A stretch of 41,991 nucleotides of DNA, taken from the NCBI GenBank assembly GCA_035469365.1, contig DATIRW010000268.1, positions 1 through 41,991 on the forward strand. The letters are read 5' to 3'. Below are positions 1-41,991 of the stretch, piece by piece. Both the position numbers and the translations under genes were made by a program. Under the pieces are notes generated by a model, which made no database searches, had not been told where the DNA came from, and saw nothing but the letters and a program-made list of their open reading frames with translations. The first letter of the stretch is position 1; each line of letters starts with the position of its first letter. This DNA is from Thermoanaerobaculia bacterium (GTDB lineage Bacteria; Acidobacteriota; Thermoanaerobaculia; UBA5066; Gp7-AA6).

Positions 1-204
1 AGCAAGCCCCAGCCGAACGCCTTCGGAGTACGGGGCGCTCCGACCGAAGAGCAGTTCCCTTGTGCGCTCAGCGCCTGCCCCCTGAGCACGAGGGTACCCC
101 TCGAACGGATGAGAGCGGATCCTTCGCTTTGCTCAGATGACAGGGAGAAAGAGTGAAGAGATGACAGACGTGGGGCCTGGGACGCTAGACCTTAGACGGG
201 AGAC

Positions 205-224
205 GGGCGGGGCAAGCCCCGCCC
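205..224 (-). terminator. GC-rich tetraloop hairpin immediately after the GT2-like gene stop
   Basis: GGGCGGGG-CAAG-CCCCGCCC, an 8-bp perfect stem that abuts the stop codon at 225-227. No clear U-tract. Confidence 0.4.
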
Positions 225-1649
225 CTACCGCGCCGCGGGGATTCCGGAGAGTCCGGCGGGAATTCCCGCGAGTCTTCTCTCCTCGGCGATCAGAGCCTTG
301 CGGAGCTCTTCCGGATCCTCTTCGACGGATTCGGCGAGGCCGGTGAAGGGAGCCTCGGTCAGGGCCTGGTGATAGCCGATCGAAGGCAGGCCGCCATCCC
401 GCAGCGCGTGAATGAGCTGGACGGTCTTCAAGGCGTCGAACCACGTGTGCAGGTGGCGAAGGAGAATCTCCTCGTCCTTCGAGAGGGTGAGGGCCTCCTG
501 GACGGCGTGAAACGCGCCCATCCGCTCGAGGGCCTCGGTCAACACGTCGGTCCGGAAGAAGGGAGTCGACGAAGGCAACTGCGCCAGGGGCGCACGCGCA
601 TCGCCGCCCGAGCTCGCGATCGCCGCGAGCACGCGGAGCCACGCGGCCAGGTGCGCGAACACCAGCGGGTGATAGAGCCGGAATCCCGAGAGCGCGCCGC
701 GCCGCGAGACGAGCCCTCCGATCGCCACTCCGGTGCTGATGGGGACGCGCTCGGAGATGCGGCCCTCGAGCATCAGCGGCAGGCCCGACAGTCGAAGGAT
801 CGAGCCGACCTTCGCGAGCTTGTTCAACGCATGGAAGTCCTCGAGAGCGTTGCGCCTTGGAAAGCCGCGCACTGCCGCGTAGGCCGCCGCGGGAATCGCA
901 AGGCAGCTTCCCATGCTGTGGTACGCGTAGGGCGATCCCGCCCATGCGAGGCCGAGCAGGTTGTAGCGCAGCGAGATCTCGTACAGGCGCGCCGCTTCCC
1001 CCTGCGCCGGGTCCGGGTCGAAGCGGTGCTCGAAGGCATAGATGGCCGCACCCGCAGTCTCCGCGTCGAGGGTTCGCGTCTGCTCGAAGTAGTCTCCCGG
1101 CAGCACGGTGTCGGCGTCCGTGTTGTGGATCCAGGGGGAGGCGACGCGACCCGCCGCGCGAAGAGCGAGTACTACGTCGTTGCCGATCTTGCGCGCGATG
1201 CCGACGCCCTGCCCCTCCGGAAGGAATTGTCCCGGGAGCGCGCGGTCGATGAGGAGCAATGTTCCGCCCCGGAGCGCGAAGTAGCGCGCGCGTGCCCCGG
1301 CGGAAAGCTCGGTCGCGGGCGCGAGTTCCCGCTCGAGACGCCGTCGGACTTCTTCGTTCGCCTCGTGGACGCCGGCGGGGGAGTCCCCTCGCGCGTTCAG
1401 GACGAGGACGATCAGGACCGGGCCCTCGGGGCTCCCCGGAACGGACCCGAGCAGCTGGAAGAGACTCTCCCGCTCGCCGTACGCGGGAATGACCAGGGCA
1501 TTGCCGCAGGCGCCGGGCAACTCCCCGGCCCACGCCGCCTCCGGCTCGGCGTGGCGAGCGAGATATTTGGCGACCGGGTCCTTCCTGTTCACTGGAAGTA
1601 CCCGAACACGTCGAAGAAGAACTCCGTGTTGCCGTAAGGCATGTCGCAC
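225..1649 (-). CDS. Glycosyltransferase family 2-like protein with an extra C-terminal domain
   Basis: 474-aa ORF. The N-terminal region (ALVIPAYGERE ... VLNARGD ... NTDADTVLPGDYF) resembles a GT-A/GT2 nucleotide-sugar fold with a DxD-like motif. A GC-rich hairpin follows the stop directly. The exact start is uncertain. Confidence 0.45.
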   Translation of the reverse strand: MRHALRQHGVLLRRVRVLPVNRKDPVAKYLARHAEPEAAWAGELPGACGNALVIPAYGERESLFQLLGSVPGSPEGPVLIVLVLNARGDSPAGVHEANEEVRRRLERELAPATELSAGARARYFALRGGTLLLIDRALPGQFLPEGQGVGIARKIGNDVVLALRAAGRVASPWIHNTDADTVLPGDYFEQTRTLDAETAGAAIYAFEHRFDPDPAQGEAARLYEISLRYNLLGLAWAGSPYAYHSMGSCLAIPAAAYAAVRGFPRRNALEDFHALNKLAKVGSILRLSGLPLMLEGRISERVPISTGVAIGGLVSRRGALSGFRLYHPLVFAHLAAWLRVLAAIASSGGDARAPLAQLPSSTPFFRTDVLTEALERMGAFHAVQEALTLSKDEEILLRHLHTWFDALKTVQLIHALRDGGLPSIGYHQALTEAPFTGLAESVEEDPEELRKALIAEERRLAGIPAGLSGIPAAR

Positions 1650-1886
1650 TGGACGGCGAGCTGGCCTCCAATCCCGAGCGGGACGACGGCGTTGTTGGCC
1701 CGGACGATACCGGGACGGACGTTGATGAGCACTCTGGGGATCCTACTAAAGGTCTAAGGTGTCCCGGCTGCGCCGGAGACGGTCCTGGAACTGCAGCGGC
1801 TGTTCAAGCTCTGACCCCTCTTCGGTCCGGTGGGCAGGGGTGTTTCGTCTCAGGCAGGCCATACCCGCGCAAACGCGGACCGACAG

Positions 1887-2456
1887 CTAGTGCAGCGCCG
1901 CGCGCGGCGGTAGGTCGGTGACGATGCGCGCTTCGGCTTCGAGTAACTCTTCCAGGCGCGCTTCCACCGGGGTCCGGTCGAAGTAGAGGAGCGCCAGACG
2001 GACGAAGAGATCCTGGTGCCGGGCCTCCGAGCGCGTGATGTCGCGGTAGAAGTCTTTCAGAGGGCCGGGGTGAAGAGCCGAGGCGATCAGGCCGAAGCGC
2101 TCGCATCCGCGCGCTTCGAGAATCCCGGCCACGAGCAGCCGGTCCAGGAAGTACGCGTCCGATCCCTTCCGGTACTCCTGCGAGAATCCGCGGACGTACG
2201 GGTCCTTCCGGTCGGCGCCGAGCGTCAATCCGCGGGCCGCCATGTGCGCGTACACCTGTTGGAAGTGCGCGAGCTCTTCTTGTGCGAGATCGATCATGGC
2301 CGGGACGAGCTCCTTGCGGTCGGGATAGTGCGAGACCATGTTCATCGCGCTGCCCGAGGCCTTGCGCTCGCAGTTGGCGTGGTCCTGCAGGAAGGAGTCG
2401 AAGTCGCGCAAAACCGCCTCGGTCCAGGCGGGGGAAGTGGGGATCTTTAATCGCAT
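1887..2456 (-). CDS. miaE: tRNA-(ms2io6A)-hydroxylase, ferritin-like di-iron protein
   Basis: 189-aa ORF with two ExxH di-iron motifs (QEELAHFQ, RSEARHQ). The overall pattern (DHANCERKA..., FLDRLLVAGIxEARGCERF) is typical of MiaE. Confidence 0.75.
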   Translation of the reverse strand: MRLKIPTSPAWTEAVLRDFDSFLQDHANCERKASGSAMNMVSHYPDRKELVPAMIDLAQEELAHFQQVYAHMAARGLTLGADRKDPYVRGFSQEYRKGSDAYFLDRLLVAGILEARGCERFGLIASALHPGPLKDFYRDITRSEARHQDLFVRLALLYFDRTPVEARLEELLEAEARIVTDLPPRAALH

Positions 2457-2462
2457 GTGAGC

Positions 2463-2746
2463 AAGGTGTCAGGTTATACGTGCCCGGGATAATGCAGGTG
2501 CCAGGTATCAGGTATCAGGGACGGGAACTGGCTCCACGGGAGCCTGAACGTGGCACCTGAAACCTGTCAACTGCATTTCACCTGATACCTTTCCCTGACG
2601 CCTATCTTCCCCCACTGACAGCGGGCAGGATAGGTTTTGGGGAAATGCAGGTATCAGGTGTCAGGTTGGACTCGGGCTTCCCTGACACCTGACAGCTGGC
2701 GCCGGACACCTGCCTTTCCCTGACACCTTTACCCTGAAACCTTGCT
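2463..2746. repeat. Heptamer-palindromic intergenic element (CAGGTRY / RYACCTG words), at least two hairpin modules
   Basis: Tandem heptamers CAGGTGC CAGGTAT CAGGTAT CAGGGAC (about 2496-2523) face reverse-orientation words CACCTGA TACCT..CCCTGA (2551-2600). A 12-bp perfect inverted repeat pairs TCAGGTGTCAGG (2654-2665) with CCTGACACCTGA (2681-2692). The outer ends GCAAGGTGTCAGG and CCTGACACCTTT...AACCTTGC are also inverted. Confidence 0.8.
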
Positions 2747-3340
2747 CCCATCCGTCACCCAGGACCTGTAAAGAGCCTCGACCTTCTCTCTCAGATCTTC
2801 TTTCGTTCCGTCGTTGACGAGGATGTCGCTGGCACGGCGGGCCGCGGCTTCGACGGGCATCTGCGCGGCGATGCGCCGGCGCGCGTCTTCCGCGGCGCCC
2901 CCGGAGGACTCCCAGCGGCGCACGCGCTCGGCTTCCGGCGCGGTGACGAGCAGCACACGATCGAAATTCGACTGGGTGCCCGCCTCGAGGAGCTGGGAGA
3001 CCTCCGCGACCGCGACGGCAGCGCCCGCCCCTCTCGCGTCGGCGAAGCGCCGCTCGATCTCGCGCCTCACGATCGGGTGGATCCGCGCCTCGAGCTCGTG
3101 GCGCCGGCGCGGGCTGGCGAAAATGATCGCGGCGATGCGCGCCCGGTCGATGCGACCATCGGCGTCGAGAACCTCCTTGCCGAAAAGGTCCTGCGCTGCG
3201 CGGGCACCCCGGCCGCCCGGCCGATAGAGATCGGCGACGATCGCGTCCGCGTCGAAAACGATGGCGCCGAGCTCCTTCAGGAAACCAGCTACCGTGGATT
3301 TCCCGGAGGCGAGACCGCCGGTCAGACCAACACGCAACAT
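2729..3340 (-). CDS. coaE: Dephospho-CoA kinase
   Basis: 203 aa. N-terminal P-loop GLTGGLASGKST followed by FDADAI, as in CoaE. The last codons and the stop lie inside a heptamer repeat element. Confidence 0.88.
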   Translation of the reverse strand: MLRVGLTGGLASGKSTVAGFLKELGAIVFDADAIVADLYRPGGRGARAAQDLFGKEVLDADGRIDRARIAAIIFASPRRRHELEARIHPIVRREIERRFADARGAGAAVAVAEVSQLLEAGTQSNFDRVLLVTAPEAERVRRWESSGGAAEDARRRIAAQMPVEAAARRASDILVNDGTKEDLREKVEALYRSWVTDGSKVSG

Positions 3341-3408
3341 GGATATGAGTTTAGTGGCATCGGTCGCGCCCTCGCCCCTCCCCTCTCCCAGAGGGAGAGA
3401 GGGCTACC

Positions 3409-3436
3409 TTGGACATTGGACTTTGGACCTTGGACT
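3409..3436. repeat. Direct tandem heptamer array (TTGGACN)x4 abutting the amidohydrolase stop codon
   Basis: TTGGACA TTGGACT TTGGACC TTGGACT with exact 7-nt period. An imperfect CT/GA-rich hairpin CCCTCTCCC-AGA-GGGAGAGAGGG precedes it (about 3381-3403). Confidence 0.75.
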
Positions 3437-4725
3437 CACTTCGGCTGCGGCTTCACCACCTGCCCGCCCTTCATGACCCAGTCGATCTTCGAGAGGACGG
3501 AGACGTCTTTCAGCGGGTCGCCGGGGACTGCGACGAGGTCTGCGAAGGCGTCCTTTTCGACGACGCCGGCCTTGCCCTGCCAGCCGAGAAGCTCGGCCGC
3601 GACAGTCGTGGCGCTGCGGATCGCCTCGATCGGAGTCATGCCGAGCCTGACCTCGTGCTCAAACTCCCGAGCCTGGTTGATCTCGGTCCATGGGAATCCT
3701 CCCGCGTCCGTTCCGAAGGCGATCTTGACTCCGGCTTTGCGGCAGTTGGCGAGCGACTTCGCGTGGATCCTGGGAAGGTCGCCGCAGATGGCGCAGCCGG
3801 CCTGCGCCCGCGGCCCCGCGACGTAGGCCGCGACCGTCAGGGTCGGGGAGAGGAAGATCCCCTTGCGCGCCATCTCCTGCGCGGCCTCGGGGCGGATCGA
3901 GTCGCCGTGCTCGATGGAGTCCACGCCGGCGGCGATCGCGATTCTCACGCCGCTGTCGGAGCGGGCATGCGCCGAGACCTTGACGCGATGCGCGTGCGCC
4001 TCCGAGACGACGGCCTCGATCTCCTCCTTCGTCCAGTTGGGAGGCGAGTCCACATAGCCGTCTTCGGTGAGGCGCATTCCGCCGGTGTTGGCGTAGATCT
4101 TCACCCAGTCGGTGCCGTAGGAGAGCTGCTCGCGCACCGCCCTGCGGCAGGGGTCCGCGCCGTCGCAGACCTGGACTCCCACGGGAAAGACCCAGTCGGG
4201 GCGGAAGCGCGTGATGGGGTAACTCCCCGTCGTCGAGAGAGCGGGGCCGGCGACCCTCAGGCGCGGCCCCGGGATTACGCCCTCGTTGACGGCGTCCCGC
4301 AGCGCGACGTCGCCGTACGAAGCTCCCTCGGTCTCGAGGTCCCGAAGAGCCGTGAAGCCGTGCTCAAGCGCGATCTTCAGCGCCCGCACGGCGCGCGCCA
4401 CTCGGTGGGCCGGGTACTCCTGGAGGATCTGCTCGTGGTACTCGGGCGCCGTCGCGTCCCCCTGAAGGAGGATGTGCGTGTGCGCGTCGATCAGGCCAGG
4501 AAGGAGCGTCCGTTCGCCTAGGTCGATGACTTGAGCTCCCGCCGGAACGCGCGTCCCCACGCTCTCGACGATCCCGCCCTTGACCACGACGACCGGATTG
4601 GCGATATAGGCCCCTGTCTTCACGTCGAGCAGCCGCGCCGCCGTCACGGCCACGGCGCCCTCCTCCGCGCGGAAAGAAAGTGAGGCACACAGGAAGAACG
4701 TCAGGGAGACGACTGTCTTTCTCAT
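3436..4725 (-). CDS. Secreted metal-dependent amidohydrolase (COG1228-like, Xaa-Pro dipeptidase/imidazolonepropionase family)
   Basis: 429 aa. Hydrophobic signal-peptide-like N-terminus (VVSLTFFLCASLSF). LLPGLIDAHTHI metal-binding motif and GTDAG motif near the C-terminus. Confidence 0.8.
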   Translation of the reverse strand: MRKTVVSLTFFLCASLSFRAEEGAVAVTAARLLDVKTGAYIANPVVVVKGGIVESVGTRVPAGAQVIDLGERTLLPGLIDAHTHILLQGDATAPEYHEQILQEYPAHRVARAVRALKIALEHGFTALRDLETEGASYGDVALRDAVNEGVIPGPRLRVAGPALSTTGSYPITRFRPDWVFPVGVQVCDGADPCRRAVREQLSYGTDWVKIYANTGGMRLTEDGYVDSPPNWTKEEIEAVVSEAHAHRVKVSAHARSDSGVRIAIAAGVDSIEHGDSIRPEAAQEMARKGIFLSPTLTVAAYVAGPRAQAGCAICGDLPRIHAKSLANCRKAGVKIAFGTDAGGFPWTEINQAREFEHEVRLGMTPIEAIRSATTVAAELLGWQGKAGVVEKDAFADLVAVPGDPLKDVSVLSKIDWVMKGGQVVKPQPK

Positions 4726-4885
4726 AGGTCGAGTCTAGTTTAAGAATTCTTTTCGCGCGTAGGGGCGGGCCTCGCGCCCGCCCGCCTCTTCCCGACGCGC
4801 CGCGCGTGCGAGAACTGAGACGTTTGGATTCGTAACGCTTCCCACGATCCTGTCCACCGCCACTGGCACCCGGGCACGACGAGGC

Positions 4886-6202
4886 TTACGTTCTGGAACG
4901 CCTCGTCTTGTCCAGCCAGCCGCCGCGGAAGCCGGCGCGCCGCAACCCGGTCACGAGATAGGGGCAGCGGCGCAGGAGGCGCCAGAGGAGGCGGGAGCGG
5001 TAGTTCTCGATCATCAGGACGATCGGCCCGTCGTTCAGGCCGAAGTTGCGCGGAGAGACCCAGCCGCAGGGCTTTCCGGAATTGGATGGGAAGGTCGGAT
5101 TGAATGTCGCCTCGAAGCCGTAGGGGCTCGCCCGGCCGACGCCGAGGTCGTCGATGGAGCGGATCGTCGGAAGAACGATCTCCGGCGCGAACGGGAGAGA
5201 GGCCACGACCGCCCACGGAGCGAGCGTCCCGTCGTCGGGACCCCGGGGGATCGAACGCGCGACGTAGTCGAAGAAGCGCCGCTCGACACCGTCGATCACA
5301 AGAGCCGCCGGCCCGGGGCCTTCGCTCGCGGTGATGCCCCAGCAGAACTCGCCGTATCCCTTGAAGCGCTTGGGATTGTGCATCGCATAACGTTGGTGCA
5401 CGTAGGTCGCGCGCCGGCTGTTCTCGAAGTAGTCGCAGCTCTTCGCGCGCATGAAGGCGTCCCGGATTCCGCGGAAATCCACCCAGACGTGCGAGAGCTG
5501 GTGGATGAACAGCGGACCGGCGTAGAGGAACTCCTCGCCGTAGAGCCGGCGCCACTCGTACTTCGAGGTGAACGCCGCATAGCTCTCCCGCGGGAGCGGG
5601 TGAGTCGGCGACCCCAGCGCGAGCAGGTAGAGGATGAGAGCCTCGCTGTACCCGCGCCAGCGGTAGCGGAGAAACCCGCGTTCCGGCCTCCAGCCGTGGG
5701 TCAGGGTGCGGCCGCGGTTGGCCGCCCACGGCCATTCGACCCGGCGGTAGAGGCGGTCGGCGGTGTCCCGGATTTCGCGTTCCTCCTCGTTCGCTCCGCG
5801 AAAATACGCCGCGGCCGCAAGCGCGCCGGCAAGCAGGTGCGCGGTGTCCACCGTCGAGAGCTCGCAGTCCCACGCGCGGCGGCCCGAGCTCATGTGGAGG
5901 AAGTGATAGTAGAAGCCCTTGTAGCCCGACGCGTCCGGCTCCTTTCCGTGAGGGCTGTTCCAGAAGAAACGCAGGGTCGCCAGCGTGCGCGCCGCGGCCT
6001 CCGCGCGTTCCATGAAGCCGCGCTCCGCCGCGACGATGTAACAGCCGAGCGCCAGCCCCACCGCGGCGATCGAAGCCGGGGAGCCGACGTGCGTGCTGTC
6101 GCGCACGAGGCCGGTCGAGGCGTCGGTTTCGTGCAGGAAGTAGCCGAAGGTGTTCTTCTGCAGCCGGTGCAAGTCCTCGTCGGTGTACGCGGCCGGCGTC
6201 AC
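4886..6202 (-). CDS. Putative glucoamylase / beta-1,2-glucanase-like (alpha/alpha)6 glycoside hydrolase
   Basis: 438 aa. From memory it resembles the 'putative glucoamylase' family (FGYFLHETDASTGLVRD..., STVDTAHLLAGAL..., FCWGITASEGP...). Its start overlaps the upstream stop by 4 nt. Confidence 0.5.
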   Translation of the reverse strand: MTPAAYTDEDLHRLQKNTFGYFLHETDASTGLVRDSTHVGSPASIAAVGLALGCYIVAAERGFMERAEAAARTLATLRFFWNSPHGKEPDASGYKGFYYHFLHMSSGRRAWDCELSTVDTAHLLAGALAAAAYFRGANEEEREIRDTADRLYRRVEWPWAANRGRTLTHGWRPERGFLRYRWRGYSEALILYLLALGSPTHPLPRESYAAFTSKYEWRRLYGEEFLYAGPLFIHQLSHVWVDFRGIRDAFMRAKSCDYFENSRRATYVHQRYAMHNPKRFKGYGEFCWGITASEGPGPAALVIDGVERRFFDYVARSIPRGPDDGTLAPWAVVASLPFAPEIVLPTIRSIDDLGVGRASPYGFEATFNPTFPSNSGKPCGWVSPRNFGLNDGPIVLMIENYRSRLLWRLLRRCPYLVTGLRRAGFRGGWLDKTRRSRT

Positions 6203-7572
6203 GAGATCTTCGCGACGGCGCTCTGGACCGCTTCCGCGAGCGTCGGGTGGATGTGGACGGCGTCCCGCAGAACGGTATAAGGCGCTCCCGCATTCATCAG
6301 GTCCACGTATATGTGCACGAGCTCCGAACCTTCGGCGGCGAGCACCGCGGCCCCCAGGATGCGCCCGCTCTTTGCGTCCACGAGGACTTTGATCAGCCCT
6401 TCGGTCTCCGAAAGCTCCTTCGCCTTGCTGTTGTTACGCATCTCGAAGCGGCCGACCTTGAACACGACGCCGGCCTCCTTCGCTTCCCGCTCGCTCATCC
6501 CCGCGCGCCCGAGCTCAGGGTCCGTGTACACGGCGTAGGGGACGACGCGCCGGGTCGTGTGCGACCCGTCTCCCGCGAGCTGCGACTCGAGCACACGGTA
6601 GTCGTCCCAGGACGTGTGCGTGAACATGGGCCCGCCGCGGATGTCTCCGGCCGCGAAGACCCCGGGGAAGCTCGTCGCGAGGCGCTCGTCCACCTGAACA
6701 AAGCCTTCCTTCGAGGTCTCGACGCCGATCGTCTCGAGGCCGAGGTCGTCGGTGTTGGGCCTCCGGCCGGCCGCGAGAAAAAGACTTGACCCCCGGATCT
6801 GGCCGGGGCCGGACCGGGACCGGATCGTTAGGAGCACGCCGCCGCGCGTATTTGCCGCCTTCTCGACGTGGGTGTCCAGACGGAACTGGATTCCCTCGGC
6901 TTCGAGGAGCCGCTGGAGCGGGAAGACGACGTCCTCGTCTTCCCGCTTGAGAATCTGTCTCGCGCTGTCGACGACCGTGACGTCGCTCCCCATGCGCCGG
7001 TAGAACTGGCTCATCTCGAGCGCGATGTAGCCGGCGCCGACGAAAACGAGGTGCCGCGGGACTTCGTGATGGTCCAGCCAGTTGCCTGAGTGGAGATACG
7101 GGATCTTCTCGAGTCCCGCGATGGGCGGGCGCAGGGCGCGCGTGCCGGTGTTCAGGACCACCCGCGCCGCCAGGAGGTCTTGCTCTCCCACGCGCACACG
7201 GAATGCGTCCGTCTCGCGCCCGCGCAGGCGCGCATGACCCCGCAGGAGCCGGGGGTTCTGCGCCTTCTCGAAGCCGCGTCGAAGTCCCGCGCGCGACTCC
7301 ATGACGATGCTTCTCGCGCGGTCGAGAATCGCTGGGAAATCGACCTCGACCTTGGGGATCCGAAGGCCGAACACGGCCCCCCGCCGCGCCTGGAAGGCGA
7401 CGCGCGCCGATGCGATCACCGCCTTGGTTGGAGTGCAGCCGAAGTTGACGCAGGAGCCGCCCAGGTCCTGGCGTTCCGCCAACGCGACCTTCTTCCCCGC
7501 ACCGGCAAGGGCGTGCGCCAGAGGAATCCCCGCCTGCCCGCCTCCGATGATCAGGACGTCGTAGTGGTCCAT
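6199..7572 (-). CDS. Class I pyridine nucleotide-disulfide oxidoreductase (dihydrolipoyl dehydrogenase / glutathione reductase family)
   Basis: 457 aa. N-terminal FAD fold DVLIIGGGQAGIP, redox-active CVNFGC disulfide, second GAGYIALE NAD fold, and C-terminal HIHPTLAE dimerisation motif. Confidence 0.85.
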   Translation of the reverse strand: MDHYDVLIIGGGQAGIPLAHALAGAGKKVALAERQDLGGSCVNFGCTPTKAVIASARVAFQARRGAVFGLRIPKVEVDFPAILDRARSIVMESRAGLRRGFEKAQNPRLLRGHARLRGRETDAFRVRVGEQDLLAARVVLNTGTRALRPPIAGLEKIPYLHSGNWLDHHEVPRHLVFVGAGYIALEMSQFYRRMGSDVTVVDSARQILKREDEDVVFPLQRLLEAEGIQFRLDTHVEKAANTRGGVLLTIRSRSGPGQIRGSSLFLAAGRRPNTDDLGLETIGVETSKEGFVQVDERLATSFPGVFAAGDIRGGPMFTHTSWDDYRVLESQLAGDGSHTTRRVVPYAVYTDPELGRAGMSEREAKEAGVVFKVGRFEMRNNSKAKELSETEGLIKVLVDAKSGRILGAAVLAAEGSELVHIYVDLMNAGAPYTVLRDAVHIHPTLAEAVQSAVAKIS

Positions 7573-7659
7573 ATTAGGTGGTCGGCGTCAGGTGTTAGGT
7601 GATAGGGACCACGGCTGAGCCTTCCCTACCACCTACCACCTTCCACCGATCACCTATTC
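7573..7659. repeat. Heptamer-palindromic intergenic element (TAGGTGR / YCACCTA words)
   Basis: The left arm GGTGTTAGGTGATAGGGA (7591-7608) and the right arm TCCCTACCACCTACCACC (7623-7640) are complementary at 16/18 positions with a 14-nt loop. Flanking heptamers are GTCAGGT GTTAGGT GATAGGG and ACCTACC ACCTTCC ACCGATC ACCTATT. Confidence 0.8.
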
Positions 7660-7660
7660 T

Positions 7661-8029
7661 CTACTCCCAGTACGGCGTGACGTTGTAATAGGAGTAGATC
7701 CGCGTCCCGAAGTCGGCGCTCGTCATGTCCGGCCAGTTGTCCTTGTCGAATCCCGGAGCGTTCTTCAAGCGCTGTTTGTCCACGTTCAGGATGAAACGCT
7801 TGTTCTCGGTGTCCAGTGTCAGCGCGCCCCAGGGAACCGCGAAGAGCTTTTCGCCCATCCCCAGAAACCCGCCGAACGAAAGGACGCAGTAGGCGATCCG
7901 GCCGTTGTTCAAGTCGATCATGTACTCTTCGATCTCTCCCAGATTCTCGCCGGCGGCGTTGACGACCTTCTCGTTCTTCAGCGTCGACGCGGAAAGAACT
8001 CTCGGAAACTCCGTTACCGTACGGGCCAT
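7661..8029 (-). CDS. PRC-barrel domain protein
   Basis: 122 aa. The pattern GENLGEIEEYMIDLNNGRIAYCVLSFGGFLGMGEKLFAVPW is typical of PRC-barrel stress proteins. A GGAGG Shine-Dalgarno lies upstream (plus cctcc 8034-8038). Confidence 0.75.
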   Translation of the reverse strand: MARTVTEFPRVLSASTLKNEKVVNAAGENLGEIEEYMIDLNNGRIAYCVLSFGGFLGMGEKLFAVPWGALTLDTENKRFILNVDKQRLKNAPGFDKDNWPDMTSADFGTRIYSYYNVTPYWE

Positions 8030-8055
8030 GGAAACCTCCTTGGAAATAGGGTTGG

Positions 8056-8652
8056 CTAAACGGCCGGACGCTCTTCGTGCCGGCCCTCCTCGAACTCCTC
8101 GATCATCTTTCTGTTGAATGCCGGGATGTCGGCGGGCTTGCGGCTCGTGACGAGACCGTGGTCCACGACGACTTCCTCATCAATCCAGTTTGCCCCGGCG
8201 TTCTTCAGGTCCGTCCGGATCGACGGCCAGGACGTGACTCGCCGTCCCTTGACGGCGCCCGCCTCGATCAGCGTCCAGGGCCCGTGGCAGATCGCCGCGA
8301 CCGGCTTTCCCGAGGCGAAGAACGCCTTGACGAATCGAACCGCGGTCTCGTTCAGGCGGAGCTTGTCCGGATTCATGACGCCTCCGGGCAGGAGCAGCGC
8401 GTCGTAGCCGGCGGGGTCCGCCTCTTCCAGAGGGACATCCACGTCGAACAGGTCTCCCCACTCGACATGCTGCCAGCCGCGCACGGTCCCCTTCTCCGGC
8501 GAGATGATGTCGGCCCGCGCGCCCGCTTCTTCGAGCGCCTTCTTCGGGTCCGTCATCTCGACTTGCTCGAAGCCGTTCGCGACGAGAATCGCGACCCTCT
8601 TGCCTTCGAGAGAGTCGACAACGGTTTTCTTTCTGTTCATTTTGTTTTTCAT
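8056..8652 (-). CDS. DJ-1/PfpI family protein (type 1 glutamine amidotransferase-like, PfpI-type)
   Basis: DJ-1/PfpI motifs (RVAILVANGFEQVE, YDALLLPGG, nucleophile elbow AAICHGPW). The 331-aa track ORF has an Arg/Ala-rich N-terminal extension that looks spurious. An internal ATG at 8652 (or 8640) is preceded by GGAGG, so the start is uncertain by 12 nt. Confidence 0.85.
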   Translation of the reverse strand: MKNKMNRKKTVVDSLEGKRVAILVANGFEQVEMTDPKKALEEAGARADIISPEKGTVRGWQHVEWGDLFDVDVPLEEADPAGYDALLLPGGVMNPDKLRLNETAVRFVKAFFASGKPVAAICHGPWTLIEAGAVKGRRVTSWPSIRTDLKNAGANWIDEEVVVDHGLVTSRKPADIPAFNRKMIEEFEEGRHEERPAV

Positions 8653-8773
8653 CCTCCAGCCCGTTGTTCTGCCGGCCATCAACACCGTGGCCGGCTCATT
8701 GGTTCTCGCTGAAGATGCTCGAGCAAGAACCAAGCCTGACGATTCCGGATCGAGGCAGAAGCGAGGCGCAGCT

Positions 8774-9352
8774 CTAGCTCGCGCGCCGTCCCGTCGTCCG
8801 GTTGTGGACTCTGGCGGGAGAGAGACCGACGCTCCAGCTCTCGTCGCCCGCGTCAAGGCTGTTGGCTCCCGCGCGATCGAGAACGCGGCGAGCGGTCGCT
8901 TCCTGCCTGCCGCCGGAGGCGAAGGCGAAGACGACCGAGCGGCCCTTGCGAAGGGCCTCCTCGTAGAAGTAGATCTCGTCCTTGGGCAGGCCCGTCGAGA
9001 GCCTTTCATCCAGAACGCCGCCCGCGATAAAGCCGATCCCGGCTCCGACAATGGCGCAGAGAGCCGCGATGATCCAGGCAGTCAGGCCGAGCGCTCCCAT
9101 TCCTCCTTGCAGGACGGCCGAGAGGCCGAGGGCGAGTGCGAGTCCCACGACTCCTCCAACGACGGCGCCGACCGCTTTTCCCATGCCCGGCTGTTCTGTT
9201 TCGGTCGTGGGAATGGCTGAGTGGATTTCGCGCTCCGGGCTTCCGGGCGTCAGTTGCCGAATTCTTGCCGGCGGCACGCCGGCGTTGACGAGATCTCTGG
9301 TTGCGCGTTGCGCCGCAGCGGGGGAACTGAAAATCCCGACGACAGTTCTCAT
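8774..9352 (-). CDS. Membrane protein with an N-terminal general-stress (YflT/GSP17M-like) domain and Gly-zipper TM segments
   Basis: The start was moved to the ATG at 9352 (MRTVVGIFSS...), which has GGAGG 5 nt upstream. The central region is Gly/Ala-rich and hydrophobic (GAVVGGVVGLALALGL ... GAGIGFIAGGV). Confidence 0.5.
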   Translation of the reverse strand: MRTVVGIFSSPAAAQRATRDLVNAGVPPARIRQLTPGSPEREIHSAIPTTETEQPGMGKAVGAVVGGVVGLALALGLSAVLQGGMGALGLTAWIIAALCAIVGAGIGFIAGGVLDERLSTGLPKDEIYFYEEALRKGRSVVFAFASGGRQEATARRVLDRAGANSLDAGDESWSVGLSPARVHNRTTGRRAS

Positions 9353-9536
9353 GCATGCCTCCAAAACAAGACATTCTGAAAAAAGCAAGAAGCACGCCAG
9401 CGACCAACGCCGGTCGTCAATCTATAGCGCAAGCCAGGGACCGACGGCGAGGTCGTGAAGCCTCGGCAAATCCTCGGCGAACCCTCGGGACTTTGGGCGC
9501 CCTGTTCTCGTATAGACGCGGAAGGAGGAAACGATC

Positions 9537-10025
9537 GTGAGATACCGTTTGACGGTCAACCGGAAGCTCCGCGAGGTCGAGGCCGAGCCGGACACGCCGC
9601 TGCTCTGGGTGCTGCGCGACGGCCTGAATCTGACCGGCACGAAGTACGGCTGCGGCGTCGGCGCCTGCGGGGCTTGCACGGTGCTCGATGGCGGAAAGGC
9701 CGCGCGCTCGTGCCAGATCCCGGTCGAGCTCGCCGCTGGCCGGCGTATCACAACGATCGAGGGCCTCTCGTCCGATGGCGGCCACCCGTGCCAGCGCGCC
9801 TGGCTCGAAGAGGACGTGGCGCAATGCGGTTACTGCCAGTCCGGGATGATCCTGGAGGCTGCGGCGCTCCTTGCGGCAAAGCGCAGGCCGACCGACGAGG
9901 AGATCGACGCGGCTTTCGCCGACCACGTCTGTCGGTGCGGCACCTGGCAGCGTGTGCGGCGGGCGGTGCACAGCACGTCGCGGCTCGCCTCGAAGGGCGC
10001 CACGCCTTCGGAGGGCAGGCAATGA
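9537..10025 (+). CDS. (2Fe-2S)-binding small subunit of a xanthine dehydrogenase/aldehyde oxidase-family molybdo-hydroxylase (IorA-like)
   Basis: 162 aa. Two [2Fe-2S] cysteine clusters (CGVGACGAC, and CGYCQSG with CRCG). GTG start with GGAGG 7 nt upstream. Confidence 0.9.
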   Translation: MRYRLTVNRKLREVEAEPDTPLLWVLRDGLNLTGTKYGCGVGACGACTVLDGGKAARSCQIPVELAAGRRITTIEGLSSDGGHPCQRAWLEEDVAQCGYCQSGMILEAAALLAAKRRPTDEEIDAAFADHVCRCGTWQRVRRAVHSTSRLASKGATPSEGRQ

Positions 10026-12187
10026 GCGCGTCGCGGCGAGACTTCCTGAAGCTGACCGGTCTGGCCGGCGCGGGCCTCGTCGTGCGCGTGCCGTTTCTTG
10101 CAGCGGCGACGCCGGCGGACCCGGGCGCCGAGCCCTTCGCACCAAACCAGTGGCTGCGCGTGGGATCGGACGGGCGCGTGACGCTCGTCGTCGCCCGCAC
10201 GGAAATGGGACAGGGCGTTCGGACGGCACTCTCGATGATCCTGGCCGACGAGCTCGAGGCCGATTGGGCCTCCGTCTCCGTCGAGCAGGCCTCGACCGGT
10301 CCCCTCTACACCGACATGAACACCGGAGGCAGCGACAGTGTCGAGTCCTCCTGGGTGGAGTTGCGGCGTGCCGCGGCATCGGCTCGAACGATGCTCGTCG
10401 CCGCGGCCGCCCGGCGCTGGAACGTCGGGGTCGAGAGCTGCCGGGCCGCGTGCGGATCGGTCGTCCACGTGCCGACGGGTCGCCGGCTCTCCTACGGGAG
10501 CCTGGCGGCGGCCGCGGCCAGACTCCCTGTCCCGAAGGAGCCGGCGCTCAAGGATCCGAAGGACTTTCGCATCGTGGGGAAGCCCGTTCGGCGCGTGGAC
10601 GGGCCGGCCATCGTGACGGGAAAGGCCAGGTACGGCCTCGATACCCGCGTGCCCGGAATGCTGTTTGCAGCCGTCGCGCGATGCCCGGTCGCGGGCGGGA
10701 AGCTCGCGCGCTTCGACGCCGCGAAGGCCAAATCGGTGCCCGGGGTCGTCCGGGTCGTCGAGGTCTCGACCGGAGTGGCTGTCGTGGCACGAAGCACGTG
10801 GTCCGCGCTGTCGGGCCGCGAAGCCCTCGACGTCGCCTGGGACGAGGGCGGGAACGCGGGTTTGACGACGGCGGAGCTCGTGCGGCGCATCGACGCCGCC
10901 GCGGTGTCCGGAAAGCCCCACGTGTCGCGCCGCGAGGGGGACGTCGAGAAGGCGCTCGCCGGGGCGGCCGTCCGGATGACGGCCACCTACCGTGATGGCT
11001 TCCAGGCGCACGCGTCGGTCGAACCGCAGAACGCCATCGCTCGCGTCTCGAGCGGCGCGTGCGAGATCTGGGCTCCCACGCAGAATCCGCAGCGCGTCCA
11101 GCGCGAGGCGGCCAGGCTTCTCGGCATCGCGCCGGAGAAAGTGACCGTGCACGTCACGCTCGTCGGCGGAGGATTCGGACGGCGTCTCGGCGCGGACTAT
11201 GCGGTCGAGGCCGCGGACGTGGCGCGGGCCGCCGGGGCGCCCGTGCAGGTGGTCTGGTCCCGCAAGGACGACTTCGAGCACGACTGGCTGCATCCGGCCG
11301 GGCGCGCGGACCTGGAAGCGGGGCTCGACGGGTCGGGACGCATCGTGGCCTGGAAGCACCGTTTTGCCTCGCTCCACCTCTCGATGTTCGGGGCCTTCGA
11401 CCCCGAGAGTGTCGACCAGCCGGACGTGGATCCCTGGGGCGGCTACGACACTCCCTATGCCGTGCCGAACCTGCTCGCCGAATGGATCGCCGTCGAGTCC
11501 CCGATCCGGACCGGAGCCTGGCGCTCCGTGGAGTACCCGGCCAACGTCTTCGCGCGCGAATCCTTCCTGGACGAGATCGCCCACCGCACGGGGCGCGATC
11601 CGCTCGACCTGCGGCGCGAGCTATTGACGGGCTCCTTCCCCTGGGCCTCGAAGCGCGTGGACCGCTCTCAGCTCGCGGCCGTGCTCGATCTGGCCGCGTC
11701 GAAGGCGGGGTGGGGAAAGCATCTTCCCGACCGCCCGGGCCGGCGCTCGGGACGCGGCGTCGCGTGCAACGTCTACCACGGCCGCACGCTGCTCGCGCAC
11801 GTGGCGGAGGTGTCCGTCGGCGCGGGCGGGGATGTGCGGGTGCACCGCATCGTGACGGCCGCCGATTGCGGGCAGGTCGTCAATCCCCTGGGGGTCCAGG
11901 GCCAGGTCGAGAGCGGCGTGGCATGGGGGCTTTCGTACGCGCTCAAGGGAGGGATCGCCATCGAGAAGGGCCGCGTCGCGCAGGCCAGCTTCCGGGACTT
12001 CCCGGCGCTCGGCATCGCCGAGATGCCGCGAGTCGAGGTCTACACCGTGCCCGGCTCGAATCGCCCGACCGGATTCGGCGAGCAGCCGGTGCCGCCCGTC
12101 GCTCCCGCCGTCGCCAACGCGATCTTTGCCGCGACGGGCCGCAGAGCGCGCTCGCTTCCGATCCGCCCCGCGGACCTCGCGTCCTGA
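10022..12187 (+). CDS. Molybdopterin-binding large subunit (IorB-like) with a Tat signal peptide
   Basis: An internal ATG at 10022 overlaps the small-subunit stop (ATGA). The N-terminus MSASRRDFLKLTGLAGAG is a twin-arginine signal. The aldehyde oxidase/xanthine dehydrogenase a/b hammerhead and MoCo-binding pattern runs throughout. Confidence 0.9.
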   Translation: MSASRRDFLKLTGLAGAGLVVRVPFLAAATPADPGAEPFAPNQWLRVGSDGRVTLVVARTEMGQGVRTALSMILADELEADWASVSVEQASTGPLYTDMNTGGSDSVESSWVELRRAAASARTMLVAAAARRWNVGVESCRAACGSVVHVPTGRRLSYGSLAAAAARLPVPKEPALKDPKDFRIVGKPVRRVDGPAIVTGKARYGLDTRVPGMLFAAVARCPVAGGKLARFDAAKAKSVPGVVRVVEVSTGVAVVARSTWSALSGREALDVAWDEGGNAGLTTAELVRRIDAAAVSGKPHVSRREGDVEKALAGAAVRMTATYRDGFQAHASVEPQNAIARVSSGACEIWAPTQNPQRVQREAARLLGIAPEKVTVHVTLVGGGFGRRLGADYAVEAADVARAAGAPVQVVWSRKDDFEHDWLHPAGRADLEAGLDGSGRIVAWKHRFASLHLSMFGAFDPESVDQPDVDPWGGYDTPYAVPNLLAEWIAVESPIRTGAWRSVEYPANVFARESFLDEIAHRTGRDPLDLRRELLTGSFPWASKRVDRSQLAAVLDLAASKAGWGKHLPDRPGRRSGRGVACNVYHGRTLLAHVAEVSVGAGGDVRVHRIVTAADCGQVVNPLGVQGQVESGVAWGLSYALKGGIAIEKGRVAQASFRDFPALGIAEMPRVEVYTVPGSNRPTGFGEQPVPPVAPAVANAIFAATGRRARSLPIRPADLAS

Positions 12188-12215
12188 GCGGCCCCGGCGG
12201 AACCGGCCAAGTAGT

Positions 12216-14396
12216 CTACGGAGCGTTTTCGATCAGGCGGATGTCGCAGGTGTGCCGGTCGACGCGGGGGTAGACCAGCCAGGAGCCGTCCGGCGCAACC
12301 GAGAACCCCGACCAGCCCTGTTCGGAGAGCAGCGCGAGATGGACTGGCTGCGAGGATCCGAGTGCGAGAAAGACGACCGCGGGCTCCTTGTGCTCGCCGC
12401 AGAGCTCGCGAAAATACAGCCCGTCCGCCCCGACCTCCCAGTTTGCCCAATCCTCCGGCGCGAGCTCCGCGACGACGCGTGACGCCGGGCCGCCGTCCGC
12501 GACCTGCCGCCAGATTCCCGGCTCGCCAGCGCGCGTGAAGTAGAGGGCCCGGCCGTCGGGCGACTCCCTCGCCGCGTACCCGCCGTTGCGCGTGACCGCG
12601 GCCGCGCTGCGGTCGGACATGCGCAGCTTCCAGACCTGCCAGGCACCGGAGCGGCGCGAGGCGAAGTAGATCGACTGCCCATCGCGCGACCAGGAAGGCG
12701 CCACGGCGTCGCCCGGTCCGCTCGTCAGGCGGTCCGGCACTCCTCCGGCGGCCTCCACGACCCAGAGGTCGGCGCGCGTTTCGCGCCGCGCGGAAAAGAC
12801 GAGGCGCCGCCCGTCCGGCGACCAGCGGGGCGTCTCCATTCGGGCGCCCCCGAAGGACGTCAGCTTCTTCGCCGTCCCGCCGTCGCGGCCGGTCAGCCAG
12901 ATCTCCGGGCTGCCCGAGCGGGTCGAGACGAACGCCACGCTGCCGCCGTCGGGAGAAACGGCCGGCTCGAAGTTCCATTCGTCGTTGACGTCGGTCAGAC
13001 GCAGCGGTGCTCGGGGTCGAGGGTCGGGAAGCGGGGACCCGGGCCGGGCCGGGACGCGCCAGAGGTTGACCTCGTAGAGCCAGTTCTCGAACGCGACGGC
13101 GTTCTTCGCGCGCGCGATCGAAGGGTGCTTCATCTTGATGCCGCCGCCGGCGACCCACGTGGGCTCGCCGCCCGAAGCCGGGACGCGCCAGAGGCTGTAG
13201 ATGCCCGCGCGGCTGGAGGAGAAGACGAGACTCTTTCCGTCTTCGGACCACGAGGAGCCCATCGTGTCGCGATTGTCGAATGTCAGGCGCGTCGGCTCCC
13301 CGCCCGCCACCGGGACGCGATACAGATCGTCCACGCCCTCGGTGATATTGCGGGTGAAGGCGAGCGTGCCGCCGCCGGGCGAGAACGCGGGGGAGGAGTC
13401 GCCGAGGATCTCCGCGGGAGGGTGCGTGACACGCCGCCGCTCGAGCGTCTCGGGTGAAAGCAGCTCAAGGGCGAGCGGCCCGCCGTTATAGCGCCGGGAG
13501 AGAGCAAGCCACTTGCCGTCGGGCGACCAGGCGAGCCGCCGGTAATCCCGGTCGGCGCACGGCGCCAGGGGCCGCTCTTCGCCGCCGAGCGCGGAGACGA
13601 GAAGGATGCGACAGTCGCCGGGCGAGGAGCGCGTGAAGGCAAGACGCTGTCCGTCGGGCGACCACGCGGGAGCGCGATCCTCGACGCCGGCGTCTTTCGT
13701 CAGGCGCAGCGGCGCTTCCCCCTCGACGAGCTGGACGTAGAGGCTGTAGTCCTCGCCTGAGCCTCCGTTCCAGGCGAAAGCGACCCGCGTGCCGTCGGGC
13801 GACACCGCGGGGTCGCGCTCGTTGCCGGGCAGCGTCGTGACGGGACGCACTCGCATGGGCCCGACAGCGGAACGGCGGCTGCGGCTCATGGTGATGAGAC
13901 CTGCGGTGAAGAGCCCGGCCAACGCGAGGGCGATGAGAATGGAGACTCCGGCGCTTGGAAACCGCGGCGCCGTGATCCAAGCGCCGGCGGGATTGGTGGC
14001 CGGCTGCGGCAGCGCCGGAACGATTGGCGCGATCAACCGGTAGCCGGACTTTCGGATCGTCTCGATTACCCGTGGCCGGGCGGCATCGTCCTGGAAGGCG
14101 CGCCGGAGCTCGCCCACGGCGCGCGTCAGGACATCCTCGGTGACGAATGCGCCCTGCCAGACGTCACGGAAGAGCTCCTCCTTGGTCACGACCGCGCCCG
14201 GCCGGTCAACCATGCGCAGGAGGACCTGCATGACCTTCGGCTCGAGCTGGAGGGTCCCATCCGGAGTCTCGATGCGATTCAATCCAGGACAAACAAGGCG
14301 ATTCCCGATGCGAAAGTCCACCGGCGAGGGACGGATGGCCCCGGCCTCGGTTTTGGCGCGTTCGCGTGGCTCCAGGCTCATCGGCTCTCTGTCCAT
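12216..14396 (-). CDS. Transmembrane one-component regulator: OmpR/CadC-type winged-helix DNA-binding domain, TM segment, TolB-like (PD40) beta-propeller
   Basis: 726 aa. The N-terminal trans_reg_C pattern is present (LEPKVMQVLLRMVDRPGAVVTKEELFRDVW ... IRKSGYRL). There is one TM segment (VSILIALALAGLFTAGLI). Many repeats of the type SPDG..LAF/VF..R follow. Confidence 0.8.
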   Translation of the reverse strand: MDREPMSLEPRERAKTEAGAIRPSPVDFRIGNRLVCPGLNRIETPDGTLQLEPKVMQVLLRMVDRPGAVVTKEELFRDVWQGAFVTEDVLTRAVGELRRAFQDDAARPRVIETIRKSGYRLIAPIVPALPQPATNPAGAWITAPRFPSAGVSILIALALAGLFTAGLITMSRSRRSAVGPMRVRPVTTLPGNERDPAVSPDGTRVAFAWNGGSGEDYSLYVQLVEGEAPLRLTKDAGVEDRAPAWSPDGQRLAFTRSSPGDCRILLVSALGGEERPLAPCADRDYRRLAWSPDGKWLALSRRYNGGPLALELLSPETLERRRVTHPPAEILGDSSPAFSPGGGTLAFTRNITEGVDDLYRVPVAGGEPTRLTFDNRDTMGSSWSEDGKSLVFSSSRAGIYSLWRVPASGGEPTWVAGGGIKMKHPSIARAKNAVAFENWLYEVNLWRVPARPGSPLPDPRPRAPLRLTDVNDEWNFEPAVSPDGGSVAFVSTRSGSPEIWLTGRDGGTAKKLTSFGGARMETPRWSPDGRRLVFSARRETRADLWVVEAAGGVPDRLTSGPGDAVAPSWSRDGQSIYFASRRSGAWQVWKLRMSDRSAAAVTRNGGYAARESPDGRALYFTRAGEPGIWRQVADGGPASRVVAELAPEDWANWEVGADGLYFRELCGEHKEPAVVFLALGSSQPVHLALLSEQGWSGFSVAPDGSWLVYPRVDRHTCDIRLIENAP

Positions 14397-14460
14397 ACGT
14401 CGCCAACCCTGCGGGGTTGCGCGCGGTTCCCGCGGCGGCTTCCGGTTGCCGCGATGGCTC

Positions 14461-15798
14461 CTATGCCGGCCTGGCCGCGAGCGGAAGAGTCAGGCGGGCA
14501 AGGCAGCCGGAGCGGTCGGTGCGGTTTTCGAGGGAGAGCGTGCCGCCGTGAGCCTCGGCGATCTGGCGGGAGAGGACGAGGCCGATGCCCGAGCCTTCCG
14601 GCTTGGTCGTGAAGAAGGGAACGAAGAGGTTCGCGGTGCTCGTCAGGCCGGGGCCCTCATCGGCGACCCAGACCTCGAGCCGCGGAGCGGGACCGGCGGC
14701 CCGGCGCCACCCGACGTCGACGCCTCCGGAAGTCTCGAGCGCCGCGTCCACGGCGTTGCGGACGAGATTGATGACGGCCTGCTCGAGCTGGTCCGGGTCG
14801 GCGGACAGCGCGAGCCGGGGGCCCGGACAGAGACGCACGGGAAGGCGCGTCTCCAGCCCGACGAGCCGCCGGATTAGGGGATCGATCTCAACTCTCCGGA
14901 ACTTCGGCTGCGGCAGGCGCGCCAGCTTCGCGTAGGCGGTCGTGAACCGCGAGAGGGACTCGGACCGCGACGCGATGACGGCGAGACCCTGGCGCATGTC
15001 CTCGCGCCAGTCCGGCGGGGGGTCTCGCAGGGCGAGAAGCCCGCGCAGGCTCTCGGCGAGCGACTGGATCGGCGCGAGCGAGTTATTGAGCTCGTGCCCC
15101 AGGACGCGGATCAAACGGCGCCAGGCCTGGCGCTCCTCCTCGCGCAGCGGGCGGCTGACGTCGGCGAGCACGAGGAGACGGTGGGGGAGGCCTCCCTGGC
15201 GGAACGCGCTCTTGCGGATCTCCCAGCGGCCCGAGCCGCCCGGAAACGCCGCGTCGAGGATCGGGGGCGCGTCCTCCCGCAGGCACTCGTCGAGCCCGAG
15301 GTCCGCGGCGCTCGCTCCGATCAGCCGCGGCTCCGGCTGCCCGAGCAGGCGCTCGCCGGCGCGGTTGGTCAGCCTCAACCTCCCCGCCTCGTCGAACGCG
15401 AAGACGGCGACGTCGATCTCGGCCATGACGCGCGACAGGAGTGCGGTCGCCTCGAGCGCCTTCAGGCGCTGGTGCTGCAGAGTCTCGGTCAGGGCGTTGA
15501 CCTCGAAGAGGACCTCGCCCAGCGGATCCGCGGCCCTGGCTCCGCGGGCGCGGATGGAGAAGTCTCCCTCCCGCAGCGCGGCGAGCAGGTTCGAGATCGT
15601 TTGCAGCGGGCGCACGAGGCGCTCCCACAGCGACGAGGCGAAGCCGAGCCAGAAGAGGACGATCACGGCCGTCAGCGTCCAGCGGACCTTCGGTGTGAAA
15701 TCGCCGAGCCACAGGAGCAGGAGCGCCACGATGACGGCGGGGAGCGCGGCGAGCGCCGCGAGCATCAGGACGCGGCGGTCGTGCCGGAGAGGCTTCAT
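14461..15798 (-). CDS. Sensor histidine kinase (2 TM with ~9-aa loop, HAMP, PAS-like, HisKA, HATPase_c)
   Basis: 445 aa. H-box LGHELNNSLAPI, N-box LVRNAVDA, G-boxes DEGPGL and GSGIGL. The two N-terminal TM helices are separated only by GDFTPKVRW. It starts directly after the regulator's stop. Confidence 0.85.
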   Translation of the reverse strand: MKPLRHDRRVLMLAALAALPAVIVALLLLWLGDFTPKVRWTLTAVIVLFWLGFASSLWERLVRPLQTISNLLAALREGDFSIRARGARAADPLGEVLFEVNALTETLQHQRLKALEATALLSRVMAEIDVAVFAFDEAGRLRLTNRAGERLLGQPEPRLIGASAADLGLDECLREDAPPILDAAFPGGSGRWEIRKSAFRQGGLPHRLLVLADVSRPLREEERQAWRRLIRVLGHELNNSLAPIQSLAESLRGLLALRDPPPDWREDMRQGLAVIASRSESLSRFTTAYAKLARLPQPKFRRVEIDPLIRRLVGLETRLPVRLCPGPRLALSADPDQLEQAVINLVRNAVDAALETSGGVDVGWRRAAGPAPRLEVWVADEGPGLTSTANLFVPFFTTKPEGSGIGLVLSRQIAEAHGGTLSLENRTDRSGCLARLTLPLAARPA

Positions 15799-17166
15799 TC
15801 ACAACTTCTCGAGCCGGCGGTAGAGGGCGCTGCGGGACAGGCCCAGGGCGCGCGCCGCCTGGCTGACGTTCCCCCCGTAGCGGGCCATCGCCTTCTGGAC
15901 GAGGAGCCTCTCGACGTCCTCCAGGCTCATCTGCTCGAGCGACGGGCCTCCGTCGCCCCCCGCGCGCAGGCCAAGGTCGCGCATCTCGATCGCGTTGCCG
16001 CTCGCCATGAGGGTCGCCCGCTCGACCGCGTGATCGAGCTCACGCACGTTGCCCGGCCAGGGATGGTCGAGCATCGCCTGGAGCGCCGAGGCCTCGAAGC
16101 GCTGGATGTTCTTTCGGTACCGGCGGGCGTGGCGCTGGAGAAAGTGGAGGGCCAGCCCGGGGATGTCCGCTCCGCGCTCGCGCAGCGGGGGGAGGCGGAT
16201 CTCGATCGTGTTCAAACGGAAGAGGAGGTCCTGGCGGAACCGTCCCGCGGCAACTTCCGCATGGATGTCGGCGTTCGTGGCCGAGAGCATCCGTACGTCC
16301 ACCTTCCGTGTGCGCGAGGAGCCCAGGCGCTCGAACTCTCCCGTCTCGAGGACTCTGAGGAGCTTGGCCTGCTGGCTCGCCGGCACGTTGGCGATCTCGT
16401 CCAGGAAGAGCGTGCCCCCGTCGGCCAGCTCGAACCGTCCGACGCGGTCGGCGCGGGCGTCGGTGAACGCGCCCTTGACGTGCCCGAAGAGCTCGCTCTC
16501 GAAGACGCCTTCGGAGATCCCGCCGGCGTTCAGCGTCACGAGCGGCCGGGAAGCGCGGCGCGACGCGGCGTGGAGGGCCCGCGCGACCATCCCTTTCCCG
16601 GTCCCGTTCTCTCCGATGATGAGGACGTTCGCGTCGGAAGGCCCGACCCGCTCGATCATCTCGAGCACGGGGCGCATGGCCGCCGACTGCGCGATCATCT
16701 CCGGCTCTCCGTCCTGGCGCAGGATCCGGTTCTCCGCCTCCAGCCGCTGCCCGCGGCGCAGCGCCCGCCCGAGCGCGATCTGCGTCCGCAGCGTCGTCAG
16801 CAGGCGCGTGTTGTCCCACGGCTTCTGGACGAAGTCGCGAGCCCCGCGCCGCATGGCCTCGACGGCGAGATCTACGGTCCCCCAGGCCGTCATGACGATG
16901 ATCGGCAGCGTCGCGTCGAGCTCGCGGATCCGCGCGAGAAGGTCGAGGCCCTCCTGACCCGACGTGGTATCCCGCGCGTAGTTCAGGTCCATGAGCACCA
17001 CGTCGTAATCCTTCGCCTCGAGCGCGGCGAGGACGCCGGCCGGGGACGTGGCCGTCTCGATCGCGAGGCCTTCGCCCTTGAGCAGGAGGCGCAGCGCCTC
17101 GAGCACGTCGCGCTGGTCGTCGGCGACGAGGACTCGGTCGGGAGAGGCCGTGTCTGACGTCTTCAC
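15799..17166 (-). CDS. Sigma-54-dependent response regulator (NtrC family: REC, AAA+, Fis-type HTH)
   Basis: 455 aa with a GTG start. The REC domain carries DVVLMDLNY. Walker A is GENGTGKG. ESELFGHVKGAFTDA is a variant of the GAFTGA sigma-54 contact loop. The C-terminal HTH is GNVSQAARALGLSRSALYRRL. Confidence 0.9.
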   Translation of the reverse strand: MKTSDTASPDRVLVADDQRDVLEALRLLLKGEGLAIETATSPAGVLAALEAKDYDVVLMDLNYARDTTSGQEGLDLLARIRELDATLPIIVMTAWGTVDLAVEAMRRGARDFVQKPWDNTRLLTTLRTQIALGRALRRGQRLEAENRILRQDGEPEMIAQSAAMRPVLEMIERVGPSDANVLIIGENGTGKGMVARALHAASRRASRPLVTLNAGGISEGVFESELFGHVKGAFTDARADRVGRFELADGGTLFLDEIANVPASQQAKLLRVLETGEFERLGSSRTRKVDVRMLSATNADIHAEVAAGRFRQDLLFRLNTIEIRLPPLRERGADIPGLALHFLQRHARRYRKNIQRFEASALQAMLDHPWPGNVRELDHAVERATLMASGNAIEMRDLGLRAGGDGGPSLEQMSLEDVERLLVQKAMARYGGNVSQAARALGLSRSALYRRLEKL

Positions 17167-17187
17167 AGTCCGGGAGCGGTACTGTCG

Positions 17188-17220
17188 TTACGGCTCAAAG
17201 TGGAAGACTTCATGCCGTAA
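17188..17220. promoter_or_regulatory. Inverted repeat TTACGGC-N19-GCCGTAA in the leader of the response regulator/kinase operon
   Basis: 7-bp perfect arms in the 114-bp gap between the ADOP stop (17281) and the regulator start (17166). Function unknown. Confidence 0.25.
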
Positions 17221-17280
17221 TTTACCGCGGATGGTCCACGGGCCCGCGCGGGGGTCATTCGGCGCGGAGAGCGCGTCATC

Positions 17281-19698
17281 TCACGGCGCGCGCAGCGCCT
17301 CGATCGGGTCCACCCGCGCGGCGTGCAACGCCGGCGCCGAAGAAGCGAGCAGCGAGGCGGCCAGCAGGAAGAAGGCGACGGACGCGAGGACCCCGGGATC
17401 GAACGGCCGGACTCCGAAGAGCAGGCTTCCGAGGAGCCGGCTCGCGGCGGCGGAGACAACGAGGCTGAGCGCGAGCCCGGCGGCCGAGGTCTTCAGGGCT
17501 TCCGAGACGACCATGAAGAGGACGCTCCGCCTGTCCGCTCCGAGCGCTATGCGGACGCCGATCTCGCGTGTGCGCTGCGCGATCCCGTACGACGTGACGG
17601 CGTAGAGGCCCGATCCCGCCAGCAGGAGGGCGAGCGCGGCGAAGATCACAAGCATGGAAGCGTAGAAGCGGGGCTGGGAAACCGTTTCTGAAACCGCCAG
17701 CTCGAGCGGCTGGATCTCGGAGATCGGTTGGTCCGGCTCGAGCCCTCGGATCGCGGCGCGCGCGGCCCCGGCGACGGAGAGGGGGTTGCCGGCCGTGCGC
17801 AGGAAGATCTTCAGCGAGCCGCGGGGAAAGCGGGACATCGGGACGTACATCGCGCCGCCGGCGGCTTCGCGCAGCCCCTCGTGCCGGACGTCCCCGGCGA
17901 CTCCGATAACCGCAAACGGCGCGCGCCCGAACTGGAGGATCCTTCCCAGCGGATCCTGGCCGGGCCAGAGCTGCCGGGCGAGCGCTCGGTTGACGACGAG
18001 GACGAGGGACTTCTTCATGAAATCCTCTTCCGTGAAGTCCCGTCCCCGGAGGATCGGGATCCCGAGCGCGGTGAAGTAGTCGGGAGTGACGATGAGCGCG
18101 CCGGAGGCCGGCTGGAAGAGCGCGAGATCCGGGCGTCCCGGGACCGAAACGCGATACGCCTCTCCTCCTCCGCTCAAGGGCATCGTCTTGCTGCCGCCGG
18201 CCGCCACCACTCCCGGAAGCGCGCGCATTCTCCGGAGCAGTTCCGACCGGTAGGCGGCCTCGCGGTCGAGCTCCGGGTATTTCCAGCCCGGAATCGTTAT
18301 GGAGAGCGCGAGGACCCGCTCGGTCTGAAGGCCGGAAGGGACCTGCATCAGCCGCCAGAAGCTCTTGGCGAGGAGTCCTGCTCCCGTCAGGAGAATCGCC
18401 GCGAGCACCGTCTCGGCGACGACGAGGCCGCGCCGCACGTCCCCCCGGGAATGCGTCTCGCCCCGTCCGCCGGCTTCGAGCGCCGGCGCGATGTTGGGAC
18501 GCATGGCGCGCCGCGCAGGCAGGAGCCCGAAGAGAAGTCCGGTCAGAAGAGAGACGCCGAGCGTGAAGGCGGCAACGGCGGCGTCCGGATGAATCTCGTT
18601 GGCGCGGGGGATGCGTCCGCCCGCCAGGGCCACGAGTCCCGCGACGCACCATTGCGCCGCGAGGAGCCCGAGGCCGCCGCCGAGAAGAGCGAGAAGGACG
18701 CTCTCCGTCAGGAGCTGGCGCGCGATCCGCGCGGGGCTTGCTCCGAGCGCCGTCCGGATGGCGATCTCGCGCCGCCGCGTGGCCGACCGGGCGAGCAGCA
18801 GGTTGGCCACGTTGCCGCACGCGATCAGAAGCACGAGGCAGACGGCGCCGAACAGAACGTAGAGCGGAGCGCGCACGTCGCCGAGAAGCGATGTCTCCAG
18901 CGGCACGACGAGGGCCTTCCCGAACCCCTGGTTGCTGTCGGGGTACTCCCGCTCGAGGCGTGCGAAGAGCGCGCTCGCGCCGGCCCGCGCCTGCTCCAGG
19001 GTTGCTCCCGGCGCCAGGCGCCCCACGACTTCGAGCCAGCGGACCGAGCGCCGGTGCGGGACGTCGTCTTCGGTCATGAGCGAAACGGGGACCCACAGGT
19101 CCACTTCCGATGAGGGAAACTGGAACGAGCGCGGCATGACGCCGACGACGGTGAACGGCTTTCCCTCGAGGACGAGCGTCGAGCCTACGGCGACTCCTCC
19201 GGTTCCGGAGAGCCGCGTCCGGAGGCGCTCGCTCACGACGGCGACGCGGTCCCGGCCCGGGGTGTTCTCCTCGCGGACAAGCGTGCGGCCTTCCGCCGCG
19301 GGAACGCCGAGTGTCTCGAAGAAGTCAGCGGACACGACGCAGGCCGAGACGCGCTCCGGCTCTCCCTTGCCGAGGAGGTTCATGCCGGAGAGGCCCGGGA
19401 CGAATTGATAGGCAGCCACGCGCGACAGGCCGGGCCGCTCCCGCGCGAGGTCGTCGAAGTCCTGAGGCGAGAAGCTCTGCCCCGGGCGCCCGCCTTCGGA
19501 GCGAACGTGCCCGATCCGCACGAGCCGCTCCGGTTCGAGGTACGGCAAAGCCCGGATGAGAACGCCCCGTACGACCGAGAAGATCGCCGTGTTGGCCCCG
19601 ATTCCCAGGGTGAGCGTGATGACGATGACCGCCGTGAAGCCCGGTGTCCTCGCGAAAGTGCGGAATGCGTAACGCACGTCCTGGAGGATCAGCGTCAT
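17281..19698 (-). CDS. ADOP-family permease (duplicated FtsX/MacB-like ABC permease), intact
   Basis: 805 aa. N-terminal signature LQDVRYAFRTFARTPGFTAVIVITLTLGIGANTAIFSVV. There are two FtsX modules, each preceded by a large periplasmic domain. The C-terminal AARVDPIEALR is typical of this family. Confidence 0.85.
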   Translation of the reverse strand: MTLILQDVRYAFRTFARTPGFTAVIVITLTLGIGANTAIFSVVRGVLIRALPYLEPERLVRIGHVRSEGGRPGQSFSPQDFDDLARERPGLSRVAAYQFVPGLSGMNLLGKGEPERVSACVVSADFFETLGVPAAEGRTLVREENTPGRDRVAVVSERLRTRLSGTGGVAVGSTLVLEGKPFTVVGVMPRSFQFPSSEVDLWVPVSLMTEDDVPHRRSVRWLEVVGRLAPGATLEQARAGASALFARLEREYPDSNQGFGKALVVPLETSLLGDVRAPLYVLFGAVCLVLLIACGNVANLLLARSATRRREIAIRTALGASPARIARQLLTESVLLALLGGGLGLLAAQWCVAGLVALAGGRIPRANEIHPDAAVAAFTLGVSLLTGLLFGLLPARRAMRPNIAPALEAGGRGETHSRGDVRRGLVVAETVLAAILLTGAGLLAKSFWRLMQVPSGLQTERVLALSITIPGWKYPELDREAAYRSELLRRMRALPGVVAAGGSKTMPLSGGGEAYRVSVPGRPDLALFQPASGALIVTPDYFTALGIPILRGRDFTEEDFMKKSLVLVVNRALARQLWPGQDPLGRILQFGRAPFAVIGVAGDVRHEGLREAAGGAMYVPMSRFPRGSLKIFLRTAGNPLSVAGAARAAIRGLEPDQPISEIQPLELAVSETVSQPRFYASMLVIFAALALLLAGSGLYAVTSYGIAQRTREIGVRIALGADRRSVLFMVVSEALKTSAAGLALSLVVSAAASRLLGSLLFGVRPFDPGVLASVAFFLLAASLLASSAPALHAARVDPIEALRAP

Positions 19699-19749
19699 GC
19701 TTGTGCCTCCTTCACCGTGAGCTTATTCACTCCGAAGCGCCTGCCGCCT

Positions 19750-22145
19750 TCACTCCGACCGCAGCGCGACGATCGGGTCGACACGGCTTGCGCGGCGCGC
19801 GGGCAGCCCGCTGGCGAGAAGCGTCGCGCCGAGAAGAACGGCGGCCATCGCGGCGTAGGTCGCCGGGTCGAACGCGCTGACGCCGAAGAGGAGCCTGGAC
19901 AGGTAGGCGCGGGCAAGCAGCGCGCCGCCGACCATGCCGAGGACGATGCCAATCGCGCCGAGCGTGGCGGCCTGGCGCAGGACGAGCCGGACAACGTCCC
20001 CCGGCCGCGCCCCGAGCGCGACGCGGACGCCGATCTCGCGGGTGCGCCGCGAGACCGCCTGCGAGATGACGCCGTACACGCCGACGGCCGCGAGGCCGAG
20101 CGCCAGCGCGGCGAAGAGCGCGAGCACCGTGTTTCGGCGCGCGGGCGAAGCCATCGAGGAGGCGAGGACCTCTTCCATCGTCGCGACCTCCGCGATCGGA
20201 AGATTCGGGTCGAGCGCCCGGACGGCGGCCTTGACGGAAGCGGTCAGCCGCAGGGGGTCGCCCTGCGCGCGGACCACGACGCTCGTCCAGCGCTGCCACT
20301 GCTGGAGCTTCTGCGAATAGGGGGTATAGACCGCCGGCCCTTCTCCCAGCGCGAGCCCGAGATGCCGCACGTCGCGCGCGACGCCGACGATCGTGATCCA
20401 ATCGGTCCCGGGCAGCCGAGCCCACCGGATCCTCGCTCCGATCGGGTCGCGGCCGCGGAAGAACTCGCGCGCCATCGTTTCGTTGACGACTCCGACGAGA
20501 GGCGCGCCTTCCCGATCCGATTCGGTGAATGCGCGTCCGCGCAGGATCCCGATTCCCATCGTCCGGAAGTAGGCGGAGCTTACGAGCCGCGTGTAGGCCG
20601 AGGGCTCCGCGCCCTTCGGGTAGACGGGGCCTCCCTCGACGACGACGTTGTGGTCGAGCGGAGAGCCGCCGACGGGCAGGTCGCTGATCAGCACCGCGCC
20701 GGTCACGCCGGGGAGAGCCGAAATCCTTTCCAGCAACGACCGGAGGAACCGGGTCTGAGGGGGGATCTCCGCGTAGCGCGTCTCCGGCAGGTCGAGGCGG
20801 AAGGTCAGCAAGCGTTCGGTCCGGAACCCGGATCGGCCGACGCCAGCCGGGAGAGCCCCTTGAAAAGAAGGCCGGCGCCGTTCAAGAGGACGAGCGCGAC
20901 GGCGATCTCCCAGACAACGAGACCGCGGCTGACGCGAGACTCGCGGAAGGTCCCGGCCCCTCGCCCCGCGAGGTTCTCGGCTCCGGCCTTGACGCGGGTG
21001 AGCTGAAGCGCGGGGAGGAGCCCGAAGAGAACGCCGGTCGCCACCGAGACTGTGAGCGCGAAGAGGAAGACACGGACGTCCAGATGCACCCGGGCGGCAA
21101 GGCGGGCGGAAACCGGAGGCAGCTTCGCCGCCAGCCCCTGCGCCCAGGCGGCCAGCACGAGACCGGCCGCGCCGCCGAGCGCCGAAAGCAGGACGCTCTC
21201 GGCGACGAGCTGGCGAACGAGCCGCGAGCGCCCCGCTCCGAGCGCCGATCGGATCGCGATCTCCCGGCTACGGCGGGCCGAACGGGACAGCAGGAGGTTG
21301 GCGAAGTTCGCGCAACTGATGAGAAGCACCACGAAGACAGCGGAAAAAAGCAGGAAGAGGGTCGGCCGCGATCTCGCCACGACCTGTTCCTGGAGCGGAA
21401 CCAGGCGGAAAGTCTGCTCTCCGTCTTCCTCCGGATGGATGTGCTTCAACTCGCCCACGATCGCGTCGAGTTCTGCCTGGGCCGACGCGAGAGAAACTCC
21501 GGGCGCCTGACGCGCGAACGAGCGCAGGAGGTGAGCTCCGCGCGCCGGCGCGGCCTCCGCCGCCGCGGCCTGGAACGGCAGCCAGATGTCGGCCACCGCG
21601 CGCGGAACCTCGAACGCCTCCGGCATGACGCCGGCAACCGTGTAGGGCTTGCCTCCGAGAAGCAGGACCCGGCCGAGGGCCGCCGGCTCGCCTGCGAGCT
21701 GAGCCTTCCAGAAGCCGTGACTGATGACAGCCACCGGCTCCGCGCCCGGCCGATCATCCGCCGGTGTGATCGTCCGGCCGAGCTCGGCCCTGCCGCCGAG
21801 CGCCTCGAATGTCTGGCCCGTCACGACCGCCGCCTGGACCCTCTCCGGCTCGGCGCCGTTGCCCCAGTCGAGCGGCCAGATCTGGGCCCCGGCCAGCTGC
21901 GCGAAGGAACGGCTCTGACGGGAGAGGTCCTCGAGGTCCGGCCCCGACTGGTTCGTCGTGAAGCCGGCGAGGCGCCCGGCGTCGGGATAGGGGAGAGGCC
22001 GGAGCAGGATCGCGTTGACGACGGAGAACATCGTCGTGTTGGCTCCGATCCCGAGCGCGAGTGTCAACACGGCCACGACCGTGAATCCCGGGTTCTTCCC
22101 GAGAGTCCTCAGCGCGTACCGGAGATCCCGCAGAAGCGCGCTCAC
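19750..22145 (-). pseudogene. ADOP-family permease interrupted by a single-base frameshift (or an assembly indel)
   Basis: ORFs 20805-22145 and 19750-20811 are the N- and C-terminal halves of one permease. The span is 2396 nt, which is 3n-1. Adding one base at gene-sense GAT CCG GGT TCC (plus ~20822-20831) gives ...[19 protein letters not shown]..., parallel to the junction in the intact paralogue. Confidence 0.75.
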
Positions 22146-22149
22146 CGTG

Positions 22150-22863
<714 letters not shown>

Positions 22864-22872
22864 CGGTTCACC

Positions 22873-25283
22873 TCATTCGTGTCTCAGAGCGGCCATCGGG
22901 TCGATGCGCGCCGCGCGGCGTGCCGGGATCCAGCTCGCCGCCATCGCCACCGCCGTGAGAACGAGGGCCACAGCAGCGAAGGACAGCGGGTCCGTCGGCG
23001 CGACGCCGAAGAGCATGGTCTTCAAGAGGCGCGTGGCCGCGACCGCGAGCGCCAGTCCCGCGAGGAGGCCCGCCCCCGCGAACCGCGCGCTCTCCCCGAG
23101 GAAGAGCGCGAGGACGTCCCGGCGACGCGCACCCAGGGCGATCCGGATGCCGACTTCGCGCACGCGCTGCCCGGCCAGGAACGCGACGACGCCGTAGATG
23201 CCGACCGCGGCGAGGAGAAGCGCGAGGCCGGCGAACGTGCCGAGCAGAAGCATCGTGAAGCGGCGCTGGCCGAGCGAACGGGCGACGACTTCCGAGAGCG
23301 CCTGGACCTCCTCGACCGGCAGCTTCGGGTCGAGCGAGCGGATCCTCGAGCGCACGGCCGGAGCGAGGCGCAGCGGATTCCCCTCGGACCGGACGAGGAT
23401 CGCCATTTCGTCCCAGGGCACCTGCTCGGCCGGCACGTAGAGCTCCGCCAGGGGAGGGTCCGCGAGGCCCTCCTCGAGCACGTTGCCGACGATCCCGACG
23501 ACGCGCCGGGCGCTTTGGCGCGGTCTCCAATCACGATCTCGCGCCCGATCGGGTCTTCTCCCGGGAAGTAGCGGCGGGCCAGCGTCTCGTTGACGAGCAT
23601 GACGAGCGGCGAGCCCGGCCGGTCTTCCGGAGTGAAGACCCGGCCCCGCTTGAGGGGGACTCCCGCCGCCGCGAAGAAGTCGCCGCCCACGACGCGGTAC
23701 GTGATCGAGGCCTCGTCCCCGGCCGGCACGGGATGGTCGAGAAACCTGACCGACAGCGTGTACTGCCGGCCGGTCACTGGCAGGAAGTTCGTCGTGCCGA
23801 CGGCCGCGACTCCCGGCAGCGAGGCCAGGCTCGCCGTCAGCTCGCGGTAGAAGGCCGCGATCTGCGGGGGCTCGGGGTAACGCGAGCTCGGCAGTTGGAG
23901 TTGGGCCGTCAGGACGCCTTGCGGGCGGATGCCGGGCTCCACGCGGAGGACCGCGGCCATGCTCCTCAGAAGCAGGGCGGCCCCGACGAGCAGGACGAGG
24001 GTCAGCGCGATCTCGGCTACGAGCATCGCCTGCCGCGCCGCCCCGGCCCGCGGCCCGTAGCCGGCCGACCCGGCGGAGGCGCGCAGCGCATCGCGGCCGG
24101 CCGGATAGGTCGCGCGCAGGGCCGGCCAGAGTCCCGCCGCCAGGGCGGTCGCGAGCGACACGGCGAGCGTGTAGAGGAGGACCCGCACGTCGATTCCGAC
24201 CTCCGCGCTGCGCGGCAGGCTGTCGCCCGCGAGCGCGACGAGCGTCTCGGCTCCCCACACGGCGAGCGCGACCCCGGCCGCGCCTCCGGCGAGGGCCAGC
24301 GCGAGGGTTTCCGTCAGCATCTGGCGCAGGAGCCGGACGCGGCCTGCCCCGAGCGCGCCGCGGATCGCGATCTCCCTCCTTCGGGACGTCCCGCGGGCGA
24401 AGAGCAGGTTCGCGACGTTCACGCAGGCGATGAGAAGCACGAATGTCACGGCTCCGAGCAGGAGCAGCAGGGGTTTCCGGGCGCTGCCCGCGATCGCCTC
24501 CTGGAGCGGGACCAGCACGACGCCCCAGCCGGCGTTCTTCTCCGGATAGGCGGCGGCGAGCCGCGCGGCGATCGCGGAGAGGTCGGCCTGCGCCGCCGCC
24601 GGCGAAACTTCCGGCCTTCTTCTGGCGACAACGCCGAGCCAGTGCGCGCCGCGGTTCTCGAGGGCCTTCGCGTCCAGAACGAGCGGCGTCCAGATGTCGG
24701 CGTCGCGGGAGGGGTAACGAAAACCGCGCGGCATGACGCCGCGGATAATCCGGCTCTTCCCGTCGAGGGAGATCGTCCGGCCGACGACGCCCGTGTCCCC
24801 GCCGAAACGCCGCTGCCAGAACTGCCAGGAGAGGAGGACGACCGGTTCGCGGCCGGGGTTCTCGTCCTCGGCGTCGAATGCGCGGCCGTAGAGCGGCGAG
24901 ACGCCCAGCACCGGGAAGAGGGCGGGAGAGACCGCGTAGCCGCGCAGGCGCAAGGGCTCGCCCTCGGCCGTCAGCGTCGCGTCGTCGCCGGTGAACGCGG
25001 CCATGCCGGCGAGCGTCGTGTTCTGCGCGCGCCAATCCACGAAATTGGGAGGGGACGCGCTGAACCGGTCGAAGCCCCGGCCGGGGTTGCTGTCCCAGAT
25101 CCGGACGAGCTCGCCGGGACGCGAGTACGCGAGCGGCCGCAACACCGCCGCGTCCACCACCGAGAAAACCGCCGTGTTGAAGCCGATGCCGAGCGCCAGC
25201 GTGACGACCGCCAGGACCGTGAACCCCGGACTCTTCCCCAGGGTCCGCAAAGCGTACTTGGCGTCCTGAACTAGAGCCGGCAT
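22873..25283 (-). pseudogene. ADOP-family permease interrupted by a single-base frameshift (or an assembly indel)
   Basis: ORF 23022-25283 is ADOP-like up to ...DPIGREIVIGDRAKAPG, then becomes Ser/Arg-rich nonsense. The frame of ORF 22873-25035 is ADOP-like from ...RRVVGIVGNVLEEGL to ...AARIDPMAALRHE. The span is 2411 nt, which is 3n-1. The shift lies near plus 23500-23515. Confidence 0.75.
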
Positions 25284-25319
25284 GCAGCAGACGCCTTGTT
25301 CACACGAGGGCCTCCCGGG

Positions 25320-26063
25320 TCACAGCAGGCCCGCTTCTTTCAGCTCGTGTTCCGAGGCGGCGCGTTCCTGCCCGCTCTCGTCCTCGACGACGCGTCCGTC
25401 GAAGAGATGAATGGTGCGAGCGGCATAGCGGGCGAACCGGGGGTCGTGGGTGACCATGCAGATCGTGGCGCCCTCCTGGTGAAGGTCTCTCAAGAGGGAC
25501 ATGACGGCCTCGCCGTTGACCGAGTCGAGGTTCCCGGTCGGCTCATCCGCGAGGAGAATCAGGGGGTTCCCCGCGATCGCGCGCGCGACCGCGACGCGCT
25601 GCTGCTGCCCCCCCGAGAGCTGCGAAGGGAAGTGGTTGGTCCGGTGGGCCATGCCGACCTTCTCGAGGGCGTCGTGCACGCGTTTTCTCCGCTCCTGGGC
25701 CGGCATGCCGCGGTACGTCAGGGGCAGCTCGACGTTCTCGTAGACGGAGAGGTCTCCGATCAGATTGAAGCTCTGGAAGATGAAGCCGATCTCGCGGTTC
25801 CTTATGCGGGCCCTCTCGGCGAGCTTCAGCTTCTCCGCGGGCTTGTCGTTTAAGAGGTAGGCGCCGCTCGTGGGCGAGTCGAGGAGGCCCAGGATCGAGA
25901 GAAGCGTGGACTTGCCGCATCCCGAAGGGCCCGCGATCGAGATGAACTCGCCCTGCCGGATCTGCAGGTGCACGCCCGAGAGCGCGTGCGTTTCGACCTC
26001 GTCGGTGAAGAAGACCTTGGTCACGCCTTCGAGCCGGATGACCGAGTGCCCGTTGGTGCTCAT
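25320..26063 (-). CDS. ABC transporter ATP-binding protein (MacB-type)
   Basis: 247 aa. Walker [10 protein letters not shown], signature LSGGQQQR, Walker [14 protein letters not shown]-loop VTHD. Confidence 0.9.
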
Positions 26064-26082
26064 CGCTTCTCCTCTCGTTGCT

Positions 26083-27342
26083 TCACTTCAGCCGGACGCG
26101 ATCGAACGCGTCCCACGCGGACATGTCGGAAAGAACGACCTTGTCTCCCGGCTTGATTCCTTCGAGGATCTGGACGGTGTTGACCGAGCTCTTGCCGAGG
26201 CGGACCTTCACGCGCACGGCCTCGTCGCTGCCGGGCTGGAGACGGAAAAGCGTGATCGAGCCCTGCTCGGACCCGAAGGCGGGGCGTCCGACGAAGACCA
26301 CGTCGGCCAGGTGCTCGAGCTCGATCGTGCCGTCCACGGAGAGGTCCGGCCGCGCGCCTTTCGGGAGCGGGCCGTCCAGCGCCACGTCCACCGTCACCGT
26401 TCCGCCCTGGACCGACGGGTCGATTCTCGAGACGTGCCCTTCGACGACGCCGTTGCGCGTGTCGATGGACGCGCGCTCGCCGATCTGGACATCGCGGGCC
26501 TGCGTCTCGGCGATCTTGAGCTGCGCCTTCAGTTTCTCCGGCTGCACGACCCGCGCGAGCGTCGTGCCGGAGGTCACGCGCTGTCCGGGCTGGACCGGGA
26601 TCTCCTGGAGCACGCCGCGGATGCCGGCGCGGACGCGCATCGCTTCCAGCTGGGAGCGCTTCAAGTGCGCGAGCGCCCGCAGCTGCTCGACGCGGGCCTC
26701 CTGCGCGTCCAGCTGCGCCTTCTCCGACTGGGAGTAGACGGCCAGGCGCTTCTTCTCGATCTCGTTGCGGGTGGCGAGCTCGCGGGCGCGCGTCTGCGAC
26801 AGCTTGAGTGTCAGCTGCGCCACGAGGCCTTCCTTGAAGAGACCCTCGTTGGTCTCCGCCTGGAGCTGCGCCTGGTGAAAGTCGGATTCGATGGTCGCGG
26901 CGGCCGCCTCCTGGTCGAGGAGCTCCTTCTGGAGCCTCACGCGCGTGTTGGCGAGATCGGCCTGCCCGGCCTTCAACTGCCAGTCGGCGTCGAGCGAGTC
27001 TCTCTCCAATTCGGGGTTGGACATCTCGAGCAGCACCGTGTCCGGCGCGACGGGAGCGCCCGCCTGGACGAGCAGCCGCTCGACCCGCGCGTCCGTCGAG
27101 GACGAGATCTGCCGGATTCCCTCCGTCTCGGGGACGAGCGAGCCCGGTCCGCGCACCTGGCGTTCCATCGGGCCGCGCTTGACGGAATCGATCCAGACGG
27201 TGCTCTTGTCCACGGTCGGCGCCGCCGGCTTCAGGCGCGAGAGTCCCAGCGTGATGAGGAGGACCGCGGCGACGCCGGCGCCGCCGATGAGGATGCGGCG
27301 GCGGCGCTTCTTTCTGGAGATGTCCTCCCTGACGATGTCCAT
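26083..27342 (-). CDS. HlyD/MacA-family periplasmic adaptor (membrane fusion protein)
   Basis: Starts at the ATG at 27342 (MDIVREDISRKKRRRRILIGGAGVAAVLLITLGL is a cytoplasmic tail plus TM). A long coiled-coil and a beta-barrel region follow. The 48 codons upstream in the track ORF have clearly lower third-position GC and contain a promoter-like motif. Confidence 0.8.
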   Translation of the reverse strand: MDIVREDISRKKRRRRILIGGAGVAAVLLITLGLSRLKPAAPTVDKSTVWIDSVKRGPMERQVRGPGSLVPETEGIRQISSSTDARVERLLVQAGAPVAPDTVLLEMSNPELERDSLDADWQLKAGQADLANTRVRLQKELLDQEAAAATIESDFHQAQLQAETNEGLFKEGLVAQLTLKLSQTRARELATRNEIEKKRLAVYSQSEKAQLDAQEARVEQLRALAHLKRSQLEAMRVRAGIRGVLQEIPVQPGQRVTSGTTLARVVQPEKLKAQLKIAETQARDVQIGERASIDTRNGVVEGHVSRIDPSVQGGTVTVDVALDGPLPKGARPDLSVDGTIELEHLADVVFVGRPAFGSEQGSITLFRLQPGSDEAVRVKVRLGKSSVNTVQILEGIKPGDKVVLSDMSAWDAFDRVRLK

Positions 27343-27361
27343 AGTTCCGTCGCTCGTATGG

Positions 27362-27376
27362 GCGAGAACCGTGCCA
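27362..27376 (-). promoter_or_regulatory. Candidate sigma-54 (-24/-12) promoter upstream of the HlyD/ABC/ADOP genes
   Basis: The minus-strand sequence is TGGCACGGTTCTCGC, against the consensus TGGCACG-N4-TTGC. GG and GC have the canonical spacing and there is one mismatch in the -12 element. It lies 19 nt upstream of the ATG at 27342. A sigma-54 activator is encoded in the same gene block. Confidence 0.55.
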
Positions 27377-27457
27377 TGCACGGCCCAGGCTAAGTCACTG
27401 ATACGGAAGGGGAGAGTGAGGGTTCTCCGAAGTCCTCTGAGCGGCTGTGGGACGGGG

Positions 27458-27475
27458 CTGTCCGAAAACGGACAG
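27458..27475. promoter_or_regulatory. Perfect palindrome CTGTCCG-AAAA-CGGACAG: either a terminator-like hairpin after the repeat-protein gene or an enhancer-binding-protein site
   Basis: 7-bp arms and a 4-nt spacer, read directly. It starts 15 nt after the stop at 27490 and its centre is ~90-115 bp upstream of the candidate sigma-54 promoter/start. No U-tract follows on the minus strand. Confidence 0.4.
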
Positions 27476-27489
27476 GGGATCGACAATCG

Positions 27490-28629
27490 TCAATCGCGCC
27501 CGTGGATCTTCATGTCGACGAGCTCATCCACGGTGACGTCGTTGTGGCGCTCCTTCATCCTCTTGACGTAATCGATCGTGACGCCGTGGATGCGCATCGA
27601 GACGAGCTCCTCGACGGGCACGTGCCGGTAGCCGAGCTCCTGGAGCTTTCGGACGAACTCCGGCGACACTCCATGGATGCGCATGCTCACGAGCTCTTCG
27701 ACGGGCAGCCTCTCGTACCCGAGGTCCTTCATCTCCCGGACGAACTCCGGGTTGGCGCCGTGGATGCGCATGCTGACGAGGCCTTCGACGGGCAGCCGCT
27801 CGTAGCCCAGGGCCTTCAGCTCCCGAATGAACTCCGGGCTCGCGCCGTGGATGCGCATGCTGACGAGCTGCTCGACGGGCAGCCGGTCATAGCCCAGTGC
27901 CTTCAATTCTCGGATGAACTCGGGGCTCGCGCCGTGGATGCGCATGTTGATGAGCCCTTCGATGGGGAGATGCTCGTAGCCCAGGGCCTTCAGCTCCCGG
28001 ATGAACTGGGGGCTCGCGCCGTGGATGCGCATGTTGATGAGCCCTTCGACGGGGAGATGCTCGTAGCCCAGGGCCTTCAACTCCCGGATGAACTCCGGGC
28101 TCGCCCCATGGATCCGCATCGAGATGAGGCGCTCGGCCGGAAGGCGCTCGTAGCCGAGCGAGCGCAGTTCATCGAGGAACTGACGGCTGACGTCGTGCAT
28201 CGTGAACGAAAACGACTCGTCCGGCCCGAGGCTCGAGTAACCGAGCGATCTCCAGTACTTGTCGAACTCGGGATTGGCGGCGAACTGGAAGCGGCCGGAG
28301 CCGCCCAACTCGTCCAGCTCCCCGTCGAAGCGGATCGTCCCGGCGTCCCGCGCCATCTCGAAATGCGCCGGCCGCGCGGCCTTTCCAGCCGGGCGGGAGA
28401 GGCCGCGGAAGTCGGCCAGGGAGTAGGAGGACGAGTTGTTCCAGTCTCCATGCGAGGAACTGCGCCGGATGGTGAGCTGAACGCGGCCGTCTTCCCTGTC
28501 GAAGTCGAGCAGCCATCGCCCCTCGAAGGTCTGTCCCGGCGCCGGCGTGGGCGCTGCGAGGAGGAGCGAAAGCAGGATTGCGAGGACGATCCCGCTGGGA
28601 CGCAACAGTGGTGTCCGGTGCCTGGTCAT
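27490..28629 (-). CDS. Secreted protein with an N-terminal unknown domain and 7-8 tandem 29-aa RIHG repeats (paralogue of the C-terminal domain of the adjacent M56 protein)
   Basis: The ATG at 28629 has GGGAGG 5 nt upstream and overlaps the upstream stop (ATGA). The signal peptide is MTRHRTPLLRPSGIVLAILLSLLLAAPTPAPGQ. The repeats are of the type LPVEGLxSMRIHGASPEFIRELKALGYEx. The protein ends ...VDMKIHGRD. Confidence 0.8.
   Translation of the reverse strand: MTRHRTPLLRPSGIVLAILLSLLLAAPTPAPGQTFEGRWLLDFDREDGRVQLTIRRSSSHGDWNNSSSYSLADFRGLSRPAGKAARPAHFEMARDAGTIRFDGELDELGGSGRFQFAANPEFDKYWRSLGYSSLGPDESFSFTMHDVSRQFLDELRSLGYERLPAERLISMRIHGASPEFIRELKALGYEHLPVEGLINMRIHGASPQFIRELKALGYEHLPIEGLINMRIHGASPEFIRELKALGYDRLPVEQLVSMRIHGASPEFIRELKALGYERLPVEGLVSMRIHGANPEFVREMKDLGYERLPVEELVSMRIHGVSPEFVRKLQELGYRHVPVEELVSMRIHGVTIDYVKRMKERHNDVTVDELVDMKIHGRD
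27493..28215. repeat. Tandem 87-bp coding repeats (29-aa RIHG repeats), 7-8 copies
   Basis: The word GTGGATGCGCAT or a close variant recurs at 27586, 27673, 27760, 27847, 27934, 28021 and 28108, exactly 87 nt apart. Units 27934-28020 and 28021-28107 differ at only about 6 of 87 positions by manual alignment. Confidence 0.9.
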
Positions 28630-30716
28630 CGATTCCTCCCATGAATCCGCCTGGAAACGAGCTCGTCGATCGAGAGCCGCGCGCCGGCGGATGCGTTGGC
28701 CTTGCGGATGAACTCGGGCGTGGCGCCGTGGATGCGCAGGGCGGTGAGCTCGTCGACCGAAGGGGCGGCGTATCCGAGCGACTGGACCTCCTTGACGAAG
28801 TCGGGCGTGACGCCGTGGATTCGGCAGGCGACGGCATCGTCGGTGGAGAGTTTCGTGTATCCGAGCGAACGCATGTCGCGGACGAACTCCGGCGTGACGC
28901 CATGGATGCGCAGGCCGACGAGGGCGTCGAGGTCCGCGTCGAGCCCGAGCGAGCGCATCTCGCGCGCGTACTCCGGCGTGGCGCCGTGGATCCGCGCCGA
29001 CACGATCTCGTCGAGGCCGGGCTTGCGGCCGGTGATGGTCGCCCATTGTGTCGCGTCGTCCGGATCGACGCCGTGAATCCGAAGAGAGACGGCGTCGTCG
29101 GCCGAGATCTGCGGATATCCCGCCTCGTGGAAGTGCCGCACGAACTCGGGCGTGACTCCGTGGATTCGGAGCGAGACGATCTCATCGAGCGACTGCTTCC
29201 CGATGAGCGCCGTCATCTCCGAGACGTATTCCGGAGACACGCCGTGGATCCTGAGCGCGAGCAGGTCCTGGACCGTGGCCTGCTTGAAGCCGAGTGCGGC
29301 GAGCGCCGCGAGGAACTCGGGCGTGACGCCGTGCCGGCGCAGGCTGGCCAGGTCCTCGGGAGAGAGTCTGACCTCACTCTGCGCGGATGCCGTCTTTTTT
29401 TCTTCGCCGTCCGCTTCGACGCCTCCCTCGATGCCGCCGGAGACGCCGCCCCCAACGCCCTCTTCGACGCCTCCGGAAACGCCTCCCGCGATCCTGCCCG
29501 CGACGCCCGACACCCGGGCCGCGCGCCGGGCGGCGGTCACCGGATTCTCCTTTTGCAGGCGGGGGGTTTGCGCGGCCGGCACGGCATTCGTGGGCTCGGC
29601 CGGAGGGACTGGCAAGCCGACCGCGACGGCCGGCGAGTCTTCGAAGAAGGACGAGCGCTCCGCGGCCCCGACCGTGGCGACCATCGCCAGGGCGAGGAGC
29701 CCGGCGAGCCACCTCGGGGCGTCCTCGGCCAGCGAAGGGGATGGGAAGGAGGAAGCCGGCATCAGCCTCGCGACGCGCCGCCAGAGGGAAGCGCCGTCGG
29801 CCGCCACCGCCGGGCCGGGTGCCGCCAGCCGCGGAGCGCGGATCTCCTCGAGTACGACCAGGGCGCGGACGTATCCACGGGAGTCTCCGGTCGCGACGAC
29901 GGCCAGGTCGTCGCAGCAGTTCTCCCTTTCGATCCGGATCCGGCGGGAGACCCACCAGACGGCCGGATGGTAGAAGAGGAGCGTCTCCGCCGCCGTCTGC
30001 AGCAGGTTGACGAGGTAGTCGTGCCGGCGGATGTGGGCGAGCTCGTGAGCGAGCACCGCCTCGATCGCCTCCGGTGACAGGCCCGTGACGGCGCACGCGG
30101 GCAGGAGGATCGCCGGGCGCAGGACGCCGAGCGCCGTCGAAACGCTCACTCGCAACGACTCCAGGAGAAGGACCGGGCGTCGAACGCCGAGCCGGTCGCG
30201 AAGAAGCCCGAGAACGGCCTCCAGGGCCGCGGGCACGGGGCGGACGCCCTTGAGCGGGAGTCTCCGTGCGGCATTCCATCCGGCGAGGAACCGCGCCGAA
30301 AGCAGGAAGACACCGCACAGCCATGCCGGCACGATCCACGGTGCGAGCCACGCCGCGCTCGCCTGGAAGGCGCGCGCGATCCGTCCGGATTCGGGAGCGG
30401 CGCCGGCCCACACCCGCTTCGCGGCTAAATCGTGACGCAAGGGCTCTCCGGCCGGGGCCGGGGAGACGCCGACAGGGGCGGAACGAGGGGCCGGGGACTC
30501 GCGGTGGCCCAGATAGGTGACGGCCGGCAGGAGCACCATCAGCAGCAGAGCCGCGCAGCCGGCGGCGTAGCGCGCTCGAGGATCCCTCCGGGAGAGCAGG
30601 GCGTTGACGCAGGACAGAATCGCGGCGACGAGCGTTCCCTGCCAGAGAAAGGCGGCCAGCGCCCAGCCGAGCCTCCGGAAAGCCGGGGTCGCGAACAACA
30701 GGGCCAGGTCTTTCAT
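28626..30716 (-). CDS. BlaR1/MecR1-like M56 family membrane metalloprotease signal transducer with a non-canonical C-terminal repeat sensor domain
   Basis: 696 aa with several N-terminal TM helices. The zinc motif is HELAHIRRHD with a downstream ENCCDD. A further TM follows, then a Gly-rich linker (GGVSGGVEEGVGGGVSGGIEGGVE). About 9 repeats of the type xLRIHGVTPEFV... then end in RIHGRNR. No penicillin-binding domain is visible. Confidence 0.85.
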   Translation of the reverse strand: MKDLALLFATPAFRRLGWALAAFLWQGTLVAAILSCVNALLSRRDPRARYAAGCAALLLMVLLPAVTYLGHRESPAPRSAPVGVSPAPAGEPLRHDLAAKRVWAGAAPESGRIARAFQASAAWLAPWIVPAWLCGVFLLSARFLAGWNAARRLPLKGVRPVPAALEAVLGLLRDRLGVRRPVLLLESLRVSVSTALGVLRPAILLPACAVTGLSPEAIEAVLAHELAHIRRHDYLVNLLQTAAETLLFYHPAVWWVSRRIRIERENCCDDLAVVATGDSRGYVRALVVLEEIRAPRLAAPGPAVAADGASLWRRVARLMPASSFPSPSLAEDAPRWLAGLLALAMVATVGAAERSSFFEDSPAVAVGLPVPPAEPTNAVPAAQTPRLQKENPVTAARRAARVSGVAGRIAGGVSGGVEEGVGGGVSGGIEGGVEADGEEKKTASAQSEVRLSPEDLASLRRHGVTPEFLAALAALGFKQATVQDLLALRIHGVSPEYVSEMTALIGKQSLDEIVSLRIHGVTPEFVRHFHEAGYPQISADDAVSLRIHGVDPDDATQWATITGRKPGLDEIVSARIHGATPEYAREMRSLGLDADLDALVGLRIHGVTPEFVRDMRSLGYTKLSTDDAVACRIHGVTPDFVKEVQSLGYAAPSVDELTALRIHGATPEFIRKANASAGARLSIDELVSRRIHGRNR
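28629..29351. repeat. More divergent 84-87-bp coding repeats encoding ~9 RIHG repeats at the C-terminus of the M56 protein
   Basis: The protein-level repeats are LRRHGVTPEF, LRIHGVSPEY, LRIHGVTPEF, LRIHGVDPDD, ARIHGATPEY, LRIHGVTPEF, CRIHGVTPDF, LRIHGATPEF and RRIHGRNR, spaced 28-29 aa apart. Confidence 0.85.
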
Positions 30717-31105
30717 CGCTTGCCTCCCTCCATGGCGTCGAGCAGCTCCCGGATGCGCGCGAGCTCCTGCGGCGAGGCCTTCTTCGAAGACAGGGCGCGC
30801 AGGACGAGCGCCGACGCGGATCCCGCGAAGGCGCGGTCGAGCAGGTCGGTCACGAGCTGCCGCTCCGTCTCCTCGCGCGGAACGCGCGCCGCGTACACGT
30901 GCGCGCGCTCGGTCTCGTCCCGCCGGACGAGCCCCTTCTCGGTCATGATCTGGAGGAGCTTCAGGACCGTCGTGTAACCGGTCGGCCGCCGCGCCTCCAG
31001 GGTGTCATGGACCTCGCGGACCGTGGATTCCCCCCGCTCCCAGAGGACGCGCAGGATCTCCAGCTCTCCGTCCGTGGGCCGGGGCGTTTTCTTAGGGATC
31101 TTCAT
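30713..31105 (-). CDS. BlaI/MecI/CopY-family winged-helix transcriptional repressor
   Basis: 130 aa. The pattern ELEILRVLWERGESTVREVHDTL...GYTTVLKLLQIMTEKGLV is typical of the Penicillinase_R family. Its stop overlaps the M56 gene start (ATGA). Confidence 0.9.
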   Translation of the reverse strand: MKIPKKTPRPTDGELEILRVLWERGESTVREVHDTLEARRPTGYTTVLKLLQIMTEKGLVRRDETERAHVYAARVPREETERQLVTDLLDRAFAGSASALVLRALSSKKASPQELARIRELLDAMEGGKR

Positions 31106-31124
31106 CGGCGTTCCATCCTCGTCA

Positions 31125-31154
31125 TACGAAGAAACTAGTACGAAGTTTTTCGTA
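31125..31154. promoter_or_regulatory. Candidate BlaI operator: TACGAA half-site (31125-31130) plus the palindrome TACGAA-GTTT-TTCGTA (31139-31154)
   Basis: This is an AT-rich patch in a GC-rich genome, 20-50 bp upstream of the repressor start codon. The palindrome is perfect (6+4+6). It is reminiscent of the TACA/TGTA dyads bound by BlaI/MecI/CopY repressors. Confidence 0.5.
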
Positions 31155-31160
31155 TATCAA
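31132..31160 (-). promoter_or_regulatory. Candidate sigma-70 promoter of the blaI-like operon
   Basis: The minus strand reads TTGATA (31160-31155), a 17-nt spacer, then TAGTTT (31137-31132). The spacer contains the TACGAA/TTCGTA palindrome. Confidence 0.4.
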
Positions 31161-31164
31161 GGCA

Positions 31165-31305
31165 AAAGGTGTCAGGGGACGGGTATCAGGGAAAAGGCAG
31201 GTATCAGGTGCCAGGTATCAGGGGTCAGGGACAGAGCTCCGAACCTGGCACCTGACCCCTGATACCTGAAACCTGCTCCCCTGACCCCTCCGACCTGACA
31301 CCTTC
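31165..31305. repeat. Heptamer-palindromic element in the divergent blaI-like / spermidine-synthase-like promoter region
   Basis: CAGG recurs every 7 nt on the left arm and CCTG every 7 nt on the right arm. A 16-bp perfect inverted repeat pairs GGTATCAGGGGTCAGG (31214-31229) with CCTGACCCCTGATACC (31251-31266). An outer 11-bp inverted repeat pairs AAGGTGTCAGG (31167-31177) with CCTGACACCTT (31294-31304). Confidence 0.85.
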
Positions 31306-31331
31306 CCCCTGTGTTAACGTCCCTCATCTCC

Positions 31332-34300
31332 ATGAAACGACGCATCTTATGGGTCGCCCTGCTCCTCTTCGGATCCGGAACCACGGCCCTGATCTATCAG
31401 GTCGCCTGGATGAGGGATCTGCGGTTGATCTTCGGATTCTCGACCGCCGCGTCCGCGGCCGTCGTGGCGATCTTCATGGGCGGACTCGGCGCCGGAAGCT
31501 GGTGGCTGGGAAGGAAAGCCGACGAGACCGCGCACCCTCTTGCCTTCTACGGACGGCTCGAGCTGGCGGTGGCGGGCTCGGCGGCCGTCACGCCCCTCCT
31601 GGTCTTCCTCGTCAGGCAGGGCTACATCGCCGTGGGGGGCACGCTGACTCTGGGCCTCGTCGGCGGAACGGTCGCGCGGCTTCTCTTCTCCGCGATCGTG
31701 CTCTGCGTGCCGACGGTACTCATGGGAGGGACGTTGCCGGCGGCGACCCGCGCAGTGGAGACCGATGAGGATTCGGGGCGCCGGTATCTCGCTCTGCTCT
31801 ACGGCTCCAACACGATCGGGGCCGTCACGGGGGCCGTGCTCTCGACCTTCCTGCTGCTGGAGACGTTCGGCACGCGGCTGACGCTCTGGCTCGCCTGCGC
31901 CGTCAACGCGCTCGTGGGCCTGGCGGCCGTGCGGCTCTCGAGGAGAGCGGCTCCGGCCCCGGTCCCGGAGAAGGCGCCCGAGGATTCGCGTCCGGGGATC
32001 CCGGATTCCCGATCCGGGCAGATGCCGCAGAGAAAGGAGAAGCACAAGAGGATGCCGAAGCGCGAGGAGGCAGCGCCCGGCCCGCCCGCGCCACTCCCGG
32101 GCGGCCGCTCGCGGGTTCGCGGGTTCGTGCTCGCGTCGGCGGGAATCGTGGGGTTCGCCTTCTTCCTGATGGAGCTCGTCTGGTACCGGATGCTCGCGCC
32201 GCTCCTCGGAGGCTCGACCTACACCTTCGGTCTCATCCTCGCGATCGCGCTGGCGGGCATCGGAACCGGGTCGGCGGTGTACTGGCTCGCCGGGCGCGGA
32301 AAGGTTGCCACCCTCTCGGGCTTCGCGGCGACGTGCGCTCTCGAGCCGTTATGCCTCATCGTGCCCTACGCGCTTGGAGACCGGCTGGCCCTGCTGGCTG
32401 CACTGCTCCGCCCGATCGGCGCCTTCGGCTTCGGCGGTTACGTCGCGGGCTGGTCGCTGGTCGCCGGTCTCGTCGTCTTCCCCGCGGCTTTGGTCGCGGG
32501 ATTCCAGTTTCCGCTGCTCATCGCGTTGCTGGGGCAGGGGCGCGAGCGTGTGGGCTCGGATGTCGGGATCGCGTACGCCTGGAACACGATGGGAGGCATC
32601 GCCGGGTCGCTGGCCGGGGGGTTCGGCCTGCTGCCTCTTCTCTCGGCGACGGGGACCTGGGTCTTCGTCGCGGTCCTCCTGTGCGCGCTCGCTCTTCTCG
32701 CGCTGCTCCTCTTCGGGCGCGCGGGGGGCGCGGCGCCCGCAAGGGGTTCGGGCAATCGGGGCAGAATCCTGCTCGCACTCGGCGCGGTGGCCGCGTGCGT
32801 AATTCTTCTGCTCGTCGCTCCCGGCCCCACGGCCGCGTGGCGGCACAGCCCGGTCGGCGCGGGCCGCGTGGACCTGGGCAAGCCCTCGCCCAACTCGCTC
32901 CACGATTGGCTGCGCGGCCGCCGGCGCATCCTGGCCTGGGAGAAGGACGGCGTGGAATCGAGCGTGGCGCTTCTCAAGGCGAGCGACGGTTATGCCTTCG
33001 TGATCTCCGGCAAGACGGATGGAAGCTCGCGCGGCGACGCCGCGACACAGGTCATGGGCGGGCTCATCGGAGCGGCGCTCCACCCCAACCCGCGCCGGGG
33101 GCTGGTGATCGGGCTCGGCACGGGATCCACGGCCGGATGGCTCGCCGCGGTCCCCTCCATCGAGCGCGTGGACGTAGTGGAGCTGGAGCCGGCAATCCTG
33201 AGGGTGGCGCGCGACTGCGCGCAGGTCAACCACGATGTCCTCGGCAATTCCCGCGTTCGGATCTGGATCGGCGACGCGCGGGAGTGGCTGCTCGCCTCGC
33301 GCGAGACCTACGACGTCATCTTCTCCGAGCCCTCGAATCCGTACCGGGCAGGCATCTCGAGCCTCTTCACCACCGACTTCTACCGGGCGATGCGCTCGCG
33401 GCTCGCTCCGGGCGGGATCTTCCTCCAGTGGCTGCAGGCCTACGAAGTGGACAGCGGGACGGTCCGCACGGTGTACGCGACTCTGGGATCGGTCTTCCCG
33501 GAAGTCGAGACCTGGCACACGAAGCAGAGCGACCTGATCCTGGCGGCGACCATGGAGCCGATCACCTACGACGGCGGCCGTCTTCGCGAGCGCCTGAGGC
33601 AGGAGCCCTACCTCTCCGCTCTGCGCGACGCCTGGCGGGTGAGCGAACTGGAAGGATTCCTCTCCCATTACGTCGCCAGGTCCTCGCTGACCCGGACTCT
33701 GATCACATCAGGACACACTCCGCTCAACACGGACGACGCCAATGTCGTCGAGTTCGCGTTCGCCCGCAGCCTCGGGCACGACACCTTCTTCGACGTCGAG
33801 GAGCTACGCCAGGCCGCCCGCTCGTCGCAGGAGGACAGGCCGAACGTGTCCGGCGAAGTGGACTGGGCAGCGGTCAATCGCTGCCGGGTGGCGGCCGCGA
33901 CGTCGCAGGGGAGGCCGCCGACGGCCACAGCGGGCATGACGGTGGAGGAACTGCGGCAGGCGCTCGCTCAGAAGAGCTTCGTCGAGGGGCGGCCCGAGGC
34001 GGTGCTCACCAACTGGCGCGCGGGGCCGTGGGAGCCTCGCGGGTCGATCGAAGAGATCGTTCTCGCGGAGGCGCTGGCCCAGGGAGGGGAAGAGCTCGCG
34101 GTGGACTACATCGAGCGCGTCCGCCAGCGCCGGGGTGTCGAGGCCGACGTCCTGCTGGCCAGGCTGCGCTGGCGTCAGGGCCGCCTGGAGGAAGCGGTGC
34201 AGGCGCTGGAGCGGGCCTTCCAGGCGTATCGCGAGGATCCGTGGCCCCTGGCGGTGCTCGTCCGGAACAGTTTTTCCGTCGTGCTCGACATCGCTTCCCG

Positions 34301-34607
34301 CGACGCCGCCCTCGCCGGACGTCTCGAGGAGTCCCTCGCCCATCCCTTCTCCCTCTTCCTGCTCGATGAGGAGCGCCACCTGATCCGCCTCGAGGTTGCC
34401 TCGCGCCTGGATGCCTCGCGGTACGCGCGGGCCGTGGAGGAGATGGAGCCGGACGTTCCCTGGCGCCGGCCGATCCTGGAGCGCCGCGCGCAGGCCTACA
34501 CGGCGACGGGGAACTCCCGCGCGCCGGTCGCGCGGCGGGAGTTCGCGAAGTTCATGGAGAAGGAGCCGCCGCCGTTCAGGCCCGAAACCGCTCCCCGGAA
34601 GAACTAG
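31332..34607 (+). CDS. Fused polytopic membrane / spermidine synthase-like (PABS) / TPR-like protein
   Basis: About 1091 aa from the ATG at 31332 (the GTG at 31311 is also possible). There are many TM helices. A SAM-fold GLGTGSTAGW and DVIFSEPSNPYRAGISSLFT match spermidine-synthase-like proteins. The C-terminal region is helical-repeat. Confidence 0.75.
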   Translation: MKRRILWVALLLFGSGTTALIYQVAWMRDLRLIFGFSTAASAAVVAIFMGGLGAGSWWLGRKADETAHPLAFYGRLELAVAGSAAVTPLLVFLVRQGYIAVGGTLTLGLVGGTVARLLFSAIVLCVPTVLMGGTLPAATRAVETDEDSGRRYLALLYGSNTIGAVTGAVLSTFLLLETFGTRLTLWLACAVNALVGLAAVRLSRRAAPAPVPEKAPEDSRPGIPDSRSGQMPQRKEKHKRMPKREEAAPGPPAPLPGGRSRVRGFVLASAGIVGFAFFLMELVWYRMLAPLLGGSTYTFGLILAIALAGIGTGSAVYWLAGRGKVATLSGFAATCALEPLCLIVPYALGDRLALLAALLRPIGAFGFGGYVAGWSLVAGLVVFPAALVAGFQFPLLIALLGQGRERVGSDVGIAYAWNTMGGIAGSLAGGFGLLPLLSATGTWVFVAVLLCALALLALLLFGRAGGAAPARGSGNRGRILLALGAVAACVILLLVAPGPTAAWRHSPVGAGRVDLGKPSPNSLHDWLRGRRRILAWEKDGVESSVALLKASDGYAFVISGKTDGSSRGDAATQVMGGLIGAALHPNPRRGLVIGLGTGSTAGWLAAVPSIERVDVVELEPAILRVARDCAQVNHDVLGNSRVRIWIGDAREWLLASRETYDVIFSEPSNPYRAGISSLFTTDFYRAMRSRLAPGGIFLQWLQAYEVDSGTVRTVYATLGSVFPEVETWHTKQSDLILAATMEPITYDGGRLRERLRQEPYLSALRDAWRVSELEGFLSHYVARSSLTRTLITSGHTPLNTDDANVVEFAFARSLGHDTFFDVEELRQAARSSQEDRPNVSGEVDWAAVNRCRVAAATSQGRPPTATAGMTVEELRQALAQKSFVEGRPEAVLTNWRAGPWEPRGSIEEIVLAEALAQGGEELAVDYIERVRQRRGVEADVLLARLRWRQGRLEEAVQALERAFQAYREDPWPLAVLVRNSFSVVLDIASRDAALAGRLEESLAHPFSLFLLDEERHLIRLEVASRLDASRYARAVEEMEPDVPWRRPILERRAQAYTATGNSRAPVARREFAKFMEKEPPPFRPETAPRKN

Positions 34608-34838
34608 TACTCCGTATCGATTCGAAGTGATCGTCGCGGAAAATCCGCCCCAGAGCCGGCGTCGTTTGCTGCGTCGGCACGCACCGGCCTGCCGTGATGG
34701 AGAGAACCGGCCGGTGCTGAGGGTTCCTCGCAGTCTCACCGAGGTGCCGGTCGCACTCTTCCATGCTCGTCACCCATCACCTCCTTCGGAAAACGCCGCC
34801 GGCTCCGGGGCTCTCCGTCCGGCTTGGACCGACGTGAA

Positions 34839-34864
34839 GGGCCGGAGACAGGACCCGCCGGCCC
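34839..34864 (-). terminator. Possible folD terminator hairpin
   Basis: GGGCCGG-N12-CCGGCCC, about 40 nt downstream of the folD stop. It is followed on the minus strand by TTCAC, a weak U-tract. Confidence 0.3.
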
Positions 34865-34904
34865 GGATTCTCGCGACCGCAATTCCGGCGTTAGAGAGAG
34901 CGAG

Positions 34905-35837
34905 CTAGAGGTTCGCGCGGCGGCGCGCGGCGTCCACGGTGTTCTGGAGGAGCATGGCGATGGTCAGCGGGCCGACGCCTCCCGGGACGGGCGTGATCCA
35001 CGAGGCGACGCGGCAGACGCCGTCGAAGTCCACGTCGCCGATGAGAACGCGCCCCTTCCGCGCGATGCCGTCGGCGATGCGCGCGGACTGCCGCAGGTGC
35101 GCAGGCGCCTCCTCGATCGTCTCGAGCCGGTTGATGCCGACGTCCACGACGGCCGCGCCTTCGCGGACGAAGTCGCTGGTGACGAATCCCGGCTTTCCGA
35201 TGGCGACGACGAGGATGTCCGCGCGGCGGCAGGTCGCGGGGAGGTCTTTCGTTTTCGAGTGACAGACGGTGACCGTTGCATTGCGCGAGGTCAGCAGCGC
35301 CGCCGTCGGCTTGCCGACGATCTCGCTGCGGCCCAGGACCACCGCGTTGGCGCCCGCGATCGGGATCTCGTAGGCGTCGAGCATGGCGAGGATCCCGGCC
35401 GCCGTGCACGGCACGAACCGTGGCCGCCCCTGGACCAGCAGGCCGACGTTCTCCGGGTGCAGGCCGTCCACGTCCTTCCCGGGGTCGATCGAATCGAAGA
35501 CCCTCCTTGCGTCGTGGCCCGGAGGCAAGGGAAGCTGGACGAGGACTCCGTCCACCGCTCGATCCCTGTTGGCCCGCTCGACTTCTTCGAGGAGCCGTTG
35601 CGGCGCCGCATCCTCCGGCAGGCGGATTGTCTCGGCGAGACAGCCGGCTTCCTGGGCCGCGCGGGTCTTGGAGGAGACGTACGTCACCGAGGCAGCGTCC
35701 TCGCCCACGAGAATGACCCGCAACGACGGGGGCGAGCCGCGCCCGCTGATTTCTCGGGCCTGCGCGCGAATCTTTTCGCGCAGCGTCCGCGCGAGAGAGA
35801 CGCCGTCCAGGAGCCGCGCGGTCGGGAGAGCCTCCAT
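34905..35837 (-). CDS. folD: Bifunctional methylenetetrahydrofolate dehydrogenase/methenyl-THF cyclohydrolase
   Basis: 310 aa. Motifs VILVGEDAASVTYVSSK, DGVLVQLPLP, VVLGRSEIVGKP and TPVPGGVGPLTIAMLL. Confidence 0.92.
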   Translation of the reverse strand: MEALPTARLLDGVSLARTLREKIRAQAREISGRGSPPSLRVILVGEDAASVTYVSSKTRAAQEAGCLAETIRLPEDAAPQRLLEEVERANRDRAVDGVLVQLPLPPGHDARRVFDSIDPGKDVDGLHPENVGLLVQGRPRFVPCTAAGILAMLDAYEIPIAGANAVVLGRSEIVGKPTAALLTSRNATVTVCHSKTKDLPATCRRADILVVAIGKPGFVTSDFVREGAAVVDVGINRLETIEEAPAHLRQSARIADGIARKGRVLIGDVDFDGVCRVASWITPVPGGVGPLTIAMLLQNTVDAARRRANL

Positions 35838-35906
35838 CCGCCTGAATCATAAGGGGTCCGGGGGAGGTTGTCCGCCGGGCGCGGTCTCTCCGGAATGCCG
35901 AATTCC

Positions 35907-35935
35907 TTGACTCCGCACCCCTGCTTGCGTATCCT
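35907..35935 (+). promoter_or_regulatory. Candidate sigma-70 promoter of rplM-rpsI
   Basis: TTGACT (35907-35912), a 17-nt spacer, then TATCCT (35930-35935). An ~80-nt leader follows, containing the hairpin GAGCCTG-CCT-CAGGCTC. Confidence 0.45.
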
Positions 35936-36016
35936 TACGCGCCCTCAAACAGGGTCGGGGGATGAGCCTGCCTCAGGCTCGCGCGCCGGTTTCGTTGAAT
36001 TAAGGAGTCCGGTTTC

Positions 36017-36475
36017 ATGAGTTCAGGGACATCTCCGGCTTTGCGCGGCGCGGTCCACCAGGAGTGGTGGGTCGTGGATGCGACAAACAAGGTCCTGGGG
36101 CGGCTGGCCACGCGCGTCGCGCGCGTCCTCTGCGGCAAGCACCGCGCGAGTTACCTCCCTTATCGCGACATGGGGGATTTCGTCGTCGTGACCAACGCCG
36201 ACAAAGTCGTGCTGACGGGCCGCAAGGCCGAAGAGAAGGTCTACCGCCACCACACGGGCTATCCCGGCGGCCTGAAGTCCGTGAGCGCGAAGGAGCAGTC
36301 GGCGAAATATCCCGAGAGGCTCATCGAAGAGGCGGTGCGCGGCATGCTGCCCAAATCCAAGCTCGGACGCAAGCAACTGAAGAAGCTCAAGGTCTATCGC
36401 GGGGCGTCACACCCCCACGAGGCGCAGAAGCCGCGCGTGCTGACGCTGCCCGTGCGCCGCGCGGCGACCAGGTGA
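36017..36475 (+). CDS. rplM: 50S ribosomal protein L13
   Basis: 152 aa. WWVVDATNKVLGRLATRVA..., HHTGYPGGLK. AAGGAG Shine-Dalgarno 8 nt upstream. Confidence 0.93.
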   Translation: MSSGTSPALRGAVHQEWWVVDATNKVLGRLATRVARVLCGKHRASYLPYRDMGDFVVVTNADKVVLTGRKAEEKVYRHHTGYPGGLKSVSAKEQSAKYPERLIEEAVRGMLPKSKLGRKQLKKLKVYRGASHPHEAQKPRVLTLPVRRAATR

Positions 36476-36492
36476 GAAGCTGAGGAGGAACA

Positions 36493-36888
36493 TTGGCGGT
36501 TGAAATCCAGCACAGGGCCACCGGAAGACGCAAGAGCGCGATGGCTCGCGTGCGGCTCCTTCCCGGTTCCGGCTCCATCACGGTCAACAAACGCACGCTC
36601 GACGATTACTTCCCCAACAACGTTCTGAAGATGGTCATCAAGCAGCCTCTCCTCTCCACGGAGACGGCCGAGCGCTTCGACATCCACGTGACAGTCGCGG
36701 GCGGCGGTCCGACGGGACAGGCCGGCGCGATCCGCCATGGCATCGCGCGGGCGCTGACCGAGTACAACGGGGAATTGCGCAAGAAACTGAAGAAGGAAGG
36801 CTTCCTGACCCGCGATCCGCGGATGAAGGAACGCAAGAAGTACGGGCAGCGCGGCGCCCGCGCCCGGTTCCAGTTCAGCAAGAGATAG
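36493..36888 (+). CDS. rpsI: 30S ribosomal protein S9
   Basis: 131 aa. TTG start 4-5 nt after [19 protein letters not shown] near the N-terminus and the C-terminal [17 protein letters not shown]. Confidence 0.93.
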
Positions 36889-36893
36889 CAACC

Positions 36894-36980
36894 AAGGTGG
36901 TGGGTGATAGGTGGACGGTGGCAGGGACGAGGGCTCTCGGGCCTTCCCTGACACCTGATACCTGACACCTGACACCTAAC
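36894..36980. repeat. Heptamer-palindromic element between rpsI and rpsB
   Basis: The left arm is AAGGTGG TGGGTGA TAGGTGG ACGGTGG CAGGGAC, followed by a 15-nt loop. The right arm is TTCCCTG ACACCTG ATACCTG ACACCTG ACACCTA. The period is exactly 7 nt on both arms. Confidence 0.85.
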
Positions 36981-36996
36981 TATAAGGAGGTGTGAT

Positions 36997-37779
36997 CTGG
37001 CATCTATTTCGATGAAGGAACTGCTCGAGGCTGGCGTCCACTTTGGTCATCAGACCAAGCGCTGGAACCCGAAGATGAAGAAGTTCATCTTCGGGAAGCG
37101 CAACGGGATCTACATCATTGACCTTCAGAAGACGCTCAAGCAGTTCAAGGAAGCCTCGAAATTCGTCACGGAGCTGGCCGCGCAGGGGAAGAATCTCCTC
37201 TTCGTCGGCACCAAGCGCCAGGCGCAAGACGCGATCTACGAGGAGGCCAACCGCTGCGGGATGTTCTACGTGAACACGCGGTGGCTCGGCGGCACGCTGA
37301 CCAACTTCTCGACGATCCGCAAGTCCATTCACCGCTTGAAGGAGATCGACGGGATCCTCGCCCAGGAGGACAACGAGAACCTGACCAAGAAAGAGCGGCT
37401 GCGGCTGGAGCGCGAGAAGGAGAAGCTCGAGAAGAACCTGACCGGGATCAAGGAAATGGACGAGCTACCCGACGCGCTGTTCGTCATCGACCCGAAGCAG
37501 GAGTACATCGCGGTCAAGGAGGCGAACATCCTCGGCATCCCGGTCGTCGCTGTGGTGGATACCAATTGCGACCCCGACGTGATCGACCACGTGATTCCGG
37601 GCAACGACGACGCCATCCGGGCGATCCGGCTGTTTACGTCGCGCGTCTCGGACGCGGTGCTGGAAGGGCTGCACGCCCACGAGGAGCGTGGCGCGGCGAG
37701 CGAGGCGGGTTCCGAGGAATCGAGGCCGCGCACGCCCGAGCTCTCCACGACCGCAGTCGTTTCGGACGTCGCCTCGTAA
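36997..37779 (+). CDS. rpsB: 30S ribosomal protein S2 (probable CTG start)
   Basis: The track ORF starts at the ATG at 37012 ([22 protein letters not shown]). The in-frame CTG at 36997 lies 6 nt after AAGGAGG (36984-36990). It yields (M)[12 protein letters not shown], which aligns with the canonical S2 N-terminus MAxVSM. Confidence 0.9.
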
Positions 37780-37868
37780 GTAAGGTCTGAAGTCTAAGGT
37801 CTATGGTCTGAGGTCCGGTCTCGGGGTCGATTGACCTTAGACTTTAGACATTAGAGCTTAGACAGCTC
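37776..37868. repeat. Heptamer-palindromic element between rpsB and tsf (TRAGGTC / GACNTTA words)
   Basis: The left arm is TAAGGTC TGAAGTC TAAGGTC TATGGTC TGAGGTC. The right arm is GACCTTA GACTTTA GACATTA GAGCTTA GAC. A 12-bp perfect inverted repeat pairs AAGTCTAAGGTC (37790-37801) with GACCTTAGACTT (37833-37844). Confidence 0.85.
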
Positions 37869-37881
37869 TCGTAGGGGAACC

Positions 37882-38778
37882 ATGGAAATATCGTCCAAAG
37901 CGGTGGCGGACCTGCGCGCCGAGACCGGCGTCGGGATGATGGATTGCAAGAAGGCGCTGGTGGAAGCGGGCGGCGACTTCGAGGAAGCCCGCAAGATCCT
38001 TCGCAAGCGCGGTCTCGCGACCGCCGCGCGGAAGGCGGATCGGGCGACATCGGAAGGGCTCGTCGTCGCGCGCGTGACGCTGGGGGCCGCCGCGCTCGTC
38101 GAGGTCAATTGCGAGACGGATTTCGTCGCGAGGACATCTGACTTTCGCGACCTGGCCGAAGGCCTCTCCGAGCTCGTCGCGGCGCACGCGGCGTTCGGAG
38201 AGACGCGGTCGGGAGACGCGGCGCAGTTGGCGCGACTTCCCGCCCCCGGGAAGCCGACGGAGACGGTGGCCGAGGCCGTCACCCACCTGATTGCCAAGCT
38301 CGGGGAGAACATGGGCATCCGGCGGTTTGCGCGGCTGTCGCCGCGGCCGGGCGAGCGGTTCGCGAGCTACGTCCATGGCAACGGGCGTATCGGAGTCCTC
38401 GTCGGCCTCTCCGGCGGCGACGACGCTCTCGGCAAGGACCTCGCGATGCACGTCGCGGCCTCCGACCCGCGTTTCGCTTCGCGGGCGGAAGTCACGCCCG
38501 AGATGCTCGCGACCGAACGGGAGATCGCCCGGGCGCAGGCCGCCGCCGCGGGAAAGCCGCCGCAGGTCGTCGAGCGCATCGCGGAGGGGAAGGTCGAGAA
38601 GTTCTACCAGGAGACGGTCCTGACGGAGCAGGCCTTCGTGAAGGATCCGGAGAAAACGGTCGGGCAGGTCATCGTCGAGCGGGGCGGCAAGGAGGCCCTG
38701 GACGTGCGTTTTGTCCGCTTCAAGTTGGGAGAGAATCTCGGCCGTGCCGAAGGGCGCCCGGACGAGCAGCCGAGCTGA
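37882..38778 (+). CDS. tsf: Translation elongation factor Ts
   Basis: 298 aa. N-terminal UBA-like region [26 protein letters not shown], and the dimerisation domains. Confidence 0.93.
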
Positions 38779-38806
38779 GGACCCGAGCCCGGGAGCCTTG
38801 AGAAGA

Positions 38807-39532
38807 ATGAGCGAGGGCCCCGCCTACAAGCGCATCCTCCTGAAGCTCTCCGGGGAAGCCTTGATGGGGGAACAGAAGTTCGGCATTGCTCCCGACGTCG
38901 TGGCGCGCATGGCCGACGAGATCCGCGACGTGCATCAGATGGGCGTCGAGATCGCGGTCGTCGTCGGCGGCGGTAACATCATCCGGGGCGTCTCCGCGGC
39001 CGCGCAGGGCATCGACCGGGTGGCGGCGGACCACATGGGGCTGCTCTCGACGGTCATCAACGGCCTCGCGCTGCAGGACGCCCTGGAGAAGAGGGGCGTG
39101 AGGACGCGGCTGATGTCGGCCGTCGAAGTCCGTCAGATCGCGGAGCCGTTCATCCGGCGACGCGCGATCCGCCACCTGGAAAAGGGGCGCGTCGTTCTCT
39201 TCGCCGGGGGCACGGGCAATCCCTTCTTCACGACCGATTCGGCGGCGGCGCTGCGCGCCAACGAGATCAAGGCGGACGTGCTGCTGAAGGCGACGCGGGT
39301 GGACGGCGTGTACGACGCCAACCCCGAGACCGACAGGGAGGCGAGGTTCCTGAAGAACGTCTCCTACCGCCAGGCCCTGGAGCAGGGTCTCCGGGTCATG
39401 GACGCGGCCGCCATCGCGCTCTGCATGGACAACGGGATTCCGATCAAGGTCTTCAATCTGGGTGTTCGGGGCAACATCGAGCGGGTCGTCCGGGGTGAAG
39501 ACATCGGCTCGCTCGTTTCAGCGGAGGCATGA
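38807..39532 (+). CDS. pyrH: UMP kinase
   Basis: An internal ATG at 38807 gives [21 protein letters not shown]..., followed by [10 protein letters not shown] and [20 protein letters not shown]. Confidence 0.92.
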
Positions 39533-39536
39533 GGCC

Positions 39537-40091
39537 ATGCGGCAGGAACTCAAAGACATCGAACAGCACATGAACGGCGCGATCGCGCATTTGAAGGACC
39601 GCTTCAAGACGCTGCGGACGGGCCGCGCGAACCTCGGAATCCTCGACGGGATCCTCGTGTCGGCCTACGGCGCCGACGTGCCGATCAACCAGGTGGCCAA
39701 CCTCTCGGTCCCCGAGCCGACTCTCATCGTGGCTGCGCCATGGGACCCCAAGATGTCGGGAGAGATCGAGCGCGCGATCCGCAAGTCGGACCTGGGATTG
39801 AACCCGCAGTCGGACGGGAAGATCGTGCGCATTCCGATCCCGTCCCTGACGGAGGAGCGCCGCAAGGAGCTCGCGAAGAAGGCCCACCACATGGCCGAGG
39901 AAGCGCGCGTTGAGATCCGGCGCTTCCGCCACGAGGGGAACGACCGGATCAAGAAGATGTTCAAGGAGAAGCAAATTTCCGAGGACGACGAGCGGCGCGG
40001 CCTGGAGGAATCCCAGAAGCTGACAGACAAGAAGATCGCCGAGGTGGACGAGCTCCTGAAGAACAAAGAAAAGGAGATCATGGCTGTCTAA
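39537..40091 (+). CDS. frr: Ribosome recycling factor
   Basis: An internal ATG at 39537 gives a 184-aa product. LRTGRANLGILDGILV, NPQSDGKIVRIPIPSLTEERRKEL. Confidence 0.92.
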   Translation: MRQELKDIEQHMNGAIAHLKDRFKTLRTGRANLGILDGILVSAYGADVPINQVANLSVPEPTLIVAAPWDPKMSGEIERAIRKSDLGLNPQSDGKIVRIPIPSLTEERRKELAKKAHHMAEEARVEIRRFRHEGNDRIKKMFKEKQISEDDERRGLEESQKLTDKKIAEVDELLKNKEKEIMAV

Positions 40092-40131
40092 GTGGTCGGG
40101 GGACCTTGCGGTTCACCCGAACCCCCAGGCC

Positions 40132-40166
40132 GATTTTGGATTTTCGATTTTGGATTCTGGATTGAG
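40132..40166. repeat. Tandem heptamer array GATTTTG GATTTTC GATTTTG GATTCTG GATTGAG upstream of ispD
   Basis: Exact 7-nt period, read directly. It sits between the frr stop (40091) and the ispD Shine-Dalgarno. Confidence 0.75.
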
Positions 40167-40187
40167 GAGACCGGGATCGCATCCTTC

Positions 40188-40835
40188 TTGATTGTCGTGG
40201 CGGCAGGATCGGGCAGCCGGCTGGGACGGCCCGAGCCGAAGGCGCTGGTCCCTGTTTTCGGGAGGCCGCTTCTTTCCTGGACGCTCGAGGCTCTTTCGTC
40301 GCTCTCCTTCGCGGGAACGGTCGTCGCGGCGCCCCCCGGAAGGCTCGACGAGATCCGGGCTCTGGTGGGAGACGGGTCCAAGGTGGTCGAAGGTGGAGAA
40401 ACCCGTGCCGCCTCGGTTCGCAACGCCTTCCAGGCTTGCGGCGCCGGCGGACGCCACCTCGTTTGCATCCACGACGCGGCGCGTCCCTTCGTGACCCCCG
40501 TTGAAGTCGCGGCCATCCTGCGGGCGGCCGAGGAAGGCGGCGTGGCGATCGCCGCGACGCCGATTCCCGATACGGTCAAGAAGCTGGAGAAGGGCCGGAT
40601 CGCGGCCACGCTCGACCGGACGAACCTCTGGGCCGCGGGGACTCCGCAAGTTTTTCGGGCCGAGCTGCTCGCCCGGGCGCTCGAGTCCGGCGACGAGGCG
40701 ACCGATGAGGCCGCTCTCTGCGAAACGCTCGGCATTCCCGTCGCGGTCGTGCCGGTCTCGCGGCTCGGTTTCAAGATCACGACGCCGGAAGACCTGGAAA
40801 TCGCCGAAGCCATCCTGAGAGGCCGCGTTCGATGA
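40188..40835 (+). CDS. ispD: 2-C-methyl-D-erythritol 4-phosphate cytidylyltransferase
   Basis: Motifs VVAAGSGSRLG, IHDAARPFV and KITTPEDL. The start is uncertain: TTG 40188, GTG 40197, or a non-canonical ATC 40176 lying 6 nt after GAGGAG. The track start GTG 40092 would translate a heptamer repeat element. Confidence 0.85.
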   Translation: MIVVAAGSGSRLGRPEPKALVPVFGRPLLSWTLEALSSLSFAGTVVAAPPGRLDEIRALVGDGSKVVEGGETRAASVRNAFQACGAGGRHLVCIHDAARPFVTPVEVAAILRAAEEGGVAIAATPIPDTVKKLEKGRIAATLDRTNLWAAGTPQVFRAELLARALESGDEATDEAALCETLGIPVAVVPVSRLGFKITTPEDLEIAEAILRGRVR

Positions 40836-41356
40836 ATCGAAGCCAGCGCGTCGGGATCGGCTTCGACGCGCATCCCTTCTCGGAGGGGCGCGCGTTGAGG
40901 CTGGGAGGCGTCGAGATCCCGCACCCGCGCGGACTGAGAGGGCACTCCGACGGAGATGCGCTGCTGCATGCCATCGCGGACGCAGTGCTCGGAGCGGCCG
41001 GTCTCGGGTCTCTGGGCGAGCAATTTCCCGACGACGATCCTTCCTGGAAGGGGGCCGACAGCGCGCTCTTCGTGACGCGCGCCCGCGACCTTGCAGTCGG
41101 GCGCGGTTTCGAGGTGGAGAACCTGGACGCCGTTGTGATCACCGAAGTCCCGAGGCTCGCACCCCATGTCGGAGAGATCCGCCGGCGCCTCGCCGCGCTT
41201 CTCGGCGTCGATGCCGGCGCCGTCAGCGTCCGCGGCACCAGTTCCAACGGCCTCGGCTTCACCGGCCGCGGAGAGGGCATCGCCGTCATGGCCGTCGTTC
41301 TTCTCGTTGGCCGACCCGATCACGAATCACAAATCACAAGCCACGAATCCAAATGA
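40832..41356 (+). CDS. ispF: 2-C-methyl-D-erythritol 2,4-cyclodiphosphate synthase
   Basis: 174 aa. GIGFDAHPF, GHSDGDALLHA. ATGA overlap with ispD. The C-terminal tail ...DHESQITSHESK is encoded by a heptamer repeat element. Confidence 0.9.
   Translation: MNRSQRVGIGFDAHPFSEGRALRLGGVEIPHPRGLRGHSDGDALLHAIADAVLGAAGLGSLGEQFPDDDPSWKGADSALFVTRARDLAVGRGFEVENLDAVVITEVPRLAPHVGEIRRRLAALLGVDAGAVSVRGTSSNGLGFTGRGEGIAVMAVVLLVGRPDHESQITSHESK
41318..41356. repeat. Tandem heptamer array GATCACG AATCACA AATCACA AGCCACG AATCCAA at the ispF 3' end (opposite word orientation to 40132-40166)
   Basis: Exact 7-nt period. It encodes the ispF C-terminal tail and contains the ispF stop / next-gene ATG overlap. Confidence 0.7.
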
Positions 41357-41991
41357 TCCTATCCCGCCTGAATCCGATCGCCGAGGCGATCCGGTCCCGC
41401 CCGCGGCAGGTCGAGTGGGGGATGTTTGACTCCGGACGTCGCGACCGGCGGATCAACGAGTTGAAGAGGCTCTGCCGCGCCGCTGCCGTGTCGGTTCGGT
41501 ACGGCGGGGCAGGAGCCCTCGACCGCCTCGCCCGCGCCAACCAGGGGGCGGTGGCGCGGCTGGCCGTCCGCGAGTACCGCCCTGAGGAGGAAGCGCTGGC
41601 AGGCGAGACGGGTCAACGCTTTCTCCTCGTGCTCGACGAGATCCAGGACCCCCAGAACCTGGGAGCCGTCCTTCGGGTCGCGGAGGGGCTCGGGGCGCGG
41701 GTGGTGCTGCCGGAACGAGGGTCTGCTCCACTCTCGGAGGCCGTGGAGAGAGCCTCGGCCGGAGCGGTCGAACGGGTGCCGGTCATCCGGGTCACCAACC
41801 TTCGAAGATTTCTGGATCTCATTAAGGATAAGGGGTTTGTCGTCGTGGGTCTGGACGCCGACGGCTCCGATCTCTTCGGTATGGACCTGACGGGAGACCT
41901 GGCGCTCGTCCTTGGCGCCGAGGGCAAGGGAATGCGCCGCCTGGTGCGGGAAGGGTGTGACTTCCTGGCACGGATACCCATGAAAGGGGCG
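41353..41991 (+). CDS. TrmH/SpoU-family RNA 2'-O-methyltransferase (RlmB-like), 3'-truncated by the window end
   Basis: My own translation from the ATG at 41353 (ATGA overlap with ispF) is open to the window end. It reads MILSRLNPIAEAI...LVLDEIQDPQNLGAVLRVAEGLGA...LALVLGAEGKGMRRLV..., which carries SpoU methylase motifs. Confidence 0.85.
   Translation, partial: MILSRLNPIAEAIRSRPRQVEWGMFDSGRRDRRINELKRLCRAAAVSVRYGGAGALDRLARANQGAVARLAVREYRPEEEALAGETGQRFLLVLDEIQDPQNLGAVLRVAEGLGARVVLPERGSAPLSEAVERASAGAVERVPVIRVTNLRRFLDLIKDKGFVVVGLDADGSDLFGMDLTGDLALVLGAEGKGMRRLVREGCDFLARIPMKGA

Follow-up and report, generated by a model that had tools for sequence, protein, structure and literature searches.

The spacers of the window, a stretch of 41,991 nucleotides from a soil Thermoanaerobaculia bacterium (Acidobacteriota), carry arrays of tandem heptanucleotides, most of which face an inverted counterpart array and with it build long hairpins. 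Such elements fall within an established class, that of heptanucleotide simple-sequence repeats, and sequence comparison indicates that they turn over very fast between close relatives. The kind of repeat is not new, having been reported from other bacteria, where it is still little understood; the new part is the comparative picture, in which contigs encoding an identical S2 protein have unrelated hairpins at the same spacer, elements are present or absent and lengths change in 7-nt steps.

Repeats in the window were detected with Tandem Repeats Finder and by autocorrelation over lags of 2–15. The former gives period-7 arrays starting at 2502, 2648, 2681, 3409, 7625, 31198, 31243, 36947, 37781, 37833, 40132 and 41319, and in the latter lag 7 ranks highest and is the sole lag with 35-nt windows of at least 26 matches. 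Both bear out the roughly ten loci of the preliminary description, with the words as first read. In 315 kb comprising the window and close relatives there are 67 period-7 segments against 0.45 in local shuffles, an excess that, with the arrays and their folds, upholds the original view of non-random, mostly intergenic heptamer arrays usually forming long hairpins; the other periods from 4 to 12 give 0–16 segments each in the same 315 kb. Unrelated loci totalling 1.56 Mb contain 21 period-7 segments, the density being about 16-fold higher in the window and its close relatives, and similar heptamer arrays are found in unrelated phyla among these outgroup loci. Nine arrays, six of them inverted-arm hairpins and three single-arm, make up about 27% of the intergenic bases of the window and occupy 7 of its 21 spacers. 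The GC content of the elements is 0.55 versus 0.68 for the window.

Two CAGGTRY/RYACCTG hairpins, E1 (2464–2603) and E2 (2620–2746), lie in the spacer between coaE and miaE, both genes being on the minus strand; the locus (2463–2746) had been read correctly as to its words, but it holds two hairpins and not one. The RNA fold of E1 (−64.3 kcal/mol, z −4.4) places the outer stem end 8 nt from the miaE start codon, and E2, which overlaps the last coaE codons, folds at −60.6 kcal/mol (z −4.1), with a left arm that can alternatively pair with the right arm of E1. Between the stop codon of an amidohydrolase gene and the coaE start, a single-arm array of four TTGGACN units (3409–3436; 3.9 copies with 90% matches in Tandem Repeats Finder) adjoins a GC-rich hairpin at 3380–3403; in relative L009 the spacer between frr and ispD contains a complete hairpin made of a related word. 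E3 (7575–7657), a TAGGTGR/YCACCTA hairpin with the apex AGGGAC...CTTCCCT and an RNA z of −7.6, occupies the entire 88-nt spacer from the stop codon of a PRC-barrel gene to the start of a pyridine-nucleotide-disulphide oxidoreductase gene (minus strand). The length of 88 nt recurs in nine other contigs whose PRC-barrel protein is identical; there are four sequence variants in total, and the unit number is unchanged across the ten strains. The largest element, E4 (31166–31305; CAGGNNN/NNNCCTG), lies between a blaI-like and a spermine-synthase-like gene that diverge from each other, with a blaI operator-like palindrome to its left; it forms about 50 bp, including 18 uninterrupted pairs, at −86.3 kcal/mol (z −6.7) and has an ortholog in relative L081 at 4096–4192.

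The next four elements are on the plus strand, in and beyond the ribosomal genes. E5 (36895–36977; NNGGTGG/ACACCTG, apex AGGGAC...CTTCCCT, RNA z −5.4) lies between the rpsI stop and the conserved rpsB leader, and E6 (37781–37867; TRAGGTC/GACNTTA, RNA z −4.9) fills the rpsB-tsf spacer, beginning directly after the rpsB stop codon and ending 14 nt before the tsf start. Between frr and the ispD start (TTG at 40188), a GC-rich hairpin (40096–40126) is followed by a single-arm array of 4.6 GATTTTG units (40132–40166), the last of which merges into a Shine-Dalgarno-like GAGGAG. Five AATCACR units (41319–41354) form a single-arm array in the C-terminal tail of the ispF ORF, encoding its last 16 codons, downstream of the end of the YgbB domain at residue 158, up to the ATGA overlap with a SpoU-type methyltransferase gene; this locus (41318–41356) is a heptamer array as described, but not strictly an intergenic one. 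Short copies of TAAGGTC had also been noted. The two-unit relics downstream (181–201, reverse orientation) and upstream (1748–1761) of a glycosyltransferase-like gene are marginal singly and hold as a group, dimer matches outside the main element numbering 5, with 0.6 expected over the whole window.

The six hairpins fold as RNA with z of −4.1 to −7.6, no shuffle folding equally well, and four of them refolded with DNA parameters give z of −5.4 to −7.1. For the arrays at 3409, 40132 and 41319 the fold search found no partner arm nearby. In the usual layout an array of one word faces an array of its complement in inverted orientation, and either strand can therefore fold into a hairpin. The hairpins are 30–50 bp long and imperfect, with helices of 5–6 bp interrupted at about every seventh position. 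Perfect inverted repeats within elements, also claimed at the outset, are present as a 12-nt repeat and an 18-bp uninterrupted helix in the fold of 31160–31309. The apical signature AGGGAC...CTTCCCT, thought to be shared more widely, is complete at 7604–7627 and 36923–36949, but only its CAGGGAC half is found at 2516–2522 and 31226–31232. The sense-strand fold is more stable than the antisense fold in 23 of 43 cases; since there is no systematic bias, there is no proof of general selection at the RNA level, and it may just as well be as DNA that the palindromes are important, or simply come about. The arms are not mirrored unit by unit, permuted right-arm units fold about equally well, and the few covarying positions are obscured by slippage of the register. 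When E5 is compared with its orthologs, 11 paired positions have changed, of which 8 retain pairing via G-U on the sense strand.

The elements do not constitute one family, as had been supposed. At least five unrelated word families occur within 42 kb, and the CAGGTRY/TAGGTGR group alone shares termini and apex, at five loci in the window and more in L081. The CAGG family with the CAGGGAC apex is confined to one species group, where an outer AAGGTG...CACCTW, inner units and a CAGGGAC/TTCCCTG apex are common to six or more loci. Words are shared more among loci of one genome than between genomes (permutation p about 0.005), and relative L090 has an identical GTTGAGA word in both spacers flanking rpsB. 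No Rfam family matches the elements, published heptamer words were not found in them (CCCCAGT, TTGGTCA and CAACAGT never occur in tandem in the window), and the quadruplex pattern is absent from the window elements.

The elements are almost confined to spacers, where they typically span the distance from a stop codon to the next ribosome-binding site or start codon, and arrays abut the start codons of ispD, the SpoU-type methyltransferase gene, miaE and the oxidoreductase gene. Placement between tandem, divergent and convergent genes alike had been reported; six array-bearing spacers are co-directional and one is divergent, but no element lies between convergent genes, the spacer 34608–34904 (convergent in the gene map) and the short convergent one at 12188–12215 both being without arrays. 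The window scan found no terminator consensus or T-tail inside the elements and no T-run after any of them, in agreement with the earlier remark that they are not simply terminators. Pfam domains and gene tables reveal no transposase in the window or fetched flanks. The order rplM-rpsI-rpsB-tsf-pyrH-frr-ispD-ispF is conserved, with spacers down to 46 nt in relatives, and the sole sigma-70-like match near the ribosomal genes is upstream of rplM. These features, together with the lack of a terminator consensus, make transcription of the elements likely, and most of them, lying within co-directional gene strings, would be transcribed.

Among contigs encoding the identical S2 protein, whose rpsB genes share 95.7–99.6% nucleotide identity, the rpsB-tsf spacer holds three unrelated heptamer hairpins, those of L081 and of L084, L086, L087 and L088 being unrelated to E6. 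E5 is present in L081–L083, L085, L087 and L091 and absent in L084 and L086 despite the identical S2 protein, a presence/absence polymorphism of the kind that the preliminary description proposed to look for in relatives. Arm lengths differ by 7, 14 or 21 nt between relatives; the rpsB-tsf hairpins of L084, L088, L086 and L087 have gaps of 7, 14 and 14 nt and right arms of 7, 6, 4 and 4 units, and the unit order of E5 differs among the window, L081 and L087. The array before the SpoU-type methyltransferase gene changes from AATCACR to AAAATCC (L089, L011) to GAAATCC (L003) in successively more distant relatives and is absent in L002 and L009, and the GATTTTG word, between frr and ispD in the window, is located between ispD and ispF in L089. 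From variant to variant, all of the spacer ahead of the ribosome-binding site is exchanged, and relatives use words such as TAAGGTC, AGTCCKT, GTGAGTC, GTTGAGA and CAGCTNT in the corresponding spacers. Of 29 distinct rpsB-tsf spacers in the clade, 24 have a fold of z < −2, the stems being GC-rich in some and made of heptamer arrays in others.

The explanation that we tentatively favour, while allowing it somewhat less than an even chance, is that these STRR or long-SSR-type repeats are stem-loops transcribed as part of the spacers, which may act in processing of the RNase III type or in stability and which grow and are renewed by 7-nt slippage. Each element would start from a short inverted repeat, and each arm would gain or lose 7-nt units through slipped-strand mispairing, as the gaps of the rpsB-tsf hairpins and the unit-order differences of E5 suggest. 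Words may be homogenised within an element, i.e. undergo concerted evolution, to which the series before the SpoU-type methyltransferase gene points, and may spread among loci of one genome via ectopic conversion or copying. Replacement of whole elements probably outpaces divergence of the flanking genes, given the three unrelated rpsB-tsf words and the presence or absence of E5 with identical S2 protein. The conserved feature would be the hairpin, since most rpsB-tsf spacers fold stably whatever the stem composition. Its role would be that of a sequence-independent RNA stem-loop in intercistronic spacers and 5' UTRs, acting as a processing or stability determinant, most plausibly a double-strand-specific (RNase III-type) cleavage site or a 3'-exonuclease barrier, through which adjacent cistrons would be expressed at different levels. 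That the elements are transcribed and processed and influence expression is a proposal, and the RNase III-type reading follows the precedent of the Haemophilus influenzae hmw 5' UTR, where a heptamer repeat is one arm of an RNase III-processed hairpin (PMC12721329). The three arrays without a partner arm, the element in a divergent promoter region, the constant unit number of E3 across ten strains, the lack of sense-strand bias, the unmirrored arms and the sparse covariation count against the explanation, which does not account for the period of 7 as such.

The same turnover might be that of a functionless mutational by-product, in which slippage-prone heptamers expand where selection tolerates them, i.e. 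in spacers, and inverted pairs arise since pre-existing small inverted repeats seed both arms. Arbitrary-looking words that change between close relatives, arm lengths varying in multiples of 7 nt, unmirrored arms without sense-strand folding bias, presence or absence at orthologous spacers and similar arrays in unrelated phyla all agree with such neutrality, and heptamer excess has been ascribed to polymerase slippage (Mrazek 2007, as reported in PMC4679880 and PMC4692102). We consider it a serious but rather unlikely alternative, in view of the recurrence of one word with its apex and termini throughout many loci of a genome, the stable rpsB-tsf hairpin retained across the clade irrespective of sequence, the exact fit of elements from stop codon to next ribosome-binding site and the density relative to outgroup loci. 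The elements might instead be non-autonomous mobile elements, REPIN/MITE-like with heptamer-built arms, copied into spacers by an enzyme encoded elsewhere in the genome. The ends, inner units and apex shared by the CAGG family within one species group, the presence or absence of E5 among contigs encoding identical S2 protein, the swapping of the entire spacer upstream of the ribosome-binding site and the L090 word on both sides of rpsB fit such mobility. It is unlikely all the same, as target-site duplications and fixed ends are not visible, the loops are of differing sequence and length, apart from the heptamer words the copies have no core in common, the number of units is variable, some arrays have a single arm and the window and fetched flanks show no transposase.

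The arrays might also be bound by sequence-specific proteins, on DNA by a nucleoid protein or global regulator, on RNA by a protein of the cold-shock, S1 or CsrA type. Words do recur at several loci per genome, several arrays abut gene starts and the arrays stand out as AT-rich islands in a GC-rich genome, and protein binding has been proposed for heptamers of Geobacter, Beggiatoaceae and Nostoc (PMC2700814, PMC4679880, bioRxiv 10.1101/2022.06.06.494920). It appears quite improbable here: at least five unrelated words in 42 kb would require as many factors, and a regulator conserved together with its site would hardly allow a word to be swapped between strains with near-identical flanking genes. 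A ribosome-related role, raised earlier as speculation, would have Shine-Dalgarno-like AGGTG arms sequestered by anti-Shine-Dalgarno-like CACCT arms, controlling translation initiation. The resemblance is real for the CAGGT/TAGGTG family, which has both motifs (GATCACCT at 7648–7655), and neither miaE nor the oxidoreductase gene shows a ribosome-binding site between hairpin and start codon. However, it is limited to one of five or more word families in the window, relatives have words without it in the corresponding spacers, and the ribosome-binding sites of rpsB and tsf are kept outside the hairpins, leaving very little probability for this role. Least probable of all are intrinsic (Rho-independent) terminators or attenuators: strong stem-loops do follow stop codons, but T-runs and matches to the terminator consensus are missing, the AT-rich stems of 30–50 bp are unlike terminator stems and one element is in a divergent promoter region.

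As presumed in the preliminary description, no account of such elements in Acidobacteriota was found in the searchable literature, and its analogy with STRR repeats is apt in kind. The REP and REPIN sequences of Proteobacteria are also spacer hairpins of about 70–140 nt, in species-specific families with presence/absence polymorphism. REP hairpins stabilise upstream mRNA in operons. REPs have a conserved core of at least 20 nt and a cognate RAYT transposase, whereas the window elements are 7-nt periodic and neither a conserved core nor a transposase was identified in the window and fetched flanks.

Heptanucleotides are reported to be the most abundant class of long simple-sequence repeats in many prokaryotes (PMC4679880, PMC4692102). 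The cyanobacterial STRR and long heptanucleotide SSRs, as summarised there (Mazel 1990; Mrazek 2007), are similarly tandem, mostly intergenic and present at many loci per genome with lineage-specific words, and their preference for period 7 is unexplained; in these summaries they are mostly described as direct arrays and not hairpin pairs, they belong to another phylum, and their canonical words are not in tandem here. The GGGAATC repeats of Xanthomonas and the GGGGAYT repeats of Nostoc (PMC4692102) are G-tract arrays with quadruplex potential, unlike the window elements; words resembling GGGAATC are used by relatives L004, L005 and L098. In marine Beggiatoaceae, short TAACTGA arrays stand directly upstream of start codons, including those of ribosomal-protein operons, and a translational role has been proposed; in position they are like the single-arm arrays that precede ispD and the SpoU-type methyltransferase gene, but they consist of a single word, and inverted pairs are all but absent (one in 170 sets) (PMC4679880). 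In hmw1A of H. influenzae (PMC12721329), a heptamer repeat of strain-variable unit number likewise forms an arm of a long hairpin and is transcribed within the 5' UTR; there the other arm is a G-rich non-repeat segment, the locus is a pathogen contingency locus and not a genome-wide spacer feature, and RNase III processing and expression effects are experimentally shown, whereas the window elements are known from sequence. Inverted pairs of tandem heptamers occur in Xanthomonas and Geobacter metallireducens (PMC4692102, PMC2700814). The class 3 'global regulator binding sites' of the latter (consensus MTYCTGA), for which IHF/HU-type protein binding is a proposal only (PMC2700814), comprise about five tandem heptamers in opposite-strand pairs, i.e. 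inverted arms, lie in spacers and also within operons such as proB-proA, and are species-specific, missing from the sister species at the same spacer. They differ in having another word, with one word per class and 8 pairs per genome, compared with the many families and far higher local density found here.

The heptamer-repeat hairpins of the window are genuine, densely spaced and quick to evolve, as their anatomy, enrichment, polymorphism and word turnover show, and they belong to a known and poorly understood kind. Tandem Repeats Finder detects a period-7 array, with a copy number of 2.6–8.6, at every locus named in the preliminary description, and the sequences match those reported there. 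When lags of 2–15 are scanned across the window, 35-nt segments with at least 26 matches occur at period 7 only. The comparison with shuffled sequence that the preliminary description had called for gave a clear excess, with 67 period-7 segments versus 0.45 in local shuffles, in a 315-kb pool of the window and its close relatives that includes some contigs nearly duplicating the window. Periods of 4–12 nt otherwise yielded 0–16 segments each in this pool; those that gave any segments are multiples of three, and we regard these as coding repeats. Unrelated loci gave 21 period-7 segments in 1.56 Mb. When only eleven species-representative genomes are counted, the density is about 125 per Mb, versus 15 per Mb in the outgroup. 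Within the window, 7 of the 21 spacers of at least 25 nt hold a strong array, and a further one, the eighth, makes up the ispF tail. Taken together, the nine arrays cover 759 nt, or about 27% of the spacer bases, and have a GC content of 0.55 versus 0.68 for the window.

[quoted passage not shown] The middle is densely packed with transporter and two-component-system genes, after which come blaR-blaI, a spermine-synthase-like gene and folD. The right end, on the plus strand, reads rplM-rpsI-rpsB-tsf-pyrH-frr-ispD-ispF and then a SpoU-type methyltransferase gene. On this map none of the elements lies in a convergent spacer, so the earlier statement that they also separate convergent genes does not hold. 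Between the spermine-synthase-like gene and folD, in a spacer that was scored as convergent, is a possible small minus-strand ORF of about 55 codons (34600–34764; MEECDRHLGETARNPQ...) with a strong ribosome-binding site, AAGGAGGTGAT, ahead of it. Adjoining blaR-blaI, the minus-strand ORF at 27490–29046, whose product has no Pfam match and whose true start is likely the signal-like MTRHRTPLL, includes an 87-nt tandem repeat (27582–28119; 6.2 copies, 83% matches) encoding 29-residue protein repeats with a consensus of about GASPEFIRELKALGYERLPVEGLISMRIH; a contig of the same species group, L081, has a counterpart of 6.6 copies at 484–1057. Gene calls in contigs carrying an identical PRC-barrel protein indicate that 8056–9454 encodes a DJ-1 protein of 194–198 residues, a 192-residue protein without a Pfam match and a 162-residue 2Fe-2S ferredoxin subunit, followed by a molybdopterin enzyme.

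Six elements are inverted-arm hairpins of 30–50 bp. E1 (2464–2603) and E2 (2620–2746) lie between coaE and miaE, E3 (7575–7657) between the PRC-barrel and oxidoreductase genes, E4 (31166–31305) between blaI and the spermine-synthase-like gene, E5 (36895–36977) between rpsI and rpsB, and E6 (37781–37867) between rpsB and tsf. Their RNA folds have z-scores of −4.1 to −7.6, with 0 of 200 shuffles folding as well, and the four elements folded with DNA parameters agree. The two arms differ at the degenerate positions of their words, so that the helices are 5–6 bp long with a break at roughly every seventh position. Five elements of the CAGG/TAGG type have common outer ends, AAGGTG...CACCTW, and an apical CAGGGAC...TTCCCTG, present in full in E3 and E5 and in part in E1, E2 and E4; we interpret this apex not as a separate motif but as the final heptamer unit together with its complement. 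Apart from the ends, the apex and the heptamer words, these copies have nothing in common and their loops differ. The right arm of E1 (2555–2590) and the left arm of E2 (2639–2666) are complementary over 28 nt at 82%, including a perfect 12-mer, so a single central hairpin could form as an alternative to the two neighbours. The palindrome ATACGAAGAAACTAGTACGAAGTTTTTCGTAT (31115–31150), directly upstream of the blaI-like gene, adjoins E4, is distinct from it and is probably a BlaI/MecI-type operator.

Three further arrays consist of a single arm: TTGGACN at 3409, GATTTTG at 40132, shortly before the start of ispD, and AATCACR at 41319, which adds 16 translated codons to IspF past its YgbB domain and runs up to the ATGA where the following gene overlaps. 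GC-rich simple hairpins stand directly upstream of two of them, at 3380–3403 (CCCCTCTCCC...GGGAGAGAGGG) and 40096–40126 (GTCGGGGGACC...CCCGAACCCCC). The GATTTTG array (40132–40166) and the related AATCACR array (41319–41354) flank ispD-ispF; in L089, another comparison contig, a GATTTTG and a CAAAATC array (8805–8837 and 9311–9357), reverse complements of each other, flank ispF alone, and two-unit relics of TAAGGTC at 181–201 and 1748–1761 flank one gene in inverted orientation. Such pairs could be long-range inverted arms or coincidence.

The synteny of the ribosomal gene string is kept in all close relatives, and orthologous spacers can therefore be compared. Folds with z < −2 are obtained for 24 of the 29 distinct rpsB-tsf spacer sequences; some genomes have a GC-rich stem without periodicity there, and others a heptamer hairpin built from TAAGGTC, AGTCCKT, GTGAGTC, GTTGAGA, CAGCTNT, GGTTCTC, CAGTTCT or GGAATCG. 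Some genomes have a heptamer hairpin between rpsI and rpsB, one (L006) has a single-arm array, and in most other relatives this spacer is short and lacks an array. Contigs encoding an identical S2 protein, whose rpsB genes are 95.7–99.6% identical in nucleotides, carry three unrelated hairpins in the rpsB-tsf spacer, and E5 is present in some of them and absent from others. In four contigs whose rpsB-tsf hairpins use AGTCC words, the spacers are 110, 103, 82 and 82 nt long with gaps of 7, 14 and 14 nt, and the right arms have 7, 6, 4 and 4 units. The length of E3 is constant in ten strains, which have four sequence variants only; for E1 and E2, no protein identical to the window miaE product is on record from which strains could be compared. 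Across the clade the methyltransferase gene is preceded by orthologous arrays, whose word drifts from AATCACR through AAAATCC to GAAATCC.

Words also recur within genomes. The CAGG family occupies at least six loci and occurs in this species group only, GTTGAGA lies on both sides of rpsB in L090, and GAAATYC is at four loci in L003; overall, words are more similar within a genome than between genomes (permutation p about 0.005). Contig L081 has three further elements beyond the right end of the window, so the phenomenon is not limited to the window. Heptamer arrays near rpsB are also seen in Thermodesulfovibrionales, Sumerlaeales, another Acidobacteria lineage, Omnitrophota (an inverted pair, AAGTTNT/ANAACTT) and further metagenome contigs, few among unrelated loci (L021, L063, L023, L078, L127, L128 and L167), which suggests that such arrays are scattered over many phyla. 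Compared at the same position in L001–L011 and L081–L104, the 34 nt upstream of rpsB (TAAGGAGGTGTGATCTGGCATCTATTTCG, 36978–37011) are almost invariant while the rest of the spacer is replaced. This leader has no Rfam match, holds an extended Shine-Dalgarno sequence nearly complementary to the usual 16S rRNA 3′ end, and may be an S2 autoregulatory leader.

Several familiar identities can be set aside for the window elements. The Rfam search proposed at the outset returned no match at the gathering score, and the microRNA-precursor matches to E4 in an E-value search are sub-threshold and spurious, of the kind that any long hairpin attracts. Intrinsic terminators are an unlikely explanation; the elements are strong spacer hairpins, and a consensus scan found no terminator-like site in any of them and no T-tail after them, in line with the earlier view that they are not simply terminators. 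A Shine-Dalgarno role, floated in the preliminary description for the AGGT-containing words, is also unlikely. A typical hairpin begins a few bases past the stop codon and ends directly ahead of the ribosome-binding site or start codon that follows, and E3 wholly fills its 88-nt spacer. A promoter consensus scan found nothing within the elements except one weak match at 2466–2493, which we regard as chance, and no G-quadruplex pattern (at least four in-phase tracts of at least three G), of the kind associated with the Xanthomonas and Nostoc heptamer repeats, lies inside them. Readings as CRISPR, of whose spacer-repeat structure there is no sign, as H-DNA or triplex, for which the arms are not homopurine mirror repeats, and as telomerase-like templated addition, which has nothing in its favour, were dropped. 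Mobile elements and protein-binding arrays, by contrast, are among the main rival readings. It is rather improbable that the arrays are REPIN-like mobile elements: they are imperfect palindromic hairpins in spacers, as REP/REPIN sequences are, and some families recur at several loci, but no conserved core of at least 20 nt is common to the copies, no RAYT transposase was seen in the 42-kb window or the flanks of relatives, and around E1–E6 no duplicated flank is visible, such as the target-site duplication that borders the terminal inverted repeats of a miniature inverted-repeat transposable element. Relatives that lack an element differ throughout the spacer, so its boundaries cannot be defined. 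That the arrays bind a protein would accord with the recurrence of words at several loci within a genome; set beside the unrelated words at one and the same spacer, it is an improbable reading.

A functionless mutational by-product is the more serious competitor, although we consider it less likely than not. When the right-arm units are put in another order, an element folds about as well as it does natively, so the arms are arrays of complementary words and not exact mirror copies, and fold energies reveal no significant unit-by-unit mirror complementarity. This result and the 7-nt indels accord with arms that slip independently of each other after seeding by a short inverted repeat. Selection on RNA should make sense folds better than antisense folds through G-U pairs; the sense strand is better in 23 of 43 cases, with no overall bias, and in E5 and E6 of the window it is better, with five G-U pairs versus none. 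In E5 orthologs, 11 changes fall at paired positions and 8 of them preserve the pair as G-U, which is suggestive of RNA-level selection, though a strand-biased transition bias could also explain it. Covariation in E6 and the AGTCC hairpins is uninformative because the arms slip register, and E3 orthologs have too few changes. Our tentative preference, held at a little short of even confidence, is for spacer stem-loops that would be transcribed and act, independently of their sequence, as processing or stability determinants, renewed by 7-nt slippage. A short inverted repeat would seed both arms, each of which would then slip independently, and words would be homogenised within elements, with some copied or converted between loci.

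A bolder and distinctly improbable proposal is a dedicated self-renewing system that keeps the period of 7 and the inverted arms while its words are rewritten and spread faster than synonymous changes accumulate in the neighbouring genes. If true, it would imply an active generative mechanism, for which transcription- and RNase III-coupled repeat expansion, hinted at in Haemophilus, or an enzyme recognising 7-nt-periodic hairpins are candidates; the hairpins would be evolvable intercistronic processing sites, and a new class of bacterial repeat element would give a handle on the old question "why 7". The lineage is in any event an unusually dense and tractable case, with about a quarter of the spacer bases in heptamer arrays, and public metagenomes supply a graded series of near-identical strains in which one spacer has different words, different unit numbers or no element. 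Whether the hairpin rather than the word is selected, whether arms change by slippage and whether the elements are RNA processing sites thus become testable questions. For annotation, long heptamer hairpins should be called neither terminators nor small-RNA genes, and arrays can be absorbed into the ends of ORFs, as in the ispF tail.

Cyanobacteria have been known to carry heptanucleotide repeats since 1990, and Xanthomonas, Geobacter and Beggiatoaceae were added later. To our knowledge the repeats have no accepted function and nobody has explained the period of 7. Our literature search found no description of such elements in Acidobacteriota. The window resembles the cyanobacterial STRR sequences in having tandem heptamers at many intergenic loci, but the STRR words CCCCAGT, TTGGTCA and CAACAGT form no tandem dimers in any rotation on either strand, and the host is not a heterocystous cyanobacterium, its S2 protein being closest, at 90–95% identity, to proteins from metagenome-assembled genomes that carry an Acidobacteriota or Thermoanaerobaculia label. 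No published heptamer word occurs in tandem in the window elements, and reading them directly gave no match to the Geobacter word MTYCTGA, the nearest, CCCCTGA and ACCTGAY, being different. As summarised in PMC4679880 and PMC4692102, Mrazek (2007) reported heptanucleotides as the most abundant class of long SSR in many prokaryotes and a polymerase-footprint explanation was proposed for their slippage. The window arrays belong to this class, in which units of 5–11 nt follow one another head to tail over a greater length than composition would predict; as is the rule there for units that are not a multiple of three, their location is mainly non-coding, the exceptions being the ispF tail and E2 over the last coaE codons. 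The GGGAATC repeats of Xanthomonas include convergent inverted pairs and vary at the same spacers between related species (PMC4692102). The closest architectural precedent is Geobacter metallireducens, which has eight pairs of sites on opposite strands with five tandem heptamers per site, one pair inside the proBA operon, all absent from G. sulfurreducens (PMC2700814); the six hairpin elements of the window likewise pair about five tandem heptamers on opposite strands at variable distance. According to PMC12721329, the (ATCTTTC)n repeat upstream of Haemophilus influenzae hmw1A is part of the transcript and supplies one arm of a long 5′-UTR hairpin cut by RNase III, and changes in repeat number require the hairpin, transcription and RNase III. 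The window elements share with hmw a heptamer repeat as the arm of a long hairpin and a unit number that varies between strains, whereas E3 is invariant in length; hmw1A is the only experimentally worked-out case found, and it motivates our functional reading here.

Follow-up and report, generated by a model that had tools for sequence, protein, structure and literature searches.

Gene layout, operator and protease core

The window, that is, the whole stretch of 41,991 nucleotides analysed here, carries on its minus strand a trio of genes for a BlaI-type repressor, an M56 protease and a secreted protein, chained by ATGA stop/start overlaps at 30713-30716 and 28626-28629. A first-pass annotation made from the letters alone had described this trio, and its coordinates, junctions and protein lengths (130, 696 and 379 aa) were all confirmed from the sequence, while Pfam matches bear out the identities it had given to the repressor and the protease. 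The features of the locus are as follows.

31139..31154, no strand: perfect 16-bp palindrome TACGAAGTTTTTCGTA, probable BlaI operator, the sole perfect match in the window
31125..31140, no strand: second operator copy TACGAAGAAACTAGTA, degenerate with 2 mismatches, sharing 2 nt with the first
30713..31105, minus strand: BlaI/MecI-family winged-helix repressor, 130 aa (PF03965 Penicillinase_R, E 2e-29)
28626..30716, minus strand: M56 (BlaR1-family) membrane zinc protease with C-terminal RIHG solenoid, 696 aa (PF05569 Peptidase_M56, E 2.3e-25)
30018..30047, minus strand: zinc motif HELAHIRRHD, residues 224-233 (H224, E225, H228, D233), read from the sequence
29637..29714, minus strand: predicted fourth transmembrane helix (TM4), residues 335-360 (AlphaFold2 helix)
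29376..29636, minus strand: disordered Pro/Ala/Gly-rich periplasmic tether, residues 361-447 (pLDDT <50 at residues 355-447)
28629..29375, minus strand: alpha-solenoid of the protease, residues 448-696, built from about 8.5 RIHG repeats of 28-29 aa each (AlphaFold2)
27490..28629, minus strand: secreted partner protein, 379 aa, ATG at 28629 (AlphaFold2 pLDDT 92, pTM 0.79)
28534..28629, minus strand: putative signal peptide of the secreted protein, hydrophobic segment at residues 6-32
28276..28533, minus strand: six-strand beta domain of the secreted protein, residues 33-118 (AlphaFold2)
27493..28275, minus strand: nine-unit RIHG solenoid of the secreted protein, residues 119-379 (AlphaFold2)

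Judged from the sequence, the repressor, protease and secreted genes form one translationally coupled unit behind a conserved palindromic operator. The operator upstream of blaI in the window has the form TACGAA-N4-TTCGTA (16 bp). Across 1.49 Mb of related loci, the motif TACGA[AC]-N4-[TG]TCGTA occurs 29 times, each time just upstream of a blaI homologue and never away from blaI promoters. A tandem pair of this kind, with TACTA..N..TCGTA lying 14 nt away from the first site, recurs in eleven of our related loci (L001, L009, L010, L012, L014, L015, L023, L024, L028, L030 and L054), and TACGAAGTTTTTCGTA is a probable BlaI binding site. The repressor itself has M. tuberculosis BlaI as its closest PDB structure (2g9w, E 6e-13) and gives an ungapped alignment with S. 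aureus BlaI (1sd4), whose cleavage site N101|F102 falls on R103|A104; across 71 family repressors the aligned position reads L-[VM]-[ML]-[HQR]|A-L.

The PF05569 match spans only residues 127-315 of the 696-aa protease, and a family profile matches BlaR1 over residues 32-323 (E 2.8e-16). The AlphaFold2 model (pLDDT 82) retrieves S. aureus BlaR1 (8exq and 8exr) as top Foldseek matches, each with probability 1.00. The zinc motif is the one that the first-pass annotation had read, and H224, E225, H228, E265 and D269 (the ExxxD motif) and Y282 are invariant among the aligned proteases, with D233 kept in 39 of 40. Together these residues are the counterparts of BlaR1 H201, E202, H205, E242, D246, Y261 and D210, respectively, whose catalytic-signature roles are taken from PMC9834060; R314, the counterpart of BlaR1 R293, is invariant as well. 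By alignment and model, the protease shares the fold of BlaR1 and lacks none of its catalytic signature residues. The proposed regulatory link between repressor and protease is supported by the ATGA gene overlap, the confinement of the operator to blaI promoters and the retention of this signature.

Whereas S. aureus BlaR1 has Phe at P1' of both its substrates (autocleavage at S283|F284, BlaI at N101|F102), the residue here is Ala in both (A306 in 35/40 proteases, A104 in 63/71 repressors). Both share a Leu at P4 (L302 in 29/40 proteases, L100 in 66/71 repressors), the window's own protease having Pro instead at the aligned position. With the topology taken from BlaR1 by homology (PMC9834060), TM4 is predicted to put the C-terminus outside the cytoplasm; a positively charged loop between TM1 and TM2 can be read at residues 41-50. 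The tether that follows is of low complexity and variable in length in every aligned homologue, and the Gly-rich linker reported ahead of the repeats is present, GGVSGGVEEGVGGGVSGGIEGGVE beginning at residue 411 (Gly-rich stretch at nt 29415-29486). Since only about 6% of M56 proteins have a penicillin-binding domain (PMC13492132), its lack here is unsurprising by itself.

The RIHG repeat and the secreted protein

The repeat has a period of 28-29 aa and the core LxxLRIHG-VTPEF. In the M56 protein an RRHG at residue 460 is followed by RIHG at 489, 517, 546, 575, 603, 632, 661 and 690, with a spacing of 28-29 residues and the C-terminal end RIHGRNR, which agrees with the roughly nine repeats counted at first pass. 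The same repeat had been recognised in the secreted protein, and we find there eight [RK]IHG motifs within residues 172-374, likewise 28-29 residues apart, preceded by a degenerate unit (MHDV) and ending KIHGRD. The two repeat domains share 38% identity over 248 aa (BLASTP E 2e-67), far beyond chance. AlphaFold models the repeat as an alpha-solenoid with two helices per unit (pLDDT 92-97, about 97 in the protease), and both solenoids are mildly acidic with non-complementary charges.

The repeat had not been recognised as a named domain, and our searches likewise returned no characterised match: Pfam and NCBIfam gave fragments of 12-20 aa only, none significant by itself, and Foldseek against the PDB gave no natural match at E <= 1e-3, the best structural match being 8v2d, a computationally designed idealised repeat protein. 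An exhaustive phmmer search found at least 3,522 clusters (50% identity) carrying the repeat at E <= 1e-3 and 2,178 at E <= 1e-10, mostly from Acidobacteriota.

The mechanical open reading frame of the secreted gene extends to 29046, and only the start at 28629 yields the signal peptide, whose hydrophobic segment is present in 42/42 aligned homologues, in agreement with the earlier call. This putative signal peptide, and the position of the protease's C-terminal domain beyond TM4, speak for a shared compartment. Its beta domain has ten invariant residues (G37, W39, R94, D95, A96, G97, F101, G103, G112, F116), and more than 2,361 homologues were found. The first-pass annotation had taken the protein for a soluble paralogue of the sensor; paralogy stands, whereas a simple copy does not, given the added beta domain and a solenoid that, by sequence comparison, belongs to an ancient, separate paralogue class. 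The best match lies within the own class for 106/110 sequences, and the partner from the same locus is the best cross-class match in only 8/110, which suggests that the two solenoids have long been maintained side by side.

Genomic linkage of sensor, secreted gene and transporter cluster

Outside the window's close relatives, all 57 informative M56-solenoid genes have a beta-solenoid gene directly downstream on the same strand, comprising 31/31 loci from species-representative genomes, which were ascertained via the secreted protein, and 26/26 M56-centred metagenome loci, which alone are unbiased (59/59 when two relatives are included). Conversely, 0/6 examined M56 proteins with a fused beta-solenoid have a separate secreted neighbour (Fisher p 1e-8 overall on the 59/59 count, 6e-6 in the M56-centred sample alone). 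Across lineages, the beta-plus-solenoid module is therefore either fused to the protease or encoded by the next gene after a solenoid-only protease. The co-conservation expected of the pair is thus borne out, and adjacency in 57/57 unfused against 0/6 fused cases suggests a sensor of which one half, the secreted protein, is detachable.

The linked loci come from several classes of Acidobacteriota as well as from Rhodothermia and Myxococcus, and the order is retained down to 23-27% M56 identity and across phyla. In most lineages the operon holds, besides blaI and the M56 gene, one or two secreted genes and nothing else; two tandem secreted copies occur in 10/57 informative loci (9 in the genome set), largely in Blastocatellia and Pyrinomonadaceae. 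The repeat numbers of the two partners are uncorrelated (Spearman 0.08). Of the 80 loci with a stand-alone homologue in species-representative genomes, about 45 have no BlaI or M56 gene beside it, and at three syntenic loci (L020, L026, L027) the secreted gene is retained with MacAB in the absence of BlaI and M56 genes, so that the secreted protein must also work alone.

In the window the operon is followed by a transporter cluster:

27458..27475, minus strand: hairpin CTGTCCG-TTTT-CGGACAG, without U-tract, 15 nt past the secreted-gene stop (direct reading)
26083..27486, minus strand: MacA-like membrane-fusion protein, opening the MacAB/FtsX cluster, likely start ATG 27342 (HlyD_D23 and HlyD_3 matches)
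25320-26063 and 22150-22863, minus strand: ABC ATPases of the downstream cluster 17281..26063
23022-25283, 20805-22145 and 17281-19698, minus strand: MacB_PCD/FtsX permeases of the same cluster

The gap between the secreted gene and the MacA-like ATG is 147 nt and contains the hairpin, as against only 7-60 nt in relatives such as L010, L014, L024 and L009. The hairpin was not flagged by a terminator scan; attenuation or stabilisation of the RNA ahead of the MacA-like gene is a possible role. A scan of the window found no second operator before the MacA-like gene, which is possibly co-transcribed with the sensor genes. The same cluster order is found in L001-L004, L009, L010, L012, L014, L015, L024, L028, L054 and L119, and the cluster is a probable lineage-specific output of the switch. 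The position directly upstream of a MacAB cluster noted at first pass therefore holds for the window, but the link does not extend beyond Thermoanaerobaculia-like relatives.

A proposed two-piece extracytoplasmic receptor and its alternatives

Our preferred reading, to which we give a probability of roughly 0.55, is a switch based on regulated proteolysis of the BlaI/BlaR1 type, in which the extracytoplasmic receptor is new and comes in two pieces. A BlaI dimer on TACGAA-N4-TTCGTA would keep the operon repressed. In the periplasm, the soluble beta-solenoid protein would act much like a periplasmic-binding-protein co-sensor, docking on the protease's tethered solenoid; binding of a non-beta-lactam ligand, more likely by the beta domain, would alter that contact. 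The signal would pass through TM4 to activate the cytoplasmic gluzincin site, which would cut its own loop (~A305|A306) and then BlaI (~R103|A104), relieving repression, with read-through into the MacAB/FtsX genes probable in this lineage. The uncorrelated repeat numbers, the lack of charge complementarity, the loci that have the secreted gene but no BlaI or M56 gene, the Pro at P4 of the window's protease and, for the read-through, the hairpin in the 147-nt gap speak against this reading. A proteolytic switch for a non-beta-lactam cue had been suggested before, and the results on the repeat domain, co-conservation and regulatory link support it; among the roles offered for the free protein (co-receptor, decoy or ligand shuttle), co-receptor is favoured, as the beta domain occurs fused inside the sensor in other family members.

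Two alternatives give the secreted protein a different task. It could be the induced output, a binder or decoy in the periplasm that would sequester the molecule sensed by the tethered solenoid, as in the bla parallel, where the sensor domain is related to the induced beta-lactam-binding enzymes. The tandem copies, the many stand-alone homologues, which imply an autonomous function, and the operator at blaI, the sole one found within +/-10 kb in operons that mostly hold only blaI, the M56 gene and the secreted gene or genes, all speak for this. However, fused operons lack a separate secreted gene, so that the module cannot be an output there, the strict fused-or-adjacent pattern is what one functional unit predicts, and BlaI-family repressors can control distant genes too; we regard an output role as unlikely. 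Alternatively, the secreted protein might be primarily a periplasmic carrier or adaptor for the neighbouring MacB-type ABC machines, likened to LolA with LolCDE, with the protease solenoid monitoring its loading in a flux-sensing loop that tunes transporter expression as in BceAB-BceS. MacA/ABC/FtsX genes come right after the secreted gene both in the window and in the relatives with the same cluster order, as well as in L070 and L093; they precede blaI in L082, L085 and L170 and follow a fused sensor in L169, and the three loci that keep the secreted gene with MacAB fit as well. Yet outside the Thermoanaerobaculia-like group a transporter is absent next to most triads, FtsX-type permeases are common in these genomes (~10/45 unrelated 20-kb loci), and the lipocalin-like Foldseek matches of the beta domain, which would suit a carrier, are weak and non-significant (E 0.08-0.3, TM <= 0.22), making this reading improbable.

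The other two concern the solenoid. Gene order might simply be inherited and the solenoid serve as a spacer or anchor (e.g. to the cell wall or outer membrane), the protease responding to another input. No ligand site is identifiable, the conserved G, T/S-P-E, R and H resemble helix caps and packing residues, the RIHG His changes to Q, V, Y or F in distant members, the closest structure is the designed repeat, and the ~87-residue tether resembles periplasm-spanning linkers. Retention of the order at such low identity and between phyla, the fused-or-adjacent complementarity, which points to function, and the use of the C-terminal extracytoplasmic domain as sensor in characterised BlaR1 (PMC9834060) leave little room for this. 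That the repeats are distant relatives of TALE-like repeats, each reading one unit of a linear polymer (extracellular DNA, for instance), is very improbable indeed. The TALE repeat protein 9jo8_A is the best PDB sequence for the family profile (E 3e-9), matching across the junction motif (HG-LTPEQV versus HG-VTPEFV), and the TALE-like BurrH (4cj9) is the best natural Foldseek solenoid (probability 0.85, TM 0.30, E 0.17). The E value is inflated, however, as it sums weak matches from ~17 near-identical TALE repeats: taken singly, a TALE repeat reaches 0.9 bits with an HMM of 1,854 repeats, a score equalled by 80 of 20,000 shuffles, and the second-best sequence match is a de novo designed protein, hence no homologue. 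Moreover, the unit is 29 rather than 33-35 aa long, and the domain is periplasmic and mildly acidic (median net charge -5).

On the two-piece-receptor reading, repressor, protease and secreted partner would define a bacterial signalling module that has three parts and is widespread. There is precedent in the BlaIR family for sensors of non-beta-lactam type, in systems that control other traits (PMC13492132; bioRxiv 10.64898/2026.08.03.742534). Whereas known BlaR1 carries an antibiotic-binding domain at its C-terminus, the protease described here has an unnamed helical-repeat domain in that place.

Gene layout and protein families of the operon

The first-pass annotation had described three chained minus-strand genes, and the open reading frames bear this out, both junctions (30713-30716 and 28626-28629) reading ATGA on the coding strand. 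The mechanical ORF of the third gene reaches 29046, and an N-terminal hydrophobic segment is present only from the ATG at 28629; judged from this hydrophobic N-terminus and from alignment, the 379-aa product carries the signal peptide claimed for it.

Features of the operon and of its downstream flank
31139-31154, perfect palindrome TACGAAGTTTTTCGTA, 34 nt upstream of the blaI start codon
30713-31105, minus strand, BlaI-type repressor gene (130 aa)
28626-30716, minus strand, M56 BlaR1-like protease gene (696 aa)
27490-28629, minus strand, secreted beta-solenoid gene (379 aa)
27458-27475, minus strand, hairpin CTGTCCG-TTTT-CGGACAG (perfect 7 bp, no U-tract), 15 nt past the stop of the secreted gene, within the 147 nt that separate that gene from the likely MacA start (27342)

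Profile searches agreed with the families assigned on first reading: the 130-aa protein is of BlaI/MecI/CopY type (PF03965 Penicillinase_R, E 2e-29, residues 11-123) and the 696-aa protein is an M56 peptidase (PF05569 Peptidase_M56, E 2.3e-25, residues 127-315), with HELAHIRRHD at residues 224-233. No Pfam or NCBIfam model covers the rest of the 696-aa protein or any of the 379-aa protein, and beyond residue 315 of the protease Pfam returned a single sub-threshold fragment (485-502).

The AlphaFold2 model of the protease (40 homologues, mean pLDDT 82) has helices at residues 11-40, 46-70, 109-152 and 335-360, the fourth being a membrane helix, and a compact domain that holds the zinc site; in this model the protein has four transmembrane (TM) helices, the cytoplasmic protease domain between TM3 and TM4, and the BlaR1 fold. 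Foldseek matched it to the S. aureus BlaR1 cryo-EM structures 8exq, 8exp, 8exs and 8exr with probability 1.00 (8exq_A, E 9e-4; 8exr_A, TM 0.55 on target, rmsd 4.0), and a family profile aligns to BlaR1 residues 32-323 (E 2.8e-16). The BlaR1 residues so aligned are called critical in the BlaR1 structural paper (PMC9834060).

Counterparts of critical BlaR1 residues in the window protease, from the family-profile alignment
BlaR1 H201ExxH205: H224, E225, H228
BlaR1 D210: D233
BlaR1 E242xxxD246: E265, D269
BlaR1 Y261: Y282
BlaR1 R293: R314

H224, E225, H228, E265, D269, Y282 and R314 are invariant in both the 40- and the 18-homologue alignment, and D233 is conserved in 39/40 and 18/18 homologues. 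Given the match to the BlaR1 fold and the counterparts of all critical residues, the 696-aa protein is an M56 protease of the BlaR1 family. Its sensor is of another kind, as had been proposed: the penicillin-binding domain is absent, and residues 448-696 are modelled instead as an alpha-solenoid with two helices per repeat (pLDDT ~97 across 453-692), preceded by a disordered Pro/Ala/Gly-rich stretch at residues ~361-447. The repeats begin with RRHG at residue 460 and continue with eight RIHG motifs spaced 28-29 residues apart up to the C-terminus. Membership among the BlaR1/MecR1 sensor-transducers was judged against NF000326 and NF033109, and a role as beta-lactam sensor was rejected, the protease scoring 72.8 bits with NCBIfam blaR1_generic NF000326 (cut-off 400) over residues 120-276 only.

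The repressor aligns gap-free to S. aureus BlaI and MecI and matches M. tuberculosis BlaI best in PDB (2g9w, E 6e-13), followed by 1sd4 (E 6e-7) and MecI (E 8e-6). Its gene lies directly upstream of the M56 gene and is ATGA-coupled to it, an order found in more than 60 related loci. A CopY-type copper repressor was discarded, for the protein has zero cysteines, hence no CxCxxxxCxC motif, and scores 55 bits with TIGR02698 (cut-off 122). The palindrome upstream of blaI is a predicted operator at the operon's own promoter, and a second copy with 2 mismatches abuts it. A scan of related loci totalling 1.49 Mb found 29 copies of the motif TACGA[AC]-N4-[TG]TCGTA, each directly upstream of a blaI homologue, Myxococcus included; no further operator was found in the window or within +/-10 kb of any related locus.

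S. aureus BlaR1 autocleaves between S283 and F284 and cleaves BlaI between N101 and F102 (PMC9834060). At the aligned autocleavage position the proteases of the RIHG family read L302-A-x-A305/A306-x-G-G, the slash marking the cut (A306 in 35/40, L302 in 29/40), and at the aligned position in the C-terminal dimerisation helix the repressors read L100-[VM]-[ML]-[HQR]103/A104-L (A104 in 63/71, L100 in 66/71). The window repressor has R103/A104 there, the N-F pair of S. aureus BlaI not being kept. Both proteins of the RIHG family retain Leu at aligned P4 and have changed from Phe to Ala at aligned P1', and this parallel we read as indirect evidence that both cleavages may persist with altered specificity.

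The RIHG repeat and the secreted partner

Over 1,854 units from 263 proteins, the repeat unit is 29 aa long, with the consensus GVTPEFIRELKALGYKDLSADDLVSMRIH and two helices per unit. Solenoid models reach pLDDT 92-97, and the location is extracytoplasmic, as given by TM4 in the protease, whose topology follows from homology, and by the signal peptide in the partner. The suggestion that the repeat is an unnamed domain held, as Foldseek of either model against PDB gave no natural solenoid match at E <= 1e-3, and our literature search found no description of the RIHG repeat or of the three-gene (triad) architecture. An exhaustive phmmer search with the C-terminal 257 residues of the protease against 1.84 billion cluster representatives (clusters at 50% identity) returned 3,522 proteins at E <= 1e-3, 2,178 at <= 1e-10 and 669 at <= 1e-30; at least 3,522 thus carry the domain. 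A scan of species-representative genomes found at least 491 coding stretches, and the best 80 of these come mostly from Acidobacteriota (Thermoanaerobaculia, Blastocatellia, Vicinamibacteria, Bryobacterales, Acidoferrum) and also include Rhodothermia, Myxococcus eversor and one Actinomadura strain.

Several existing labels of these proteins do not hold. The Pfam labels LYTB, DUF433, Skp1, ATG5_UblB, DUF5817_CT and UBA are spurious, being fragments of 12-20 aa of which no stretch is significant alone; misnames of this kind (LYTB, DUF433, Skp1 and UBA models) arise because per-repeat fragment scores sum. Homologues of the secreted protein, the records P0001 and P0004 among them, bear public names such as '4-hydroxy-3-methylbut-2-enyl diphosphate reductase' or 'DUF433 family', and a curated domain model would correct such LytB/IspH reductase and DUF433 misnames. 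Metal sensing by a His ladder was rejected as a family-wide function, with the RIHG His replaced in distant members (RSQG, KVQG, RAVG, SRYDV) and the repressor lacking a Cys motif.

The nearest matches of the solenoid, by profile and Foldseek, are TALE/BurrH and designed helical repeats (in Foldseek the designed protein 8v2d and, weakly, the TALE-like BurrH), with which it shares the two-helix tandem architecture and the junction motif HG-[LV]-T-P-E-x-V. Homology to TALE was nevertheless rejected: the whole-protein profile E-value of 3e-9 stems from summed near-identical repeats and is nearly equalled by the designed protein, and a single TALE repeat scores 0.9 bits against a single-repeat RIHG HMM, with 80 of 20,000 shuffles as good. 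The RIHG unit has 28-29 aa, not 33-35 aa, and no RVD-type loop; predicted to be periplasmic and mildly acidic (median net charge -5), the domain also departs from the cytoplasmic or nuclear setting in which TALE-like proteins bind nucleic acid. That a de novo designed protein matches just as well points to convergence.

The secreted partner contains eight [RK]IHG motifs at 28-29-residue spacing and one degenerate unit upstream of them, and its repeat domain is 38% identical to that of the protease over 248 residues (E 2e-67), which upholds the view of it as a paralogue of the sensor domain. Its AlphaFold2 model (43 sequences, pLDDT 92, pTM 0.79) comprises a signal-peptide helix, a six-strand beta domain (34-118) and eighteen helices. 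G37, W39, R94-D95-A96-G97, F101, G103, G112 and F116 of the beta domain are invariant among stand-alone homologues. More than 2,361 homologues of the secreted protein were found, nearly all labelled "hypothetical"; the beta domain as query in a single-sequence word-index search, whose sensitivity is limited, retrieved only two close relatives. A weak match of its RDAGxxxFxG...GxGxFxF motif (28276-28533; family-profile residues 71-150) to residues 47-118 of PhiC31 integrase (4bqq, E 1e-3) is probably due to chance.

Repeats of the secreted copy also differ in their divergence. Four consecutive units (27490-28275) are near-identical, YE[HR]LP[VI]EGLINMRIHGASP[EQ]FIRELKALG, whereas the protease repeats have diverged, which suggests that units of the secreted copy were recently amplified or evolve in concert. 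In the cultured actinomycete Actinomadura sp. WMMA1423 (NZ_CP041244.1, locus L067, 9998-10915), a stand-alone beta-solenoid homologue, the ORF of which shows no signal peptide, has repeats in the form of near-identical 58-aa doublets, suggestive of recent amplification or transfer.

Linkage, neighbourhood and a proposed circuit

Linkage of the protease and secreted genes was scored in two samples, 80 genome loci obtained via the secreted protein and 80 metagenome loci obtained via M56 catalytic motifs, in which ORFs were called and then sorted by phmmer, the probes representing BlaI, M56 domain, beta domain and repeats. We counted M56-repeat genes that have no beta domain and are followed by 1 kb or more of sequence; the closest relatives of the window were excluded. 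The co-conservation that the first-pass reading presupposes is complete: the secreted gene follows downstream on the same strand in 57/57 loci, 31/31 in the genome sample, which was ascertained via the secreted protein, and 26/26 in the metagenome sample, which is the unbiased one. A broader count that includes two relatives gives 59/59 M56-repeat genes followed by a gene for beta domain plus repeats. The gap between the two genes has an estimated median of ~30 nt, with frequent overlaps, and nine genome-set loci, largely Blastocatellia and Pyrinomonadaceae, contain two tandem secreted copies. The phmmer beta-domain probe missed 6 of the 57 loci, and the one inspected (Myxococcus) does carry the beta domain on reading the sequence. 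The triad is present in a cultured strain, Myxococcus eversor AB053B.

The alternative to a neighbouring gene is fusion. In 37 of the 97 M56 members of the protein sample the beta domain lies within the M56 protein, between tether and repeats, and all six informative fused loci (L072, L097, L169, L171, L172, L173) lack a stand-alone neighbour. The beta domain (GxW...RDAGxxxFxG...GxGxFxF) is accordingly either fused to M56 or encoded next door (57/57 versus 0/6), the window being of the split type; Fisher's exact test of split versus fused loci, of the latter only six, yields p 1e-8 overall (59/59 count) and 6e-6 in the unbiased sample. Best hits of the solenoids fall within the same class in 106/110 cases, and the partner from the same locus is the best cross-class hit in 8/110; by sequence comparison, protease and secreted solenoids are old paralogues. 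Repeat numbers of partners are uncorrelated (rho 0.08) and their charges are not complementary, and neither is informative as a heterodimer signature. In L006/L030 (L006 3736-6004) and L028 (8815-10498) the M56 part and the repeats lie in two separate ORFs instead of a single M56-solenoid gene, which could reflect a frameshift, an assembly error or real fission.

The operon had been described as directly upstream of a MacAB efflux cluster, and this stands for the window and its Thermoanaerobaculia-like relatives, where the cluster lies directly downstream, sometimes at 7-60 nt; it does not extend to most other triads, which are without a transporter. The downstream genes are of MacAB type (HlyD_D23, E 8.5e-16; ABC_tran, E 5e-34; MacB_PCD plus FtsX in three permeases). 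Transporter genes flank triads in other arrangements in L070, L082, L085, L093, L169 and L170, and MacB/FtsX-type permeases are common in these genomes. Outside Thermoanaerobaculia no shared downstream output gene was found, the neighbours being heterogeneous (kinase-TPR, DsbH-like, PfkB, DnaJ, ADH, and twice DUF5916). The two loci in which the gene after the triad encodes DUF5916 are unrelated: L077 (Myxococcus eversor, 11030-13642), whose copy also has a CBM9 domain, and L144 (7099-9711).

Other arrangements surround the secreted gene. L020, L026 and L027 (~10000-20900), otherwise syntenic with the window's relatives, have, in this order, FolD, the secreted beta-solenoid gene, MacA, ABC and FtsX, and no blaI/M56. 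In the Acidoferrum-type loci (L038-L045, L049, L050, L059) a stand-alone beta-solenoid gene and a second operon are arranged tail-to-tail; in L050 (9971-15795) this operon comprises, by Pfam, blaI, a short M56 gene with no sensor (326 aa) and a gene for a CarboxypepD_reg/OMP beta-barrel (992 aa), and in the others a blaI homologue alone was detected at the same relative position. Past the ABC/FtsX cluster, the window encodes three more regulators on the minus strand (12216-17166): a sigma-54-dependent response regulator (15799-17166), a histidine kinase (14461-15798) and a protein of 726 aa that joins an OmpR-type DNA-binding domain to a PD40 beta-propeller (12216-14396). A dispersed intergenic element of 7-nt units (CAGGTRT) occurs at 2502-2698, 31160-31310 and 36947-36978, its probe CAGGTATCAGGGGTCAGG giving 11 matches at <= 3 mismatches versus none in 100 shuffles. 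Where it separates blaI from the divergent spermine-synthase-like gene, the element is arranged as an imperfect palindrome, each arm 40 nt long (31197-31276). Rfam returned only sub-threshold hairpin look-alikes for this element, which may be REP-like.

We propose that a BlaI dimer at the palindrome would repress the operon and that a flexible tether of ~87 residues would hold the protease's solenoid out in the periplasm. Onto this tethered solenoid the secreted partner would dock. A ligand, for which the beta domain is the most plausible binding site, would alter the docking contact, and the altered contact would activate the protease, leading to cleavage of BlaI at the putative site; read-through from the operon may extend into MacAB. 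In a further-reaching reading, the system would be the first BlaR-family sensor in which a separate periplasmic partner, docked on a tethered solenoid, gates intramembrane signalling, and in the window's lineage the partner would also serve the adjacent MacB machines, the protease reading transporter load in a flux-sensing circuit. We give this further-reaching reading roughly one chance in five; if true, it would provide a mechanism for a large unannotated M56 class in soil Acidobacteriota and define a new ligand-binding fold.

Two other accounts compete with the proposed docking mechanism, one in which the secreted protein is the output of the switch and one in which it is an adaptor for MacB-type ABC machines. 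Stand-alone genes without a neighbouring sensor (~45/80), together with L020, L026 and L027, which pair it with MacAB, imply that the secreted protein also acts on its own, and with this independent existence both accounts stay in play. From the fused-or-adjacent pattern of the beta domain, binding between the two periplasmic proteins is predicted.

Comparison with known systems

With BlaR1-BlaI of S. aureus and B. licheniformis and with MecR1-MecI, the RIHG system shares the gene pair of repressor and membrane protease, an M56 gluzincin that has four TM helices, the HExxH and ExxxD motifs and equivalents of D210, Y261 and R293, a sensor that is extracytoplasmic after TM4, a PF03965 winged-helix repressor that aligns without gaps, and a palindromic, here predicted, operator at its own promoter. 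It differs in that the sensor is a tethered alpha-solenoid with an obligatorily linked secreted partner in place of a penicillin-binding domain, and in that there is no beta-lactamase or PBP2a gene, the probable local output being MacAB/FtsX or nothing past the operon. The aligned P1' residue of protease and repressor is Ala here and Phe in the bla and mec systems, from which we predict a shifted cleavage specificity.

M56/BlaI pairs rank with the commonest one-step transmembrane signalling systems of soil bacteria, most with "no identifiable" sensor domain; a penicillin-binding domain is found in only ~6% of M56 proteins, so that BlaIR systems without it are the majority (PMC13492132). Non-antibiotic functions have been tied to CenIR (PMC13492132) and PvmSR (bioRxiv 10.64898/2026.08.03.742534). 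Like C. difficile CenIR, P. aeruginosa PvmSR and M. tuberculosis BlaI/BlaR (Rv1846c/Rv1845c), which respond to non-beta-lactam cues, the RIHG system combines an M56 protein lacking a transpeptidase-type domain with a BlaI-like repressor. The C-terminal region of the CenIR, PvmSR and Rv1845c sensors is short, largely disordered or absent, and no periplasmic partner has been described for them, whereas the RIHG protease has a confidently folded C-terminal repeat domain of ~250 aa, a paralogue of which is co-encoded.

A parallel for the partner comes from LuxP-LuxQ, TorT-TorS and ChvE-VirA, in which a soluble periplasmic protein is the ligand-binding half of the receptor and is encoded beside the membrane transducer; some such binding proteins, e.g. 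ChvE, also serve a transporter. In those systems the transducer is a histidine kinase and the soluble partner a Venus-flytrap protein, whereas here the transducer is a protease, and its partner, made up of a beta domain and a solenoid, is a paralogue of the sensor domain that the transducer itself carries.

Compared with known BlaIR systems, the RIHG system is new in its defined sensor fold, in its predicted operator and in an obligatory third, periplasmic component, a paralogue of the sensor for which a fused form can stand in. One large class, of 3,522 or more clusters at the 50% identity level, is thereby drawn from the uncharacterised M56 majority and gains a fold, an operator and an obligatory third component.
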